A stretch of DNA of 64,000 nucleotides from contig CAWDXE010000001.1 in NCBI GenBank assembly GCA_963806185.1, forward strand, positions 608,001 through 672,000, written 5' to 3'. The DNA comes from an uncultured candidate division Zixibacteria bacterium. Its GTDB lineage: Bacteria > Zixibacteria > MSB-5A5 > GN15 > FEB-12. The notes beneath the pieces are model-generated. The model had not been told where the DNA came from. It searched no databases and saw only the letters and a list, made by a program, of their open reading frames with translations. The translations under genes and the position numbers were made by a program. Shown here in pieces: positions 1 to 64,000 of this stretch (position 1 is its first letter; every line of letters starts with the position of its first letter).

Positions 1-365
1 GGCCATAACGCGTAGGCCAGCGCCGGCACGACTGCCCAATCAACCAAGCGAAGGCGCAACGCGAAGAGATAGACTATGACGGCCGTTACGCCTGAAGCGA
101 CTACGGATATCATGACCGCCAGCGTTGGGATCGGAATCGAGGTCAATGAGAGAGCGGACAGCAGGAAAGTGAACAGCGGTGTCGACGTCCCCAGCACCCG
201 CTCACCGGAATTGTAAACGAAGCCGAGGCCGTGAGCGATATTCGAGGCGTAGCGAAAGGTGATGAAAGCGTCATCGGCGAGAAATAAGGTCCAATAGTGA
301 AAGCCGAATCGGGCGACGACGGCAATGAGAAAGACCAGCATAACCGTTCGGTCGCGCTGCGTCAC
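1..365 (-). CDS. GT-C-type membrane glycosyltransferase (AftB-like), 3' end outside the window
   Basis: Manual translation from GTG at 365 gives DDAFITFRYASNIAHGLGFVYNSGERVLGTSTPLF followed by hydrophobic segments. Not in the ORF track because it runs off the edge. Confidence 0.7.
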   Translation of the reverse strand, partial: MTQRDRTVMLVFLIAVVARFGFHYWTLFLADDAFITFRYASNIAHGLGFVYNSGERVLGTSTPLFTFLLSALSLTSIPIPTLAVMISVVASGVTAVIVYLFALRLRLVDWAVVPALAYALW

Positions 366-368
366 ACG

Positions 369-557
369 TTACCCCGCGTCTTCCACGTAAACATCAAGAT
401 CGAATTCGTTGGAATGATCGTTGTACCTCGCCCGGATGACATTGGGGCGGCAGCACACCGCACAGTCCTGAACCATTTCCTGCTTGTCCCCTTCACTCGG
501 ATCGAGCAGGATGTCGTTTTCCTCGCCGCAGCAGGCGCACATGAATATCTGGTCCAT
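369..557 (-). CDS. Small cysteine-rich protein (CPXCG-motif family)
   Basis: MDQIFMCACCGEEN...QDCAVCCRP, two Cys clusters. Start trimmed to the ATG at 557. Confidence 0.7.
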   Translation of the reverse strand: MDQIFMCACCGEENDILLDPSEGDKQEMVQDCAVCCRPNVIRARYNDHSNEFDLDVYVEDAG

Positions 558-693
558 GTCCGAAAGGTAGACGATGCAGTTTTTCCTGTCAATCGACGAT
601 GTACATTTGGCTGCTGTTTGCGGGTGAATATACACTCAAAGAAAGAGCCGGCACCGGCCGGCTCTCGAATAGTATGCGTAGATGATTGCGAGC

Positions 694-1014
694 TTAGTGC
701 CGATCTCGACCACCACCGCCCGAACGGAATCCGCCGCCGCGACCGCCACCGCCGCCGCCTCGCGAATCCATTTCCCGCGGGCGAGCTTCGTTGACTTTCA
801 GCGCCCGGCCCTTGACGTCCGCTCCGTTGAGCCCGTCAATCGCGGCCTGACCCTCTTCGTTGGACGCCATCTCGACAAAGCCGAAGCCGCGGGATTCGCC
901 CGAGAGCTTGTCTTTGATGATCGTTACTTTCTGCACTTCGCCGTACTGACCAAAGGCTGCGCGCAGATCCTCTTCTGTTGCCCCGTAGGCAAGGTTGCCG
1001 ACGTAGATGTTCAT
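694..1014 (-). CDS. RRM RNA-binding protein with Gly/Arg-rich tail
   Basis: RNP2 IYVGNL, RNP1 RGFGFVEM, LKVNEARPRE, Gly-rich tail. Confidence 0.95.
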   Translation of the reverse strand: MNIYVGNLAYGATEEDLRAAFGQYGEVQKVTIIKDKLSGESRGFGFVEMASNEEGQAAIDGLNGADVKGRALKVNEARPREMDSRGGGGGGRGGGFRSGGGGRDRH

Positions 1015-1414
1015 TCTTCCTCCTCGAAATACGCTTCACCTTCCAACAGACTATGCCCGAGCCCAGTCGGTACTGCGATCCTCACGAAACCATTTCCAGT
1101 CACTTAATTTGAAGAGTTATCTGGCGGAACAGAGGGGAACTGACGGTCCATACATTGGTCTATGGCACAGAGTTGCTGGCATATTAACTTCCACAGGAAT
1201 GTATCAATCGTCTCCCCTTTCGTCAACACAAAATATTCCCTTGAGGACTCCGACATCACCTCTTGAGTCTGATCGAATCTGCCGCAAGGCCAGGAAACCT
1301 TGTTCAAGATTATCGGGACGGCTTGTGAATATCGGCACATGTATCGAGCTGCCCAGCCAATTTTAACGCTTGCCCGCCAGTGACATCGCACCTACCTTTT
1401 CGCCAGAAGAATAG

Positions 1415-2737
<1,323 letters not shown>

Positions 2738-2760
2738 AATTCTCCTCTGAGATGTAAAGA

Positions 2761-2795
2761 AGGCTGGTGCGGTTGTCGCACCAGCCTTTGCTTTT
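2761..2795 (+). terminator. Intrinsic terminator between convergent eno and menE
   Basis: AGGCTGGTGCG-gttgt-CGCACCAGCCT followed by TTGCTTTT. Confidence 0.8.
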
Positions 2796-2824
2796 GCGCC
2801 GGGCGACGTCGAGATATCACATTG

Positions 2825-4234
2825 TCAGTCCGAAGCCACCAGTGCGGCCAGCCGCTTTCGATCAACTTTCATCCCCGCCTCTCCGGGCGGCCAGGTGTAG
2901 AAATAGTCGGGAATCTTGAATCGCGGCAAATGACGTTCAAGATGCATGACCGCCAGCCGCTCATCGATAGAACGGCCGTCGAGGGTCCGCACAAAAGCCG
3001 CCGGACGGAATCCAAACTCCGCGTCGGCTACCGGTACCACCACTGCATCCATGACAAAATCCAATTGAGTGAGCAGGCGTTCTATTTCTTCCGGCTGGAT
3101 GTTTTCGCCACCGGAAATGAACATGTTGTCCTTGCGCCCATGCACGCGCAGGTACCCATCTTCGTCGACTTCTCCCAGATCACCCGTGTGATACCAGCCG
3201 TCGGCGTCAAACGGCTTCACCGTATTCGGTCCATCGACGTATGCGATGAACCGGGTCTTGCCGCGTACGAGAATCTCGTGGTCCGCCGCAATTTCCATCT
3301 GATGCTCTGTCAGCACCCTACCGGAAGTCAAAAGGCGTTCGAGTGTATCACCCTTGCCGGTCGTGGCGACCTGCGAACTCATTTCCGTCATTCCATAACT
3401 CGTGTACAATGGCAAGCCCAACGCATGACCGGAACGAATCAGAAACCCCGGCATGGCGCTGCCGCCAAGAAGCACCGCCTTCAAGTTGTGCTGAATACCC
3501 ACGCCGATCGCCTCGATGAAGCGTATGAACTGAGCCGACACGAGCGATAGGTGGGTTACGTGGGAGCGTAAGGTGACTTCAACAAGATCGTTCATCCGCT
3601 GAGGGATAACGACCGCTCCTCCCCCCACAATCGAACGAAAGAGGATAGCCAGACCACCAACATGATAGAGCGGCAACGAGAGGAGCCAACGATCACCGGT
3701 CATGAATGGGATGTTTTCATTGGATCCGATGGCGTTGTAGTAATGATTGGCGTACGAGTGCAGGACGGCTCTCGGCCCGGCCGATGATCCACTCGTAAAC
3801 ATAATCGTAGCTGGGAGATCCGGATCGAGATAGGCCGGGGCGCCCGACCTTTCGGACGCCTCATCTATTGTCGGAAGTTTCACAATCTTGAAACTTACTT
3901 TCGGCGACTTACCGGAAACCTCCATTAGACAATCAGCACCGCATTGGGTGAGTGCCTGTTGGATCCCCTGCTCCGGAAGTCGAGGGCTTAGCAGGCAGGC
4001 CACCGCACCCAGACGAAGCAGGGCCATGATCGCAACGGTCAACTCGACACTGGCTGTGTCGCACAGAGCTACCCGCATTCCCCGAGCGATACCAATCGAA
4101 GTCAGCTGTTTTGACGTTGCCGAAACCAGGGCGTCGTACTGCCCCCAGGTATAGGTGCGATCGTGACTGAGCAACGCCGGCTCATTGGGAAAGTGTTCCG
4201 CCAATTGATTTATCGGGCAGCGAAGCCTAGTCAC
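2825..4234 (-). CDS. menE: o-succinylbenzoate-CoA ligase
   Basis: AMP-binding FTSGSSAGP, YGMTE, TGDLG, GRKDNMFISGGENIQPEEIE; men operon context. Confidence 0.92.
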   Translation of the reverse strand: MTRLRCPINQLAEHFPNEPALLSHDRTYTWGQYDALVSATSKQLTSIGIARGMRVALCDTASVELTVAIMALLRLGAVACLLSPRLPEQGIQQALTQCGADCLMEVSGKSPKVSFKIVKLPTIDEASERSGAPAYLDPDLPATIMFTSGSSAGPRAVLHSYANHYYNAIGSNENIPFMTGDRWLLSLPLYHVGGLAILFRSIVGGGAVVIPQRMNDLVEVTLRSHVTHLSLVSAQFIRFIEAIGVGIQHNLKAVLLGGSAMPGFLIRSGHALGLPLYTSYGMTEMSSQVATTGKGDTLERLLTSGRVLTEHQMEIAADHEILVRGKTRFIAYVDGPNTVKPFDADGWYHTGDLGEVDEDGYLRVHGRKDNMFISGGENIQPEEIERLLTQLDFVMDAVVVPVADAEFGFRPAAFVRTLDGRSIDERLAVMHLERHLPRFKIPDYFYTWPPGEAGMKVDRKRLAALVASD

Positions 4235-5321
4235 CGGCCACCTCGGTCAACGCCGACTTGTCGATGAGCATCGGCAGAGCCTCCGGCAGAACTAGAGAAA
4301 TGTTCGGCAGGTGCCTGTCCATGGGGAACGTGAGAAGGTTTCTTCCAAACCACCGTAATGTGTCCAGCCCGGCCGGAATATCGTCCTGATTGATCGCCGC
4401 ACTCAGATTTGCCAGACAATATATGCCGAGCGATGATTCTATGGCCGAACTGATGACGACTTTCATGTGCATCTGGCGAGCACGCTCCGCCATGGAAAGA
4501 CACTTGAGGATGCCGCCGAGCACCGTGGGCTTCAGAATAATGGCCCTCGCATTTGCATACTGCCCAAGGTCATTCGTGCCCATACCGGAGAGAGTCTCGT
4601 CGAGTGCCACCGGCACTGGAGAGGAGGCGGCAAACTGATCGAGGGCATCAGAGTATTCAAGCGGCTCTTCTATATACTCCACTCGCGCATCGGCCACGCC
4701 TTCGACGAACCGCATCGCTTCTTCATAATCCCAGGCCTGGTTGGCATCCAGCCGCAGGGCCGTCTCCGGACCTAATAGTTCGCGCAATTTGTGCACCAAC
4801 TGGATTTCAGTTTCGACCGGTATTCGCCCTACTTTCAGTTTCACCGCGCGATAGCCGGCATCGCGAAGAACGGCCGCCTGGGTGAGATTCTCGTCCGATT
4901 TTTCGGAGAGCAGACCATTGACGGTTACAGAATCGCGAGCGTCGAATCGCAACAATTTCGCCGCTGCAGTTCCAGTCGAATCGGCAGCCAGGTGGAGCCA
5001 TGCCATTTCAAAGCCGAAGCGCACCGAGGGGAGTTCAATTACCGAGAAGAGTGTGTCGGCCAGAATGGGATCATCGGATGGTGAAGGAAGCGAGATTCCG
5101 ACCAGCCTACCGGCCAAAGCCAATGACTCGACAACAGCGTCATCAATTGTCTCCCGGCTGAAACCATCAAGGGGGGCGATTTCACCCCATCCCTCGTGGC
5201 CGTCATTGGTAGATAGGCAGACAACCAGCCCCTCGCGCGCGACCAGCATCTGACGGCGCATGTGAAGGGTCTGCGCCAGCGGGAGTGAATACCGATATAC
5301 GCGCACTCCGGATATCTTCAC
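4227..5321 (-). CDS. menC: o-succinylbenzoate synthase
   Basis: GEIAPL, KLKVG, LRLDAN, YIEEP, ALDET. GTG start overlaps the menA stop (GTGA). Confidence 0.9.
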   Translation of the reverse strand: MKISGVRVYRYSLPLAQTLHMRRQMLVAREGLVVCLSTNDGHEGWGEIAPLDGFSRETIDDAVVESLALAGRLVGISLPSPSDDPILADTLFSVIELPSVRFGFEMAWLHLAADSTGTAAAKLLRFDARDSVTVNGLLSEKSDENLTQAAVLRDAGYRAVKLKVGRIPVETEIQLVHKLRELLGPETALRLDANQAWDYEEAMRFVEGVADARVEYIEEPLEYSDALDQFAASSPVPVALDETLSGMGTNDLGQYANARAIILKPTVLGGILKCLSMAERARQMHMKVVISSAIESSLGIYCLANLSAAINQDDIPAGLDTLRWFGRNLLTFPMDRHLPNISLVLPEALPMLIDKSALTEVAGD

Positions 5322-6202
5322 AATACCCATCCTACGCTGAACAGGAGCGCGTAAAGAATCAACAGTCGCCCGGTACCGGCCAGTGCTGAGTTGAGCGACG
5401 GACCATCGGTCTGGGTGAAGACGGTGCGAATGGTCGGAATGGCCATGATGGGCATGATAAGGACAAGCAACAGGTACCCGCTCTGTCTGACAGTGAAGAA
5501 CAACACCACCGGGAGTCCGGCGGCGATCAAAAGCGAAGATAGGTATTCGATTCTTGCGAACGCTCGGCCAAATCGTGCGGCGAGCGTCCTCTTCCCGGCT
5601 TTCCGGTCGCCATCGATATCGCGAAGATTGTTGACCGTCAAGACTCCGACCGACATCAAGCCGGGCGAGAAACCCGCGAGAATCACCGGCCAGGTAATCT
5701 GCAGCGCCTGCACGTAGTACGTCCCTCCCACCGCCACCGGTCCAAAGAAGATCAATACGAAGACGTCACCCAGCCCGTTGTAGCCAAGTGGGTAGGGACC
5801 TGCGGTGTAAAGCACACCGAATAAGACAGAGCACACACCGATCATAACCACGGGCCATCCGCCGCGAGACACCAGGTAGAGTCCGATCAGGAAAGCGGCG
5901 GCAAACACGACAATTGTGGCTCGCTTCATTGTCTCTGCCGGGACCAATCCTGCCTGAGTCACCCGCACGGGACCGAGTCGATCGGCTGTGTCGGTTCCCC
6001 TGGCATGATCGGAATAGTCATTTGTGAAATTGGTACCGATCTGGATGAAAAGCGCCCCCAACAGCGCCGCGAATGCCGACAACCAATGAAACGCACCATC
6101 GGCAAATGCCATGCCCGTACCGATGATCACCGGGGCGATCGCCGCCGGAAGCGTTTTGGGGCGAATGGCCAGCAGCCAGACGGACAGTGGTGGGTGAGCC
6201 AT
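5318..6202 (-). CDS. menA: DHNA polyprenyltransferase
   Basis: AIRPKTL, NFTNDYSD, NNLRDIDGDRKAGKRTLA; multi-TM. Confidence 0.93.
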   Translation of the reverse strand: MAHPPLSVWLLAIRPKTLPAAIAPVIIGTGMAFADGAFHWLSAFAALLGALFIQIGTNFTNDYSDHARGTDTADRLGPVRVTQAGLVPAETMKRATIVVFAAAFLIGLYLVSRGGWPVVMIGVCSVLFGVLYTAGPYPLGYNGLGDVFVLIFFGPVAVGGTYYVQALQITWPVILAGFSPGLMSVGVLTVNNLRDIDGDRKAGKRTLAARFGRAFARIEYLSSLLIAAGLPVVLFFTVRQSGYLLLVLIMPIMAIPTIRTVFTQTDGPSLNSALAGTGRLLILYALLFSVGWVL

Positions 6203-6209
6203 AGCAGTG

Positions 6210-7031
6210 CTAGGGACGGCGGGGAAATTTTCCGAAATTCGGTTTCCGCTTTTCGTTGTAGGCGTTGCGTCCCTCCTGCCCTTCCTCACTCATGTAGAAA
6301 AGCATGGTCGCATTGCCGGCCAATTCCTGCAAACCAGCCTGACCGTCGCAATCAGCGTTGAGCGCCGCCTTCAGGCAACGAATCGCGATCGGGGAGTTCG
6401 CCAGAATCTCGCGACACCACTGCACGGTTTCGTCTTCGAGACGATCGAACGGCACGACCGCGTTGACCAGTCCCATGTCGAGCGCCTGTTGGGCATTGTA
6501 CTGGCGACAGAGAAACCAAATCTCGCGCGCTTTCTTCTGTCCAACCATCCGGGCCATATAACTTGAGCCGTAGCCGCCGTCAAACGAACCGACCTTCGGA
6601 CCGGTTTGTCCGAAGATTGCATTGTCGGCAGCAATAGTCAGATCGCACATGACATGAAGGACGTGACCACCGCCGATCGCATATCCGGCCACCATCGCAA
6701 TGATCGGTTTCGGGCAGGTGCGCATCTGACGTTGGAAATCAAGCACGTTCAGCCGATGGACGCCTTTGTCGTCACGATACCCGGCGTCGCCGCGAATACG
6801 CTGATCGCCACCGGAGCAGAACGCCTTGTCACCTGCCCCGGTGAGAATGATGACACCGATCGATTCGTCGTGGCGCGCATCTTCCAGCGCCTGTGACATC
6901 TGATCCACCGTTTGCGGCCGAAAAGCGTTGCGCACTTCGGGACGATTAATCGTGATCTTGGCGATCCCCTCTCCCTTGTGGTACAGAATATCCGTAAAGG
7001 TACCGACCGCCTGCCAGACTATCGTTGCCAT
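6210..7031 (-). CDS. menB: DHNA-CoA (naphthoate) synthase
   Basis: [36 protein letters not shown]. Confidence 0.97.
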
Positions 7032-7038
7032 GATTCGA

Positions 7039-7797
7039 TTATCCCTCAGCGAGAAAAACGTTCAGTTGTTCGGCCACGGCCCACGGCTGTTCCAGATGAA
7101 CCGCATGGCCCGCCTGTGCAATGATACACGGTTTGCCGTTTGGGCACAAGTCGGCCATGCGACGGGCAAGAGAGGCGTACTTTGAGTCCATCTCACCGGC
7201 AATGAAGAGTGCCGGCACGGTCAGACTCCTCAATTCTTCCCAGAGCGATGGTTGGCGCCCCGCCGAAAGTGATTTCAAAGCCTTGGCCAGCGACCGCGAA
7301 CTACCCTTGCCGCGCCGTTCGATCACTTTGGCGAGGAGTTCGGGCCTCGCTTTCAGCGACGCAAACAGCGGCTGACCGTACCAGTCATCCAAAAATGTCG
7401 GCAGACCTTCCGCCTCAAGCTTCATAGCGAGAGAATCGTCATTGCGTGCGCGTTCCGTTCGCTCGATTTCGGACTCAAGTCCCGGCGAGGCTGATATCAG
7501 GGCCAGTCGCTCCACAAATTGCGGATACCGAGTCGCCAAATAGAGGGCGATGCGGCCGCCCATAGAATAGCCGACCAGAGAGAAGCGACGGACGCCCATG
7601 GCGGCCACACTCTCCACAATGAGGAGCGAGCAACCATCAAATGAGAAGGCATTGGCCCCCACGTGGCTTTCACCATGCCCGGGAAGGTCTACCCCCAGCT
7701 TCATCAGGGTGCTGCCGAGTTTATCGGCGACCATTTTCCAGTCATCCTTGGCGCCGAGAAATCCATGAAGGAACACAACGGGACTAAGGTCACTCAT
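7039..7797 (-). CDS. menH: SHCHC synthase (alpha/beta hydrolase)
   Basis: [22 protein letters not shown]; men operon context. Confidence 0.9.
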
Positions 7798-7829
7798 ACT
7801 AGCATTACTCGATGGTCCCCACTGAATCG

Positions 7830-9581
7830 TCAGGAAGCTTCGAGGGCCGTTCGCACTGACGCAAGAAGCTGTTGCCTGAACGCGGCGTCGGCGTGACGAT
7901 CAATGGGCAACTCGATGATCGCGGATCCGTTGCCCGCGGCTCGGTGATAGCTGTTTTCGAACGCCTGCATGTTCGACGGTGAATAGTAAGCAATCCCGAA
8001 TTGCTTTGCCGCCTGAGCAAAGGCTAGTCCGTGCGGCGCGATGAAGTAGGTCTCCAGTCGGTCGAAGGATTCCGCGATTGGCAGAAGTCCGAATATCGCC
8101 CCGCCATTATTGTTGAGCAACACAATCGTGACCGGAACTGTGGCTCGACGCACCAGGTCGAGAGAGTTCAGATCGTTAAGGAGGGCAAGGTCGCCCAGCA
8201 GCAAGGTCAGCGGACGCTTGCTCCCTTCAGCAAAGCCGACCGCCGAGGCAATGGTACCATCGATGCCGCTCGCACCCCGATTAGCCGCAACAACCACTGT
8301 ATGACCGTCCGATGCCGCGAAAGAATCCATATTGCGGATCGATAGACTACTGCCGAGAAACAGGGCGCTTTCGGAGAGGAGCAGGCGGGACAAGCGGTGG
8401 GCAATGGCCGGTTCCGAAAGCATGTCGCCGGATAAGTTAGTATTGAGCACGTTGGTGACAGACTTGTTGGCGCGCTGCCACCTGCCCAGGTAGTCCGACC
8501 CTCCGGGATCTACGATGTCCGGGAGTTCATGGCAGAATTCGGCCACCGAACATTTGATGCGATGTGTGACCCGGTGGGTCGGATCGTGGCGGCATGGGCT
8601 GTCCATCACACGAACAATGGCAGTTGATCCGTGGCCATACCGATTGAGCAGCCGCTTGGAAACCACCTGATCACCAAGATGCAAAACCACATCCGGCTGG
8701 AGAGTATCAAGCAGCTGATCGGACGAAAGAATCAGGTCTGCGCAAGAAATATACGAGTCGCTGTCGGATCCCAGCCGCAGTTGGGACTGAATGTCGGGCA
8801 GGACCGGCCAGCGCAGTCGTCGAGCCAACTCCTGCACCGCCGCTGCGTCGTCCTCGGAGGCAAGTCTGCCGGTGACAATTACCCCGCGCGAGGCTGAAGT
8901 GAGAAGGTCCTTTACGGTGCCCAGTTGCGGCGACGACACGGCTCTCACTGCGCCCGTATACTGTGTGAACGGCTCATGATTGCTTCGCCACCGTTCGAGT
9001 GGAGATAGATACGCGTCGTAGTCTTTTCCGTCTTGAACCGGAGCGAGCGGTTCGCGAAACATGCAATTCAGATGAACGGGACCGGCAGGCGAATGCGTCG
9101 CGCGAAATGCTGCGTGATCCACCGTGGTCAGCACCATCGCCGGGTCGATATCCGTCGTCGGACAGGGCATATCGAACTGCCACCGCACGTATTGACCGAA
9201 GAGGCCCGGTTGGATGATCGTCTGATTGGCGCCCGTATCACGCAATTCCGGCGGGCGATCGGCGGTCAGGATGACGAGTGGAATGCGGTCCTGCGACGCC
9301 TCGATGACCGCCGGCAGGTAGTTGGCCACTGCTGTGCCAGAAGTGCAGATGAGGGCAGTAGGCTGGTGATTTGCACGCGCGTGCCCCAGGGCAAAGTATG
9401 CCGCCCCTCGTTCGTCGAAATGCACGACGTTCCCAATACCCTCCTGCCGGACGGCCGCGACCACCAGCGGCGCGGATCGCGAACCAGGAGAGATGACTAT
9501 CATCCTCACTCCGAGGCGTGATAGTTCTTCCATGATCAAACTCGACCAGAGTGAGTTCAGATTTTTGGTATCGACAGTCAT
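7830..9581 (-). CDS. menD: SEPHCHC synthase
   Basis: SPGSRSAPL, DERGAAYFALG, TSGTAVAN, NRGASGIDG, NNNGGAIF. Start trimmed to overlap the menF stop. Confidence 0.95.
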   Translation of the reverse strand: MTVDTKNLNSLWSSLIMEELSRLGVRMIVISPGSRSAPLVVAAVRQEGIGNVVHFDERGAAYFALGHARANHQPTALICTSGTAVANYLPAVIEASQDRIPLVILTADRPPELRDTGANQTIIQPGLFGQYVRWQFDMPCPTTDIDPAMVLTTVDHAAFRATHSPAGPVHLNCMFREPLAPVQDGKDYDAYLSPLERWRSNHEPFTQYTGAVRAVSSPQLGTVKDLLTSASRGVIVTGRLASEDDAAAVQELARRLRWPVLPDIQSQLRLGSDSDSYISCADLILSSDQLLDTLQPDVVLHLGDQVVSKRLLNRYGHGSTAIVRVMDSPCRHDPTHRVTHRIKCSVAEFCHELPDIVDPGGSDYLGRWQRANKSVTNVLNTNLSGDMLSEPAIAHRLSRLLLSESALFLGSSLSIRNMDSFAASDGHTVVVAANRGASGIDGTIASAVGFAEGSKRPLTLLLGDLALLNDLNSLDLVRRATVPVTIVLLNNNGGAIFGLLPIAESFDRLETYFIAPHGLAFAQAAKQFGIAYYSPSNMQAFENSYHRAAGNGSAIIELPIDRHADAAFRQQLLASVRTALEAS

Positions 9582-10984
9582 GACAGGCCAAGCGTGCTCA
9601 AAAGTCCGGCGCTTTTCTGTTCGATCTCGCGCCATTCGCCTTCGATAGTCGAACCCGCGACTATTCCGGCCCCGGCGAAAAGGGACAAGCGATTTCCGTG
9701 GATCAGACCCGAGCGGATACCCACCGCAAACTCCGACGAATACGGACCAATCCAGCCGATTGGGCCGGAATACCAGCCGCGATCAAACGGTTCGAGAGTA
9801 CCAATGAGCTCGAGCGCTTTCAATCGGGGTGTCCCACCGACGGCCGGTGTCGGGTGAAGCGCCTCGAGCACATCGCCATTCCTCATTCCTTCACGGAGTT
9901 TCCCGCTATACTGACAGCGCAAATGCTGTAATGTAGCCAGACTGAGTATCGACGCCTGACGATCGTGGGTGACATAGTCACATACACAAGACAGCGCACT
10001 CTCAACCGTAGCGCTGACATATTCAAACTCGCGTTGGTCTTTCGACGACTCCGTCAGCTCGACCCTCAACGCCAGGTCCTCCTGCTCGGTAGCACCGCGC
10101 GGGCGAGTGCCGGCGACAGCCTCGGATTCAACCACACCATTTCGCAACGCATACAATCGCTCCGGCGATGACCCAATGAAACAATTGTCGGGTGCAACCT
10201 GGATCGCCCAGAGGTAGCTGTCGGCAATTGTCTCGCCCCACCGTCGCATCAATGACCAGTGATCAATGGCGTCGGTGAACTCAAGCTCCATCCGGCGTGC
10301 CATGACAATCTTCTCAATCTGACCGGTTTCGATGGCGTCCATGGCCCCGGCCATCATTCGGCCCCAGACTTCGCGCGATGGTGAGAGCGAACGGCTGATC
10401 GCTCGCAACGAACCCTCCGGCTCACGGTCGACGTCAAAGCGAAGCTCCTGCAACTGATCGAGGATCTCAAATCTCCGGTCGCGGTCGGTGCCGTCGGTCA
10501 AAAGATTGCAGACGAGCTGAGCATCCGTGCCGTCAGCAATGAGTTCGAATCTCGGAAGAAAAAACAGGCCGTTGCCAAAGGCCCCCCAACTACGGTCCCG
10601 TTCGCGCCCGGCGTAGGTCTGGTCGAAACGAATGCCGCCATACCAGCGAAGATCAGGATAGACGGGATTCAATTCCGAGTCCACGCACCGCAGGAAACCC
10701 CGGACGGATTCTCCGGCACCGAGTATTTTGGTAGCTGCCGCACCAACACCGGCCATTGATCGCCGACCCTCCCGATCGCGCCAGAAGATCTTCTCCCGCT
10801 GTATCTGTTCCCCTACCCAGACCAGCGGATCGAACGGTTCTATTGGGACAGAAAGGCGAACGCTGTGACTCGGCTGGCAGGATTCGGGGTGCTCCATGAC
10901 ATCGAAGGCGGATTGAATCAGACGTCCCAGTTGCGCGACCGCTTCCTCACACGCGAGTAATGATCTCGAGTCGACACTGCTCAC
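9578..10984 (-). CDS. menF: Isochorismate synthase
   Basis: KIVMAR, SSPERL, AVAGT, LHPTPAVGG, FAGAGIVAGS. Confidence 0.92.
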   Translation of the reverse strand: MSSVDSRSLLACEEAVAQLGRLIQSAFDVMEHPESCQPSHSVRLSVPIEPFDPLVWVGEQIQREKIFWRDREGRRSMAGVGAAATKILGAGESVRGFLRCVDSELNPVYPDLRWYGGIRFDQTYAGRERDRSWGAFGNGLFFLPRFELIADGTDAQLVCNLLTDGTDRDRRFEILDQLQELRFDVDREPEGSLRAISRSLSPSREVWGRMMAGAMDAIETGQIEKIVMARRMELEFTDAIDHWSLMRRWGETIADSYLWAIQVAPDNCFIGSSPERLYALRNGVVESEAVAGTRPRGATEQEDLALRVELTESSKDQREFEYVSATVESALSCVCDYVTHDRQASILSLATLQHLRCQYSGKLREGMRNGDVLEALHPTPAVGGTPRLKALELIGTLEPFDRGWYSGPIGWIGPYSSEFAVGIRSGLIHGNRLSLFAGAGIVAGSTIEGEWREIEQKSAGLLSTLGLS

Positions 10985-11724
10985 GACTTGTCTCCCTCAT
11001 ATATCGTGGCTATGCCGAACGTAAGGGGATGCGAAACAACGTTCGCAAAACCGGCGTCGCGCAAAAGACCGCAAAAGGCATCGCCGTAGGGAAATGTCTC
11101 CACGGTCCGGTTGAGATAGGCGTAAGCTTCCTTGTCGCCGGAAATGAGAGATCCCAAGCGCGGGAGAATGTGACGAAAATAGGCGAGATACGCTGCCCGG
11201 ATCACCGGATTCGCGGGAAGAGAAAACTCAAGAATCAACGTTCGGCCGCCCGGACACAGCACCCGATAAATCTCCCGCAAGGTACGCTGAACGTCGGTGA
11301 CATTGCGAATCCCGAAGGTCATCGAGGCTACATCATATGTATTCTTATCAAACGGCAATGTCTCAGCATCGCCACGCACAAGTGAAAGCGAACCGGACAA
11401 ACCGCGGTCGGTGATTTTACGACGACCGATTTCCAGCATTTCACCGGCCAGATCAATTCCCACGCCGCTTTTCAATCGTCCGCTGTCATACAGTGCCAGT
11501 AGTTGGTCGGCCGTACCACTGGCCAGATCCAGCGCCACAAGATTCGAGCGATCCGGTAGAAACGTGGCGAGTTTCCGACGCCAGGCTTTGTCCCGGTTGG
11601 CAGATAGAAAATGATTCAGAAAATCATAACGTTTCGCAATACGGTCGAACATCCCGGGCGCCTCAAGACGCGAGGGGTCACCGTTCGGTCGCGAACTCTC
11701 CTGAACCATACTCTTCATTGCCAC
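10981..11724 (-). CDS. menG: Demethylmenaquinone methyltransferase (UbiE/MenG)
   Basis: FDRIAKRYDFLN, LDLASGTAD, FGIRNV, LILEFS; first gene of the men operon. Confidence 0.9.
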   Translation of the reverse strand: MAMKSMVQESSRPNGDPSRLEAPGMFDRIAKRYDFLNHFLSANRDKAWRRKLATFLPDRSNLVALDLASGTADQLLALYDSGRLKSGVGIDLAGEMLEIGRRKITDRGLSGSLSLVRGDAETLPFDKNTYDVASMTFGIRNVTDVQRTLREIYRVLCPGGRTLILEFSLPANPVIRAAYLAYFRHILPRLGSLISGDKEAYAYLNRTVETFPYGDAFCGLLRDAGFANVVSHPLTFGIATIYEGDKS

Positions 11725-11926
11725 TTGCCCACTCGAACTTTCACCTGCAATTCGGTCAAATATACGCCACTACGGGCCGGTTGTACAGCCCCGCTAAGCG
11801 ATTTTGGGGCCGAGACTTACCGCTGCCGAATCAATCTCAACCACCAACCCGATCAGATTTTCGCGCAACAAACACCCGGCCCAGGCGTAATAGTAGTATG
11901 TTGTGCTACTACTATGGAGCAACTCG

Positions 11927-12817
11927 ATGAATCATGCAACTACTGTGACTTTGCTTGAGCAGATGGGGCTGACCCCGCTCGAAGCGCAGGTCTATATCCA
12001 CCTCCTCCAATCACCGCCGGCCACCGGCTACGGAATAGCCAAAGCGATCGGGAAGCCGACGGCGAATACCTACAAGGCCATCGATTCACTGACCGCCAAG
12101 GGCGCGATTCTGGCCGATGACGCCCCGACTCGTCAGTATCGAGCGACCCCGGTATCCGATTTTCTCAGTTCCTATGGAGAACGGCAGAAAAAACTCGGGG
12201 AGCGTGTCAGTCTGGCGCTGACGGGTATCGAGCGCACGTGGAGTGACGACCGGGTATACCAGCTTTCGACAGTGGATCAGGTAATGCAGGGATGTCGCCG
12301 CATGATCAAAGATGCCAAGCGGGTCATACTCTTTGACCTCTTTCCCAAACCGATGGCGGACCTCGGTGGGGATCTTGAGCGTGCGGCAAAGCGGGGAGTG
12401 CAGGTCGTGGTGAAAATCTACTCTCCTGTAATTCTCAAGCGAGTCGACGTCCTCCTCCCTGATGATCCTGAGGTGGTGCTGTCGCGCTGGCCGGGACAGT
12501 GGGTCAACGGTGTTGTCGATGGCCGGGAACACCAGTTGGCCTTCCTTTCACAAGATATGACCAGAGTATATCAGGCGATTTGGAGCACAAGCGAATACCT
12601 CTCCTGGATGTATCACAACGGCATCGCCTCCGAGTTCGTCCACACAGCCATTGGCGCGGTACTTCGGAGCGGCGGTTCCGTTGACGATATCGCCGAAGTC
12701 TATGAAAAATATCGCGGTTTGCTCACTATGGACGCTCCCGGATACGCGTCGCTCATGCGCCGATTCGGCGCCGGTGCTTCCGCTACAAACAGCCACAAGA
12801 AGACTCGTCACAAATAG
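11927..12817 (+). CDS. TrmB-family transcriptional regulator
   Basis: GLTPLEAQVYIHLL...ATGYGIAK wHTH plus a C-terminal effector domain. Confidence 0.85.
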   Translation: MNHATTVTLLEQMGLTPLEAQVYIHLLQSPPATGYGIAKAIGKPTANTYKAIDSLTAKGAILADDAPTRQYRATPVSDFLSSYGERQKKLGERVSLALTGIERTWSDDRVYQLSTVDQVMQGCRRMIKDAKRVILFDLFPKPMADLGGDLERAAKRGVQVVVKIYSPVILKRVDVLLPDDPEVVLSRWPGQWVNGVVDGREHQLAFLSQDMTRVYQAIWSTSEYLSWMYHNGIASEFVHTAIGAVLRSGGSVDDIAEVYEKYRGLLTMDAPGYASLMRRFGAGASATNSHKKTRHK

Positions 12818-12826
12818 GAGAAGAAT

Positions 12827-14710
12827 ATGGAAACGTTACGGTCAGTATTCAAGGCGATCGTGCTATCCCTGGCCATCACCCTGGGATGCGCTATGACTGG
12901 AGGTGCTCAGGTGCTCAGCGTAGACCAGGTGCTGGATAGGTGGGCGCAGGCCCTCGGGGGGAGAGAAAAGTTGGCGGCGCAGAAAAGTATCCACACGCTG
13001 CTGCAAGTAAAGACCTCCGGTCTCACAGGCACTATGGATGATTACTGGTCAATCGACGGCCGCAGTGCATACTATCTCTCGCTGGCCAACGGCGCGGTCA
13101 AGATCAGCGGCGGCTGTGCTGCTGATGCCTGCTGGCAGAAGGACATGAACGGTCAGATTCGGCCGCTGGCAGGGGCCGACTTGCAAGGCGCTAATACCGG
13201 AAAGTATCTGGCCAACTGTGCCCAGTTCTTTCCCGATCGCGCCGCAGGTCAGGTCACTCTCATCAAGTCAAACAAGCCAAGCGAAGTCGCCGTTCTCATC
13301 GCCCCTGAAGGCGGCCAGGCAGTGACCTACTTTCTAGATAAAAAGACCTACCTGCCGATTCGTTCGGAGTCGCAGGCTGACGATCGTGTTCAAACCACCT
13401 GGTATCGCGATTGGCGGTCGGTCGATGGGATGCAAGTCTCCTTCCAAGTGCAACAGGGATTTGGCGACACTCTTCGCGACATGTTCCTGAGCGTACAGCA
13501 GGTCGAATCAAACACGGTCATCCCCGATTCCCTGCTGGCCGCGCCGACAAATCGCGTCAGAGACTACACGTTCGCAAAAGGGACGGAAGCCAGGGACATA
13601 CCCTTCGAGCTGGTGAACAACCACATCTATGTCCCCGTACAGGTCAACGGATCGCGCAAACTCTGGTTCATTTTCGATAGCGGCGCCGAAATGTCATGCA
13701 TCAATGATCGCGTGGCCAAGGAACTGGGCGTCAATACATCGGGTGACCTCGAAGGGCGCGGCGTGGGTGAGAAATCGGTGTCGGTCGCGCTTGCTCAGGG
13801 TTTGACGTACGAATTGCCGGGCGTAACCGTGGCTAACCAAATTGCGGCCGTCATACCCTTTGCCCAACTTGAACCTATCGAGGGGCGTGCGATCGACGGC
13901 GTGCTTGGTTATGATTTCCTCAGCCGATTCGTGGTTGAGATCCGCTATGACCGGAATTCGATCTCCCTCTATGAACCCTCTACCTTCGCCTATCACGGTC
14001 AGGCTGCCCCGATCAGCTTCGAGTTAGAGGGGAGTCTTCCCATCGTGCCTTTGGAGGTTACGGTGGCCGGCTGTCCGCCGCTGAAGGGCCGGTTCTTGAT
14101 GGACACCGGTATGCGCAGCGCGATTTCAATCAGCAGCCCAACCGTGCGCGCCAACAATCTGATGGCGTGTGTCACCAAGTCCATTGAAGTACAGCGTTAC
14201 GGGGGAGTCGGCGGCCAGAGCAAAGCAAACGTGTCACGAGCTTCGTCAGTCGTGATCGGCGGCCAGACCATCAAGAACCTGGTGGTTGAACTCTCACTGG
14301 ACACCCTGGGCGCTGCCGCTTCCACGCAGCAAAACGGTTCCTTTGGCGGCGAAATCCTACGCCGATTTGCCGTCACCTTTGATTACCGGAAGCATGAGTT
14401 GTATCTCGAGCCAAACGGCAATCTGTCTGACCCCGACGAATACACCATGGTTGGACTGCAACTCGGGCTCGGCGAGAATATGAAGGATGAAATCAGAATC
14501 ATGAGTGTGATACCAACGTCGCCGGCAGATAAGGCCGGTCTGCAGGTTGGCGATATTATTCAATCGTTAGACGGCAAAGCGCTGGCCGGCTTGAAACTTC
14601 GAGAAGTGTATGACCTTCTCAAGGGTGAACCGAAGACCAAAGTGAAAGTTACATTTCTGCGCGGTACTGTCGCGAAGAACACCACCGTCACTCTCGCTCG
14701 TCTTATCTGA
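12827..14710 (+). CDS. Secreted retropepsin-like aspartyl protease with C-terminal PDZ domain
   Basis: Signal peptide; FIFDSGA and FLMDTG catalytic motifs; GVLGYDFL; SPADKAGLQVGDII PDZ motif. Confidence 0.85.
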   Translation: METLRSVFKAIVLSLAITLGCAMTGGAQVLSVDQVLDRWAQALGGREKLAAQKSIHTLLQVKTSGLTGTMDDYWSIDGRSAYYLSLANGAVKISGGCAADACWQKDMNGQIRPLAGADLQGANTGKYLANCAQFFPDRAAGQVTLIKSNKPSEVAVLIAPEGGQAVTYFLDKKTYLPIRSESQADDRVQTTWYRDWRSVDGMQVSFQVQQGFGDTLRDMFLSVQQVESNTVIPDSLLAAPTNRVRDYTFAKGTEARDIPFELVNNHIYVPVQVNGSRKLWFIFDSGAEMSCINDRVAKELGVNTSGDLEGRGVGEKSVSVALAQGLTYELPGVTVANQIAAVIPFAQLEPIEGRAIDGVLGYDFLSRFVVEIRYDRNSISLYEPSTFAYHGQAAPISFELEGSLPIVPLEVTVAGCPPLKGRFLMDTGMRSAISISSPTVRANNLMACVTKSIEVQRYGGVGGQSKANVSRASSVVIGGQTIKNLVVELSLDTLGAAASTQQNGSFGGEILRRFAVTFDYRKHELYLEPNGNLSDPDEYTMVGLQLGLGENMKDEIRIMSVIPTSPADKAGLQVGDIIQSLDGKALAGLKLREVYDLLKGEPKTKVKVTFLRGTVAKNTTVTLARLI

Positions 14711-14789
14711 GTGGTGAAGGTATCATCAGATGTGAAGTGGAAATAACCTTGGTCGTAACGTGCGAGCAGGGCTGGACTCTCAGAAAAGA

Positions 14790-14821
14790 AAAACCCCTTG
14801 GGCCGAGGCTCAAGGGGTTTT
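14790..14821. terminator. Bidirectional intrinsic terminator
   Basis: AAAACCCCTTG-ggccgaggct-CAAGGGGTTTT between convergent genes. Confidence 0.8.
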
Positions 14822-14844
14822 GACTTTCTCAGACGCCGGTAAAA

Positions 14845-15030
14845 TCAGGCGTACACTTCTTTTTCGTTGCACTTGCAGACGCCGGTATTGAGCGAGCGGA
14901 ATTTCCACCCGCCTTCGGCCTTCACCGCCTTGACGTGGCGGATGTAGGTAATTTCACCGGAGCAGACCGGGCAAGTCGGGTGCATTGCCTTCTTACTGGT
15001 CTTATCAAGGAAGCTCTGTTTCTTTGCCAT
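14845..15030 (-). CDS. Small basic protein with four Cys (putative Zn ribbon)
   Basis: MAKKQSF...CPVC...CKC, 61 aa. Confidence 0.6.
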   Translation of the reverse strand: MAKKQSFLDKTSKKAMHPTCPVCSGEITYIRHVKAVKAEGGWKFRSLNTGVCKCNEKEVYA

Positions 15031-15265
15031 ACGGTAATACCTCTTCTATTTCAATCTTCTCATTTACCTCGGTTTGCGAAACCAACTCTTCCTTAACAGC
15101 AACCAGTAGCCGAGTGGTTTCCTGCAACAGGGCAAATTCGGCGTTATCCGCAAAAAAAGGTGCGGCTTTCTCAAAATAGGCCAGCGCGGAGCGGAAGTTC
15201 TTCTGCCGCAACGCCACCAAGGCCAAGTAATACGCCTTTTCCGATGCGTTAAGCACGGGCTTCAC
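15005..15265 (-). CDS. Hypothetical protein (single TPR-like helix pair)
   Basis: AYYLALVALRQKNFRSALAYFEKA; overlaps both neighbours. Confidence 0.55.
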   Translation of the reverse strand: MKPVLNASEKAYYLALVALRQKNFRSALAYFEKAAPFFADNAEFALLQETTRLLVAVKEELVSQTEVNEKIEIEEVLPYGKETELP

Positions 15266-15959
15266 CCTCCCGCTGGGCCGCCTCGGCGGCTTTCAGCCTC
15301 TTAACGTACGGTTCGACTTTGTACCCTCGTTGCTTGAGGTAATATATAATTGTGGCCGACAAAAGCAAGGCATCCCGTCGATCTTGAAGCTCGGCCGCCC
15401 GGAGACTCTCATCCAGAGCACTCAAAATGTGAACCCGATTCCGGGAATAGTCGTCAAACAGCGATGAAAGCTGCGTTAAGACGTTACGGAATAAAGAGAT
15501 AGTGTCCGTTTCCGGCTCTGCCGGTGGAACCGTCAAACCTTCCGACCCCCGCTTCAATACTAGTTTGGCAACCGGCTCGGCTGGTTTGCTTGGCTTGACT
15601 GGCTCCGGGTTATCACCGCTTCGGGCCTGCCAGCGGTCGATTTCCCGAGAGATTTTGTTTATGGCCGGGGACGATTCTTCGGATACACGCAATTCCCGGC
15701 GTATCTCGCCAAGGATGGTCCGAATCCGGTTTTGCTCGGCTGGACGAAGACTCTGCGTATGCAGCCAGTCAGAGTGCTTGGCGAACCACATCCCCATTTC
15801 GTCGGTCAATTCATTCCCCTGCTCCACACCTCGGGCAATGTCATCAAGTCGATTGATTCCATCCAGAACTCGTAGCCGTTCGGATTTCACCTGGACGGCG
15901 CGCTCGAGGAAGGATTCGAGGACCTGTTCCAGTTTGCGGAGAGTGGTGGCGTCGGTCAC
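15249..15959 (-). CDS. Hypothetical helical protein
   Basis: 236-aa ORF overlapping both neighbours in an operon. Confidence 0.65.
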   Translation of the reverse strand: MTDATTLRKLEQVLESFLERAVQVKSERLRVLDGINRLDDIARGVEQGNELTDEMGMWFAKHSDWLHTQSLRPAEQNRIRTILGEIRRELRVSEESSPAINKISREIDRWQARSGDNPEPVKPSKPAEPVAKLVLKRGSEGLTVPPAEPETDTISLFRNVLTQLSSLFDDYSRNRVHILSALDESLRAAELQDRRDALLLSATIIYYLKQRGYKVEPYVKRLKAAEAAQREGEARA

Positions 15960-16825
15960 TGCGATTCTCCAATATAGGTCTTGGTGATCTGGCGCACGGC
16001 CGGCCGCGTACCCGACTTGGCGGTCAGGTAATCTTCAAAAAGCCCGGCTAGGCGATTGACCATGGTATCGAGATTGGACGACGTCGGACTTGGCCGTGTT
16101 ACCGGTTTGTCCGAGAGGACGATGAGCCCGGCCAGTTTCAGTTCGGCCATATGCCTGAGTGTTTCCTCGCGGCCCATGGTGGAAACAGTGCAGATCTCTT
16201 CGATCGAGCGCAGTCCGTTGACCAGCGCCATCGTATTCCACTCCGACGCCTCCATGGTGACTGCGCGCTTGCGACCGGAGAATGAATTCGAGATCACGTA
16301 GACGGCGTGCGGATCCGGCAGTGCCTCCTTGATCAGGTTCTGTTCGTCGAGCCGGCGGAGTCCTTCGAGGATTACATTTTCCACCGACAGCCGGACGGTG
16401 ATTTCCTCGTCGGTCGGAAACTGATTCTCATAGAACTTGAACGAGCCGTTTTGCCATGAAAGGAGCGAGAAGAGCAGTTCCTCCACCTGGTGCTGGATCA
16501 CCTTTTGCAGATCGGCGCGATCGATGAATCCTTTGTTGACGAGGATCTCGCCAAGCCGCCGTGAGTTTTCCGTTCTTGCTTGTGTGTTGACGGCCTCTTC
16601 CAGTTGTGTAGCGGTGAGGAGGCCCCGTTCTTTCAGCAATTGACCGAGATGGAAAGTCTGGCGCGGGCCGTAGCCATAGACAATATCGCCGCGATCGAAG
16701 TAGACCATGACAATGGAATCGTCCCTCTGAATGCCGAGAGTTCCGGATTTGCGGCTGGCCGCTATGAGCTGGAAAATTTCCGGCAGGGTAAATTTCTCTA
16801 TATTCCCTTGTAGATCGAGATCCAT
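15956..16825 (-). CDS. DUF4388 (PATAN-like) protein with tandem MshEN-like motifs
   Basis: LQGNIEKFTLPEIFQLI...KSGTL; HLGQLLKERGLL and RLGEILVNKGFI. Confidence 0.8.
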   Translation of the reverse strand: MDLDLQGNIEKFTLPEIFQLIAASRKSGTLGIQRDDSIVMVYFDRGDIVYGYGPRQTFHLGQLLKERGLLTATQLEEAVNTQARTENSRRLGEILVNKGFIDRADLQKVIQHQVEELLFSLLSWQNGSFKFYENQFPTDEEITVRLSVENVILEGLRRLDEQNLIKEALPDPHAVYVISNSFSGRKRAVTMEASEWNTMALVNGLRSIEEICTVSTMGREETLRHMAELKLAGLIVLSDKPVTRPSPTSSNLDTMVNRLAGLFEDYLTAKSGTRPAVRQITKTYIGESQ

Positions 16826-17129
16826 ACTGTGCTTTCCGATGGCAGGTTCGGCCTGGCGGCTGCGCTCCGCGGAGCAGTCGCACTGCGGTCGTGATTATTA
16901 ATTGTGACCGGACTGAAACCTGAAATGTTCTAACAGGTTACCGCCCAACAATCACTCCCCCCAAACTTATGGCCTCACCTCTGTTCCGTCAACGGGGATT
17001 TTCGGAAATTTGCCGAAAGTCTTAGAAAAGAGACCGTTCGGGTTCGTACGGTAGCCGATTCGCCGTTTTTTTGTAGCCTGATTTGCTCGCCCAGCCTACG
17101 TTTGGCATGGGATCGAGGACGATGGACTG

Positions 17130-17786
17130 ATGAGTACGCTCTACAACACGATTCGTGTCATCAAGATCGAACCGCTGGGTCTGGACTATCGAGTGACGAT
17201 ATCCAGTCTCGACCGTTTGTTGATTATTCCCGGCGAGCTGCTGCACGAATACCGTCTTAAGGAAGGCATCGTTCTCACGACTCAACAGCTCGACGTTCTT
17301 CTGCGCGAGGCCGAACTCGCCGCCTGCGAGCGGCAGGCCATGCGATATCTCGCTCTGCGCGATCGGGCGGAAGGCGAGTTACGCATGAAGCTCCGCGACA
17401 AGCGCTTCGGTAACGAGGCGATCGACACCGTCATCAAGAGGTTTCATCAAAAGGGGTTGATCGACGACGCCCGCGTGGCTTTCCTGCTGCTCAAACAGGT
17501 TCTGGACAAGAATCCGGCCGGCCGCAGTTTTCTCATCGCTTACCTCCGCAAGAAATATATCGAGCAGCACCTCGCCGAGCAGACGGTCGACCTGGCCCTG
17601 GTCGATCGCGACGAACTGGATATCGCCGTCGAAATGCTCCAAAGCCGCTGGATCCGATTCAGCAAGTTTGACCTTGAGGATGCCCGCCGTAAGGCCTATT
17701 ATTACCTGTCACGGAGAGGGGTTGGGTTCAACGCCGCGAAAGAGGCGTTCGACCGTGTGTACAACCAGCAGAAACACGAGGCGTGA
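17130..17786 (+). CDS. recX: Regulatory protein RecX
   Basis: AMRYLALRDRAEGELRMKL, GLIDD, YYLSRRG; sits upstream of alaS. Confidence 0.8.
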   Translation: MSTLYNTIRVIKIEPLGLDYRVTISSLDRLLIIPGELLHEYRLKEGIVLTTQQLDVLLREAELAACERQAMRYLALRDRAEGELRMKLRDKRFGNEAIDTVIKRFHQKGLIDDARVAFLLLKQVLDKNPAGRSFLIAYLRKKYIEQHLAEQTVDLALVDRDELDIAVEMLQSRWIRFSKFDLEDARRKAYYYLSRRGVGFNAAKEAFDRVYNQQKHEA

Positions 17787-17827
17787 GCCTCTGACAGTGT
17801 AACATTTTAGGTACTTCAGTCTTCACC

Positions 17828-20482
17828 ATGACCATGCAGAAATTATCGACGGCCCAAATCCGTCAGTCCTTCCTTTCGATACTTTACGAACCGCGGACAC
17901 AGGCTGGTACCGTCGTCGCCGGTTATCCCGTTCGACGATCCCACTATTCTGTTCACCAACGCCGGTATGAATCAGTTCAAGGATGTCTTCACCGGCAAGC
18001 GCACGTCGGACTTCAAACGGGCCACCAGCTCCCAGAAATGCATTCGAGCCGGCGGCAAGCATAATGATCTCGACAATGTCGGCTTTACCGCCCGTCATCA
18101 TACGTTCTTTGAAATGCTCGGGAATTTCTCGTTCGGCGATTATTTCAAGGAAGAGGCGATCGGCTTTGCCTGGGAATGGGTGACCAAAGAGCTGAAATTG
18201 CCCGTCGATCGGCTGTACGCGACTGTGTATGAGACCGACGATGACGCGTTTAATCTCTGGGGCAAGATTGCGCCGGAATTGAAGAATGGCCGGATTCTCC
18301 GTTTCGGCAAGAAGGACAACTTCTGGTCAATGGGCGATATCGGTCCGTGCGGCCCCTGCTCGGAAATCCATTACGACCGCGGCGAAAAGTACGGCACCGG
18401 TCCGGAAGACGTGGTCAATGGCGAGACCGAGCGGTTTGTCGAAATCTGGAATCTGGTCTTCATGCAGTACGAGCAGATGCCGGACGGTCAGGTTGTTCCG
18501 CTGCCGAAACCGTCGGTCGATACCGGCGCCGGTCTCGAACGAATTGCCGCAATTCTGCAGGGGTGCGACACCAATTACGGAATCGACCTTTTCCAGAATA
18601 TCATCCGGGCGATCTCCACAGCAAACGGGCGCCGGTATCTATGACCACAAGGTATCGCATCATGTCGTCGCTGACCATCTGCGCGCGTTGACTTTTTCGA
18701 TCGCCGACGGCGCCGGGATTTCCAACGAAGGGCGCGGCTATGTGCTGCGGCGAATTCTGCGGCGGGCGGCGCGTCATGGCCGCAATCTCGGCGCGCATGA
18801 ACCGTTCATCTACAAACTCGTACCGACGCTGGTAAAGCAGATGGGTGAGGCCTATCCGGAGATCCGGGAGAAGCAGGATCATATCATGAATGTGATTCGC
18901 GCGGAGGAAGAATCGTTTGGCCGGACGCTGGAGACGGGACTTGACCTGTTTGACAAAGTAGCGAAGAAAGTTCACGCCACCGGCAATAAAATTGTCCCCG
19001 GCGACGAGGTCTTTCGCTTATACGATACTTATGGCTTCCCCTACGATTTGACTGAGACGATTGCGCACGAGCAGGGACTGACGCTGGATCAGGTTGGCTT
19101 TGAGAAGGCGATGACAGAGCAGCAGGAGCGGTCGAGGGCGGGTTCGTCGTTTGCCGACGTTGCAGGCGCAGAGTCTCCGGAATGTATTGAGACGTTTCAG
19201 ACTAGAGGTCTTCGCAGACATTCTTCCAACGAAGTTTGTTCGAGATTTGTTAACCGTTGAGGCCGAGGTCTCGAGCTGCCTTGGGCAGAAGATCGTCGGG
19301 TGACTGTCATACTTGATCGAACTCCGTTTTATGTCGAAGCCGGAGGCCAGATAGGTGATACCGGTACGATTTCCAATGAGCATTGGTCAATGACAGTCAA
19401 TCACTTGAGTATCCATGACGGATACTACTATCACATTGGTGACTTGACCGCGGCTCCATTCGAGATACTGCAAGAGTATCAGAGCGTCACTGCCTCCGTC
19501 GATTCTTCCCGCCGCTGGGATATCATGCGCAATCACACGGCTACCCACCTCCTGCACAAAGCTCTGCGCATGACGCTCGGCGATCATGTCAAGCAGTCCG
19601 GCTCGTATGTCGGCCCCGACCGTCTCCGGTTTGACTTTTCGCATCATCAACCGATGACGCCCGACGAAATCCGTCGCGTGGAAGAAATCGTCAACGGCGA
19701 GATCATCAAGGGTACAGCCGGTCGACACAAAGGAAATGCCGATCGAAGAAGCAAAGAAATCCGGTGCGATGGCGCTCTTCGGCGAGAAATATGGCGACAA
19801 GTGCGGGTGGTGTCGGTGCCGCACCTTCTCCAAAGAACTCTGCGGCGGTACTCATGTGCAGAATGTCGGCCAGATCGGTTCGCTGGTCGTGACTCTTGAA
19901 ACCGGCATTGCCAGCGGCGTTCGTCGTATCGAGGCAATCACCGGCCGCGCGGCCACCGAGTATCTGCTCGATCTGAAACGATTCCGCCAACAGGTAGCTC
20001 AAGCGGTGAACCGTCCGGAAGCGGAGGCACTCAAAGGACTCGAAGCATTGAAAGAGTCCAACACCTCCCTGCAGAAGGAAATCAAGAAAACCAAGCAGGC
20101 AATGTTCAGTGGTGGAAGCGGCGCAACCGGCGACGAAAGAAAAATCGGCCCGGTCCTCTTCTTGTCGCATGATTTCGGCGAAGCCGATACCGACACTATT
20201 GCCGCCTGGATCGATTCAGTGAAGGACAAGCCGCAGCCGGTGGTGGCGGTCGGCATGGCGCAGACCAATGGGAAAGTGTCGGTGACGGTCGCCGCCAACG
20301 GACCCGCCGTGCAAAATCATAAACTGAGCGCCGGTGACATAGCTAAGGAAGTCTTCTCCCGATTCGGTGGCCGAGGCGGGGGAAAGCCGACCTTTGCGCA
20401 AGGCTCGATTGCCACGGGAAGCGACAGTAGAGCCTTCTTCGACGCTATCGTGGAAATACTCACCGGTAAAGTGGGCGCATAA
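17828..20482 (+). CDS. alaS: Alanine-tRNA ligase, split over several frames (probably sequence indels)
   Basis: Collinear fragments: [16 protein letters not shown]...[24 protein letters not shown]...[13 protein letters not shown]...[21 protein letters not shown]...[17 protein letters not shown]...GGRGGG. Confidence 0.93.
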
Positions 20483-20487
20483 CTCGG

Positions 20488-21252
20488 ATGCATAACGGCA
20501 TTTACCAGACACTCTGTACGGTCCGCGCTCGACGCGGCGGCTGCTTTCTGCTCCTCATTGATCCGGACAAGATCGCCTCGCGTGAATATCTCACGCTGAC
20601 TGAATCGGCCGAGTCGTGCGGAGTCGACGCCATACTTGTCGGCACATCGTTCATGCTTAAGAGCGATTTTGACGGCGCGGTACTCTCCATAAAAAAGTCA
20701 ACTTCGTTACCGGTGATCATCTTCCCCGGTTCCTATACGCAGATTACGCCGCACGCGGATGCCATCCTGTTTACGTCGCTCATCTCCTGCCGCAATCCGC
20801 ATTACTTGATCGAAGAGCAGGTCAAGGGCGCACCGTTCGTGAAGGCGGCCAATATCGAATCGATCCCCACCGGCTATATGCTGATCGAATCAGGCAACTT
20901 GACCTCAGTACAATTTATCTCCGGCTCTCTGCCGATCCCGCGCAGCAAACCGGATATCGCATGCGCTCACGCGCTGGCGGCGCAGTATCTGGGCATGAAA
21001 CTGGTCTATCTCGAGGCCGGCTCGGGCGCCGATCAACCGGTGCCGGTCGAAATGGTACGGGCGGTGGCAGGATATGTCGATATCCCTGTCATGGTCGGCG
21101 GCGGATTGCGTACTCCCGATGATTGTGCTCGACGAATCGATGCGGGAGCATCGTTTGTCATCATGGGCAATCACCTGGAGACTGACGGTGAGCTCTCCCT
21201 TCTCCGCGAACTCACGGCTGCAACCCACCCGAGGGAATCCGTCACGGTATGA
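20488..21252 (+). CDS. Geranylgeranylglyceryl phosphate synthase family (group II-like)
   Basis: LIDPDK, IIFPG, SLISCRNPHYLI, PTGYMLI, YLEAGSGA, VGGGLR. Confidence 0.88.
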   Translation: MHNGIYQTLCTVRARRGGCFLLLIDPDKIASREYLTLTESAESCGVDAILVGTSFMLKSDFDGAVLSIKKSTSLPVIIFPGSYTQITPHADAILFTSLISCRNPHYLIEEQVKGAPFVKAANIESIPTGYMLIESGNLTSVQFISGSLPIPRSKPDIACAHALAAQYLGMKLVYLEAGSGADQPVPVEMVRAVAGYVDIPVMVGGGLRTPDDCARRIDAGASFVIMGNHLETDGELSLLRELTAATHPRESVTV

Positions 21253-21846
21253 ATCAGGTCGAAAAACTGGAAGCGCTGCGACGTCAGACCGAGGATACCG
21301 CGATCCTCCGCCAGTCACTGGTGAAGCAAAACGGCGCCCAGTTGCTGGAAATGGCAAATGTCATCGCCGGCGTTATCGGTTCCGGGGGCAAGATTCTGAT
21401 CGCCGGAAACGGCGGCGCCGCCGCCCTGGGTTCGTTGTTCGCCGGAGAGTTGATTGGCAAGATCGGCACTGAACGAGGCCGCCAGGCATTGCCGGCCATC
21501 TCGCTTTCGGCTGATTCATCGATGATCACGGGCGCGGCTGAATCGTTTGGTTACGATCAGTTGTTCGCGCGACAGATCGAGGCACTCGGCCACCGGCTTG
21601 ACCTGCTGATTGTCCTCTCCCCTACGGGCAACGACGCCAATCTGGTCGCGGCACTCAAGGCGGCACGGGCGGCCAATCTGATCACCATGGCGGTCCTCGG
21701 TGGATCGGGCGGTAATCTGCGGAGCTCTGGCCGACCGATCGATTGTCATCCCGCACCCACTCACGCAGCGAGTGCTGGAGGAGACGCTGTACGTGCTGCA
21801 TCTCCTGGTTGAGCTGATCGAACACGATCTCGTTGCCACCAAATGA
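21249..21846 (+). CDS. GmhA/DiaA-like SIS-domain protein, frameshift near 21730
   Basis: KILIAGNGG, LPAISLSAD, FARQIEALG. The C-terminus LADRSIVIP...QRVLEE...LVELIE continues in another frame to TGA at 21846. Confidence 0.75.
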
Positions 21847-23120
21847 CGAAGCTGCCGGCAGCCGTCCGCAACGGCCTGGTACTTCTGTACGGCCTGTTTG
21901 TTCTCGGCTCGACCTTCTCCATTGCCATCGCTCAATCGGCTCTCGGCCTGTCCTTGATGCTGTTTGTCGTCATCGTCATCGTCTGGAAACACCAGCCGTT
22001 TGTTCCGCCGCTCCGCAGCGTCTATCTCATGATCGGTCTCTACGTGGCGGGAATGCTAATTGCAGGGCTGATGAACAGCACGCCGTTCAAGTCGGTCGAG
22101 ATGATCAAGGAGGAATGGCTGTTCAGCGCTCTGTTGGTGGGTATTGCGGTCATGCAATTCGACGGTGTTCCGCGCCGCTTGATCACATTGTTCTCGATTG
22201 GCGTTTGCTTTATCTCGCTCTACAGTATCATTCAGCACTTCACCGGCTGGCATCCCCTCAAGCCGTCATTTCCCGTCGAAGCGAGCGAATATGGTTGGCG
22301 GGTCGAGGGAAACTTCACTCATCCGCTGACATTCGCCAATTACTACGGCACCGCGGCTTGCGTTCTGCTGGGCTACGCCCTGGTCCAGGGCGACGATCTG
22401 TCGCGTAGAGCAAGAATCTGGTTTCTTACTGTCGCGTCGCTGGCTGGGATTTCGGTCATGTTTGCTCTTAGTCGTGGCCCGGCCGCCGCGCTGTTGGCCA
22501 CTTTGGTAGTCGGCGTGATCATTGTTGGCCGAAAATTCCAAAGACTGACTATCGGTGCGCTGGTAGTGGTACTTGTCGGTGTGGCGATATCGTCGGGCCT
22601 AGTGCTCCGGTATGCCGATCAACAGGCGATGGATTTCGGAGGGAAGGACGAAGGTGGGCGTGTCTTCATCTGGTCGCGGGCGGCCGAGATCATACGGTCT
22701 AATCCGGTGTTTGGAGTCGGACAGGGCAACTTCTCTGAGGAGTATTCAAAACGAATCCGCCCGGAAGCGCGGGCGACCCGGAATATGGCTCACGCGCATA
22801 ACGATCCGCTGACGGTCGGAGCCATCTCCGGCATTCCAACGGCGCTTGCGTTTCTGGGCATGTGGGCTGCTGTGCTCTGGCTGTTGTGGCGCGGCTATCG
22901 AAAACCGGATATATCGACCGCCGAACGGCGTCTATTTCTGGCCTCTCTGCTCGGAGCCGTAGTCTTCCTGCTCGGCTCGATGACCGAGGCCACGTTTTCC
23001 GACGAGGAAGTGCGCCAGATGTTGATGTTTGTCTGGGCGATAGGGCTGGCGGTCTGGTATAAGAGAGTGTTGGAGCCGGACAAAACGATCGGCGACCGTG
23101 ACTTGACAACCGCAAAATAA
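21843..23120 (+). CDS. O-antigen ligase family membrane protein
   Basis: Multi-TM; SRG, GRVFIW...PVFGVGQGNF, HAHND. Confidence 0.85.
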   Translation: MTKLPAAVRNGLVLLYGLFVLGSTFSIAIAQSALGLSLMLFVVIVIVWKHQPFVPPLRSVYLMIGLYVAGMLIAGLMNSTPFKSVEMIKEEWLFSALLVGIAVMQFDGVPRRLITLFSIGVCFISLYSIIQHFTGWHPLKPSFPVEASEYGWRVEGNFTHPLTFANYYGTAACVLLGYALVQGDDLSRRARIWFLTVASLAGISVMFALSRGPAAALLATLVVGVIIVGRKFQRLTIGALVVVLVGVAISSGLVLRYADQQAMDFGGKDEGGRVFIWSRAAEIIRSNPVFGVGQGNFSEEYSKRIRPEARATRNMAHAHNDPLTVGAISGIPTALAFLGMWAAVLWLLWRGYRKPDISTAERRLFLASLLGAVVFLLGSMTEATFSDEEVRQMLMFVWAIGLAVWYKRVLEPDKTIGDRDLTTAK

Positions 23121-23137
23121 CCAGTAAGTTATCGCGT

Positions 23138-23419
23138 ATGGCAGTACCCAAAAAGAAAACCGTGGCCGCGGCGCCCGCCGGATTGGTGTCGGACGGCACC
23201 CGGACTTTCGTCTGGCCCTTCGGCAAGAAGAATTACATCCTCTTTGGCGTGGCTCTGGCCGTCATTGCTATTGGCTTTCTGTTTCTGGCTCAGGGATCGA
23301 TAACGCTGGCTCCTTTCCTTCTGGTTGTGGGGTATTGCGTGCTGGTTCCGTGGGCGATCTTGGCCAAGAACCAGCCAAAGGCCGAGGCCCCCGCCGACAG
23401 TTCCAACGTCAGCGCCTGA
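23138..23419 (+). CDS. Small 2-TM membrane protein (DUF3098-like)
   Basis: FGKKNYILF...GF...ITLAPFLLVVGY. Confidence 0.65.
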   Translation: MAVPKKKTVAAAPAGLVSDGTRTFVWPFGKKNYILFGVALAVIAIGFLFLAQGSITLAPFLLVVGYCVLVPWAILAKNQPKAEAPADSSNVSA

Positions 23420-23494
23420 TTCCTTTGCATCTCAACAACTTGGTCCTCAGTAGCGGGCCGGTCGTTTTTTTACGCGTATAGAGTCTGTCTGCCC

Positions 23495-23522
23495 TTGCCT
23501 TTTCGGAGCCGTTGTATATATT
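23495..23522 (+). promoter_or_regulatory. Putative sigma70 promoter of the tRNA pair
   Basis: TTGCCT-N16-TATATT about 90 bp upstream of tRNA-Val. Confidence 0.4.
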
Positions 23523-23614
23523 GGCGCGCTGACCATCGCGGAACCTGATTGTAGACCAGCCTCTTAGCGGCGCAGGGTCTCATGCCGAGGGTGACACCCG
23601 GCCCAGAATGAACC

Positions 23615-23688
23615 GGGCGGTTAGCTCAGCTGGTTAGAGCACCTGCCTTACACGCAGGGGGTCACTAGTTCGAATCTAGTACCGCCCA
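23615..23688 (+). tRNA. tRNA-Val(TAC)
   Basis: GGGCGGT/ACCGCCC acceptor stem, CCTGC-CTTACAC-GCAGG anticodon arm, GTTCGAAT T-loop; CCA not encoded. Confidence 0.95.
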
Positions 23689-23773
23689 GTATAGAGCACC
23701 GCAAGGGAATCGACGGTCAGTGGTGAGGCGCAAGGCCGAGCCGCCGGGCAATCCGGCACGACAAATAGCCAAC

Positions 23774-23847
23774 GGGGTTGTAGTTCAGTTGGTTAGAACG
23801 CATGCCTGTCACGCATGAGGTCGCGAGTTCGAGTCTCGTCAACCCCG
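23774..23847 (+). tRNA. tRNA-Asp(GTC), putative integration target
   Basis: GGGGTTG/CAACCCC acceptor stem, CATGC-CTGTCAC-GCATG anticodon arm, GTTCGAGT T-loop. Confidence 0.95.
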
Positions 23848-23945
23848 CTTATAATTGGTCATAAATTCTTGGTTCGCGTCACCACAATCCTCGATTGATT
23901 TCCGCCTTTCGCAGCAGCGTTTCTGATCGGCTGGCAGCCCTGACA

Positions 23946-23967
23946 TCTTTACGCCTTCTTTACGCCT
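23946..23967 (+). promoter_or_regulatory. Putative KdpE (OmpR-family) binding site
   Basis: Perfect 11-bp tandem repeat TCTTTACGCCT x2 upstream of the porin-kdp operon. Confidence 0.55.
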
Positions 23968-24480
23968 CTCGACGCTTTCTTGAGAATCCTTCAATTCACA
24001 TTTGCACTATATCTACGTGAGTCGCGGCGAAACACGTAGTGAAGTTTCTGCCGCCGACCAGGGAAACGAGGTGTCTATGCGGACTGTCAATTCCGGTGGA
24101 AAGGACATTGTGAAGACGATCGCGCTCATCATTTTGATGACCGCTGTCTTCGTCTTTGCGCTCTATGCGGCCAAGGCCCTTGTCGACGGCTGGCCGCTCA
24201 CTCATTGATCCATGTGTAGGAAATGACACGCCAAATGCGAAATGTACGTTGTCTCATAAGGGCCGGTATGATCGAAGTCGCCAAGTTTCTGGCGCTGTCC
24301 GCGCTGATAGCGACCGGCGTATTCACCGCTATGTTCGTCGCCCAGGCGCTTTCGATTATTCGATTTCAGCAGCAAGCGGTAATCTCGCGATCAATTTCGC
24401 ACAGGCCAGTTCGAGAATTCAGAAAGATATTACCGTTAAATCGAACATTCAGCGCTCTCGAATCAGAAAGTTGGAGAAAG

Positions 24481-25845
24481 ATGAAGTTCAAAGAGCTGTC
24501 CGGAGTCATGCTAAGCATTCTGGTTCTAATCTGCGGTACCGCCCTCGCGGAACAAAAGGGTCAACCTTTCGAAGGAATCGATCAAACCTGGCAAAACGGC
24601 AGCGATCGACGCGATTCGTCCGTATTCAAGGATATGAAGTACTTCACGCCAAGCGTTTTGATCGATCTCAACTACAATTTCTCATTCAGAGATCCAATCG
24701 ACAATACGGCGGTGGGTTCAACAGCGGTGGCTCGTCACAATGAAGTGCAGCTGTCGGCACTGCATTTCGGTGGCGACTTTACGTTTGACAACGCCCGCGG
24801 GCGAATCATGACGCAGTTCGGCACGCGCTCGACCGTTGTTCCCAGAAACGACTTCAGTCCGTATCGCGGTCAATACCAACTGGCTAATGTATACCGCTAT
24901 TTGAGTGAGGCCTACGCCGGCTATCACATTAATAAGGCGTATGGCGTTAACATCGATATGGGCTTGTTTATGTCATACATTGGCCTCAACTCGTTTTACC
25001 AACCCGAAAATTGGGAATACCAGGCCTCCTTCACGTCCGACAATACTCCCTGGTTCTTCAATGGCATTCGAATTCAGATACACCCATCGCGCTTTCTGAA
25101 GATCGAACCCTGGATTATTAATGGTTGGCAAAGTTATGGCAAATTCAATACCATGCCTGGGTTGGGAGCGAACATCACGTGGATGCCGAACAGTAACGTG
25201 AAGCTGTTGACGAACGACTATTTTGGTACCGACGCGGCCGGGATCAAGTCACGCAAGCGTTTCCACTCGGACAATAGTTTTCTGTTGCGGTACCATGAGA
25301 ATCCGCAGAGCAAAGGGATCACACGGGCGGCTTTCTCTTTCACCGGCGACATCGGCTTTGAGAAAGGTGGCGGCGTAAACGGATTCTCTGACGGAGACTC
25401 AACTCAGGGGCCGGCGCAGTACTTTCTAAGTGCCATGTTCTATAATCGCGTGTGGTTCCATCAAAACAGGTTTGCGTGGACAATCGGCGGCGGGGCGATG
25501 ACCAATCCGGGTCGCTACCTCGTGTTGTACCCGACTGGAGAGGCGAGCCCCCTTCCGGATCCGAACGATCCGACAAAGTTCGAGGGCGCCTACCCTTTTT
25601 CGGCAAACCCGGGTGACAAGTTTAGAGCATGGGATATATCGACAAATATTGACTATATGCCCAACCAGAGTGTGACTTTCCGGCTGGAATTGGTGCATCG
25701 CGAAGCCAGTGTCCCGTACTTCGCGGGGCGGGGAGGCGTGACATCGCAAAGCGGTTATTCGACGACAGCGCTGGACCCCAATTGGCGTCCCGATCTGGTG
25801 AAGTCCGAAACCAGAATCATTCTGGCGACGCTCTTTAGACTCTGA
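24481..25845 (+). CDS. Outer-membrane beta-barrel (porin-like) protein heading the kdp operon
   Basis: RBS GGAGA, signal peptide MKFKELSG...ALA, aromatic-rich beta pattern, ends LATLFRL. Confidence 0.75.
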   Translation: MKFKELSGVMLSILVLICGTALAEQKGQPFEGIDQTWQNGSDRRDSSVFKDMKYFTPSVLIDLNYNFSFRDPIDNTAVGSTAVARHNEVQLSALHFGGDFTFDNARGRIMTQFGTRSTVVPRNDFSPYRGQYQLANVYRYLSEAYAGYHINKAYGVNIDMGLFMSYIGLNSFYQPENWEYQASFTSDNTPWFFNGIRIQIHPSRFLKIEPWIINGWQSYGKFNTMPGLGANITWMPNSNVKLLTNDYFGTDAAGIKSRKRFHSDNSFLLRYHENPQSKGITRAAFSFTGDIGFEKGGGVNGFSDGDSTQGPAQYFLSAMFYNRVWFHQNRFAWTIGGGAMTNPGRYLVLYPTGEASPLPDPNDPTKFEGAYPFSANPGDKFRAWDISTNIDYMPNQSVTFRLELVHREASVPYFAGRGGVTSQSGYSTTALDPNWRPDLVKSETRIILATLFRL

Positions 25846-25886
25846 CCGGCAATCGGAAACAACACCTTTCACATGGGAACCACGGT

Positions 25887-25973
25887 ATGGAATTCATAAT
25901 CGGCGGGATAGTAGCGTTGGCGTTGCTCATTTACCTGGTATACGCCCTGTTTCACCCGGAGAAACTGACCTAA
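25887..25973 (+). CDS. kdpF: K+-transporting ATPase subunit F
   Basis: Manual translation MEFIIGGIVALALLIYLVYALFHPEKLT* directly before kdpA. Confidence 0.88.
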   Translation: MEFIIGGIVALALLIYLVYALFHPEKLT

Positions 25974-25982
25974 GAGGAATCG

Positions 25983-27674
25983 ATGAACTCACTTGATTAC
26001 GTGCAAATTGCGCTCTATGTCGGTGCCTTGATCGTGCTGACCCCGCTCCTGGGTGGATTTATGGCGAGAGTGTTGGGCGGCCAACGCCACCTACTCTCTG
26101 CCCCCCTGGGTTGGCTGGAGCGCCTGATATACAGATTGTCTGGCGTTAATCCGGCCGAGGAGACGCACTGGAAAACCTATGCATGGGCGCTGCTCTGGTT
26201 CAATTTCTTCGGTTTTCTGGTCGTGTTCTTGCTGCAGGTGACGCAGCAGTGGCTGCCCCTCAATCCGCAGAATCTGCCGGCCGTGTCGTGGCATTCCGCG
26301 ATTAGTACGGCCGTCAGTTTCATGACGAACACCAACTGGCAGGGGTATGGCGGCGAAAATACGATGAGCTATCTGACACAAATGCTCGGGCTGACGGTTC
26401 AGAACTTTGTGTCGGCGGCCACAGCGATCGGTGTACTGCTGGCGCTTGTTCGCGGGTTCATGCGAAAGTCCAGCAATACCATCGGTAATTTCTGGACAGA
26501 TCTGACGCGGACAACCATCTATATCCTTCTTCCCCTTGCTATCATCTACACGGTTATTCTCGTTGGCCAGGGCGTCGTCCAGACCAACGATAATTATCAG
26601 ACAGTGACTACACTTGAAGGTCAGCAGCAGACGATCGCGGTCGGACCTGCGGCATCGCAGATTGCGATCAAGCAACTTGGTACCAACGGCGGCGGCTTCT
26701 TCAATGCCAATAGTTCTGTACCGTTCGAGAATCCCACCCCGGTGTCGAATTTCTTTGAGATGCTGGCGCTTTTACTAATTCCGGCGTCCTTGGCATATAC
26801 CTACGGCAAACTTATCGGCAATATACGACACGGCTGGCTGATCTTCTCGGTTATGCTCTTGCTGTTCATCGGGGGATTAGCCGCATCGCTGTACAGCGAG
26901 TTCTCTCCCAATGCGGTTACCAACACCTCTGCCAATATGGAAGGCAAGGAAGTGAGGTTCGGGGTAACAAATAGCGTGATCTGGTCGACTGCGACGACCG
27001 ATGCCTCCAACGGGTCGGTCAACGCCATGCATGACAGCCTGACGCCCATCGCAGGCGGAGTGGCTATGTTCAATATGATGCTGGGCGAGATCATCTTCGG
27101 CGGAGTCGGGTGCGGATTGTACGGCATGCTTCTGTTCGTGCTTCTCACCGTGTTTCTTGCCGGTCTGATGGTGGGAAGAACACCGGAATATCTCGGGAAA
27201 AAGATTGAGGCAAGTGATATCAAGTGGGTGATTTTCGCCATTGTGGTGCCGAGTGTCGTGCTATTGATCCAGGCGGGGATCTCCGCCGTGGTCAAGCCTG
27301 GGTTATCGAGTCTCGCCAACGCGGGACCGCATGGCTTGAGTGAGATCCTGTACGCATTCGCCAGCGGCATCGGCAACAATGGCAGTGCCTTTGGTGGGCT
27401 CAGTGCCAATACCGTATACTATAATTTGATGATCGCATTGTCTATGCTGGTCGGGCGTTTTGCGATTCTCTTGCCGGTTCTGGCCGTGTCCGGTCAAATG
27501 GTAACGAAAAATGTCACTCCCGTTTCGGCAGGTACGTTTTCCACCAACAGTGGGGTATTTGTCATCCTTCTCCTTGGCGTCATACTAATTGTTGGCGCGC
27601 TGACCTTCTTCCCCGCGCTCTGCCTGGGACCGATAATCGAGCAATTCCTAATGAACGCAGGACAAACTTTCTGA
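25983..27674 (+). CDS. kdpA: K+-transporting ATPase subunit A
   Basis: [46 protein letters not shown]. Confidence 0.97.
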
Positions 27675-27684
27675 GGCAACGGCA

Positions 27685-29788
27685 ATGGAGACAAAAGTAG
27701 AAGTAACATCGATGAAATCGCTTATATGGCCGGCAGTTGGTGACGCCTTTCGCAAATTGAACCCTCGCGTGCAATGGCGCAATCCGGTGATGTTTGTGAC
27801 CGAGGTAGGCGCGGTTGCGACCACGATTTCGTTTTTCTGGGGCATCGCCCACGGACAATACTCCGGGTTTGACCTGCAGATCAGCCTTTGGCTGTGGTTC
27901 ACCGTGGTATTCGCCAATTTTGCGGAATCGATAGCCGAAGGCAGAGGCAAGGCGCAGGCTGAAAGCCTCAAAAGAGGTCGTTCTCAGGTGATGGCTCGCT
28001 TGATCGGCCGAAACGGAACGGCCAAGGTAGCGCCGGCAGAGACGCTGAATCTTGGCGACCGTGTGATATGCGAGACCGGCGACATAATCCCTGCCGACGG
28101 CGAAGTCGTGGAAGGCATCGCATCAGTCGATGAATCAGCGATCACGGGCGAATCGGCGCCGGTTATCCGTGAGAGCGGCGGCGATCGCAGCGCTGTCACC
28201 GGCGGAACAAAGGTAATCAGCGATCGCATCATCGTTCAGGTGACGGCGCAACCTGGTCACGGTTTCGTCGACCGCATGATCGCCCTCATAGAGGGCGCCA
28301 AGCGCCAGAAGACGCCCAACGAGATCGCCCTGAGTATTGTACTCGCCGGCTTGACAATCGTATTTCTAATCACGGTCGCGACGTTGAAATTCTTCGCCGA
28401 CTACAGCGGGACGGCATCGCACCAGGATCTATCGACGATTGTGACGATTCCAGTACTTGTGGCGCTGCTGGTCTGTCTCATCCCCACCACTATTGGCGGT
28501 CTTCTGAGCGCGATCGGGATTGCCGGCATTGACCGGCTCATTCGTCGAAACGTGATTGCCACAAGCGGCCGGGCGGTCGAGGCGGCCGGCGATATCGACG
28601 TGCTTCTGATGGACAAGACCGGAACCATCACTCTGGGAAACCGAATGGCCACCGAATTTCACCCGGCACCTTTCGTTACCGCGCACCAGCTGGCGGAAAG
28701 CGCACAACTGGCATCGCTTTCCGACGAGACGCCGGAGGGACGATCAATCGTCGTGCTCGCCAAAGAGAAATTCGGGCTAAGCGCACAGACCTTAACCCCG
28801 CACGACGCGCGTTTCGTCCCATTTTCCGCGGCCACACGTATGAGTGGGATCGATATACACGACACTGACAACGGCGAAATGCACATGTGCATTCGCAAAG
28901 GGGCTTTGGACGCAATCCAAGTGCTATCTCGAAAGAGCCGGCAGCACAATGCCGGCAGAAGTCGTCGCAGCGGCTGAGTCAATAGCGCGCTCGGGTGGGA
29001 CTCCGCTCGCGGTAGCAAGCGATTCACAAGTACTCGGTGTCATTCATCTGAAAGATGTCGTCAAGGGCGGCATTCGGGAACGCTTTGCCGAAATGCGGCG
29101 CATGGGTATTCGAACGGTAATGATCACCGGCGACAATCCGCTTACCGCCGCGGCGATCGCCGCCGAGGCCGGTGTCGATGACTTTCTGCCCCAGGCGACG
29201 CCCGAGATGAAACTGCAGCGTATCCGCGACGAACAGAAGGCGGGCCATCTCGTTGCTATGACCGGCGACGGCACCAATGACGCCCCGGCGCTGGCGCAAG
29301 CCGATGTCGGCGTGGCCATGAACACCGGCACACAGGCGGCACGCGAGGCCGGCAACATGGTCGACCTGGACAGCAACCCAACCAAGCTGATCGATGTGGT
29401 CGAGACGGGCAAGCAGATGCTCATGACGCGCGGCGCGCTGACGACATTCAGCATCGCCAATGACGTGGCCAAGTACTTCGCTATTATTCCGGCGATGTTT
29501 GCGTCACTTTACGCAAGCGCCGGATCGCAAGCCGGACCGTTGGCGGCACTTAACGTCATGCGACTGGCGTCTCCGCAGAGCGCAATACTGAGCGCCGTCA
29601 TCTTTAACGCGCTCATTATCATCGCCTTGGTTCCGTTGGCACTGCGCGGCGTGAAGTACCGAGCCGAGGGCGCATCGGCGGTGCTTCGGAGAAACATCTT
29701 TATCTACGGGTTTGGCGGCCTGATTGCACCATTTGTAGGCATTAAACTAATCGATATGCTGGTGACTGCGCTCGGGTTTGCCGGGTAG
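27685..29788 (+). CDS. kdpB: K+-transporting ATPase subunit B, frameshift near 28915
   Basis: [23 protein letters not shown] in the first frame; [27 protein letters not shown] in the second. Confidence 0.95.
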
Positions 29789-29797
29789 GAGACAAAC

Positions 29798-30361
29798 ATG
29801 AAGATCATCTTACAATCGATTCGAATTCTCCTGGTATTTACAGTTCTCACAGGCCTGTTGTACCCTCTGGCCATGACAGGCCTCGCACAGTTGATCATGC
29901 CCGTGAAGGCTAATGGCAGCATGGTCACCCGCAATGGCCAGCTTGTTGGATCAGAGTTGGTCGGTCAGACATTCGCGCTGGACAAGTACTTTTGGCCGCG
30001 ACCGTCAGCCGTAGGATACAATCCAGTGCCTTCCGGGGGAACGAACCTGGGCCCGACCAGTTCGACGCTCAGGGATTCAGTTGCGGCACGAGCGGCGAGG
30101 TTCAGTATGCCGGTTGGTGTTATCCCGCCGGATTTGCTCGAAGCGTCCGGAAGCGGCCTGGATCCACACATCAGCCCGGAAGCTGCACTATTCCAAGCCG
30201 ATAGAGTTGCCGCGGCGCGATCCATCGAAAGAGCGGATATGGACAAGCTGGTATCCCTAATGACTCACCTGACCGAACCGCCGCAATGGGGCATTTTTGG
30301 CCAACCGCGCATAAACGTCCTGCGACTAAATCTGGCGTTGGACTCAGTGTTTAGCAGATAG
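29798..30361 (+). CDS. kdpC: K+-transporting ATPase subunit C
   Basis: YFWPRPSA, SGSGLDPHIS, INVLRLNLALD. Confidence 0.95.
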   Translation: MKIILQSIRILLVFTVLTGLLYPLAMTGLAQLIMPVKANGSMVTRNGQLVGSELVGQTFALDKYFWPRPSAVGYNPVPSGGTNLGPTSSTLRDSVAARAARFSMPVGVIPPDLLEASGSGLDPHISPEAALFQADRVAAARSIERADMDKLVSLMTHLTEPPQWGIFGQPRINVLRLNLALDSVFSR

Positions 30362-30372
30362 TATGTTGCGGT

Positions 30373-33057
30373 ATGCAATCTGACGATCGCCCGGATCCCG
30401 ACCAACTCCTGAGGGCGCTTTCTCGAAACGACACTGAGCGCCCCACTGGAAATCTTCATGTTTTCTTCGGCATGGCCGCCGGCGTTGGAAAAACGTATGC
30501 GATGCTCGAAGCGGCACGAGCCCGCGCAGCTGACGGCACTGACGTGGTGGTTGGCTTGGTGGAGACTCACGGCCGAGCCGAGACCGAACGCCTCCTGCAA
30601 GGGCTGACGGTCATTCCCCGCAGGAAGACTACCTACCGAGATGTCGAACTCGCCGAAATGGACATCGATGCAATACTGGCTCGAAGGCCGCAACTGGCGT
30701 TAGTCGATGAGTTAGCTCACACGAACGTCCCGGGATCGCGCCATCCGAAGCGGTGGCAGGATGTCGTGGAATTGCTCGACGCCGGGATCGACGTGTTCAC
30801 CACCTTGAACGTACAACACGTTGAATCGCGCAAGGATTCCGTGCAAACCATCGCCGGTATTACCATTCGTGAATGCGTTCCCGATCAGCTACTCGAGCGT
30901 GCGGCCCAAATCGAATTGGTCGATATCACACCGGGTGACCTCCTGAAGCGACTAAGAGAAGGCAAAGTCTACCTGGGCGACAAAGCAGATACGGCCGCCG
31001 CCAATTTCTTCAAAGAAGATCGCCTTACGGCGCTACGGGAGTTGTCGCTTCGTTTGACCGCCGAACTGGTCGACAACGCGCTGCATGACATGATGCTCAC
31101 CCAAAGCGGGTCTGCGCGCTGGAAACCCACGGAGCGATTGATGGTCGCGGTGAGTCATAGCCCGTTCTCCGAGGGGCTCATCCGGGCGACCCGGAGAATC
31201 GCCTTCAGTTTGAGCGCGCCGTGGATCGCGGTGAACGTCAACACCGGTGCGATTCTGAGTGATGCAGATCGAGCAACCCTCGCCCGCAATCTTCGGCTGG
31301 TTACTGAGTTGGGTGGCGAACTGGTGTCGACGAGCGATTCTGATATTTCATTAGCGCTTCGACGTGTTGCCGATCAGCGACGCGTCACGCAGCTCGTCAT
31401 AGGTCGCCCTACTTGGCGCTGGCGCGACCTCCTCTCAGGCGGAAGCATTCTCGATCGCCTGGCCCGCCAAGAAGCGCCCTACGATATCTTAGTCCTCCAG
31501 CCAAACAGTCAGGAGATAACACCCGGTCAGACCCGTTCCAATCCACCAGTGAAGTCGTTTCGCCCCGGTCCCTACTATATCGCCGTGGGGACGGTCATAG
31601 CGGTGGCGCTCATTAACGGTCTGCTCTTCGGCGTTATCGGGTATAAGGCCGTCGGGTTTGTCTTTCTCCTGTCGGTGCTCTTGCTGAGTTTGGTTGTACC
31701 CGTCGGAGCTGTCACCACAGGCGCCCTGCTGAGCGCGCTCATCTGGGACTACTTCTTCATTCCGCCGCGCGGGACGATGCATATCTCGTCACCGGAAGAT
31801 GTCATGATGGTAGTATCGTACATCGTCGCGGCGCTTGTACCGGGAAGCCTAACATACCGTTTGCGCACTCGCGAGCGGCTTATTCGAGAGCGCGAAGCGC
31901 GCACCGGTCTGCTTTATGATCTGGCCAAGAATCTTGTCGCCCAACCGAACATGGCCTCCGCACTCGAAAGTCTCTCCCAACGTTTGGGTACCCTTCTACA
32001 GGGTGAGATAGACCTGCTCGTTGTAGATCAGTCAGGCAGGTTGAAATCATCGTCCGTGTTGGGAAACGACTGGCTGGCGACCGAAAAAGAACGTGCGGTG
32101 GCAGTTTGGGCTTTCGAACACGGTCGCGCCGCCGGCTGGGCAACCGATACGCTGCCCATGGCAGCTGCAATGTACCTGCCGCTACGGGGCACGAGCGGAC
32201 CGAGCATGGGAGTCATGGCCTTTCGACCGAAGACAGACCGCCGACTGACCCAGGACGAAGAGAACCTTTTGTCCGCCATTGCTCATCAACTTGTGCTGTC
32301 GGTCGAACGCGATCGTCTGCAGGAGGCGGCACAGCAGGCCGAGCGGCTCAGGGATTCAGAACGGCTGCTGCAGGCAGTAATTGATTCGATTTCCCACGAG
32401 TTGCGGACTCCCCTGACGGCAATCGCAGGCAATGTGTCGGCACTGGCTTCAATGGATGTCACGGCGGACCCTAAAGGGCGTGAGGCAATTGTTAGCGACC
32501 TCCTTAGCATCGTTGACAGACTTAATCGGGTGGTTGGCAACTTACTGGATATGTCGCGCTTTTCCGCAAGCGCGGTAGCATTGCAGGCCGATTGGCACGA
32601 TATAGGCGATCTTATTGTCTCTTCCGTACGGGCGACGGAGCGGCAAACGTCGCACCATACGATACAAATGCGCATTGCAGAAAATCTCCCGCTCGCCTGG
32701 GTCGACTATCGCCTCGTCCAACAAGCCATAGAGAACCTCATCGCAAACGCAGCAAATTACTCTCCGGCGGATAGCTTGGTCGAAATCAGTTGTGAGGCGT
32801 TTGAAAACAGGTTTCTGATATCGGTCTGCGATCGCGGCCCTGGAATTCCGGAAGCTGCGTTACCCCATCTCTTCGAAAAATTCTACCGAGTTCCCGGAAC
32901 ACCTTCAGGCGGAGTTGGGCTCGGTCTGGCGATCGCCAAAGCCATAGTCGAGGTACATGGCGGTTCGATCGGTGCCAGAAATCGACCGAATGGCGGTGCA
33001 GTGTTTTCCATCTCTCTGCCGGTGCGGACTCAGCCGGATATTCCGGGAGAAGCTTGA
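30373..33057 (+). CDS. kdpD: Sensor histidine kinase KdpD
   Basis: GMAAGVGKTYAML, LVDELAHTN, USP domain, TM block, SHELRTPL, GLGLAI. Confidence 0.97.
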   Translation: MQSDDRPDPDQLLRALSRNDTERPTGNLHVFFGMAAGVGKTYAMLEAARARAADGTDVVVGLVETHGRAETERLLQGLTVIPRRKTTYRDVELAEMDIDAILARRPQLALVDELAHTNVPGSRHPKRWQDVVELLDAGIDVFTTLNVQHVESRKDSVQTIAGITIRECVPDQLLERAAQIELVDITPGDLLKRLREGKVYLGDKADTAAANFFKEDRLTALRELSLRLTAELVDNALHDMMLTQSGSARWKPTERLMVAVSHSPFSEGLIRATRRIAFSLSAPWIAVNVNTGAILSDADRATLARNLRLVTELGGELVSTSDSDISLALRRVADQRRVTQLVIGRPTWRWRDLLSGGSILDRLARQEAPYDILVLQPNSQEITPGQTRSNPPVKSFRPGPYYIAVGTVIAVALINGLLFGVIGYKAVGFVFLLSVLLLSLVVPVGAVTTGALLSALIWDYFFIPPRGTMHISSPEDVMMVVSYIVAALVPGSLTYRLRTRERLIREREARTGLLYDLAKNLVAQPNMASALESLSQRLGTLLQGEIDLLVVDQSGRLKSSSVLGNDWLATEKERAVAVWAFEHGRAAGWATDTLPMAAAMYLPLRGTSGPSMGVMAFRPKTDRRLTQDEENLLSAIAHQLVLSVERDRLQEAAQQAERLRDSERLLQAVIDSISHELRTPLTAIAGNVSALASMDVTADPKGREAIVSDLLSIVDRLNRVVGNLLDMSRFSASAVALQADWHDIGDLIVSSVRATERQTSHHTIQMRIAENLPLAWVDYRLVQQAIENLIANAANYSPADSLVEISCEAFENRFLISVCDRGPGIPEAALPHLFEKFYRVPGTPSGGVGLGLAIAKAIVEVHGGSIGARNRPNGGAVFSISLPVRTQPDIPGEA

Positions 33058-33061
33058 TCAC

Positions 33062-33784
33062 ATGAGCAACCCAGCGAAAATCCTGGTCATTGATGACGAA
33101 ACGGCCATCCGCCGCTTCCTGCGGATCAGTCTCGAGGCCGAGGGCTTTCAAGTAATTGAGGCAACAAGCGGTAAGGAGGGTCTGGCAATGGCCGCCAGTC
33201 ACGTGCCGCAAGTGATCGTCCTCGACCTCGGATTGCCGGACATGGACGGCGGAGAAGTCTTGCACCAGCTTCGGGAGTGGACCGATATGCCGGTTATAAT
33301 TTTGACGGTCCGCGATGACGAGCGCACCAAGGTCGCGCTTCTCGATGCCGGAGCTGACGATTACTTGACAAAGCCTTTTGGTGTGCCGGAGCTGCTGGCG
33401 CGCGTTCGAGTGGCGTTGAGGCATCGCCAGCCCGAGGCGTCGAGCCCTGTGTTTCGGAATGGACGGCTGTGCATGGACTTTCCCGACCGTACGGTGACCG
33501 TGGACGGTGAGCCGGTGAAACTCACGGTCATAGAGTTTAACCTGTTGGCCCTGCTGGCGCGTAATGTCGGCAAGCTGGTAACGCAGAAACAGTTGTTGCG
33601 GGAGATTTGGGGGCCGGGGGCGACCGGACAGTCCCAGTATTTGCGAGTATACGTGGGCAATTTGCGTAAGAAGCTTGAGGTCGATCCAGCCCGACCAACA
33701 TTGTTATTGACCGAACCTGCAATCGGCTACCGGATGGCGATGCCTGACCAGGGGCCAGACAGTCTGACAGAGAAATCCCACTGA
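33062..33784 (+). CDS. kdpE: Response regulator KdpE
   Basis: ILVIDDE, LDLGLPD, GADDYLTKPF, YLRVYVGNLRKKLE. Confidence 0.95.
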   Translation: MSNPAKILVIDDETAIRRFLRISLEAEGFQVIEATSGKEGLAMAASHVPQVIVLDLGLPDMDGGEVLHQLREWTDMPVIILTVRDDERTKVALLDAGADDYLTKPFGVPELLARVRVALRHRQPEASSPVFRNGRLCMDFPDRTVTVDGEPVKLTVIEFNLLALLARNVGKLVTQKQLLREIWGPGATGQSQYLRVYVGNLRKKLEVDPARPTLLLTEPAIGYRMAMPDQGPDSLTEKSH

Positions 33785-33786
33785 GC

Positions 33787-33840
33787 TCAGGCTACGTTCC
33801 CCTCCATCCAGTTGCAGAACGCGTCTCGTAGACCCCGCCA
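33787..33840 (+). repeat. att-like repeat copy 1
   Basis: TCAGGC...CCAGTTGCAGAACGCGTCTCGTAGACCCCGCCA, starting 2 bp after the kdpE stop. Confidence 0.9.
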
Positions 33841-34103
33841 GTATCCTAATGCGTAGTTAGACATACGCTTCCACTTATCCGGACTGTTAAATACACGGAA
33901 CTCAATCCATCGAAATTGAGTCGCATATTGCATGCGCGCACAAGAAGCACAACGGCTATCAAGCGAAGCTCGCTAAAGCCATTATTATCTATTCCACGAC
34001 TCGTCTGACGACATACCGATAGCCGAAAATTGCTCTAGGGCTGGCTAATGTTCTAAATTAACCTGATTGAACCGTTGACCGATGACGTGGAAGGAATTTT
34101 CAG

Positions 34104-35117
34104 ATGTCGGAATTCTCAGTAGCTGAGAAGCAGTTACTAATCGGGGTCAGGAGCATCGTGCTCAGAAGGGAGTCACCCGATAGATCTGCACTTGATGATT
34201 TCGGGAAGCGATTCTTCGATGATGATCTTGTGGATTGGACCGAAGCCTACGGAAGCCTCATAGCAAAGGGTTGTCTTCAATTCGACAACGGTCTCTACTC
34301 CTTATCGGACGAGGCTGCCAAGCTGGCGGCGGGATTTCGCAGAGAGAAGATGAGTTTCGGCTTCGATGAATGGATGATCAAATCCTGTGAGTGCAAAGCC
34401 TACTCGCGTTTCTGTGAACTTGTATATGGCATCGATCTCTGCCAGTGCAGCATGGTCGATCGGGAACAATTGGATAAACTCATGGAAGTACTTGATCTGA
34501 CTCCCGCCAACAGAGTGCTTGATCTCGGTTGCGGAGTGGGCAAAATCACCGAATACGTATCCGATAAGACAGGAGCGAATATCACGGGCGTGGATTTCGC
34601 AAAGGGTGTTATTGATCGAGCGAACGAGCGGACCGCAATGAAACGGGACCGATTGTCTTTCTGCGCCAGTGATATGAATGAGCTTGACTTCCCTGCCAAT
34701 TCGTTCGACACAATCATAGCGTTGGATACACTCTACTTTGTTGATGATCTCGATGAGACGATAGCGGCTATGAAGAAGATCCTTGGTGCAGCTGGGCAGA
34801 TGGGAGTGTTTTACAGCCAAATCATCAAGCCGGATGACTCAAGAGATCTTCTCGATGCGGATTCCACCCGGCTCGCAAAGGCCTTGCACAATAGCGGGCT
34901 TTCATACAGGACGTGGTGTTTCACGGACAGCGAGCATGAGATTTGGTGCAAGGAAAAGAGAATAGCTGAGGAATTGAAAGCCGACTTTGAGAGCGAGGGA
35001 TACTTGGATTTGTGCGAAAGCCGGGCCAAGGAGGCGGAGCAGCTGCTCGGAATAATCAAAGATGGTCGAGAAAGCCGACACCTTTACCACATAAAACTCG
35101 CTAACGTCGAGAACTAA
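34104..35117 (+). CDS. Class I SAM-dependent methyltransferase
   Basis: VLDLGCGVG, ITGVDF, FPANSFDTII. Confidence 0.88.
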   Translation: MSEFSVAEKQLLIGVRSIVLRRESPDRSALDDFGKRFFDDDLVDWTEAYGSLIAKGCLQFDNGLYSLSDEAAKLAAGFRREKMSFGFDEWMIKSCECKAYSRFCELVYGIDLCQCSMVDREQLDKLMEVLDLTPANRVLDLGCGVGKITEYVSDKTGANITGVDFAKGVIDRANERTAMKRDRLSFCASDMNELDFPANSFDTIIALDTLYFVDDLDETIAAMKKILGAAGQMGVFYSQIIKPDDSRDLLDADSTRLAKALHNSGLSYRTWCFTDSEHEIWCKEKRIAEELKADFESEGYLDLCESRAKEAEQLLGIIKDGRESRHLYHIKLANVEN

Positions 35118-35347
35118 ACTTGTACACATAAGCTCATCGGTTTATTCGTGGTCCATTTCCCTCCAAGGGGACAACGGACGTGCTCCTATGCTGACATGTT
35201 TCTTCTACCGCTTGTTGGTCGTCGTGCTTGGCGAATGGTGCGAGACTTCCAACTTCGGTTGGACCTACCGATTGTGCGTATGGCAGAGTAGGAGGCTAAA
35301 CGGAGGGCCCGTGGCAGTCCAGGGAAAGTGCAATCGGGGCTGCTCAG

Positions 35348-35401
35348 TCACGCCGGATACTCGATGACCCAGTTGCGGAACGCGTCTCGTAGACCCCGCC
35401 A
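35348..35401 (+). repeat. att-like repeat copy 2
   Basis: TCACGCC...CCCAGTTGCGGAACGCGTCTCGTAGACCCCGCCA. Confidence 0.9.
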
Positions 35402-35723
35402 TTATCGTCGATCCATTTAAGCCATTGTAATCACCATTCATTCCTTACTATCGCCATCCATCTGTCTCTACTTTTGAGGCAACGCGAATCCCCAAGCAGT
35501 TCCTGCCATGCGACGGTTGTCAGCCGGCAAGGAACAATTACCAGCGGCGGTGAGAGACGAGATGTTCTGCTTTCTGGTTCTCGTTCAATTTTGATTGGAG
35601 ATTGTTGTGCATTACGGTCCCCTTCAACGTCCAGATATCCTGACAATACATTCCGGGCGCGCTCGTGGTGGGTGCCATGGCATCTCTTCACCGACGCGTC
35701 ATGTTTTCGTCACGGCTTCCGGC

Positions 35724-36977
35724 TTACGATTTGTCGAGGCTACGGATTTTCACATAGAGCGCAATCGCCAGTATGGTGATGAGAAGAGAAGAGATTCCGA
35801 GACCCCATCGGCGGAAATAGTATTCGCGGACAAGTGCTGCAGCGCCGGTTTGTACCGTTTTGGACTTTGCGAGGCCGTCAGTCGCATACGGAATCAAAGT
35901 GTCGAGGTTGAACGCATGGATAGACGACCGCATGTGAATCTCGACTTGGTCGGCATCCTTGAGGGCAAATTCGATATCGGTTACCATCATACCCCGCCTC
36001 GACGCTTCGTTGACCCTGGACCGCGATGAATCAATCGCGTTTGCCAGAGTCGCATAGAGTGTACTCATGCTGTCGATTTTTGCCGCCGCCGTTGTGCCAT
36101 CGCCGGCAGAGTGGCAGTTGCCGCAAAGTTGGCCGTCTCCCAGGCCTATGAGGGTCCTTGTCGGTGTGGTGATACCGTGATTGCTGTGGCACGTCTCGCA
36201 CATTGGCAAGCCCTGCGCCGCGAATGCCTCATAATGTGGTGATAACGCATACAGGTCGGCCTCGATCGCGTGACACATTCCACATACGGCCGATAAAGAA
36301 CTGGCCCCGGGTGGTGCTGCGCCGTGGTTCCCATGGCAATCGTTACAGACGGGCGCGCTCAGATCCATCTTCACGAATACTGCTTTGCCGTGAACTGATT
36401 TGCGGTAAAGCTCTTCCTGATCGGTAGGTATCCCGTATTCGGCCATGTAGTCGGCGTTGCTATGGCAGGCACCGCATGTAGAGGGAATGTTAGCCGGGTT
36501 CGTCGTCGAATAGGGCATGGCGGCGTCACCGATCTTGTGGGCCGTATGGCAGGAAACGCAGGTGGCCACCTTGGAATCGTTTTTCTGAAACAGCCGCTGG
36601 CCGTGAATCGAGGTCTTGTACTTGTCGAACTGATCAATCGGCAGTTTGGGGTTATGTTCGTGCATATAACGGGCGTCACCGTGGCAACGACTGCAAAACT
36701 CCGGTATTGCCGATCTTCCGGGCACACCCCGCCAGCCGGCGGAAGCTCGAACGGCGTCCATGTCATCCAGGGCGGGATTGCCGCCATGACAGTCGGAACA
36801 GTTCAGGCCTTTCTGGGCGTGGATATCGAGAGAGAAATCGTGCGCGGGTCCTTCGTCGCCTTCCAGCTCCAGGTGACAGATCACGCATTGACTCTGTCTG
36901 CTGCCCTGCGGCCAGACCGGTGCGGCCAGCGTGACGCAGAGAATTCCGCCCATGATGAAAAGCTTGCGGGACATCAT
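35724..36977 (-). CDS. Membrane-anchored multiheme cytochrome c (9 CxxCH)
   Basis: Signal peptide; CVICH, CSDCH, CSRCH, CVSCH, CGACH, CNDCH, CGMCH, CETCH, CGNCH; C-terminal TM. Start trimmed to overlap the cytochrome b stop. Confidence 0.9.
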   Translation of the reverse strand: MMSRKLFIMGGILCVTLAAPVWPQGSRQSQCVICHLELEGDEGPAHDFSLDIHAQKGLNCSDCHGGNPALDDMDAVRASAGWRGVPGRSAIPEFCSRCHGDARYMHEHNPKLPIDQFDKYKTSIHGQRLFQKNDSKVATCVSCHTAHKIGDAAMPYSTTNPANIPSTCGACHSNADYMAEYGIPTDQEELYRKSVHGKAVFVKMDLSAPVCNDCHGNHGAAPPGASSLSAVCGMCHAIEADLYALSPHYEAFAAQGLPMCETCHSNHGITTPTRTLIGLGDGQLCGNCHSAGDGTTAAAKIDSMSTLYATLANAIDSSRSRVNEASRRGMMVTDIEFALKDADQVEIHMRSSIHAFNLDTLIPYATDGLAKSKTVQTGAAALVREYYFRRWGLGISSLLITILAIALYVKIRSLDKS

Positions 36978-38098
36978 TTGATCCAATACCCCACCAAGGT
37001 CATGACTACTATGAACGCCACCACGAAAACTCCGAAACTCATCCACCGTCGTGACGGCTCGTTGCGACTGGACCGCTTGTCCAGGAAGGGGACAAGAAGC
37101 CAGAGCAAACCGCCGAGCGACATGAGCAACATGCCGAACTGTTCGCCTTCGAGAAACAGGACTTTGGCCGGTAACAGCTTCAATGCCTGAAAAGCAAACA
37201 TGAAGTACCACTCCGGACGAATCACATCCGGTGGAGGCGCGAAGGGATCGGCCTTGTTACCGAGCGGCCAGTGAAAGACGCCAACGCCATCCGGAAACAC
37301 GACCGCAAGCAGCGCGAGGACGTTCAGCGCAACTAACCAGAGCAGAAGGTCGCGGTACAGGAAATTCGGAAAGAACTTCATGTACTTCTTCTTATCAGTC
37401 GCTTTATTCTCCCAGCCGATCGGCTCGCTCATTCCCTGACGCTGGACAAACAGCAGATGGATCGCGAGAACGGCGGTGAAGAGTGCCGGAAGAATGGCCA
37501 CGTGCAGTCCGAAAAAGCGGCCAATGGTCGCCCCGGTTACTTCCTCTCCTCCCCGCAGGATTACGAGCAAGTACTGACCAACGAATGGAATGGCGTGCAT
37601 CATTCCCGTTCCGACCCGGGTTGCGAAATATGACAGTTCGTTCCACGGTAGCAGATACCCGGAGAATCCAAAAGTGAGAGCAAGGCCGAGCAGGGCGATG
37701 CCGCTAAACCAGGTCAATTCTCTGGGAGGGCGATACGCCCGAGTAAAGAACACTGTGAACATATGAAGGAACGCCACGAAGATCATCAGATTCGCCGACC
37801 ATGAATGCAGAGAGCGAATTAACCAGCCGAAGCTGACCTCACTGATGATAAACTTCACCGATTCGTATGCCGAGTCCGCCCCCGGGCGGTAATACATCAG
37901 CAGGAGAATGCCGGTGCCGACCTGAATCAAGAACAGGAATATCGTCAGGCCGCCCAGATAGTAGAAGATTGAATGCCCGTGTACGGGCACAGTCTTATGG
38001 TCCATGTATTGGACCAAATCCTGAATCTTCAGGCGCTCGTCAAGCCAGGAGAATAGTCGTTGACGGCGGCCCGACGGCGCACTGGCTGGCGCAGCCAT
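36974..38098 (-). CDS. Cytochrome b subunit of a Rieske/cytb complex (b6 and subunit IV fused)
   Basis: GWLIRSLHSWSAN, LHM, GYLLPW, RFFGLH...IH, PEWY. Confidence 0.93.
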   Translation of the reverse strand: MAAPASAPSGRRQRLFSWLDERLKIQDLVQYMDHKTVPVHGHSIFYYLGGLTIFLFLIQVGTGILLLMYYRPGADSAYESVKFIISEVSFGWLIRSLHSWSANLMIFVAFLHMFTVFFTRAYRPPRELTWFSGIALLGLALTFGFSGYLLPWNELSYFATRVGTGMMHAIPFVGQYLLVILRGGEEVTGATIGRFFGLHVAILPALFTAVLAIHLLFVQRQGMSEPIGWENKATDKKKYMKFFPNFLYRDLLLWLVALNVLALLAVVFPDGVGVFHWPLGNKADPFAPPPDVIRPEWYFMFAFQALKLLPAKVLFLEGEQFGMLLMSLGGLLWLLVPFLDKRSSRNEPSRRWMSFGVFVVAFIVVMTLVGYWIK

Positions 38099-38574
38099 CA
38101 GACAGGTTCCTTCGACACAAAGATTTCGGCACCTACTTCGTTCACCAGAAACACCTCCAAGGGCCGGGGTGGCGGCCCCGAGATATTTTTACCGTCAAGA
38201 CTATACCGACCATTGTGGCATGCACACCAGAGGACGCCTTCTTCGGGGCGATTCTGCACGGTGCAGTCGAGGTGGGTACACTGAGCCGAGAGTGCGCGAA
38301 GTTCGCCATTCGGCGTTAGAATGATGATGCCGAGCTTCTGTCCAAAGCGAAACGTTTTGGCACGTTTTGCCTCGGCCTCGATATCCTTTCGGCCAAACGG
38401 AAGTTTAACTTGATTGACTCTTGCTTCGCCCGAGGTAGGCGGGAGTAGGAAACGTATGGTCGGGTAAAGAATGGATGCTGATACGGCAATAGCGAAGAAG
38501 CCGATAAGACGATCAAGAAACCCGCGTCTCGTCAACCGTTCATTTGGGCTGTCGTTTGGCGCTGTCAAATGCAT
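38098..38574 (-). CDS. Rieske 2Fe-2S protein with Tat signal
   Basis: TRRGFL, CTHLDC, CACHNGRY, GPPPRPL. Confidence 0.93.
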   Translation of the reverse strand: MHLTAPNDSPNERLTRRGFLDRLIGFFAIAVSASILYPTIRFLLPPTSGEARVNQVKLPFGRKDIEAEAKRAKTFRFGQKLGIIILTPNGELRALSAQCTHLDCTVQNRPEEGVLWCACHNGRYSLDGKNISGPPPRPLEVFLVNEVGAEIFVSKEPV

Positions 38575-39455
38575 ACACAGATGGTGCGATCTCTTCCCGG
38601 TTGTCGAGCAATTCAGCGTGCTCAGTGTCAGATGTTGACGCGATCATCCTCCGGTCTATCTTTTGGAGGTTCCTGCTGATCGTCTCCCGGGTCCTTCCGG
38701 CCTGAGATCATTCGTACGATGACCCACATGACCACGAACCCGAACAGGGCGATCGCTATCGGAGTTATCAAAGTTGCCAACGAATCCATAAACGCCTCCG
38801 CCGCCAAACACATGAGCGCAGTCTGTGAGACGTGTGACTACTATCCAAAACAACCGCGCGTTATGATTCTGGCTCAGAAGCAATCGACATGATGCAAAAC
38901 CCTGCTGACCCGGGAGATCCTGTAAGATCGGCGTCACACCTGCATACTGGGCCGCAAAATCAAAGGTCAGGATTTGAGAATGAAACCCCACAAGTATCCC
39001 TTGGGTCTCTGACCATCATGTCTAAGTCGATTCTCCCTCGGGAGTTCGATATGCCATTAATGTCGACATACAGAACCAAGTTTGTCAAGTTTTTTTTTCC
39101 AGCGCCTCGTCCTATGTCATTGCCCGCCCACACACACGCGGGCTATACATTGAGATGGCGGGCACTATGAAGGGAATGTGACGGAACTGTTACACTTGCC
39201 GTATGCTCCTTTTAGCGATTGGATTGATACCGGAGACCACGAATCTGAAGGATGATCTGAATCCAGATTTTAGAGTCTTGAGATGCGCGGGGGGACCGAA
39301 AGAAGCGACATCAAATCACTGATCGGTCAGCATTAGCCCAGCAGGATACACTGTCGGGTCGACTTGTCTTCAACCAGTGGGGTAGCGAACCCATTGTTGT
39401 AAAGTGGCTTATTGGTACCTCGAAGGTTTGATACGTCCGCCCGGGGGAGCCAACA

Positions 39456-39509
39456 CTAGGCCGAACTTTCAATTTCCTGGTTGCAGAACGCGTCTCGTAG
39501 ATTCTGAGT
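39456..39509 (+). repeat. att-like repeat copy 3 (right arm diverged)
   Basis: CTAGGCC...CCTGGTTGCAGAACGCGTCTCGTAGA. Confidence 0.82.
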
Positions 39510-39619
39510 ATAAATCAGAATAATACATTTTTGATATGCGACAGTGCCACGCTGGCCAACAGCGCCTCCAAAATCACGAACGATTTCCGCCATGAAAGGC
39601 TAGCTATCGGAGCACAGAC

Positions 39620-41410
39620 CTATTTCTGAACAAGGTTCATGGTGCCTCCCGTGCCAACACTAACGAGTTCGGCCAGCGCTTCTTCCAGCTTCGAGAGTCG
39701 GGCCTTTAGTGCCGCATTCTCGGCTTTCATCTGCTCTTTCTCCCTCTCCAACGTTTGGATGGCAATCATCATGACTCCGGCCATATCGCCGGAGTTAATG
39801 CTGACTGAGTCTCCTGACAGACCTACACAGTCGTGTCCGAAAGCGGCATAGAACTCCTGCGCGACAGGACCATAATGGCGGAACCGGGTTGGATCGTTCC
39901 CCTTGTAGTTCCAACTCGTCAGGCTCAGTCCGCGAATCTTTCGAAGGACTTCTCCACCGTCCACGGGCTGGAAGTTCTCCTTTTGATTTTTGTCCGAAGT
40001 GAAAGTGTAAGCCACTTGCCCCTCAATAACAGTGACAGACGAGTTCCCCAGCCGGATCTTGTTACTGGCGTTCACGTTGGCGTTGTAGCCGATCGCCGTG
40101 GCGTTAAACAAGGCGTCGCTCGCAACATCCGCTGAATAACCTACCGCAGTGTTTTGGCGGCCAGTAGCATTGGTCAGAAGCGCGTTACTGCCGCAGGCGG
40201 CGTTGGAATAGCCGGTTGTGTTGTTTTCAAGTGCGCTGCCCCCGTAGGCCGTGTTGCTGTTGCCGGTGCTGTTTCGATAGAGCGCAGATTGGCCGCTGGC
40301 AGTGTTGCCTCCGCCAACAGTGTTGAAATAGAGTGCCCGGTATCCACTGGCGGTATTTGCAGAGCCGCTGGTATTGGAATAAAGCACTTTAGTTCCGCTG
40401 GCAGAATTGTAGCTGCCGCTCGTGTCAGAGTAGAGCGCCCCCAGACCACTGGCTGTGTTGGAGCGGCCGGTCGTGTTGCTATTGAGCGCAAGTTCCCCGA
40501 TCGCGGTATTGCTATCGCCAGAAATGTTGTTCTCCATTGCGCCTAGCCCGGTCGCGGTATTGTAAGTGCCGGAGACATTGCTTCTGAGCGCGTATTCCCC
40601 GGTGGCTGTATTGCCGTCGCCGGTAGTGTTGTTCTGCAATGCACCGAGACCAGTAGCGGAGTTGTAGTTGCCACTGGTATTTTGGGCGAGCGCACTTGTA
40701 CCAATGGCAACATTGTTGTTTCCAATCGTATTGCTACGGAGCGCAAACTCCCCGCTGGCGGTGTTACCGTGGCCAGTGGTGTTGAGGTTGAGCGCATTGC
40801 TTCCGTTGGCAGTGTTGAAGTAGCCGGTAGTGTTGCTAGACAGCGCATTCGGCCCAGTACCAACGTTGTCAGTGCCGGTCATCGTCAGGTTCCCCGTGTT
40901 TAGACCTACGAAGACGTTGTTGGTGCCGAAATTGTGGAGGAACAGTGTACCTCCTTTAACAATATTGCCGGTTGTTGCCGCTGAAGAGTCGAGATTGATA
41001 TTCCCGCTGATGCTCCCACCGGACGATCCATCAATCGTACTGACTCGATACGCGAACGGCACCGTGACAAGGCTCGTGCGGGGACTTAGCTCCGGATCGG
41101 CTCCGACTCTGACACCCAGGTAGCGTTTCGTGCTGCTGAAGACGGTGTCGGTGACGGGCGTCACCGTTCCGAGCAGGACGGCAAAAAGTCCACCCGAAGT
41201 GGTAACAGACTGCGTTTCGGTCCACTTGCTTGTGCCGCCGATAGCAGCATTGTAGATCGTAAACACGACCGAGTAGCTTCCGTCCGGCACTGTCATGCCG
41301 CCGGCTGTGGTCAGGCGACCCTGATAGTTTAAGGAAGTCGGTGTGACGGAGTAGGCACTCGATATTGTCAACACCAGGAAGGCGCACAAAGAATTGATTG
41401 AATGTTTCAT
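39620..41410 (-). CDS. Secreted fibre-like protein with 14-aa repeats and C-terminal peptidase S74 chaperone domain
   Basis: Signal peptide; LNYQGRL; more than 15 NTxGxxNTAxGxxAL repeats; SDKNQKEN...HYGPVAQ; terminal coiled coil. Confidence 0.8.
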   Translation of the reverse strand: MKHSINSLCAFLVLTISSAYSVTPTSLNYQGRLTTAGGMTVPDGSYSVVFTIYNAAIGGTSKWTETQSVTTSGGLFAVLLGTVTPVTDTVFSSTKRYLGVRVGADPELSPRTSLVTVPFAYRVSTIDGSSGGSISGNINLDSSAATTGNIVKGGTLFLHNFGTNNVFVGLNTGNLTMTGTDNVGTGPNALSSNTTGYFNTANGSNALNLNTTGHGNTASGEFALRSNTIGNNNVAIGTSALAQNTSGNYNSATGLGALQNNTTGDGNTATGEYALRSNVSGTYNTATGLGAMENNISGDSNTAIGELALNSNTTGRSNTASGLGALYSDTSGSYNSASGTKVLYSNTSGSANTASGYRALYFNTVGGGNTASGQSALYRNSTGNSNTAYGGSALENNTTGYSNAACGSNALLTNATGRQNTAVGYSADVASDALFNATAIGYNANVNASNKIRLGNSSVTVIEGQVAYTFTSDKNQKENFQPVDGGEVLRKIRGLSLTSWNYKGNDPTRFRHYGPVAQEFYAAFGHDCVGLSGDSVSINSGDMAGVMMIAIQTLEREKEQMKAENAALKARLSKLEEALAELVSVGTGGTMNLVQK

Positions 41411-41694
41411 ACACTTAGGCCTTTATGAAAGTGAGCGGACTGAATTCAGCGTTGCGCGGACAAGTACTGCCCATATTATCCTCAATATAGTCGGATGCAC
41501 GAGCTTTCCTATGGAAATGAATTTGTGTCACCGGAAGAGCGGGTTAGCGTTGGCTCTGTGCATTGTAGCTTATCACGACCATGATTTTCGGCCGATTGGT
41601 AGGGCAACAATCCCGCTAAACGGCAATGTGCCTCGTGAAACGTATCGAACTCTCGAAGTTGAGACCAAACTGGCCGAGTCATAACGGCATCGCA

Positions 41695-41800
41695 AGAAAC
41701 GGTACTGCATTCGATGGTGAATCTGTCTCGGCAGGAGTCTACTTGTATCGCCTCACAGCTGGCAATGTTGCTGAGACAAAAAGAGGCTGTTGCTCAAGTA
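41695..41800 (+). pseudogene. Remnant of a FlgD-Ig/T9SS-type C-terminal domain
   Basis: DGESVSAGVYLYRLTAGNVAETK with no recognisable upstream gene body. Confidence 0.5.
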
Positions 41801-42028
41801 TGGGCTGGGCGACTGTGATACCAGAGGCAAGTTTGTCGCTCTGCCCTTCTCCATTCTGTGAAATGCCAACAATTCCGCATCTAATCCCACTGTTATCCAT
41901 CGTGGCCCACCAATTCGAGCACATTGTGAACGGATGGGAAACCGAAAAGTCATGGGTTCTGGACGATCAGAGAAGCCAGACTGGGTGCGGTCGTGCCAGG
42001 TCGCGCCAGACCGCACAACGTGACTTAG

Positions 42029-42081
42029 TCAGGCCGCATTTCGATAACCCAGTTTCGGAACGCGTCTCGTAGAGCCTGTTT
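42029..42081 (+). repeat. att-like repeat copy 4
   Basis: TCAGGCCGCATTTCGATAACCCAGTTTCGGAACGCGTCTCGTAGAGCC. Confidence 0.88.
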
Positions 42082-42208
42082 ATATCGCCACAGTTGATCC
42101 ATGGTGATACTTACGGCAAGACTTCAAGGTCTTCCCCCAATCATTCGATTTGGCTGACTTCATCCGACACGAATGTTCCCAGTCGGACAAATTGTGTTCC
42201 CGCAGGAT

Positions 42209-42751
42209 TCAATAAAGCGCCAGATTCACCGTAGCGTGGAGGGCTGTGAAGGAGTCACCTGTGGTGCCTCCATCTGTCAGATTTGCGCCGACCTCCATTT
42301 GGAAATGTCGGCCAAATTGATAGCCTCCGCCAACCGAGACTCCCACCCCTTCGAAGCCTACTCCTCCATATTCGCCGGTCAGTACTGCAAGGATTTCAAC
42401 GGTTGGTCCGCCAAAGACATAAAACGACCGACTGGTAGGGTTGGCATAATATCGAACGATCACTGAAGGTGCATTCCACATGAGAATGAGGTCGTTTGTT
42501 GGATGAATCGTAGAGTGACCGGAGTAAAGAACAAGCAGTTGATCCGAGATTCCCACGCCAATATCAAGTGTCGTCTCGATTCCATTCAGGTTTTGTTGGT
42601 CTGCTCCTATGTCGTGCGGAGACGTAATTGCTCCCCATCCGGCTCCGAATCCGAGATAAAAGCCCGTCCGTTTACCGTCAAACGCGGTCGCTGAGGAAAC
42701 GATCGTCAACAGAAATAGCATTCCGAGCGCGAATCGACCCTTTGGTATCAT
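42209..42751 (-). CDS. Small outer-membrane beta-barrel protein
   Basis: Signal peptide, GFYLGFGAG, GGGYQF, terminal aromatic residue (LALY). Confidence 0.65.
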   Translation of the reverse strand: MIPKGRFALGMLFLLTIVSSATAFDGKRTGFYLGFGAGWGAITSPHDIGADQQNLNGIETTLDIGVGISDQLLVLYSGHSTIHPTNDLILMWNAPSVIVRYYANPTSRSFYVFGGPTVEILAVLTGEYGGVGFEGVGVSVGGGYQFGRHFQMEVGANLTDGGTTGDSFTALHATVNLALY

Positions 42752-42839
42752 GATAAAATCCTTTCTTCACGCCAGTTCTTCCGTGGCGTCGGACACAGAT
42801 AACTCCAAGTCACATCTTCGCGCTCCGGCGGTTTATCAT

Positions 42840-45200
42840 TCATTGACACGCCGCCAGTGGAGTGAAATTAATAAACAGGTTGTGAATTAGCGCGGTCAGG
42901 TCGCCGACGTCCACTCCTCCGATTCCGTCGCAGTTGGCCTCAGCATCACAACAGAGCGGAGTGAAATTGATGAAGAGATTGTCTACGAGAGTGGTCAGGT
43001 CGCCGACGTCGACTTGACCCATCGCGTCACAATCGACATTGCCGGTGGCCCCGATACAGCAAGGATAAGCGTTCAGCTTTGTAACAAATACATCGTTGAA
43101 ACCACTCATGGAGGCCTGGAGTGGATTTTGAAGCGGGAAATTGGCGGAGTAAGTACGACCCATCACATAGGCGCTTCCCCCAGCGTCAATTGCGATTCCA
43201 GTGCCAAATTCATCGTCACTTCCGCCAAGAAACGTGCTGTAGACCAGCCCCGTACCCGCACTGTTCAATTTGGTGACAAAGGCATCGTCGTAGCCGCCAT
43301 GGAACATTTGGTAAGGGTCTTGGACGGGAAAATCTTCGGAATTAACACGCCCCGTTATATAGGCGTTGCCGGCAGCGTCAACCGCGATGTCGTTGGCGTA
43401 ATCATAGTCTCCGCTACTCCCCCCGAGATAGGTGCTGTAGACCAACCCACTGCCGACACTGTTGAGTTTGGTTACGAAGGCATCGGAGTAACCATCTTCA
43501 ACGGGCTGAAATGCATTTTCGATAGGGAAGTCAGTTGAATTGGTTCGACCGGTCATGTAGGCGTTCCCACTGGAATCGACTGCAACCCCGTAGCAGTAGT
43601 CTTCATCGTTCCCTCCGAGGTACGTACTATAAACCAGTCCGTTGCCCGTGGTGTTGAACTTGGTTACAAAGGCATCGACGTAAAAAACAAATGAGGCCTG
43701 GAATGGATTCTGGGTTGGGAAATCCGTCGAATAGGTGTATCCAGTTACATATGCATTCCCGTGAACATCCAGTGCGATTCCAGTACCTTGATCGTAGTCA
43801 GCTCCACCAAGAAAGGTGCTGTAGATCAGTCCACTGCCAGTGCTGTTGAATTTGGAGACGAAGGCATCGTAGTTGCCATCAAGGGAGCCGATGGACGCTT
43901 GGAAGGGATTCTGGGTAGGGAAATTCGCGGATTGGGTATTGCCCATGACAAAGGCATTGCCTTCAGCATCCGCCGCTATGTCGACGCTCCAATCAGCGCC
44001 GTTGGCTCCAAGGTACGTACTGTAAATCAGCCCAGTGCCAACACTGTTGAATTTGGTGACAAAGGCATCGGCGGTATCAATGCTTCCAAGAGCCGACTGG
44101 AAGGGATTCAGGGTCGGGAAGTTCGCGGAAGCGGTAACGCCAGTTACATAGGCATTCCCACCAGAGTCGACCACGATACCAAGGCCTCTGTCATAGCCAC
44201 TTCCCCCGAGATAAGTACTGTAGATCAATCCAACGCCGCTGCTGCCGATCTTAGTTATGAAAGCGTCGGTATAACCAATACCACCGTTGGATGCCTGGAA
44301 AGGACTTTGGGTAGGAAAGTTCGCAGAATAGGTTCCACCCGTTACATAGGCATTCCCTGCGACGTCGGTTGCAATGCCACCCTCCTCATTTTCGGAATTT
44401 CCTCCGCCAAGATAGGTGCTGTAGACTAAACTCACTGCATCTGCGCTTGAGGGAGCCGGCGAACACTGTGTCCGTGAATCAGATTCTGGCTGGTCCGCCA
44501 ACAGAACACCATTAAAGCGATGCTCACCCAGGGACGTCTGGACCCTCGCGAAGTTATCCCTCTGCACCACGGCGCTAATCGTTCCGCGATACTCGACTTT
44601 GACCTGTGCCAATTCGTCGGCGGAGAATGCTGCCATTTCCAAATTCAATCGACCATCAATGGCCGAACACGTCACGTCAACCCCCGGATACAGCCCATGC
44701 ATCGTAAGAGCGCTGTAGTTGGGGACCTCCGTTCGCCATTTCGAGTGATCATTGCCAATGAAATAGTTACACGTGTATTGCTGTTCCTCAAGGCCCATGA
44801 CCTCCACCGTTTCACTGGCACCAACAAACTCCGCCTTGATCATGGCCGTTTCGATGCTGTCGTGATCGTGATTGAACTTGCCGGGTAAGGCCTGGATGAT
44901 GTCAGCGGCAGGATCAGTGGCTGCGGCGGCCGCCGAAGATCTCTCCACTGTCCGGAAGAACTGATACCAGATACCATTCTTCGTGAACCACATCGTCGCC
45001 CCACTGGCATTGGCTCGGTACAGAATGCTATCGGGCCACTGGCCAAGATTCTTGGTAAATGCCAACGGTGAATCACCGAGGCTGCTAAGAACAGTGGACT
45101 TTTCTGGGACCGGCCGTGGATTGTCAGCCCACGCCGTCGCCACCAATACGAACGCCAGGATGCCCAGGAGGGGAATCGGAGTCAGTGCTCGATCGAACAT
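42840..45200 (-). CDS. SBBP beta-propeller repeat protein with dockerin-like tail
   Basis: FTKNLGQW; repeated LIYSTYLGG...IAVD..GNAYVTG.T.S.NFP; tail CCIGATGNVDC..VDVGDLT. Confidence 0.85.
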   Translation of the reverse strand: MFDRALTPIPLLGILAFVLVATAWADNPRPVPEKSTVLSSLGDSPLAFTKNLGQWPDSILYRANASGATMWFTKNGIWYQFFRTVERSSAAAAATDPAADIIQALPGKFNHDHDSIETAMIKAEFVGASETVEVMGLEEQQYTCNYFIGNDHSKWRTEVPNYSALTMHGLYPGVDVTCSAIDGRLNLEMAAFSADELAQVKVEYRGTISAVVQRDNFARVQTSLGEHRFNGVLLADQPESDSRTQCSPAPSSADAVSLVYSTYLGGGNSENEEGGIATDVAGNAYVTGGTYSANFPTQSPFQASNGGIGYTDAFITKIGSSGVGLIYSTYLGGSGYDRGLGIVVDSGGNAYVTGVTASANFPTLNPFQSALGSIDTADAFVTKFNSVGTGLIYSTYLGANGADWSVDIAADAEGNAFVMGNTQSANFPTQNPFQASIGSLDGNYDAFVSKFNSTGSGLIYSTFLGGADYDQGTGIALDVHGNAYVTGYTYSTDFPTQNPFQASFVFYVDAFVTKFNTTGNGLVYSTYLGGNDEDYCYGVAVDSSGNAYMTGRTNSTDFPIENAFQPVEDGYSDAFVTKLNSVGSGLVYSTYLGGSSGDYDYANDIAVDAAGNAYITGRVNSEDFPVQDPYQMFHGGYDDAFVTKLNSAGTGLVYSTFLGGSDDEFGTGIAIDAGGSAYVMGRTYSANFPLQNPLQASMSGFNDVFVTKLNAYPCCIGATGNVDCDAMGQVDVGDLTTLVDNLFINFTPLCCDAEANCDGIGGVDVGDLTALIHNLFINFTPLAACQ

Positions 45201-45262
45201 CGGATGCTCTCTTTCTGTTTTCCTCCACAATGACGCGATGCATCTTTATCGTATATTCATCC

Positions 45263-47617
45263 TCACTGACACCCCGCCAGTGGTGTAAAATTGATAAACA
45301 GATTGTCAATAAGCCTGGTTAGGTCGCCAACGTCCACGCCTCCGCTGCCGTCGCAGTTGGCCTCGTCATCACAGCAGAGCGGAGTGAAATTGATGAATAG
45401 ATTATCAATGAGCGTGGTCAGGTCGCCGACGTCGACTTGATCCATCGCGTCGCAATCGACATTTCCCGAGGGGCCTGAGCAACAAGAATACGATCCAAAC
45501 TTTACTACAAAGGCATCGTAAGGCCGGTTTGTACTACCACCTCCAAATAAAGCCTGGAATGGATCCCGGGTTGGAAAATCCGAGGAGTAGGTTTCTCCCG
45601 ATAAAAAGGCATTCCCACCTGTGTCCACCGCGATGCCAAAGCCATAATCATAGCCATACGTACCTAGATATGTGCTGTAGACTAGTCCATTTCCGGCCTT
45701 GTTGAGTTTGGTGACAAATGCATCGGCAGTGCCGCCGTTGGACGCCTGAAATGGGCTCAAGATGGGATAGTTCTCAGACCCGGTACCGCCAGTTACATAG
45801 GCATGACCAGCGACATCGACCGCGATACCACTTCCCTGATCCCCGAGATTTCCTCCGAGGTAGGTGCTGTAAATCAGTCCACCGCCGGCACTGCTGAGCT
45901 TAGTCACAAAGGCATCGGATGTCCCACTAAGCGAGGCCTGAAGCGGATTCTGAGTAGGAAAGTTCGCCGATAGTGTGTAGCCCGTTACATATGCATTTCC
46001 CACCACGTCTACAGCAATTCCAAAGCCATACTCAGCCCCACTTCCTCCGAGATACGTGCCGTAAACAAGACCGTTACCGGAGCTATTTAGCCTGGCGACA
46101 AATACGTCCCTGTATCCGCCTCCCAGGGAGTCCTGAAAGGAATTCTGGGTGGGAAAGTTCGTGGATTCAGTCAAACCCATGACACAGACTTTCCCTGCGG
46201 AATCGACACCAATTCCATTGGCCCAATCATCGCCATCTCCCCCGAGATAGGTGCTGTAGATCAGTCCACTGCCAGCATTGTTTAGTTTGGTGACAAAAGC
46301 ATCGAAGGTACTGCCGAGAGAATCCTGGAAAGGATTCTTGGTGGGGAAGTTTTCGGACGTTACAACGCCCGTTACATAGGCATTTCCTTCGGCGTCAATC
46401 GCGATACCGCCTCCACCATCGTCGCGAATCCCTCCAAGAAACGTACTGTAAATCAGTGCACTGCCGTCATTGGTGATTTTGAGAACAAAAGCGTCGTTGT
46501 CGCCTCCTTTGAGCGCTTGGAATGGAGCCTGAGTCGGGAAATTTGCGGAATTGGTGCTGCCCGCCACACAGGCATTACCCTCGGCGTCGACCGCGATGCC
46601 TCGGCCGTAATCACTGTTACTTCCCCCAAAGTAAGAGCTGTAAACGAGTCCACTTCCGACAGTATTTAATTTGGCGACAAATGCATCGGACGAGCCACTA
46701 TCGATGTAAGCCTGATACGGATTCTGAGTCGGGAAATTCACGGAATAGGTCGAACCCGTTACATATGCATTTCCCTCGGTGTTGACAGCAACACTATACC
46801 CATAATCTCCGTCTTTCCCCCCAAGAAACGTACTGTATACCAGAGTCACTCCGCTGGCGGCCGACGTTGCGGATGAAATTTTGCTTGCCGATCTTGATTC
46901 AAACGCATCGGCCAACAAGGCACTTTTAAAGTGATGTTCGCCGAGCGACGTCTGAATGGTCGTGACATTGTCCCTCTGAAATGTTGAATCAACAGCCCCT
47001 TGGTAGTCGACTTTGACCCGAGCGAGAGCACCATTGGATGAGGCTTTCACCTCCTCTTGCAAATTACCGTTCCTGACCACGAATGTGATGTCCACCCCCG
47101 GGTAGAGCCCGCGCATCGTAAGAGCACTGTAATTGGGGACGTTCGTGCGCCACTTAGAGTGATCATTACCCATGAAGTAATTGCATTTGTAATCTTGTTC
47201 ATTGAGGCCAACAACTTCGACCGCCTCACTGGCGCCGACAAACTCCGCCTTAATCATGGTCGTTTCGATGCTGTCGCGAATGAGTCTGCCGGATGAAGCG
47301 TGAATTGCGTCAGCGGCAGGTTCAGTGGCTGCGGTGGCCGCCGAAGATCTCTCCACTGTCCGGGAAAACTGGTACCAGATACCGTTCTTGGTGAACCACA
47401 TCGTCGCACCATTGGCATTGGCCCGGAACAGAATGCTGTCTGGCCACTGGCCAAGATTCTTGGTGAACGCCATCGGCTTGAATGTGAGATCTTGCGAGCT
47501 TTGACTCGATTCTTTGTGTTGGATTGAGTCGATCGTCGAATTGGCCACGGCAACACTTGACACCAGGCCGAAAGTGGCTGCGACCAGGACCAACCGATTC
47601 ACGGTGGCAATAACCAT
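45263..47617 (-). CDS. SBBP beta-propeller repeat protein with dockerin-like tail (tandem paralog)
   Basis: Same architecture as 42840-45200, with long near-identical stretches. Confidence 0.85.
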   Translation of the reverse strand: MVIATVNRLVLVAATFGLVSSVAVANSTIDSIQHKESSQSSQDLTFKPMAFTKNLGQWPDSILFRANANGATMWFTKNGIWYQFSRTVERSSAATAATEPAADAIHASSGRLIRDSIETTMIKAEFVGASEAVEVVGLNEQDYKCNYFMGNDHSKWRTNVPNYSALTMRGLYPGVDITFVVRNGNLQEEVKASSNGALARVKVDYQGAVDSTFQRDNVTTIQTSLGEHHFKSALLADAFESRSASKISSATSAASGVTLVYSTFLGGKDGDYGYSVAVNTEGNAYVTGSTYSVNFPTQNPYQAYIDSGSSDAFVAKLNTVGSGLVYSSYFGGSNSDYGRGIAVDAEGNACVAGSTNSANFPTQAPFQALKGGDNDAFVLKITNDGSALIYSTFLGGIRDDGGGGIAIDAEGNAYVTGVVTSENFPTKNPFQDSLGSTFDAFVTKLNNAGSGLIYSTYLGGDGDDWANGIGVDSAGKVCVMGLTESTNFPTQNSFQDSLGGGYRDVFVARLNSSGNGLVYGTYLGGSGAEYGFGIAVDVVGNAYVTGYTLSANFPTQNPLQASLSGTSDAFVTKLSSAGGGLIYSTYLGGNLGDQGSGIAVDVAGHAYVTGGTGSENYPILSPFQASNGGTADAFVTKLNKAGNGLVYSTYLGTYGYDYGFGIAVDTGGNAFLSGETYSSDFPTRDPFQALFGGGSTNRPYDAFVVKFGSYSCCSGPSGNVDCDAMDQVDVGDLTTLIDNLFINFTPLCCDDEANCDGSGGVDVGDLTRLIDNLFINFTPLAGCQ

Positions 47618-48009
47618 GATAGATTACTTTCTCCCAGAGGTTCTATGTGTGCGATGGAATCTTTGGGTCGAACGTGATTGAGAACGTACCAGCTTCAGTA
47701 AGGGTACTGATTCAGTATAGATTGAAACGGTCAGGTTACAAGACTTATTTTATCGAATTAGTGGTAATCGGAGGGAAGAGGCGCGAAGAAAGGTAATTTC
47801 TCAAGTGATTGGGGCTAGGAACCACGATAGCCCAAGGATGTAACCTGAAGATTACGAAAGAGATAGCGGTGTATACGGGTACGCCAGCCAGGGAAGGTGA
47901 AATGTCAGTGGTGGTCCCGCTCAGATTCCGAATTAGCGCTCAACAGGTAACTGTTAAAATCGACCGTCAAGTTCTTGGTCAACGACACCCGAGCGCTTGA
48001 CGGGATTTG

Positions 48010-48061
48010 TCAGGCCGCGTTTTCGATCACCCAGTTGCAGAACGCGTCTCGTCAACCCCGC
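48010..48061 (+). repeat. att-like repeat copy 5, with the exact tRNA-Asp 3' end
   Basis: 48046-48061 GTCTCGTCAACCCCGC is identical to 23833-23848. Confidence 0.92.
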
Positions 48062-48079
48062 ATTGATTGAAATGCAGTC

Positions 48080-48113
48080 CCCCTCGAAAAGGCCAGTCGG
48101 GGGGTTTTTGTTT
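48080..48113 (+). terminator. Intrinsic terminator just after repeat copy 5
   Basis: CCCCTCGA-N9-TCGGGGGG followed by TTTTTGTTT. Confidence 0.7.
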
Positions 48114-48195
48114 GTGGACCACCCGCAGCCGAGCTATGGGGTACCAAGTTTGAACCGCACGTCAGGCTCGGCCGTGCCAGTTATCGCGCCCGAGG

Positions 48196-48543
48196 TTAAT
48201 CCTGCCTGACTATATCGACTGAGATCTCCACTGCCGGAATCGTTCCTCTGTTCTCGAGCCAGTGTGTGGTGTTTCTATCCTCGGGCCAGCCCAGTCCCGG
48301 CCCATAGCCCGTAGCGACTCCATTTCGATGGTCAGTAATCGTTCCTTGCAGAATGTAGACTGTGCCAGGTCTGCCTTTATGGTCGTGAATCGGGCCGAAG
48401 ACGCCACCAGGCTCGATGGTCACCATACGCATTCGAAGTTGGCGCCCTTCCATGCCTTCGATCTCAGGGCCAAGGTCAACCGTAGCAAGTAACTTCACCG
48501 TAACACCTTTTGTCTCAGGTGCCACCTGTTCGTTACTCATCAT
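48196..48543 (-). CDS. Cupin domain protein
   Basis: VTIEPGG..GPIHDHKGRPG.VYILQG...THWLENRG. Confidence 0.8.
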   Translation of the reverse strand: MMSNEQVAPETKGVTVKLLATVDLGPEIEGMEGRQLRMRMVTIEPGGVFGPIHDHKGRPGTVYILQGTITDHRNGVATGYGPGLGWPEDRNTTHWLENRGTIPAVEISVDIVRQD

Positions 48544-49548
48544 GCTCTCCTCTCTATACCGTCAGGGCCTAACGGGAAGTAGATTCATTACTATCTGCCT
48601 TAGAATATGGATTATATCCACATTATCCACGATAGATCACAATATACCCGGCACCGGGGGACGTCGCAAGCGTATATACGGCAGCGGTCAATTGGTCGGC
48701 GGAATGGGCGGTCCTGATGGAGGACACGCCCAGGAGAAAAGTGAAAGCCCCGGTGTTTGGAGTGTTGAAATCCCTTAGTCGAATTGGATTCGAATGTCAT
48801 CCAACAACTGCCGTCATATCTGGCGCATTACGGTCGGACCGGGAATCTTAAGGCGAAAAAAGTCTGGACAGAGTGAGGTTGGGCCCGCCATTATCATTTA
48901 AATAGCCCCATGCTATCTATACGACCATGCGTAATTGTGCATCCCGCCCCCCGTCCGCACTTGAAATCCATTTGGGTTAACAGAGATTTCCGGCGCCACG
49001 ATCGGCTCACCATCTGATTCTATAGACATTTAGCGCGCGGGGCGACCGACGCCCCCACGTTTCAAGACTCCCTCACTCACTGAACTTGCCGGGTAGCGTT
49101 CCTGGATTCGCATAGAACCTCGCTGCATCTGAAGTGTCCGTAGAGATCCGCGCGGCCACTTGCGCATCAGGTCCTCGCTGATTCGTAGAAGAAGGATTTC
49201 AGTGTACTCATAAAGTGTGGTCGCCAGACACTTACCGCATTGGGTCACACCGACAGTATGTCACTTGTTTTCCGCGCCGGTGTTGTGACAACCGTGACTC
49301 TTTCGGACAACACACCCTCTCCAGTCTACAGCTCACAACCGCTTTGGACAGTGTCCTTGGGGCTTTGAGTACCATCACTGCCTCCGGCGGCTCCTGGGAT
49401 TTGCCTACTCTGCGAATCCAACTGCTGACGGATCAGGGCATCAGTGTCTGGGTTCGGCTTCCGGGCCGGGGTACTTGGTTAGAATTCGTCGTCGTACGGG
49501 GCTAAGATAGAGGACACGTTTAATCCTTCTTGTCCCTTATCTTTGTCG

Positions 49549-49576
49549 TTGACAACCGGAGCTTTTTTACCATATT
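49549..49576 (+). promoter_or_regulatory. Putative sigma70 promoter
   Basis: TTGACA-N16-CATATT upstream of the gene at 49818. Confidence 0.45.
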
Positions 49577-49817
49577 TATAGTAGGTGATTGAGCAGGTCA
49601 TCTTATACTCCGGACCGAGTACATCCGACGACAATTACTCTCCGGTGACCCCGACACGTAATACGTTACGAAATAGACACATCGGTAAGAGCTCCGCTCA
49701 TCACAGTTTGTGTGGTGAGGTGTCGAGCGTGGGTTGTGATGTGCTCTAAAATACGTGGATGGCTGCACCTACGAAACGAGCGACAATTGAAATCTCTAGA
49801 TAGTTCGAGGTGACACA

Positions 49818-51797
49818 ATGAATCGGTTTTCAATTTGGCTGGCCACAGCAGTGCTCTGGCTGCTGGCAACGTCGGTCTGGGCACTGGACCCTCATTTTCT
49901 TGCCCCTGTCGATTACACGGTCGGAAGTAATCCGCAGAGTTTGTGCATTGCCGACTTCAACAAGGACGGCAAGCCCGACCTTGCGACAGTCAACACTCTT
50001 GGCAATGACGTCTCGATACTGATGAACAACGGTGACGGCACGTTCGCCGCGGCCGTAAGTTATGCCGTTGGCACCCATCCGACGGCCGCTTGTATCATCG
50101 ACGTAGACGACGATAGTTGGCCGGATCTGGCAGTGACTAATTATGGTTCAGCCAGCATTTCGATTCTGATGAATCTGACTGATGGCACCTTCGACCCGGC
50201 GGTCAATTACAATTGTGGCATTCAACCCAACTCCATCTGTGCCGCCGACCTTGACGGCGACCTGAAGATTGACCTCGCAGTGGCAAACTTCGGTTCCGGC
50301 GACGTTTCAGTGATGATAAATCTCAACAACTCGAAGTTCCCGACAGCCGTTAGTTATGCAACCGGGAATAATCCCTTTTCCATTTGCTCCGCCGATTTCA
50401 ATGCCGACGGCAGGCCCGACCTGGCGGTGGTGAATGCCTCTGACAACAACGTGTCGATCCTCAGAAACACGGGAAGCGGGATTTATGCCGCCGCAGTAAA
50501 CTACCCGGTCGGAACCTATCCTGTGTCGATCGCTGCTGCCGATGTCAACGCGAACGGAACTGCGGATCTGGCCGTGGCCAATTCCGGATCAAACACGGCA
50601 TCGATACTCATCAACAATGGGGGCGGCGTATTTGCCGCGGCTGTTGACTACGACGCTGGAAGTTCACCCTCTTCAATTCTGGCGGCCGATCTGGACAAGG
50701 ACGGAAGGCCGGATCTGGCTGTGGCTAACATGACGGTCGACAGCATCTCTGTCCTGCGCAACAACGGCAACGGAACATATTCCGCCGCATTAACCCACGT
50801 CGCAGGGCTCGGACCGCAGTCGATCGGCAGTGCCGATATGAACGGCGACCTCATGCCCGACCTGGCAGTGGCCAACAGTTCTTCCTGGACCGTCTCGGTG
50901 CTGATAGGAGTTCGCCAGTGGAAGATAACCGCCTCGGCGGGTGCGAACGGGGCAATAGCGCCTACTGGAATCGTGGGCGTCTACGAAGGGACAGACCAAA
51001 CATTCGCGGTCAATCCGAACACCGGATACCACGTCGCCAATGTGATCGTCGATGGTTTGTCCATCGGACCGGTCACCAGTCATACGTTTTTCGGCATTGC
51101 CGGCAATCACACGATCAGTGCGACTTTTGCCATCAATACGTATACCATCACAGCATCAGCTGGTCCCAATGGATCGATTACCCCAAGCGGTATCACTGTC
51201 GTCAACTACGGTGGCGGTCAGACGTATAACATTGTGCCGGCAAGTTGTTACCATGTGTTGGATGTCACGGTGGACAGCGTTTCCGTTGGACCAGTGACGA
51301 CTTATCCATACACGAATGTGTCGGCAAATCACACCATTGAAGCGACGTTTGCAATCAACGTACACACGATTACAGCGACGGCCGGGATCCACGGTTCAAT
51401 CAATCCGAGCGGTCCCGTATCGGTTAACTGCGGATCGGACAAATCGTTTACCATAGTTCCGGACTCAGCTTTCTACGTAAAGGATGTCATGGTTGATGAC
51501 GTCAGTGTCGGAGCAGTGACCAATCACACGATCACTCATGCCGTCAAAGACTATACCATCGCGGCGACCTTCAGCTGTTGTGGCAATCTGACCGGCAACG
51601 TGGACTGCTCGACCGGTGACGGCGTCGACATCGGTGATCTAACGGCCTTGATAGACAATTTATTTATCACCTTCACGCCGCTGTGCTGCGAAGCAGAGGC
51701 CAACTGTGATGGCGTTGGTGGAGTGGATATTGGCGATCTCACGGCGCTGATTGACAACTTGTTCATCACTTTCACGCAGCTGGCGGCATGTCAGTAG
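49818..51797 (+). CDS. FG-GAP/VCBS repeat protein with three beta-repeat domains and dockerin-like tail
   Basis: Signal peptide; seven ADxxxDGxPDLAV repeats; three ITASAG.NG.I.P repeats; CCGNLTGNVDC tail. Confidence 0.85.
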   Translation: MNRFSIWLATAVLWLLATSVWALDPHFLAPVDYTVGSNPQSLCIADFNKDGKPDLATVNTLGNDVSILMNNGDGTFAAAVSYAVGTHPTAACIIDVDDDSWPDLAVTNYGSASISILMNLTDGTFDPAVNYNCGIQPNSICAADLDGDLKIDLAVANFGSGDVSVMINLNNSKFPTAVSYATGNNPFSICSADFNADGRPDLAVVNASDNNVSILRNTGSGIYAAAVNYPVGTYPVSIAAADVNANGTADLAVANSGSNTASILINNGGGVFAAAVDYDAGSSPSSILAADLDKDGRPDLAVANMTVDSISVLRNNGNGTYSAALTHVAGLGPQSIGSADMNGDLMPDLAVANSSSWTVSVLIGVRQWKITASAGANGAIAPTGIVGVYEGTDQTFAVNPNTGYHVANVIVDGLSIGPVTSHTFFGIAGNHTISATFAINTYTITASAGPNGSITPSGITVVNYGGGQTYNIVPASCYHVLDVTVDSVSVGPVTTYPYTNVSANHTIEATFAINVHTITATAGIHGSINPSGPVSVNCGSDKSFTIVPDSAFYVKDVMVDDVSVGAVTNHTITHAVKDYTIAATFSCCGNLTGNVDCSTGDGVDIGDLTALIDNLFITFTPLCCEAEANCDGVGGVDIGDLTALIDNLFITFTQLAACQ

Positions 51798-51809
51798 AAT
51801 CTATCGAAC

Positions 51810-51843
51810 GGAGGGCTGGCTTCGTTGGTGAAGCCAGTTCTCC
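51810..51843. terminator. Hairpin between convergent genes
   Basis: GGAGGGCTGGCTTC-gttggt-GAAGCCAGTTCTCC. Confidence 0.55.
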
Positions 51844-51934
51844 ACGGTTCAGTCTCACAGCACCCAACAGTTGCTACGCGGCGTTTCTCAACCCGCCCGC
51901 GCCCCTCAAGCAGACCGGCGCAATCGGTCTTGGT

Positions 51935-52348
51935 TCAGTTGGCCTTCTGAACTCTGAAATTTACGGTACCTGTTACGCGGGTGAACCGCACCCTAAGTGT
52001 CCAGGGACCGGGTTCCGCGATTCCTCTCTGAGTTGTGCCAAAAGTTCCATTGGCGGTCAGGTCATGGCTATAGACCTGAGTGCCGAGAGAATCCAGTATT
52101 TCCAACGTCATCGTGCCGGAGGCGCCCGCGCTGGTAGACTGATTGACGGTAGCCGTATCGCCGGTGTTTCGCCAAGTGTAGTCCTTGGAGAAAGTGACGT
52201 TCTTCATGGCGGTCGCCTGGAACTGGAAGTTGTCTACCACATTTGTGATCTCCGGCTGATAGGGGGCTAATGGACTTGTCGACTTATCACTGCATCCTGC
52301 AGCAGCGACAACCAAGAGCAGCAGGCATGAGAAGATTGTGACTCTCAT
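51935..52348 (-). CDS. Lipoprotein
   Basis: Lipobox AAG-C after a hydrophobic stretch; RBS AGGAG. Confidence 0.75.
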   Translation of the reverse strand: MRVTIFSCLLLLVVAAAGCSDKSTSPLAPYQPEITNVVDNFQFQATAMKNVTFSKDYTWRNTGDTATVNQSTSAGASGTMTLEILDSLGTQVYSHDLTANGTFGTTQRGIAEPGPWTLRVRFTRVTGTVNFRVQKAN

Positions 52349-52530
52349 GATGATTTCTCCTTTCTTAAATACGAATCTGCGGTCTCATTAGATTACATGA
52401 CCAACCCACAGCCCGCCCATACGTCGAACCTCAGAATTCCGAATCCGTCGCGTCACTGCCAATTGCATTGCTCGAACTCCGAAATAAGACAGCCAGGAAA
52501 TCTGCCGGCCACTTCCCACATCTACCCGCC

Positions 52531-53631
52531 TCAGAACCGCAGATCCAAACCAATCCCGCCCGTCAGATCAAGATAGTCATACACCCAGTAGTTCGACTGC
52601 TTGTGATAATTGCGGAGATGTCCTACAAGGGTTACCAGGTCACTGAGCTGGTATCGGTGCTCAAACTGAAAATCGGCGTAGTCGATGTGCACCCGGTTGA
52701 GACGGCCGATACTGCTGTTCCAGTAGTTGGGGTAATCTTTGTTCTTGAATTCGAATGAGATTCGGGTTTGATGCCGACCGCCGGGATACAGTTTGAGATC
52801 GATCTGATACCGGCGCTGCATGTAACCGTAGAAATTCTCGAAATTATCATTGCGATCGATGTACTGCAGCGTGACGCCGACTTCATTCTTGCGCCAGAAT
52901 TGACACGTTCCGGCAATAAGGGTGCTGTTCTCCCGGAAGCTGCGAATCTCGAATGGCCGATTTACGAACGCACCGTATCTGACGGTGTACGTCCGCCGCT
53001 TGTCGTAAGTTCGTCGCTCCGACGCGAATTCGGCGCGTAATTCCACCCGGTCACCCATCGGCACATGCGCCCCGACCTGAACGTCTCGACTAATGTAGTC
53101 GTAGGAAGTCAGTCCCGGTTCCTCGTCATAGTTCTCACCCTGATACGTAAAGCTCTGGTCAAAGCGAACGCCAAACAGTTCAACCCGATTCCAGAGACCA
53201 AAGGTGCTTTCCCATCGTTTCAACGTTCGTGACTGAAGAGTCCCGGTGTCGTCTATCAGATCCTTGTTGCGGCGTCCCACCGAAACCTCACCCCCCACTC
53301 TGCCATTTTTCGCATAGCGATAAGTCGGTTCATACGCGAAGCCAAGCGAACTTCTGTTTCGGTTGCTGTAGCTCGGATATGCATCCAGGTCTGTCGACAC
53401 TGTTACGCGCTGGCTCAGCCTTGGCGTGAGCCGAAGCTGCCAGTTAAGGTCGGCAGCCAGTTGATTCAGGAAGGCCGACGTCTGAATCGAATCGGCATAG
53501 GCATGATAGATATTGGATTCGTATGCGCCCTGATAGGAGGTGGAGAACTCCCATCGCGACTTCGACTTTACCTTGGCAAAACCACTGGTCGCCAGCAACA
53601 GCGCACAGACTAAGATGACGGGTGATCGCAT
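52531..53631 (-). CDS. Outer-membrane beta-barrel protein
   Basis: Signal peptide; YESNIY; Tyr/Arg-rich alternating strands; ends GLDLRF. Confidence 0.75.
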   Translation of the reverse strand: MRSPVILVCALLLATSGFAKVKSKSRWEFSTSYQGAYESNIYHAYADSIQTSAFLNQLAADLNWQLRLTPRLSQRVTVSTDLDAYPSYSNRNRSSLGFAYEPTYRYAKNGRVGGEVSVGRRNKDLIDDTGTLQSRTLKRWESTFGLWNRVELFGVRFDQSFTYQGENYDEEPGLTSYDYISRDVQVGAHVPMGDRVELRAEFASERRTYDKRRTYTVRYGAFVNRPFEIRSFRENSTLIAGTCQFWRKNEVGVTLQYIDRNDNFENFYGYMQRRYQIDLKLYPGGRHQTRISFEFKNKDYPNYWNSSIGRLNRVHIDYADFQFEHRYQLSDLVTLVGHLRNYHKQSNYWVYDYLDLTGGIGLDLRF

Positions 53632-53650
53632 AGGTGTATGTTCCTGTGTG

Positions 53651-55372
53651 TTATTGGCCCATCAGAGCCTGGTACTCGCGATTGAACTTTTCCGATTCCG
53701 GCTTGGCTTCAGCCGCCTTGGCATACGCCTCTCGGGCTTTGTCTTTCAGATCCAGCTTCAGATATATCTGCCCGAGTTTCCAGTATGATTTCCAGTTGTC
53801 TGAATCGTTCTCTATTGCCTTCTGAAGTAGCTGCACCGCTTCAGTCAGGCTACCGCTCTTTTCTTCCAGAATCGCCAGATTGTGATACGCTTTAGCGTAA
53901 GTCGGGTCGCGCTTGATTGCCTCGCGCAAGTCAGCCCGGGCGTCATCGATTCGGTTGAGTTCACTGAAAGCTTTAGCGCGGTTGAAGTAGGATTCCGGTG
54001 AATGAGTTAACCCTATTAATCGGGTCAAATAGACCGCCGCAGAGTCATACTCTTCAAGTTTCAGGTAGGTGGTGCCGAGATTGTTAAGCCCTTTTGTATT
54101 CACCGGATCCTGATCGAGCAAGGTGTGATAGGCCGCGGCCGCATCCTCCGACTTGTCCTGCTTACTGGAACACAGCGCCAGATTGAAGAGGGCCTTCAGG
54201 TTTTCCGGATCGAGTTCCACCACATTGCGGTAGGCGATTTCGGCTGAATCGAACCGCTGACGATCATAATAGAGCTGCGCCAGACTGAAATATGCCTTTG
54301 AATAGTTCGGCTTGAGCGCTACCGCCGCCCGGTAATGTCTCAAGGCACTATCGGGCTGATTCGCCTTTTCAAACAGCAGCGCCAGGTTATAGTGCGCTTC
54401 ATGATAACTGCTGTCATACTTGATTGCCGCGCGGTACGCCTCGGCGGCTTTATCGAATCGTTCCAGATGGTTGTTGGCGATGGCCAGGTTGAAATAGGTT
54501 GCGGCGTCAGTTGGCTCGATCACAATCGCCTTCTCATACGCGCCGACAGCCTTGTCATACTGCTCCACCTTGCTGTAACAGACGCCGAGATTCTTGAACA
54601 CGCGCGACTTCTTCATCCCCAGCGATGCCACCTTCTCAAAATCGCTCGCGGCTTCGGCGTACTTGCCGTCGTTCATGCGAATGAGGGCCAGGTTGTAGCG
54701 CGCTTCCGTGTATCCAGGCCGCAAGCGCAAGGCGTCGAGATAGCTCTTCTCGGCCTGCTTGTCGTTCTTCAGTCGATGATAAACCAGCGCCAAATTGTAG
54801 TGTGCCGGTGCCGACTCGGCCGACTTGCGAATCTCCGTCGCCTTCTTAAACCAGGTGATCGCGTCATCGTTTGATCCGATGGACATGTACAGCGTGGCCA
54901 GGTTGTAGTTCGGCTTATAGTAGAATGGCCGGAGCGCGATGGCTTGTTTATACGATCTTATGGCATCGCCCATCTTTTCGGTGCGATGATATACGATCCC
55001 CAAGTTGTACCACGCACGCGCGTACCCGGTATCGATTTCAAGCGCCTTCTTCAGGTACGGAATAGCGTCGCTGTACGCCTTCTTGGTGATGAGCACTGAG
55101 GCCGAGTCGTTGTAGGCAACCGCCTGCGGATTGCGACTATTGGTCATCTCATCGTCAGCGTCTGTCGACGAAGAATCGGCTGTAGAATCGACCACCGGCT
55201 GCGATTCAATCTCCGATGCGGTCGACCCCTGCGTGATCGGAGCAGCCGCTTGAGCGGTGACGTGAATGACTTCGCGCCGCTTGTCGTCAATCGAGCCGCT
55301 CTTTTCCACGGCGAAAACGACAACCGCCGCGGCGCAGATCCAGGCAATGATATTAATGATATAGTACTTCAT
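53651..55372 (-). CDS. Membrane-anchored multi-TPR protein
   Basis: N-terminal TM followed by more than 12 TPRs (AxYNLA/G). Confidence 0.9.
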   Translation of the reverse strand: MKYYIINIIAWICAAAVVVFAVEKSGSIDDKRREVIHVTAQAAAPITQGSTASEIESQPVVDSTADSSSTDADDEMTNSRNPQAVAYNDSASVLITKKAYSDAIPYLKKALEIDTGYARAWYNLGIVYHRTEKMGDAIRSYKQAIALRPFYYKPNYNLATLYMSIGSNDDAITWFKKATEIRKSAESAPAHYNLALVYHRLKNDKQAEKSYLDALRLRPGYTEARYNLALIRMNDGKYAEAASDFEKVASLGMKKSRVFKNLGVCYSKVEQYDKAVGAYEKAIVIEPTDAATYFNLAIANNHLERFDKAAEAYRAAIKYDSSYHEAHYNLALLFEKANQPDSALRHYRAAVALKPNYSKAYFSLAQLYYDRQRFDSAEIAYRNVVELDPENLKALFNLALCSSKQDKSEDAAAAYHTLLDQDPVNTKGLNNLGTTYLKLEEYDSAAVYLTRLIGLTHSPESYFNRAKAFSELNRIDDARADLREAIKRDPTYAKAYHNLAILEEKSGSLTEAVQLLQKAIENDSDNWKSYWKLGQIYLKLDLKDKAREAYAKAAEAKPESEKFNREYQALMGQ

Positions 55373-56244
55373 AGTCTCTTCCGTAAACCGGCCTGATTGG
55401 CCAGTTGAATATTCAGTCCCGGGCGGGCGTTTACTTCCAGAATCAATGGCCCCTGAACAGCATCGCAGACGAAATCCACGCCGATATACCCCAGTCCGAC
55501 AATTTCGCTTACGCGCGACCCTATCTCGAGCATTTCCATGAAATAGGGAATCGGCTGACCCGCCAGCGGCGCGCTCGACTCCGGATGATGCCTGATGATA
55601 TCGTTGTGGTGTACGCCATCAAGCGACAGCCCGGTGGCGATGTCGATCCCTACCCCGATACCTCCTTGGTGAAGATTCGCCTTGCCATCCGACTCCTTGG
55701 TCGGCAGGCGGCACATTGCCATAATGCACCGATCCAACTTGTATATCAGGCGGATATCACCAACTCCTTCGATCCCCTCCGGGATGAATGGCCGCAACTC
55801 GGGGTGATTGACTACGGTCTCTTCGAAATAGCACGTGTCAGCCACATTATCCAGGGAGAACGCACCGTTCAGTATCTGTAAGACATGGAAAGATACATCC
55901 TCAGCTGTCCACTCTTCCCCGGACGATTGATAACCACTCTCCGTGCGCTTGACGAGCTTGATCCCGTTACCGCCGTAACCGGTATTCGGCTTGATGACAA
56001 AGTTCGGAAATTCGCGCACGACTACTTCCCAACGCGCCAGTGACCTGGGATCGATAACCTCGTGATACGTTCGTGGAGTCGGAATGCCCGCCTTGGACAA
56101 CAACTCCTTACAACGCAACTTGTCGTCGACATTCGGAAAGAATCGACGTTCGTTGTGGGTGTAGATCAAGTCAAGATTGCGGGCGTTGATCCCCAGAACT
56201 CCTTTGCGCGAGGGTAGCCAATTGGTCAGTCTATCTTTCAGCAT
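55369..56244 (-). CDS. Alpha-L-glutamate ligase-like ATP-grasp protein
   Basis: VLGINARN, VDDKL, FVIKP..GYGGNGI, ANLHQGG, LEVNARPGLNIQLAN. Start trimmed to MLKD. Confidence 0.88.
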   Translation of the reverse strand: MLKDRLTNWLPSRKGVLGINARNLDLIYTHNERRFFPNVDDKLRCKELLSKAGIPTPRTYHEVIDPRSLARWEVVVREFPNFVIKPNTGYGGNGIKLVKRTESGYQSSGEEWTAEDVSFHVLQILNGAFSLDNVADTCYFEETVVNHPELRPFIPEGIEGVGDIRLIYKLDRCIMAMCRLPTKESDGKANLHQGGIGVGIDIATGLSLDGVHHNDIIRHHPESSAPLAGQPIPYFMEMLEIGSRVSEIVGLGYIGVDFVCDAVQGPLILEVNARPGLNIQLANQAGLRKRL

Positions 56245-56246
56245 GC

Positions 56247-57848
56247 TCAAGCCCGTATCAACAGATGTTTGAATCGAACATATTCCATGAGGCGAAATCC
56301 GGAATACCTCCCGATGTAGATGTAGAGCGCTATGACAACGAGTATCAGCTCCGGAAAGCTTATCACTAATGACTGGAGGAAGCGCCACGACATGAGGCCG
56401 TAGGCCACCGCCGCGACCGCGAGCGTCAGGGCGGCAGTCCGTGCGGCATGCTTTACGCCGAATTCTTCCGTTACCAACGAGAATCGTTCGACCGTCAGCG
56501 TCAGTATCACCATGGGAAACAGCGCAACTCTGGCAACGTCGAGCCAGCCCAGGCGAACGCCCAGAATGGTGATGCCGAGTATGAACAGCACCAACGAGGA
56601 GAGGATGATGGCCAGCCGTGGGGTATGGAGCAACTGCAGTCGGGATAGGACTAATCGCACCAACGCGCCAAAAGCAATGATGGTCGCAAACAGCGCAACG
56701 CCGATAGTCAGGCCGGTATCTCGAAAACCGATCGCCAACAGGGCAGGCATGAACGTGCCAAAGGTTTCGATGCCGATAAGGTTGCGAAAGAGTACCACTG
56801 CCAGAATACCGATCGGCAACATGATGATAATGCGTAGTAGTTCGAGCGAGATAGCGACTCGCTTGAAGGTCGCCCATATATTGAGAATATCGAGCGGGCT
56901 TTCGCCGGCCGTGGTTATCCCGGCACTGTTCTGAACCAGTCGCTTTTTCAGATTGAAGAAGTACTTGAAATTGATGTCTTTCGTGTGCGTGATCGCCGGT
57001 TTCTCGCCGTAATACAATATGAGATAATCGGACGGGATTTCCGCAAAGTACTTGTTGGTCGGGCAGAAGGGCACCCAGTAACCGGCTATATACGCTTCCA
57101 CCCAGATGTGTGTTGCCCGTGACTGCCCCTGGCTCAGTATCTTTCCTCCTACCAGACGCGTCGGCAATCCAATATGACGGGCCAGGGCAGCAAATAGCCG
57201 CGCTTTACCGCCGCATGACGCTTCTCCCAGATGGTACGCGGTCAGCGCATCCGTAGTCCCCGAGTACTGCACATACTTCAACCCGAAGGTGGTGAAGTTG
57301 TAGATAGCGCGTGTATTTGCAAGCACCGTACTATCGGGCGAAAGGGCCAACGAATCGGCCAACCTTGCCATCTCAGGGCTGTCGGATTGAATGGCGGTGT
57401 CGGTCAATAGATACCTGGCAACCGAGTCGGGAACGGATTCACTTGATATCAGAGTGGAATCGATGACGAATTTCTGGTTCTTCGTTATCACCGTCGCCGT
57501 GTAGGTAAGCCGCCGCCGCCCGTCCACGCCGTCAGAACGCCAGACCCCGAGCCGATCTCCATCGATCGTCTCCACTTCGAATTTCAGATCGCCTGAATTG
57601 AACGCCTCGTCCGAGACGGACTGGTTGGTTAGATTCTGCGGGAGAGCCATCGCAATGTCTACCGCTGAGCCGTGACCGTCAAACTCCATCACCGTCTCCA
57701 GGTAGTAGCTCTCGGTCTGGACGATGGCATCAAGCGTATACCCAAGATAGGCGATCTTGAAAAACGCCATGGCGGAGGCCGCCGTCACCAGCAATGCCGG
57801 CAGTACACCGACCAGCCATCGCGAATTGTGGCGAATTCTCACGGACAT
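56247..57848 (-). CDS. Transglutaminase-like domain fused to 7TM domain
   Basis: SCGGKARLF, HIWVE, WVPFCPT; C-terminal RNLIGIETFGTFMPAL, LFPMVIL...ERF, GRYSGFRLMEY.RF. Confidence 0.85.
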   Translation of the reverse strand: MSVRIRHNSRWLVGVLPALLVTAASAMAFFKIAYLGYTLDAIVQTESYYLETVMEFDGHGSAVDIAMALPQNLTNQSVSDEAFNSGDLKFEVETIDGDRLGVWRSDGVDGRRRLTYTATVITKNQKFVIDSTLISSESVPDSVARYLLTDTAIQSDSPEMARLADSLALSPDSTVLANTRAIYNFTTFGLKYVQYSGTTDALTAYHLGEASCGGKARLFAALARHIGLPTRLVGGKILSQGQSRATHIWVEAYIAGYWVPFCPTNKYFAEIPSDYLILYYGEKPAITHTKDINFKYFFNLKKRLVQNSAGITTAGESPLDILNIWATFKRVAISLELLRIIIMLPIGILAVVLFRNLIGIETFGTFMPALLAIGFRDTGLTIGVALFATIIAFGALVRLVLSRLQLLHTPRLAIILSSLVLFILGITILGVRLGWLDVARVALFPMVILTLTVERFSLVTEEFGVKHAARTAALTLAVAAVAYGLMSWRFLQSLVISFPELILVVIALYIYIGRYSGFRLMEYVRFKHLLIRA

Positions 57849-59371
57849 GACGCGGCCCCTACGATATCACGACGAGTCACGGCCGATCCCGCCTTGGAGC
57901 AGTTCGGATATTGCGTAATCACCGTGCAGTATTCGGAATGGGCAGGGGCATTGTTGGATGATCCATTGAGCTGCTCGTAACAACGGCCCGCCCAGTAGTG
58001 AGCGTCGCCTGCATCCTTTGCGGTAGGATAGCCGTTGTAGTAAGCCTGATAAGCGGTCAGTGCGTTCGTGTAGTCCGCATCATTATAGTAGGCGGTGGCA
58101 ATTCTGTATTTGGCGTCGGAGACAAAGTCGTTGGTCGGATACGTAGCGATAAACGACTGGTAGAGCGTAACGGCGGTCGGGAAGTTACCCAGATTGTATT
58201 CACAGTTGGCCTTGTAATAGGCCGCGTGTGGGGCGTAGGACGAGGTCGGAAATTTCACCCGCACCGAATCGAAGTCATCGCGGGCCTGAATAAACGTGTT
58301 GGTCTCCATCTTGTATTTGCATTGCGCCCGGTAGTACCAGCACTCGGCAATCTTATCTCCCGTTGGATAGGCACTGATGGCCGTATTGAATTGCGTCAGG
58401 GCCTGCGAATAATTGTCCTGATTGTAATATGACATCCCCTTGTAATAACTGGCCCGCTCGGCGTTCAGTGTGTTGGGATACTGCGTGATAACCTTGGTAA
58501 ACTGCGTGATCGCCGAGGTCCACTGGTCGGTGCTGTAATAGAGATACGCTGAACCGTAAATCGCATCAGGCGCATTCAGTGAGCTCGGGTAGGTGGTTTC
58601 CACCGCCAGGTAGGCCGCGATGGCTGACGAATAACTGGCAAGGGCTTCGTATTCGCGTCCAACTCGATACTGAGCCTGCGGGGCGATGAATCGGGTGGCG
58701 TAATTGGTCACGACGAACTGAAAATCCGCCAGCGCACTGTTAAAATTCCGCTTGGCGTCCTTGTAGGCTCCGCGCCAATAGTAGGCATCCGGAACCAGGC
58801 TGTCGGCAGGAAACGTACTTATCAGGACGGAAAAATTATTGATCGCTGAATCGTACATATTCTGCTGACCAAATGCCAGGCCGATACGATAGCGACTCAC
58901 CGCCGCATATGGTCCGGTCGGATTACCGGAAATCAGGTTGCGAAGACGCGCTATGGCACTGTCGGTATGATCGTACGTATACATCCGCATCGCCTCGCCG
59001 AACAGTTGCGCCACCGTGTTGTTGCTTGCCGCCAGTGTCACTGTCGGATTGGATACGGTTTGCCCGGCTGTCGTCACGGCGACACCGGCCAGATTCTGAT
59101 CCGCGTATCCGGCTTTCGAGAATGTCAGCGTGTAGGTACCATATGGCACGCCGACAATCGTATAGCTGCCGGCGCTATTCGTGGCACCGATAATGCCGGT
59201 ATTCCCGACATACACGAATATCCCCGCATGGTTGCCTGTACCTGATAACGTCGCCGTTCCAGTCACGGTACCGGACGGAATGAGGTCAACATTCACAAAT
59301 GTCGTGTCTGCCTGGGCCAGGGTTGTGCAAAGACTGATGGCCGTCAAAGTAAGAAACAGGACTCGCTTCAT
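57839..59371 (-). CDS. Secreted protein with carboxypeptidase-regulatory-like domain and BamD/YbgF-type TPRs
   Basis: Signal peptide; GTYTLTFSKAGY; repeated YP.S..APDA.Y motifs. Confidence 0.8.
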   Translation of the reverse strand: MKRVLFLTLTAISLCTTLAQADTTFVNVDLIPSGTVTGTATLSGTGNHAGIFVYVGNTGIIGATNSAGSYTIVGVPYGTYTLTFSKAGYADQNLAGVAVTTAGQTVSNPTVTLAASNNTVAQLFGEAMRMYTYDHTDSAIARLRNLISGNPTGPYAAVSRYRIGLAFGQQNMYDSAINNFSVLISTFPADSLVPDAYYWRGAYKDAKRNFNSALADFQFVVTNYATRFIAPQAQYRVGREYEALASYSSAIAAYLAVETTYPSSLNAPDAIYGSAYLYYSTDQWTSAITQFTKVITQYPNTLNAERASYYKGMSYYNQDNYSQALTQFNTAISAYPTGDKIAECWYYRAQCKYKMETNTFIQARDDFDSVRVKFPTSSYAPHAAYYKANCEYNLGNFPTAVTLYQSFIATYPTNDFVSDAKYRIATAYYNDADYTNALTAYQAYYNGYPTAKDAGDAHYWAGRCYEQLNGSSNNAPAHSEYCTVITQYPNCSKAGSAVTRRDIVGAASCP

Positions 59372-59418
59372 GGTTTGCTCCCTATATTCTCAGTCGTCAT
59401 TTTCCGGTTGATAACCGC

Positions 59419-59922
59419 TCACTGGCACGCCGGCAGCGGAGTGAAATTGATGAAAAGATTGTCGATAAGTGCGGTCAGATCGCCGATATCGACATTGCCG
59501 GTTGGATCGCCATCGCAGTTGGCCTCCTTCACACAACACAGCGGCGTGAAGGTGATAAACAAATTGTCTATCAAGCCGGTCAAATCGCCGATGTCGACAC
59601 CGTCGCCCGGCGAGCAGTCAACATTGCCGACTGTCGCCACACAACAGGTGCCAACGGCAACATTCGTGCGGATGAGTGGTTGGTAGTTGGAGCGCCCAAC
59701 CAGAAAGGTATACGCCCCGTCAGGCACGTTCGGGAATAAGTACTTTCCGGTTACGTCCGTCTGGGTGCTGTCTCCTGTCTGCAGTATCTTGACCACCACG
59801 TTTGGAACCGGCTGGGCCGTCACGGAGTTCTTTACAACTCCGCTGACCGTCCGAGCGGCTACGTGTGTCCCGACTATGCTGACAAAGACAAGGATGAGAA
59901 TCAGTTGGAAGAACTTTGACAT
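59419..59922 (-). CDS. Small secreted protein: carboxypeptidase-regulatory-like domain plus dockerin-like tail
   Basis: VSGVVKNSVTAQPV..TDVTGKY; CCVATVGNVDC..VDIGDLT twice. Confidence 0.8.
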   Translation of the reverse strand: MSKFFQLILILVFVSIVGTHVAARTVSGVVKNSVTAQPVPNVVVKILQTGDSTQTDVTGKYLFPNVPDGAYTFLVGRSNYQPLIRTNVAVGTCCVATVGNVDCSPGDGVDIGDLTGLIDNLFITFTPLCCVKEANCDGDPTGNVDIGDLTALIDNLFINFTPLPACQ

Positions 59923-60193
59923 GCTTAGGCCCGTAGCTAAGGGTTCAAAGAATCGATGATTGGCTGTCTTTCAATCAAGAACAGCACGGGTCCAATTTGG
60001 TGCATTTTCAAGCGAAGATTTCTGAAAAAACTTCGCTGGCGACTTACTTTAGTGCGAGACCGGGCGATGGAGATATTCCCCGAACCCGAGCGCCAAATGC
60101 CTATCACGCGTCTATCTAACCAAGATATCAATTATCGGCATTTCGTCAAGAAGGCAATAGTCCCATGCTGCCGAAGCAGTAATATGGATTATG

Positions 60194-61300
60194 TTACTCT
60201 GTGATACGATCTTTATGGCCTTCAAAGAGAGATTGATAAGCGGCATATCGTGGTAGATTCGGCCCCGCGTACAGTCGTTTCGGCCAGGCGAGCAACATCA
60301 CGGCCAGCACGTTTCGATGCTCCCCCTGAGCCAGATCGGTGTTGCCGAGTACGGACGGAATCATACGGTTCTTTGCATCGTACGCTTTGACAATCGCCTT
60401 GCGGCAGGCGTCGACCAGCGGGTTCTGTTCCTGCCGGGTGAGGCAAAAGCATAGACCTACCTCGGCGATAATATCCGGCGTGGCTTCTTGCAGGATTCGC
60501 CGACTCCTCGCGGCGAAGTAAGAAGTGATTCCGCCATATGCAGAAGAGTCAACCCATTCCTGATAGTAGCAGCTTGCAGCGAGAACGATGTGAGTTAAGG
60601 CATATAGCTTGTCGCCAAACTCGTCGGCATCAAGATTGCGATCGAGCGAGTCCGGGAAAACGCTTTCTACCACGGCCCGGTACGAATCTCGAAAATCAGC
60701 TGCACCCAGCGCCTGGAGGTAATAGACGTAGTTTACCGCCTGCGGAGCGAAGACACGAACGACGGCTGTGTCGAGGAGAAACGGGGCAAAATTGTGTGCC
60801 GCTACCACCTGCTTGGCGCGTTCGAAGAGTCCGGAGAACCGCGAAGAATCGAGCCCGTACTCAAAGAGCTTGTTAGTCTGTGTCAGAACGTTGAGATAGA
60901 TCAGCTCCCCTTCCCATTTCTTGAGCACCTCACCCCGCATTTGTGCCTTTCGGGTATTGCGGGAGAACGGCTGGAACAGACCGGCCGTCCGTTGCTCGCA
61001 GTAGTCCGGATCCCCGAGCGAATCCAAGTCGCGCTCGAGTTGATCGATGGTCAGGCTGACATCAAAGAGGATCGGATAGATGAGCGAGGTATCACCGGTG
61101 GTACGGTAGATTCGCACGGCATAGTGGCGTTGGATATCGGGATCCAACGTGTGCAGGGAGGACTCGAATCCGGTCCTGATCTCTCCCGCAATCCGTGCAT
61201 ATATGTCTTTCGCATTTATGGTCGGGCAGTATCCCACACACATTGCAACCAGAAGCAGGGATGCAACGGGACTGAGCCAGCGAATGAAGGATGACTTCAT
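60194..61300 (-). CDS. Exported protein, DUF3541-like
   Basis: HYAVRIYR, LYALTHIVLA, DIIAEVG, GEHRNVLA; family assignment from memory. Confidence 0.6.
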   Translation of the reverse strand: MKSSFIRWLSPVASLLLVAMCVGYCPTINAKDIYARIAGEIRTGFESSLHTLDPDIQRHYAVRIYRTTGDTSLIYPILFDVSLTIDQLERDLDSLGDPDYCEQRTAGLFQPFSRNTRKAQMRGEVLKKWEGELIYLNVLTQTNKLFEYGLDSSRFSGLFERAKQVVAAHNFAPFLLDTAVVRVFAPQAVNYVYYLQALGAADFRDSYRAVVESVFPDSLDRNLDADEFGDKLYALTHIVLAASCYYQEWVDSSAYGGITSYFAARSRRILQEATPDIIAEVGLCFCLTRQEQNPLVDACRKAIVKAYDAKNRMIPSVLGNTDLAQGEHRNVLAVMLLAWPKRLYAGPNLPRYAAYQSLFEGHKDRITE

Positions 61301-61456
61301 TAATAGAAGATCAGGCAAACTCGCCAATTGTCAAGTTAAGAAACCACCGTAACGTTATCCCCTTTAAGCAATTGGCCACGACCTCTTCCTCCGATTGAGC
61401 AGCTGTCATAACATTATAATGAGGAGGGAGCTTATCACTTTGTCGGCCTGATGGTC

Positions 61457-61507
61457 TCAGGCAGTCCCTATCACCCGGTTGCGGAACGCGTCTCGTAGAC
61501 TCCGCCA
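61457..61507 (+). repeat. att-like repeat copy 6
   Basis: TCAGGC...CCCGGTTGCGGAACGCGTCTCGTAGACTCCGCCA. Confidence 0.88.
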
Positions 61508-61597
61508 CTATCTTATCTCTATAATCACCAACGAGTTGCCGTGATATCAAAAATCCGACCTCAGTCTCTGAAGACTCTGCGAAATCCTGGATAGGCC

Positions 61598-61647
61598 TTG
61601 ACCAAAAATGGGAATTCGCCGATATTGTTCGATATATGTCGAACAAT
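61598..61647 (+). promoter_or_regulatory. Promoter and palindromic operator overlapping the arsR start
   Basis: TTGACC-N17-GATATT; ATTGTTCGA-tatatg-TCGAACAAT (61624-61647). Confidence 0.7.
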
Positions 61648-61992
61648 CGAAATAAGAAGATCGGCGACTATACCCGGATGTTCGCCGCTCTATCAAACCC
61701 ACACCGGGCAGCGATTCTCCTGCGCCTGGCCAATTGTTGCTGTGGTGATGCCATTAGTTGCAGCCACGATGAGATGCGAACCTGCGTCGGCGACGTCGCC
61801 AAACATCTCAAGATCGCGGCGTCCACGGTTTCACACCACATCAAAGAACTGCACCAAGCCGGATTGATCAAGATGGAGCGTTGTGGGAGAACCGTCAAAT
61901 GTTGCGTTGATGCTGAAGCCGTGCGAGAATTGGCCAATTTTCTCGATCGAGCGGTGAAGCAAGCACCGAAACCTGAACGAAAGAAAGCCTGA
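61636..61992 (+). CDS. ArsR/SmtB-family regulator, Cys-rich
   Basis: FAALSNPHRAAIL, NCCCG..SC, STVSHHIKELHQAGLI. Confidence 0.9.
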   Translation: MSNNRNKKIGDYTRMFAALSNPHRAAILLRLANCCCGDAISCSHDEMRTCVGDVAKHLKIAASTVSHHIKELHQAGLIKMERCGRTVKCCVDAEAVRELANFLDRAVKQAPKPERKKA

Positions 61993-62008
61993 GAGACGGA
62001 GGATCGAC

Positions 62009-62605
62009 GTGGACGATAACGGTAATTTCAATCAACCCGGTTGCTGTGAAGATGGCCAATGCTGCCCGCCAACACCAAGCGGCGAAAGTCGTAGGCCTGG
62101 CCTATGGAAAATCTGGATTTTCTCGGGGGTAATTCTGCTGGCGTGTACCGTGGCGGCGTATTCTTTGTTTTGGCGAAGCGACAAGACAGCGGCTTCGGCC
62201 TGTTGCCCGCCTGGTTCAGCAGCGGCTGCCGCGTGCGGCCAGGCCGCGACCAATCCCGGTTTCGACCACACGGCTGCCCCGATTGGTCTGTCACTTGTTG
62301 TTCTAACTAAAACAGGTGAGGCACTCTCCGGTGAAAAGCTGGCCATGATCGGCGAAGTGCGGACGTCCCTTGAGTCACATGACGCACGACTGCAATTCGA
62401 AACGCTTGAGTCAGGAGACACCGCCTTCCTGAAGCTCGTGAATCAGTATGGAATTACCGCACTTCCCGCGGTGATCGTGACGGGGCAAGACAAAGTCCTC
62501 GTGCTCAGTGAAAGACAGGTAAACGCCAATACGATCCTGAGCGTCTTCAATCCAGTCCCGGCGTCAGCCGCAACTGATTCAACGTCAAAGAGCGGATCAC
62601 TGTAG
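62009..62605 (+). CDS. Cys-pair-rich membrane-anchored protein, possibly thioredoxin-like fold
   Basis: GCC..QCC, one TM, ACC..AC, LVNQYGITALPAVIV; RBS GGAGG. Confidence 0.55.
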   Translation: MDDNGNFNQPGCCEDGQCCPPTPSGESRRPGLWKIWIFSGVILLACTVAAYSLFWRSDKTAASACCPPGSAAAAACGQAATNPGFDHTAAPIGLSLVVLTKTGEALSGEKLAMIGEVRTSLESHDARLQFETLESGDTAFLKLVNQYGITALPAVIVTGQDKVLVLSERQVNANTILSVFNPVPASAATDSTSKSGSL

Positions 62606-62610
62606 GAAGG

Positions 62611-63312
62611 ATGTCGATGGACTGGGTTGAACAGGTGCTGAAATCCTCGAGTTTCACCTTCGCCGCACTTCCCGCAGCCTTGGTACTCGGTCTTTTCACT
62701 GCGGTAACGTCCTGCTGCAATTTTGGAGTAATCGCTGCCGTCGTTGGCTTCGCAGGTAGTCGCGACGAAAGTCATAGTCGGCAAGATGCTCTATTCACGA
62801 CTATTGCCTTCACGCTTGGTACCATCGTTTCACTTTCCCTCATGGGGCTGGCGATCGGGCACATCACTGGGTTGGCAGGAACGAGTCTCCAACGGTACGG
62901 TACCGGTTTCATGGGCTTTGCCCTGATTTTCGCGGGGCTGGCGGCACTGAGGGTTCTGCCATTTCGTCTCCCATCCGTGGACTTGTCGAAGGTAAAGCGG
63001 CCAAGCGATCGCGCTGGCTCTACTGCATTTGGATTGGTGATAGGTACGGCGAGCATAGCTTGCACGATGGCCTGTTGCGGACCTCTTCTGCCGCTGGTGT
63101 TTGGTATGAGTGCCGCGCACGGGGGAGCACTTTGGGGTGCTGCCATCCTCGGCTTGTTCGCGATAGGATACAGTTTCCCCTTGGCTGCCCTGATGCTTGG
63201 CGTGGGTCTGGGAAGAACGATGGCAATCGCTCAGAAGGCAATCAAACCCATTCGCATGATAGCCGGAATAGGACTTGTCGCCGTCGGCTTCTGGCTGCTG
63301 GCGACTATGTAG
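62611..63312 (+). CDS. CcdA/DsbD-like transmembrane thiol-redox protein
   Basis: About six TMs; LGLFTAVTSCC, ACCGPLL, FAIGYSFPL. Confidence 0.72.
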   Translation: MSMDWVEQVLKSSSFTFAALPAALVLGLFTAVTSCCNFGVIAAVVGFAGSRDESHSRQDALFTTIAFTLGTIVSLSLMGLAIGHITGLAGTSLQRYGTGFMGFALIFAGLAALRVLPFRLPSVDLSKVKRPSDRAGSTAFGLVIGTASIACTMACCGPLLPLVFGMSAAHGGALWGAAILGLFAIGYSFPLAALMLGVGLGRTMAIAQKAIKPIRMIAGIGLVAVGFWLLATM

Positions 63313-63324
63313 GCACGTATAAGC

Positions 63325-64000
63325 ATGACCGATTCAAAAAGGTGCGACAAAGAAATTCGTATTGCAGGATGCTGCAACCCTCAGGTGGAAATCGTGAAGC
63401 TCGTTGATCGCCAGCCCGTGCCCATCTCAGAGCCGATTCCAAGGCTACCTTGGATAATCGGGGCGATGGAAACTCCAGCTGGTAAGGTCCCGGTTGTCCG
63501 ATCGAAATTGCAGCCAGCCGATATATTTGGCTCGTGGAAAGCGCGCTGGGGTATTCGACGCATGAGCTATCGTATTCGACCGCGTCTCTATGCAGTCGGC
63601 AATCCTACGGACGTTTCTCCAGTATTCGTGACCGCCAACTACAAGATGAGCTTTGACCGCCTGCGATCGCAGCTCGATGGAATCGACGGGTGGATTTTGG
63701 TACTCGACACCAAGGGAATCAACGTCTGGTGCGCTGCCGGTAAAGGCACGTTCGGGACGGCCGAGCTCATGAACCGACTCGAAGCCGTAGGCCTCAAGAA
63801 GATAGTCTCTCATCGTAGATTGATTGTCCCTCAACTCGGCGCCACCGGCGTCAGCGCACACATAGTTCGCGAGGGGAGTGGTTTTCATGTCTTTTACGGT
63901 CCCGTGCGTGCCAGGGACATTCGCGTTTTCATGCAAGCGGGAATGAAAGCGACTCCCGACATGCGACGCATCACCTTTACTTTCACGGAGCGCATCGTCC
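63325..64000 (+). CDS. hgcA: Mercury methylation corrinoid protein HgcA, 3' end outside the window
   Basis: Manual translation: LYAVGNP..SPVFVTANYKMSFD..WILVLDTKGINVWCAAGKGTFGT..LIVPQLGATGV..YGPVRA. Cap-helix motif NVWCAAGK at 63721-63744. Confidence 0.92.
   Translation, partial: MTDSKRCDKEIRIAGCCNPQVEIVKLVDRQPVPISEPIPRLPWIIGAMETPAGKVPVVRSKLQPADIFGSWKARWGIRRMSYRIRPRLYAVGNPTDVSPVFVTANYKMSFDRLRSQLDGIDGWILVLDTKGINVWCAAGKGTFGTAELMNRLEAVGLKKIVSHRRLIVPQLGATGVSAHIVREGSGFHVFYGPVRARDIRVFMQAGMKATPDMRRITFTFTERIV

Follow-up and report, generated by a model that had tools for sequence, protein, structure and literature searches.

Repeats behind a tRNA-Asp gene of a Zixibacteria genome as probable junctions made by a large serine recombinase with an attachment site inside its own gene

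How did the gene modules behind a tRNA-Asp gene of an uncultured Zixibacteria bacterium come to be separated by intergenic repeats of one orientation, when none of them encodes a recombinase? The stretch analysed here (the window, 64 kb in length) was described in an initial annotation as holding six such repeats on the same strand, with a non-tRNA left half common to all copies and a right half copied from the tRNA T-arm and acceptor end. A repeat finder recovers one family with six copies, all on the + strand (33786, 35347, 39455, 42027, 48009 and 61453), and Pfam searches of the window return the module contents as first described and no recombinase (Table 1). The 28-nt core proposed in the annotation matches four times with at most one mismatch and never in 100 shuffled sequences. 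A profile built exclusively from relatives' sequences finds seven sites in 3.65 Mb (E <= 8.4e-7; next best 0.67): the six scars of the window and one in a tRNA-Asn island, 1.3 kb behind the tRNA-Asn gene. This total rules out a repeat scattered genome-wide. The Val-Asp tRNA pair is present in 8/8 of the relatives' arrays. Scar 5 does match the last 16 nucleotides of tRNA-Asp at 16/16 positions, but what the repeats take from the tRNA is just the terminal CCGC; in most copies the T-arm look-alike GTCTCGT belongs to the element's side. To the six scars we add a type-2 and a tRNA-Asn-type junction that had been missed, the latter 5 bp away from the scar 3 stop codon and with its tail running leftwards. 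The array continues beyond the window end, with junctions at 64941 and about 68230 (window numbering), and within any one of the 38 contigs or stitched arrays all junctions run in a single direction. Pattern matches in viral contigs number zero, and a promoter and terminator scan of 33700-49500 stays at chance level. A Xer/dif (pdif-like) reading, in which the right flanks resemble a XerD arm by AT-richness alone, was displaced by the coding tail and the recombinases described below.

Table 1. Features of the tRNA-Asp array (positions in the window)
Feature	Position	Strand	Description
tRNA-Val(TAC)	23615..23688	+	upstream neighbour of target, conserved
tRNA-Asp(GTC)	23774..23848	+	target site (attB/attL); common core CCGC at 23845-23848
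Module 1	23849..33786	+	porin (BBP2), kdpA, kdpB, kdpC, kdpD, kdpE
Scar 1	33787..33838	-	type-1 LSR tail RGLRDAFCNWMEGNVA-stop plus core
Module 2	33839..35347	+	single-gene methyltransferase cassette, ORF 34104-35117
Scar 2	35348..35399	-	type-1 tail RGLRDAFRNWVIEYPA-stop
Module 3	35400..39432	-	Rieske, cytochrome b, multihaem cytochrome c
tRNA-Asn-type junction	about 39433..39450	+	core GGGGGAGC; antisense KLPRAD...
Scar 3	39456..39507	-	type-1 tail; core degenerate
Module 4	39508..42024	-	S74-domain fibre-like protein, 39620-41410
Scar 4	42025..42079	-	type-1 tail; core degenerate
Module 5	42080..48009	-	outer-membrane beta-barrel and two SBBP-repeat proteins
Scar 5	48010..48061	-	type-1 tail; proximal 16 nt tRNA-identical
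Decayed LSR 3' end (P' arm)	48062..48117	-	directly right of scar 5
Module 6a	48196..48543	-	cupin gene cassette
Type-2 LSR-tail scar	48783..48888	-	RAQPHSVQTF..., internal stop; 46.9 bits, E 4.9e-12
Module 6b	48889..61456		FG-GAP surface protein, TPR proteins, ATP-grasp, 7TM-transglutaminase, DUF3541
Scar 6	61457..61505	-	type-1 tail RSLRDAFRNRVIGTA-stop
Module 7	61506..64000, past window	+	arsR, 198-aa ORF, DsbD/ArsG-like, hgcA (from 63325), hgcB

Read on the opposite strand, the left halves of the type-1 repeats encode RGLRDxFRNWVIENAA followed by a stop. The type-1 left half is the native C-terminus (the last 15-17 residues) of a large serine recombinase (LSR), its gene having been severed near the 3' end. 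Across the order this tail is conserved in the manner of a coding sequence: outside the search pattern, the entropy at third codon positions is 1.36-1.94 bits versus 0.31-1.18 at first and second positions. The pN/pS is 0.50 in frame for type 1, versus 1.14 and 1.13 in the two other same-strand frames, and 0.63 for type 2, versus 1.17 and 0.89 (25/38 ungapped). Since the antisense mirror frame of type 1 is also low (0.47), the frame assignment rests on the position of the stop and on continuity with LSRs. The stop follows 6-8 codons after FRN in 74/82 type-1 matches, a set that includes about three degenerate matches and many found via a pattern fixing the proximal half; 53 of the 82 end in AA and eight in VA. 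The host tmRNA tag also ends in AA, and type-2 tails do not. As to continuity, L059 joins an LSR end and a type-1 tail in a single frame (26/32 identical to LSR P0008), and seven among the 120 homologues listed carry non-tRNA tails of the two kinds (P0011, P0022, P0031, P0068 and P0077; type 2 in P0002 and P0004). For P0022, a natural tailed LSR of non-type-1 kind, the tail is predicted as one helix (479-504), with confidence dropping from 75 to 44 and few tailed rows in the alignment. The first diagnostic position carries the tRNA base in 7/79 scars, so the crossover is not always clean, and in scar 5 the tRNA-identical proximal 16 nt place a stop within the tail frame.

Intact LSRs of relatives read antisense into the 3' end of tRNA-Asp and gain a tRNA-coded tail, as at nine loci, picked by LSR match, whose LSR ORF ends inside the tRNA gene (G020, G028, G074, G037, G110, G040, G112, G070 and G116). 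The native tail is located at the far junction, and joined forms with gene end plus tail occur. The attP site is hence internal to the LSR gene, and the repeats represent attR/attI junctions. The earlier proposal of att junctions from a single recombinase family with a link to tRNA-Asp holds. On integration the LSR loses 15-33 C-terminal residues and retains PF00239, PF07508 and PF13408. The LSRs fall into at least five sequence groups (25-49% identical) and sit at the junction on elements with variable cargo; the CcrA/B/C models score 51-79 bits, far below the cut-offs. Three intact elements carry, beside the LSR, genes for a tyrosine recombinase, a small ORF, a QatC-like protein and R-M genes, and Pfam detects no conjugation or relaxase gene in the three. 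Among 30 tRNA-Asp loci sampled regardless of LSR presence, two have intact LSRs, one an LSR cut by the contig end and one a remnant; LSRs at these loci are transient.

The cargo was assigned by Pfam. The stop of kdpE lies 3 bp from that of the scar 1 tail (kdpB is frameshifted near 28.9 kb in this assembly); kdpE adjoins a scar in L087 too, and in G056 the kdp operon lies between two scars, inverted. Modules under 2 kb make up 34/79. Across relatives the modules stand in different orders, and the breaks coincide with the repeats; neither outcome that the initial annotation named as refuting came about. The earlier view of the repeats as boundaries of transferable modules holds. Some cassettes are shared between genomes. 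Module 2 is 80% identical at the nucleotide level over 1425 bp to a cassette of G053, from another family, the aligned stretch beginning 23 bp from the core in each genome; the cupin gene of module 6a is 83-84% identical to genes in the scar arrays L058 and L087. A G002 cassette and its G053 counterpart have a matching start (1/1), those of G011 and G026 (7951/7890 bp, 68% nt) match at both ends, and those of G053 and L058 (85%) agree at the right end (0/0), end-matching by alignment being limited to 4/8 shared-module pairs. In other genomes the kdp (G056), SBBP, ATP-grasp and nos clusters are also met in the reverse direction with respect to the scars, and much cargo has therefore been captured more than once. 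Such integrase-less cassettes with matching ends in distant genomes point to possible cis-mobilisation by visiting elements.

A search of the genome for a serine or tyrosine recombinase, as the initial annotation had suggested, yielded only XerC and XerD, and no LSR, IntI, resolvase or recombinase domain in an assembly that is 82% complete, so that a recombinase may be unassembled. The best IntI (TIGR02249) scores, 155 and 106 bits against a cut-off of 265, belong to XerD and XerC of this 82% complete genome. However, LSR traces do exist. The segment directly right of scar 5 agrees at 18/20 positions with the P' arm in the LSR of G074 (the runner-up among 82 flanks reaches 13/20) and gives a weak HMM match of 5.5 bits versus 3.4 for the best of 1720 shuffles; a second LSR 3' remnant of 51 codons lies at 68203-68355 (window numbering; E 2e-10). 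Among 86 right flanks compared against one clade's arm, one strong and one weak case hold LSR sequence.

We consider it probable that the repeats are junctions of an LSR whose gene crosses its own att site, and that the modules are cassettes serially deposited by passing elements. An element would insert at tRNA-Asp with its crossover inside CCGC and displace the older modules outward. Excision or deletion would later remove the recombinase part of the element, while the cargo and the tail would stay. More tentatively, a visiting element might excise together with the next cassette or cassettes, whose tail would complete the recombinase in the circle, and carry them to a new host where they are left behind. 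Under cis-mobilisation of this kind, the reading frame of the tails and the ends of the cassettes would be maintained. An unlikely competitor holds that tandem islands lost their recombinases in place by ordinary deletion and never moved again. The seven tails of the studied genome are degraded (pN/pS 0.20/0.26), which together with two degenerate cores and the in-frame stops of scar 5 and the type-2 scar fits dead remnants, as do LSR remnants of differing lengths, the lack of a recombinase in G000, G053 and G002, and cargo found in either orientation. Against this, right flanks almost never retain LSR sequence, yet tails stay readable; cassettes at 68-80% identity share ends across genera or families, although transfer of the parent element before decay could still explain these; and no junction spacing among 91 is under 50 bp. 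The fallback of the initial annotation, tandem islands without integrase, comes closer than its main proposal; to it we add that some cassettes seem to have gone on moving as whole units.

That main proposal, an integron-like platform in which a recombinase resident elsewhere in the genome would act in trans and take up single circular cassettes at the tRNA, is favoured by the many single-gene, tightly trimmed modules, the dense LSR-free arrays of G053 (12 junctions) and G002 (eight within 11 kb) and the 82% completeness of the MAG. We regard it as very improbable: IntI above cut-off, resolvase and recombinase domains are absent, single cargo genes lie on both strands (21 on +, 13 on -), and the LSR, where present, occupies the junction on a travelling element whose cargo varies, with at least five sequence groups represented. 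Nor do the scars fold into attC-type hairpins (12 folds, both strands of six scars, z -1.70 to +0.76). A different question, the origin of the cassettes, is addressed by programmed drop-off, wherein an element would remove its own backbone via the upstream tyrosine recombinase or via the LSR at an internal attB-like site; it is compatible with junctions of a gene-crossing LSR, and we rate it as rather unlikely. The order LSR - tyrosine recombinase (about 367 aa) - small ORF - QatC-like in G020, G028 and G074, the clean right flanks and nine empty doublets (junction pairs 50-61 bp apart enclosing one whole tail and nothing else) would suit it. It is opposed by the variable spacing of these doublets, the lack of a conserved motif right of the core past about nine AT-rich bases, and the G040 element, which by ORF lengths has no ORF of tyrosine-recombinase size behind its LSR. 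Building on the LSR reading, a doubtful but possible extension is a cassette library: every cassette would hold the integrase's last piece, a visiting element leaving with a cassette would borrow it, only cassettes with intact tails would travel, and the tail, its AA end being a possible ClpXP tag, would act as a switch of integrase stability or directionality between circle and chromosome. If true, integron-like gene traffic throughout an entire bacterial order would have a serine-recombinase route, and the hgcAB mercury-methylation genes would have a first named vehicle.

The hgcA gene of module 7 scores 445 bits with the NCBIfam HgcA model (cut-off 275), and its arsR-hgcAB cassette is bounded by scar 6 and a type-2 scar ending at 64941. 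We rejected hgcAB as a general scar-bounded cassette: scars are found within 1.5 kb of 0/29 other hgcA loci and in 0/12 larger regions reaching up to about 8 kb on either side (two contigs being short), leaving the studied genome as the one instance. A 2020 survey reports no hgcA gene beside a known insertion sequence or transposase, and none on viral contigs (PMC7438021). A block between two junctions bears on the spread of mercury methylation, albeit as a single case. More generally, a known type of mechanism accounts for a striking repeat array, the two tail profiles offer a cheap marker for cassette boundaries in a little-studied lineage, and natural LSR/attB/attP sets aimed at the tRNA-Asp end could serve as integration tools.

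Integrons combine IntI, attI and attC. Like them, the present arrays hold small cassettes that carry no recombinase, some of them empty, but they lack IntI, attC hairpins and orientation bias, and use serine chemistry and a mobile rather than resident recombinase. A literature search, with subscription papers mostly outside its coverage, found no published account of the system, and the word "tRNA" is absent from the main text of an LSR survey (PMC10083194). In archaeal SSV-type "suicidal" integrases attP likewise lies inside the integrase ORF; integration splits the gene into int(N) and int(C), and tandem junctions rebuild hybrids (PMC7253208). However, that tyrosine enzyme ends as two inactive pseudogenes, whereas the serine enzyme here keeps all three Pfam domains. 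In mycobacteriophage BPs, attP lies inside the repressor gene and integration also removes a C-terminus, namely a proven degradation tag (PMC3694055); here the integrase is split and the putative tag is suggested by the AA end alone. Prochlorococcus tycheposons similarly bring transient cargo to tRNA ends, push older cargo into islands and leave partial att sites, but 910/937 use tyrosine integrases with tRNA-copy repeats, and many carry replication genes (bioRxiv 2020.12.28.424599). In CIMEs, integration genes are lost, att sites are kept, new integration occurs at the target and the composite is transferred (PMC5704250), a course of site-specific accretion like that envisaged here. The modules lack integration and transfer genes and have att junctions at both ends, with the cores of scars 3 and 4 degenerate; unlike in CIMEs, the att arm doubles as integrase coding sequence, and the three intact elements are without a conjugation or relaxase gene. 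In Dehalococcoides, tandem islands behind ssrA carry the LSR DsiB (about 540 aa, reverse strand), whose 3' end invariably overlaps attL and which gets its stop codon from either the island upstream or the target itself, and 15 islands without integration module were proposed to be cis-mobilisable (McMurdie et al. 2011, PMC3146451). The arrays share with these the tandem arrangement behind one structural-RNA gene, islands without integration module and, in relatives, an LSR 3' end overlapping the att site, of which the studied genome keeps only remnants. They differ in their target, tRNA-Asp with a 4-bp common core CCGC instead of a 20-bp direct repeat, in a backbone of tyrosine recombinase and QatC-like genes instead of a six-gene module with DsiA, RecF-like, ParB and Mom, and in the dominance of integrase-less cassettes. 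DsiB is divergent at the overlap, whereas the tails here are conserved as peptides, and whether the tail of the circular form matters, a point open since 2011, becomes testable. The closest known counterparts are the Dehalococcoides ssrA islands with DsiB and the CIMEs, and the system is not an integron.

The repeat core proposed in the initial annotation matches the window four times at one mismatch or fewer, with no match in 100 shuffles, and a repeat finder bore out the six same-orientation copies (scars), in register and all on the + strand. Pfam searches confirmed the gene contents described for the modules between them, and found no recombinase among the 41 window ORFs scanned, as the annotation had stated. 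In the genome (3.65 Mb in 8 contigs, 82% complete), a scar profile built on 70 scars from relatives only recovers seven sites at E <= 8.4e-7 and no other below 0.67; the repeat is hence not scattered, six copies standing behind tRNA-Asp and one 1.3 kb behind tRNA-Asn. A tRNA-Asn-type junction adjoins scar 3. The frameshift in kdpB could reflect assembly errors, since alaS and other core genes in the window are also split.

Translated from the complementary strand, all copies give (W/K/M)-RGLRD(A/D/E)FRNW(V/I)xxx(S)AA-stop. Among 82 distinct pattern hits (about 3 of them degenerate), a stop lies 6-8 codons past FRN in 74, and the C-terminus is AA in 53 and VA in 8. In the 75 hits usable for codon statistics, entropy outside the search pattern is 1.36-1.94 bits at third codon positions and 0.31-1.18 at first and second positions; pN/pS of these type-1 tails is 0.50 in frame, against 1.14 and 1.13 in the two remaining frames of that strand, and 0.47 in the mirror frame, which shares third positions. 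The entropy, stop position and pN/pS pattern together indicate that the left half was once protein-coding. Of 151 genomes in the order, 80 contain PF07508, and at nine Val-Asp tRNA pairs, drawn from loci selected for PF07508 hits, a large serine recombinase (LSR) gene runs antisense into the tRNA-Asp 3' end (for example, ...KPFDILAEGASFKSKRG-RRDSNSRPPA), the frame of its RG being identical to that of the RG in the scars. One locus, L059, carries the joined form ...KPFDILAEGANLESMRG-LRDAFCNWVRENAA, identical at 26/32 positions to the LSR P0008. Most of the 120 listed LSR homologues finish with sequence antisense to the tRNA or terminate at RG, and related non-tRNA tails occur among them in P0011, P0022, P0031, P0068 and P0077. 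At the sequence level, the LSR-tRNA overlap, the joined form and the tailed homologues place attP in the final codons of the LSR gene, with attL formed by the gene body and attR by the native tail; by analogy with the serine-integrase family, the LSR would supply the recombination chemistry.

Features of the array, of this genome (G000) and of loci in relatives (L numbers); bare coordinates follow window numbering
Feature	Position	Remarks
tRNA-Val	23615-23688	ARAGORN
tRNA-Asp	23774-23848	ARAGORN
kdpB	27685-29788	frameshift near 28.9 kb
Type-2 tail junction (second tail family)	48783-48888	within window
Type-2 junction	64836-64941	past window end
Module 7	61506-64941 (window 61506-64000 + G000:C1:672001-672941)	arsR, ORF of no assigned family, DsbD/ArsG-like, hgcA, hgcB
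Second LSR 3' remnant	68203-68355 (G000:C1:676203-676355)	51 codons, two stops, E 2e-10
tRNA-Asn island (L002)	G000:C1:491200-492809
Type-2 scar	G000:C1:972553-972661	about 2 kb behind tmRNA gene, away from tRNA-Asp
Islands with tRNA-Leu, tRNA-Ser, tmRNA-type 3'-end repeats	G000:C7:4568-37435, 79329-95717, 121911-160306
Second hgcAB copy	G000:C7:93909-95356	far end of arsenic-gene block behind tRNA-Ser(CGA)
Conserved tyrosine recombinase	L128:7870-8973, L134:7643-8746, L124:14533-15642	in intact elements, with small DNA-binding-like ORF just upstream of LSR, then QatC-like gene
Scar, then 343 bp on tRNA-Asp-like 3' end with altered 5' part	L067:7624-7967	short nuclease-like reading between

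Across 79 scars, the sequence immediately preceding the last CCCGC departs from that of the tRNA (A for tRNA C in 72, G for tRNA C in 22), changes that would disrupt the acceptor stem if they fell on the tRNA-restoring side. The type-2 tail, RPQYHSPQTF...GxRWKxI-stop, is full-length in the LSR homologues P0002 and P0004, has a pN/pS of 0.63 in frame versus 1.17 and 0.89 (25/38 ungapped), and shares with the tRNA only CCGC. Since the scar bases differ from the tRNA and type-2 tails match it at CCGC alone, the crossover probably lies within CCGC. The T-arm-like part of the right half, initially read as a copy of the tRNA, would on that placement be element DNA. Some junctions exchanged further left, because 7 of the 79 scars, copy 5 among them, carry the tRNA base at the diagnostic position.

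Three intact elements in relatives (G020, G028, G074) span 22-33 kb up to the first scar and begin with the order LSR, tyrosine recombinase, small ORF and QatC-like gene, beyond which their restriction, metal-resistance and surface genes differ. Just past tRNA-Asp in L124, L128 and L134, the tRNA strand of the LSR codons KPF...(K/E)G makes up an inverted repeat with a T run, so the LSR gene may supply the tRNA-Asp terminator. Pairwise identity among representative LSRs is 25-49%. Of 30 family tRNA-Asp ends sampled regardless of LSR, 2 retain an intact LSR, another has one cut by the contig end, a fourth keeps a remnant of 22 codons, and the other 26 give no hit (5 with <320 bases downstream; one from this genome). 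An LSR match is present in G047, G056 and G060, and absent in G053 (12 junctions) and G002 (8 in 11 kb, at L037 on G002:C75); L037 and L048 (6 in 12 kb) hold mostly single-gene cassettes with mostly type-2 tails.

Of 60 relatives, 16 carry the motif; a species-genome collection has it in 48 stretches, whose titles name Zixiibacteriota/Zixibacteria/GN15 in 21 cases and Ignavibacteriales or Ignavibacteriaceae in 17, the other 10 being titled differently, and viral contigs gave no match; junction orientation is uniform within each of 38 contigs or arrays. After removal of duplicates, 79 modules have a median length of 2525 bp, 34 being <2 kb, and nine junction pairs spaced 50-61 bp hold one whole tail and no other content. 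Eight module pairs are common to different genomes, and in four an end matches by alignment: module 2, the methyltransferase cassette, is 80% identical over 1425 bp to a cassette in G053, a genome of another family, both beginning at +23; a G002-G053 alignment begins at +1; G011 and G026 cassettes (68%) match at both ends; and G053 and L058 (85%) match at the right end. The kdp, SBBP, ATP-grasp and nitrous-oxide reductase (nos) clusters also occur inverted in other genomes, which counts against fixed cassettes.

The sequences demonstrate what the tails are, the overlap of LSR and tRNA, the joined forms, arrays on one strand throughout the order, LSR remnants and how rare a resident LSR is. Beyond this, we propose that an element would insert at an LSR-free tRNA end, pushing older modules outward, and later lose its backbone. 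An excision reaching from attL to a scar further out might take cassettes along, the LSR in the circle being completed by a cassette's tail, and the cassettes might be dropped when the element later excises at the near scar; these last steps would account for the clean left ends, in-frame tails and 50-bp minimum. The AA end of the tail resembles a ClpXP tag. The host tmRNA tag likewise has a terminal AA, the AA end is absent from type-2 tails, and the predicted structure of a tailed LSR is uninformative on tail function. Phage BPs offers a precedent for a C-terminal tag of this kind (PMC3694055).

In this genome, the 20 bases following scar 5 on its right agree with the end of the G074 LSR at 18 positions (next best 13/20), and an HMM gives 5.5 bits there, the top score among 1720 shuffles being 3.4. 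The second LSR remnant has a short type-2-like tail, followed by the nos cluster, which is scar-bounded and inverted in G020, L071 and L079. No resolvase or recombinase domain passes, and no island integrase was found, in the 82% complete genome. Several modules here may be stuck, because this genome's tails are decaying (pN 0.20, pS 0.26). At the tRNA-Asn island, ~165 bp after the tRNA is repeated exactly past an Asn-type junction, with two small ORFs between; the tail of that junction has WSAA-stop as its end and adjoins an Asp-type scar. Scars found near tmRNA in this genome and 13 kb from tRNA-Met in G028 (type 1) argue that junctions travel inside other islands. The integron-like platform that was the initial suggestion fails the tests: the genome's two tyrosine recombinases, XerD and XerC, fall far under the integron-integrase cut-off, and single-gene modules lie on both strands (21 on +, 13 on -).

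Module 7 is bounded by one type-1 and one type-2 junction, and the second hgcAB copy is 68% identical in DNA to the hgcAB of this module. Among 160 genomes of the order, 30 carry hgcA. No scar of these kinds lies near other hgcA genes at 29 loci within 1.5 kb, nor in 12 wider stretches. A 2020 survey, in the text available, saw hgcA near no known mobile elements (PMC7438021), so scar-bounded hgcAB, being a single case, is a lead.

Our literature searches found no publication on the tRNA-Asp system. Partial likenesses, judged from the portions of the sources at hand, are seen to CIME accretion (PMC5704250), tycheposons (bioRxiv 2020.12.28.424599) and archaeal suicidal integrases (PMC7253208). 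The layout is like that of the Dehalococcoides ssrA islands, including an integrase overlapping attL, and 15 of those islands are described, in the sections available, as being without an integration module (PMC3146451). By analogy, the tRNA-Asp array appears to work like these islands, and it is not a member of them, because its target and backbone differ.

Follow-up and report, generated by a model that had tools for sequence, protein, structure and literature searches.

An hgcAB operon fills a unit bounded by recombination-site scars behind tRNA-Asp in a Zixibacteria genome

In the 64,000-nucleotide stretch of DNA analyzed here (the window) and just past its edge, a five-gene operon ending in hgcA and hgcB made up a unit of 3,436 bp whose two type-B ends match and which lies between the scar 6 junction and scar 7, stacked with other units behind tRNA-Asp. 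Because the operon filled the block between matching recombination-site scars behind a tRNA gene, insertion of hgcAB as one unit was likely, and we put at roughly 70% the probability that a helper element supplied a tRNA-targeting large serine recombinase (LSR) that inserted the unit as a single circle. The positions of the features are collected in Table 1.

Table 1. Features of the tRNA-Asp array and the hgcAB unit. Positions are those of the window unless prefixed by C1 (the contig) or L001.
Feature	Position	Strand	Basis or remark
tRNA-Asp(GTC), array anchor	23774..23848	+	ARAGORN
Type-A scars 1-5	33783, 35344, 39454, 42025, 48006 (span 33783..48062)	+	HMM and matrix searches
Additional type-B scar	48832..48891	+	32 bits (HMM, 17 scars of other genomes); matrix score 36
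Scar 6 (type A)	61453..61507	+	right end of previous unit, left junction of hgcAB unit
Inverted type-B half-site, hgcAB unit's own left-end mark	61555..61578	+	49 bp right of junction; score 18
Perfect 8-6-8 palindrome over arsR start codon, putative ArsR operator	61625..61646	.	sequence
ArsR/SmtB repressor, 118 aa, Cys-rich	61636..61992	+	NF033788 60.8 bits, cut-off 55; PF01022
198-aa protein, one membrane segment, 8 Cys	62009..62605	+	hydropathy
DsbD/CcdA-like membrane protein (DsbD_TM), 6 segments	62611..63312	+	PF02683 44.3 bits
hgcA, 385 aa	63325..64000 in window, on to C1:672482 (L001:3325-4482)	+	NF040863 445.2 bits, cut-off 275
hgcB, 98 aa	C1:672479-672775 (L001:4479-4775), past window edge	+	NF040864 127.1 bits, cut-off 99
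Scar 7 (type B), right end of hgcAB unit	C1:672876-672944 (L001:4876-4944), past window edge	+	52.9 bits, E 8e-14
Next unit: araC, Zn-dependent dehydrogenase, aldo-keto reductase	L001:4988-8234	+	inverted half-site at +46
48-codon decayed LSR C-terminal remnant	C1:676224-676367 (L001:8224-8367), past window edge	-	tblastn E 5e-9, 63% over 43 aa

The genes were arranged in the order arsR, the 198-aa gene, the DsbD-like gene, hgcA, and hgcB, all co-oriented, and ORF and profile searches of the unit found these five genes only, with no recombination or transfer genes. The original prediction had placed hgcA, recognized by its cap helix, fourth in an operon starting about 130 bp after scar 6, and had looked to the adjoining DNA for the membrane domain and hgcB; all of this was borne out. 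The motif GINVWCAAGKG occupied residues 131-141, the HgcA profile matched above its cut-off, and the reading frame, of which the first 225 codons lay inside the window and the remainder past its edge, ran to 385 aa without a frameshift. The C-terminal membrane domain of HgcA is expected to have 4-5 helices, and a hydropathy scan detected four hydrophobic segments above 1.6. The start of hgcB overlapped the hgcA stop, and HgcB contained CxxCxxCxxxC motifs at 19 and 49, Cys72, and a terminal Cys-Cys pair (Cys97-98); the terminal Cys is regarded as having a functional role. Fused HgcAB-like and CdhE models scored the HgcA below their own cut-offs, and the motif of the HgcA cap helix has been given as N(V/I)WCA(A/G) (PMC12484752). 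The DsbD-like protein reached only 34 bits with the ArsG model, for which 200 were needed. The 198-aa protein had no Pfam or NCBIfam match, and its Atlas matches were all below 0.9; there were weak thioredoxin-like leads, which did not amount to a family.

From these sequences, HgcA and HgcB likely methylate mercury under the control of ArsR, acting through the palindrome over the arsR start, which is likely the ArsR operator. All 11 of the 11 other loci with arsR-hgcAB had the palindrome core at this offset and differed from it by no more than one mismatch, compared with 0.36% of random 120-mers. Rfam gave 0 matches over the unit, and scans for promoters and terminators (4 and 5 predicted, against shuffle means of 2.2 and 3.7) were not informative.

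The window contained six type-A scars, all on one strand and all behind tRNA-Asp, each built of an arm of about 40 bp and a tRNA-Asp-like 3' end; scar 5 was followed by a decayed LSR 3' end. With an nhmmer model built from these six and a seventh copy behind tRNA-Asn, the seven scars scored 50-60 bits and everything else at most 13.5. An independent matrix derived from 43 scars of other genomes only recovered the same seven type-A sites and 0 in the reversed genome, and the type-A pattern was found in 37 of 201 genomes of the class (reversed control: single matches in 5). Among the type-B scars, one stood behind tmRNA. The tandem array comprised 9 scar junctions from tRNA-Asp to C1:676234. Among the units surveyed, those larger than 300 bp spanned 0.7-33 kb. 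Its far end was not fixed by synteny, because genes out to C1:722 kb were scar-bounded cargo in G022; the gene after the tRNA pair also varied. Cargo recurred beside scars in other genomes, namely the nos cluster in G020, G022, and G091 and the methyltransferase of the window, at 84%, in G053. We infer that each scar is at once the P half of an attachment site used by an LSR and the displaced tail of the reading frame of that LSR. The 3' end of tRNA-Asp is likely the integration target; intact LSR genes of relatives end inside the antisense of tRNA-Asp.

The module had been predicted to be att-bounded. It was indeed bounded, and scar 6 was not its own end: scar 6 closes the preceding unit on its right, whereas the ends of the hgcAB unit are type B, a family that the original prediction had not noticed, although one such scar (48832..48891) lies inside the window. 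The further scar anticipated downstream was likewise found as the type-B scar 7, and mismatch, HMM, and matrix searches of C1 found no further type-A scar to the right of hgcB. Scar 7 was the best match in the genome to an HMM trained on other genomes only, the type-B seeds having first been chosen with a matrix built on the source genome's own sites, and it scored 44 with the matrix (reversed-genome control, 0). At the left, scar 6 ended at 61505-61507 and the arsR ATG followed 130 bp on; the spare sequence in the unit was thus about 130 bp on the left and 100-170 bp on the right, after hgcB. The inverted half-site in the left spacer stands out, in that a half-site score above 12 occurred in 0.17% of 3600 random array 95-mers. 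Where the left end had an inverted half-site at +42 to +49 and the right end was visible, a type-B scar closed the unit in 9 of 9 cases (L359, G011, and G196 among them), whereas units with other left ends were so closed in 15 of 43; the significance of this pairing (Fisher p 0.0004, or 0.002 for the 7 of 7 left when the source genome was omitted) is overstated because the genomes are related. The offset stayed constant in these 9 complete units, as well as in one cut unit and at another 4 left ends beside a tRNA. In such recombinase-less units the half-site lay about 47 bp from the junction and not at it, an offset that simple decay does not explain. The next unit was closed by a weaker type-B scar (L001:8201-8234). 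A module without a right end had been considered and was dropped once the type-B scar after hgcB was found; a reading of hgcAB-araC-adh-akr as a transposon flanked by terminal inverted repeats was rejected as well, the repeat being four copies of the att half-site family.

No recombinase gene was located in or beside the hgcAB unit. The recombinase expected downstream did not materialize: the assembly, which is 82% complete, contained no LSR gene and no PF00239 or PF07508 match, and both LSR families were absent from it except for the decayed remnant listed in Table 1. This remnant scored 46.7 bits, against 7.7 for the next best in the genome, and stood before a clade II nosZ cluster. LSR remnants were present at two other array junctions and at none of the hgcAB unit. 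Only two PF00589 genes were found in the genome, on other contigs and of XerC/XerD size, and we read them as probable Xer genes. In relatives, a tRNA lay at the 3' end of the LSR gene in 23 of 30 loci, tRNA-Asp in 13. Six 517-aa LSRs ended at tRNA-Asp, five of them with an inverted type-B half-site directly at the junction, and in G011 an LSR was fused in frame to a type-B tail. Because its tRNA-side end is an inverted type-B half-site, the 517-aa family would be the type-B enzyme; this assignment of enzyme to scar rests on half-site symmetry, since none of the six elements had its own right end visible in the 4-40 kb of sequence available for each. In the LSR elements of relatives, the LSR was accompanied by either a distant tyrosine recombinase or a coupling-protein-like gene.

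The genome (G000) carried a second hgcAB operon inside a 16.3-kb arsenic-resistance island bounded by tRNA-Ser(CGA) and a 21-bp direct repeat, where it stood behind arsD, arsA, acr3, arsR, and arsE/F/G-like genes. The two operons had the same gene order, 68% DNA identity, and no similarity beyond the operon, and their HgcAs were sisters in the tree (98/73; SH-aLRT 98). The right arm of the tRNA-Ser island gave only short matches in 285 genomes, mostly to tRNA ends.

The genome had been taken for a probable Zixibacteria genome, and the best matches of RF1 (65-74% identical, many of them Zixiibacteriota, mixed with 'uncultured Ignavibacteriales' labels) and of HgcA agreed with this; GmhA, queried for the same purpose, gave no loci. 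Comparison of the HgcA tree with the species tree, which the original prediction had proposed, revealed a conflict. The RpoB tree placed the genome in family f1 (SH-aLRT 100), whereas both of its HgcA copies nested with those of f7, a family of another order, and f4 (support 100/98). A single clade for all 10 f1 HgcA rows was rejected (p-AU 5e-6), and a further AU test also weighed against vertical inheritance (p-AU 4e-7). hgcA was found in 49 of 285 genomes of the phylum and in 10 of 107 other f1 genomes, and was not found in G022 or G091, the nearest on RpoB. In f3, 5 genomes retained a shared upstream context of hgcA, the pattern that vertical descent within that family would leave. Since the closest HgcA was only 71-73% identical and the GC content of the unit (54.6%) was near that of the contig (56.3%), there was no sign of recent transfer, and the acquisition of hgcAB looks old. 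Neither type-A nor type-B scars were found at 34 other hgcA neighborhoods (of 48 carriers in the phylum; up to 10 kb on each side, several shorter), nor in the wider hgcA flanks of G136, G160, and G235, and hgcA had no match in plasmid and phage collections.

If the preferred reading holds, the unit would have come from another Zixibacteria lineage long ago, entering as one circle with the tRNA-targeting LSR supplied in trans by a helper element, and each newcomer would integrate at the tRNA end, shifting older units outward. Another possibility is that the att ends predate their cargo: the array would already have held a type-B unit, empty or differently loaded, into which the operon was later duplicated from the tRNA-Ser copy or brought by illegitimate recombination, and hgcAB would never have travelled as this cassette. 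Such a late entry would suit the sister relationship and common gene order of the two copies, and 13 of 34 other hgcA loci indeed had part or all of the operon but no scars; however, copies only 68% identical with nothing alike beyond the operon, the fit of the unit to the operon within about 130 bp on the left and about 170 bp on the right, and the placement of copy 2 in a repeat-bounded island of its own make it unlikely. Slightly better odds, though still rather poor ones, go to purpose-built mini-elements, in which type-B units with the half-site at +47 would not be decayed islands but form a distinct, non-autonomous class of cassettes that captures whole operons and depends on helper LSR elements acting in trans, like an integron without a resident integrase. 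This is compatible with the insertion step of the preferred reading. The constant offset, the size range of the units, and a 1.4-kb one-gene unit directly at tRNA-Asp (L359) point toward it, but neither a capture intermediate nor a circle was seen, a third, unseen LSR family with a longer 3' end could yield the same offset, and tandem islands lacking an integrase have already been reported as products of decay (PMC3146451, PMC7563491).

In a vertical history with old paralogy and heavy loss, the ancestor of the phylum would already have had hgcAB, and the scars around it would be incidental. PMC10083202 argues for mainly vertical descent with loss, and such a history would accord with the number of hgcA carriers and with the clustering of HgcA by family (19 changes against a shuffle mean of 27.5). 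Here it would require paralogues that only the branch of G000 kept and that most of the family lost, leaves two copies in repeat-bounded units behind tRNAs unexplained, and is weakened by both AU tests; we regard it as very unlikely. The joining of foreign DNA to the contig by misassembly or misbinning appears extremely improbable: rpoB was in 11 frameshifted pieces, showing that the assembly has local errors, but 0 of 35 conserved genes tested were split, the unit lies midway along a contig of 1.1 Mb and is flanked on either side by scars typical of the lineage, and the nearest HgcA relatives are from the same phylum.

Stacked serine-recombinase islands and hgcA in Zixibacteria (PMC12484752) were already known. 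The ssrA-specific islands of Dehalococcoides, with the LSR DsiB and vcrABC cargo and including 15 islands without an integration module (PMC3146451), resemble the present array in their tandem arrangement behind tDNA, in cargo encoding an environmentally important enzyme, and in a reverse-strand LSR whose 3' end overlaps attL and which may be complete only on the circle; here that overlap was seen in the LSRs of relatives. They differ in that the target here is mainly tRNA-Asp and not ssrA, the LSR neighbors scanned were not dsiA, parB, or mom, there are two alternating families of scars whose tails are conserved within each, and hgcAB is the cargo, as such a unit in one genome only. Streptococcal CIMEs, 1.2-13 kb and defined as decayed ICE/IME derivatives (PMC7563491), are likewise tandemly stacked cargo units with att sites at both ends and no recombination or transfer genes; unlike them, the present units have LSR-type sites and a left end with a fixed, unexplained 47-bp offset. 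Tycheposons of Prochlorococcus, of which 910 of 937 use tyrosine recombinases and many carry replication genes (bioRxiv 10.1101/2020.12.28.424599), also form tRNA-anchored islands by successive integrations that leave partial tRNAs and integrase fragments, with metabolic plug-in cargo, whereas the hgcAB unit has neither a tyrosine recombinase nor replication genes. Unlike an integron, the genome has no resident IntI tyrosine integrase, and its scars hold a tRNA-like 3' end and an LSR-frame tail. An ArsR-like regulator that shares a transcript with hgcAB in Pseudodesulfovibrio mercurii ND132 (bioRxiv 10.1101/2022.10.17.512643) and ars-linked hgcAB (PMC7438021) parallel the arsR upstream of hgcAB and the arsenic-resistance genes at copy 2; here, two extra genes stand between arsR and hgcA, and att ends are added.

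Horizontal transfer of hgcAB has been widely inferred from trees; section 8 of PMC7438021 noted that hgcA was found neither on viral contigs nor in the vicinity of insertion sequences or transposases, and called for mechanisms. A search of largely open-access literature found no report of hgcAB as bounded or island cargo. The present finding comes from one genome among 35 examined, in which the operon occurs twice, each time in a repeat-bounded unit behind a tRNA; for one of the two, the ends are resolved to the base and there is a candidate recombinase family. Present-day movement would occur only if a helper element arrived, by excision in trans or by carriage along with a neighbor. Tentatively, and more doubtfully than the insertion itself, cassette exchange anchored at tRNAs may operate in Zixibacteria, with recombinase-free mini-elements with a dedicated left end carrying whole operons (nos, ars, hgcAB) and visiting serine-recombinase elements excising them and inserting them again; the 3.4-kb hgcAB unit would then still be excisable, a defined vehicle for mercury-methylation genes whose spread arsenic would select for. 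The finding links the mobility of hgcAB with control by ArsR and with arsenic islands and, if the operon was inserted as one unit, would provide a concrete route for the horizontal spread of hgcAB.

The hgcAB operon of the genome under study (G000, 82% complete) is genuine. The window corresponds to C1:608001-672000 of G000. The open reading frame starting at 63325 of the window, which carries the HgcA cap helix, was the fourth in a row of co-oriented genes, and the first of these, arsR, started 130 bp after scar 6, as described in the original prediction. Past the window's edge, hgcA remained intact through its membrane part (385-aa open frame, four hydrophobic segments; 445 bits on profile NF040863, cut-off 275), and the expected hgcB overlapped its stop and contained both CxxCxxCxxxC motifs and the terminal cysteines (127 bits on NF040864, cut-off 99). 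Of the three genes preceding hgcA, the first encoded an ArsR/SmtB repressor and the last a DsbD-type membrane protein; the 198-aa product of the gene between them fell into no family. A palindrome spanned the arsR start, and 11 of the 11 other arsR-hgcAB loci had its core at the same offset, compared with 0.36% of random 120-mers. Many Zixiibacteriota records were among the best matches of RF1, in agreement with the proposed Zixibacteria origin.

A C-terminal remnant of a large serine recombinase (LSR) lay further along the contig (46.7 bits, next best 7.7), and tracing the repeat beside it led to a second family of scars (type B). An HMM of 17 type-B scars from other genomes gave its top match in G000, 52.9 bits, 100–170 bp after the hgcB stop, followed by a site within the window and one behind tmRNA; a matrix search added a fourth site. 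The seeds had been chosen with a matrix from the four G000 sites themselves, and discovery of the family was therefore not blind. Both ends of the module predicted to be att-bounded were found; its right end, however, was of type B and not of the family first noticed (type A), of which no further scar was found beyond hgcB. The unit measured 3,436 bp and contained the five genes and no others. At its left end an inverted type-B half-site lay 49 bp from the junction, and such a half-site at +42 to +49 was accompanied by closure with a type-B scar in all nine units with a visible right end (7/7 excluding G000), compared with 15 of 43 other units longer than 300 bp; one more marked unit, in G156, extended past its contig end. 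These results indicated that the operon is carried as cargo by a precisely delimited unit that lacks a recombinase and lies in a stack of serine-recombinase islands, and we put the probability that it was inserted as one unit at roughly 0.7. The type-B family may use ssrA as well.

The window contained six type-A scars, all behind tRNA-Asp, and a seventh copy followed tRNA-Asn. A matrix from 43 scars of other genomes only retrieved exactly these seven sites in G000, and none in the reversed genome. Of 201 genomes of the class, 37 showed the pattern, often in series on one strand with kilobases between the scars; the reversed control gave single matches in five. In five relatives, an LSR gene was antisense to a tRNA with its reading frame ending inside it, and the two of these proteins that were scanned had Resolvase, Recombinase, and zinc-ribbon domains. 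A tRNA stood at the 3' end of 23 of the 30 LSR loci collected across 151 genomes of the order, and in 13 cases it was tRNA-Asp. Read antisense in the LSR frame, the type-A scars encoded a conserved tail (RGLRDxFRNWVIENAA-stop), and in 47 of 50 scars its stop fell at codons 10–13 beyond the core (one control frame also had a common stop, at codon 6 in 26); a rough ratio of non-silent to silent variants was 0.58 in this frame versus 1.37 and 1.19 in the others. Each scar would therefore be the P half of an attachment site plus the displaced tail of a recombinase gene; the same overlap of LSR gene end and att site is described for DsiB of Dehalococcoides (PMC3146451). In tRNA-Asp alleles like that of G000, the integrated LSR frame met TGA right after Arg-Gly, and in other alleles it ran on into a tail derived from the tRNA (window tRNA-Asp and relatives' loci L307–L318). 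After excision the frame would end in the scar tail, which may amount to a switch of activity.

A second LSR family (517 aa), 25–29% identical to the first, ended at tRNA-Asp in six genomes. LSR attachment sites are symmetric, and an inverted type-B half-site lay directly at the junction in five of the six, as expected of such an attP; this family is therefore the best candidate for the enzyme of the type-B ends. Against the assignment, a type-B tail in G011 was fused in frame to an LSR of the first family, and the 517-aa reading gave no explanation of the 47-bp offset in recombinase-less units, five left ends of which (L356–L360) lay directly at tRNA-Asp in other records. No right end of their own was found for the 517-aa elements (0/6, within 4–40 kb). 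The recombinase anticipated alongside hgcAB was not found: neither LSR family had an intact member in the 82%-complete assembly, PF00239 and PF07508 gave no match, and there were two tyrosine recombinases, both of XerC/D size. Lacking an intact helper, the unit could move only with a visiting element. A PF10412 coupling-protein-like gene in one G039 element was only a hint of conjugative mobilisation. Elements of the first LSR family (L077, L111–L114, L345, L347) had a co-oriented, distantly related tyrosine recombinase of about 367 aa, a MerR-like gene, a QueC-like protein, and a 255-aa protein.

Locations of scars, arrays, and cargo in G000 (window positions, contigs C1, C4, and C7, or locus L001, which runs past the window's edge on C1)
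Feature	Location	Strand	Remarks
tRNA-Asp	window 23774-23848		
Type-B scar right of hgcB	C1:672876-672944		
Type-B site	window 48832-48891		
Type-B site (matrix)	C1:676201		
LSR remnant	C1:676224-676367		
Type-B scar (L418)	C1:972554-972616	minus	~2 kb behind tmRNA
Methyltransferase	window 34104-35117		sole gene between scars 1 and 2
kdp-like / Rieske-cytochrome b / repeat-protein cargo	window 25983-33784, 36974-38574, 42840-47617		
Clade II (Sec-dependent) nosZ cluster	L001:8481-17740		rrf2, cytochrome c, nosD/F/Y, CoxA-like, hemerythrin-like genes
Small array behind tRNA-Asn	C1:488600-492809	minus	own scar type and one type-A scar
tRNA-Ser(TGA)	C7:121911-160300		two scars with shared arm, +19.9 and +38.3 kb
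tRNA-Leu(CAG)	C7:4568-37420		3'-end repeat at +32.8 kb
Arsenic-resistance island with second hgcAB (L020)	C7:79329-95718		16.3 kb, tRNA-Ser(CGA) to 21-bp direct repeat
Second hgcAB operon	C7:92.2-95.4 kb		
rpoB	C4:315388-319144		11 frameshifted pieces

A second arsR-X-dsbD-hgcA-hgcB operon (X, the gene for the 198-aa protein in the first copy), 68% identical to the first in DNA and 71% in HgcA, lay at the end of an arsenic-resistance island after arsD, arsA, acr3, arsR, and arsE/F/G-like genes; the island contained no recombinase. A frameshift, perhaps an assembly error because rpoB was likewise broken, interrupted the dsbD-like gene of this operon, yet none of 35 other conserved genes was split. 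Within the window, the alaS- and kdpB-like genes likewise appeared split, pointing, with rpoB, to local indel errors in the assembly. In the tRNA-Asn array, more than 100 bp of post-tRNA sequence was repeated after the first unit, and an Asn-type end also preceded scar 3, at about 39440. No recombinase was found with the tRNA-Ser(TGA) or tRNA-Leu(CAG) repeats.

Other whole operons were carried as units in such arrays: G020, G022, and G091 had nos clusters, and a 19-kb type-B unit of G011 contained a cluster that looked ars-like by eye from its sequence. The nosZ block lay beside or between scars in the former three, in the opposite orientation to that in G000. In G053, which belongs to another family, a copy of the methyltransferase with 84% identity followed a scar. 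Further cargo, also named by eye, comprised a kdp-like potassium pump operon, a Rieske/cytochrome b pair, and two paralogous proteins with 192–201-bp repeats. Neither scar type was found beside other hgcA genes (0/34 neighbourhoods of the phylum, within the flanks available); the five-gene operon, in part or whole, occurred at 13 of these 34 loci in varied contexts. HgcA had no match among 72,556 plasmid and 50,697 phage records. Earlier reports cover hgcA in Zixibacteria (PMC12484752), ArsR control of hgcAB and its arsenic link (bioRxiv 2022.10.17.512643), and integrase-less tandem islands (PMC3146451, PMC7563491, tycheposon preprint), and PMC7438021 found hgcA neither on viral contigs nor close to insertion sequences or transposases. 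No published report of hgcAB on an att-bounded element was found in searches of mainly open-access literature. The mechanism class is known, and hgcAB as its cargo appears to be new.

For hgcAB, PMC10083202 favours vertical descent with loss. Forty-nine of 285 genomes of the phylum carried hgcA, including 10 of the 107 others in family f1, to which G000 belongs; G217, the only other multi-hgcA genome, gave three matches, all of them at the start of a contig, with 8% contamination of the genome. The RpoB tree, in which the G000 row was assembled from pieces that covered 863 of 1282 positions and were filtered for similarity to a relative, placed G000 inside f1, nearest G022 and G091. In the HgcA tree (53 rows: 43 from the phylum, covering 42 of the 49 carriers, and 10 outgroup), both G000 copies nested with G136 and G160 (f7, another order) and G042 and G235 (f4), with support 100/98. 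This conflict was borne out by topology tests (21 rows, LG+G4; groups named after the first trees were seen), which rejected a single clade of the 10 f1 HgcA rows (p-AU 5e-6) and a grouping of G000 HgcA with G013 and G202 (p-AU 4e-7). The acquisition looks old, since the best HgcA identity was 73% and the GC content was near the host's. The nesting with f7 and f4 and the rejection of the f1 clade support transfer of hgcAB between Zixibacteria lineages, which may have occurred in either direction.
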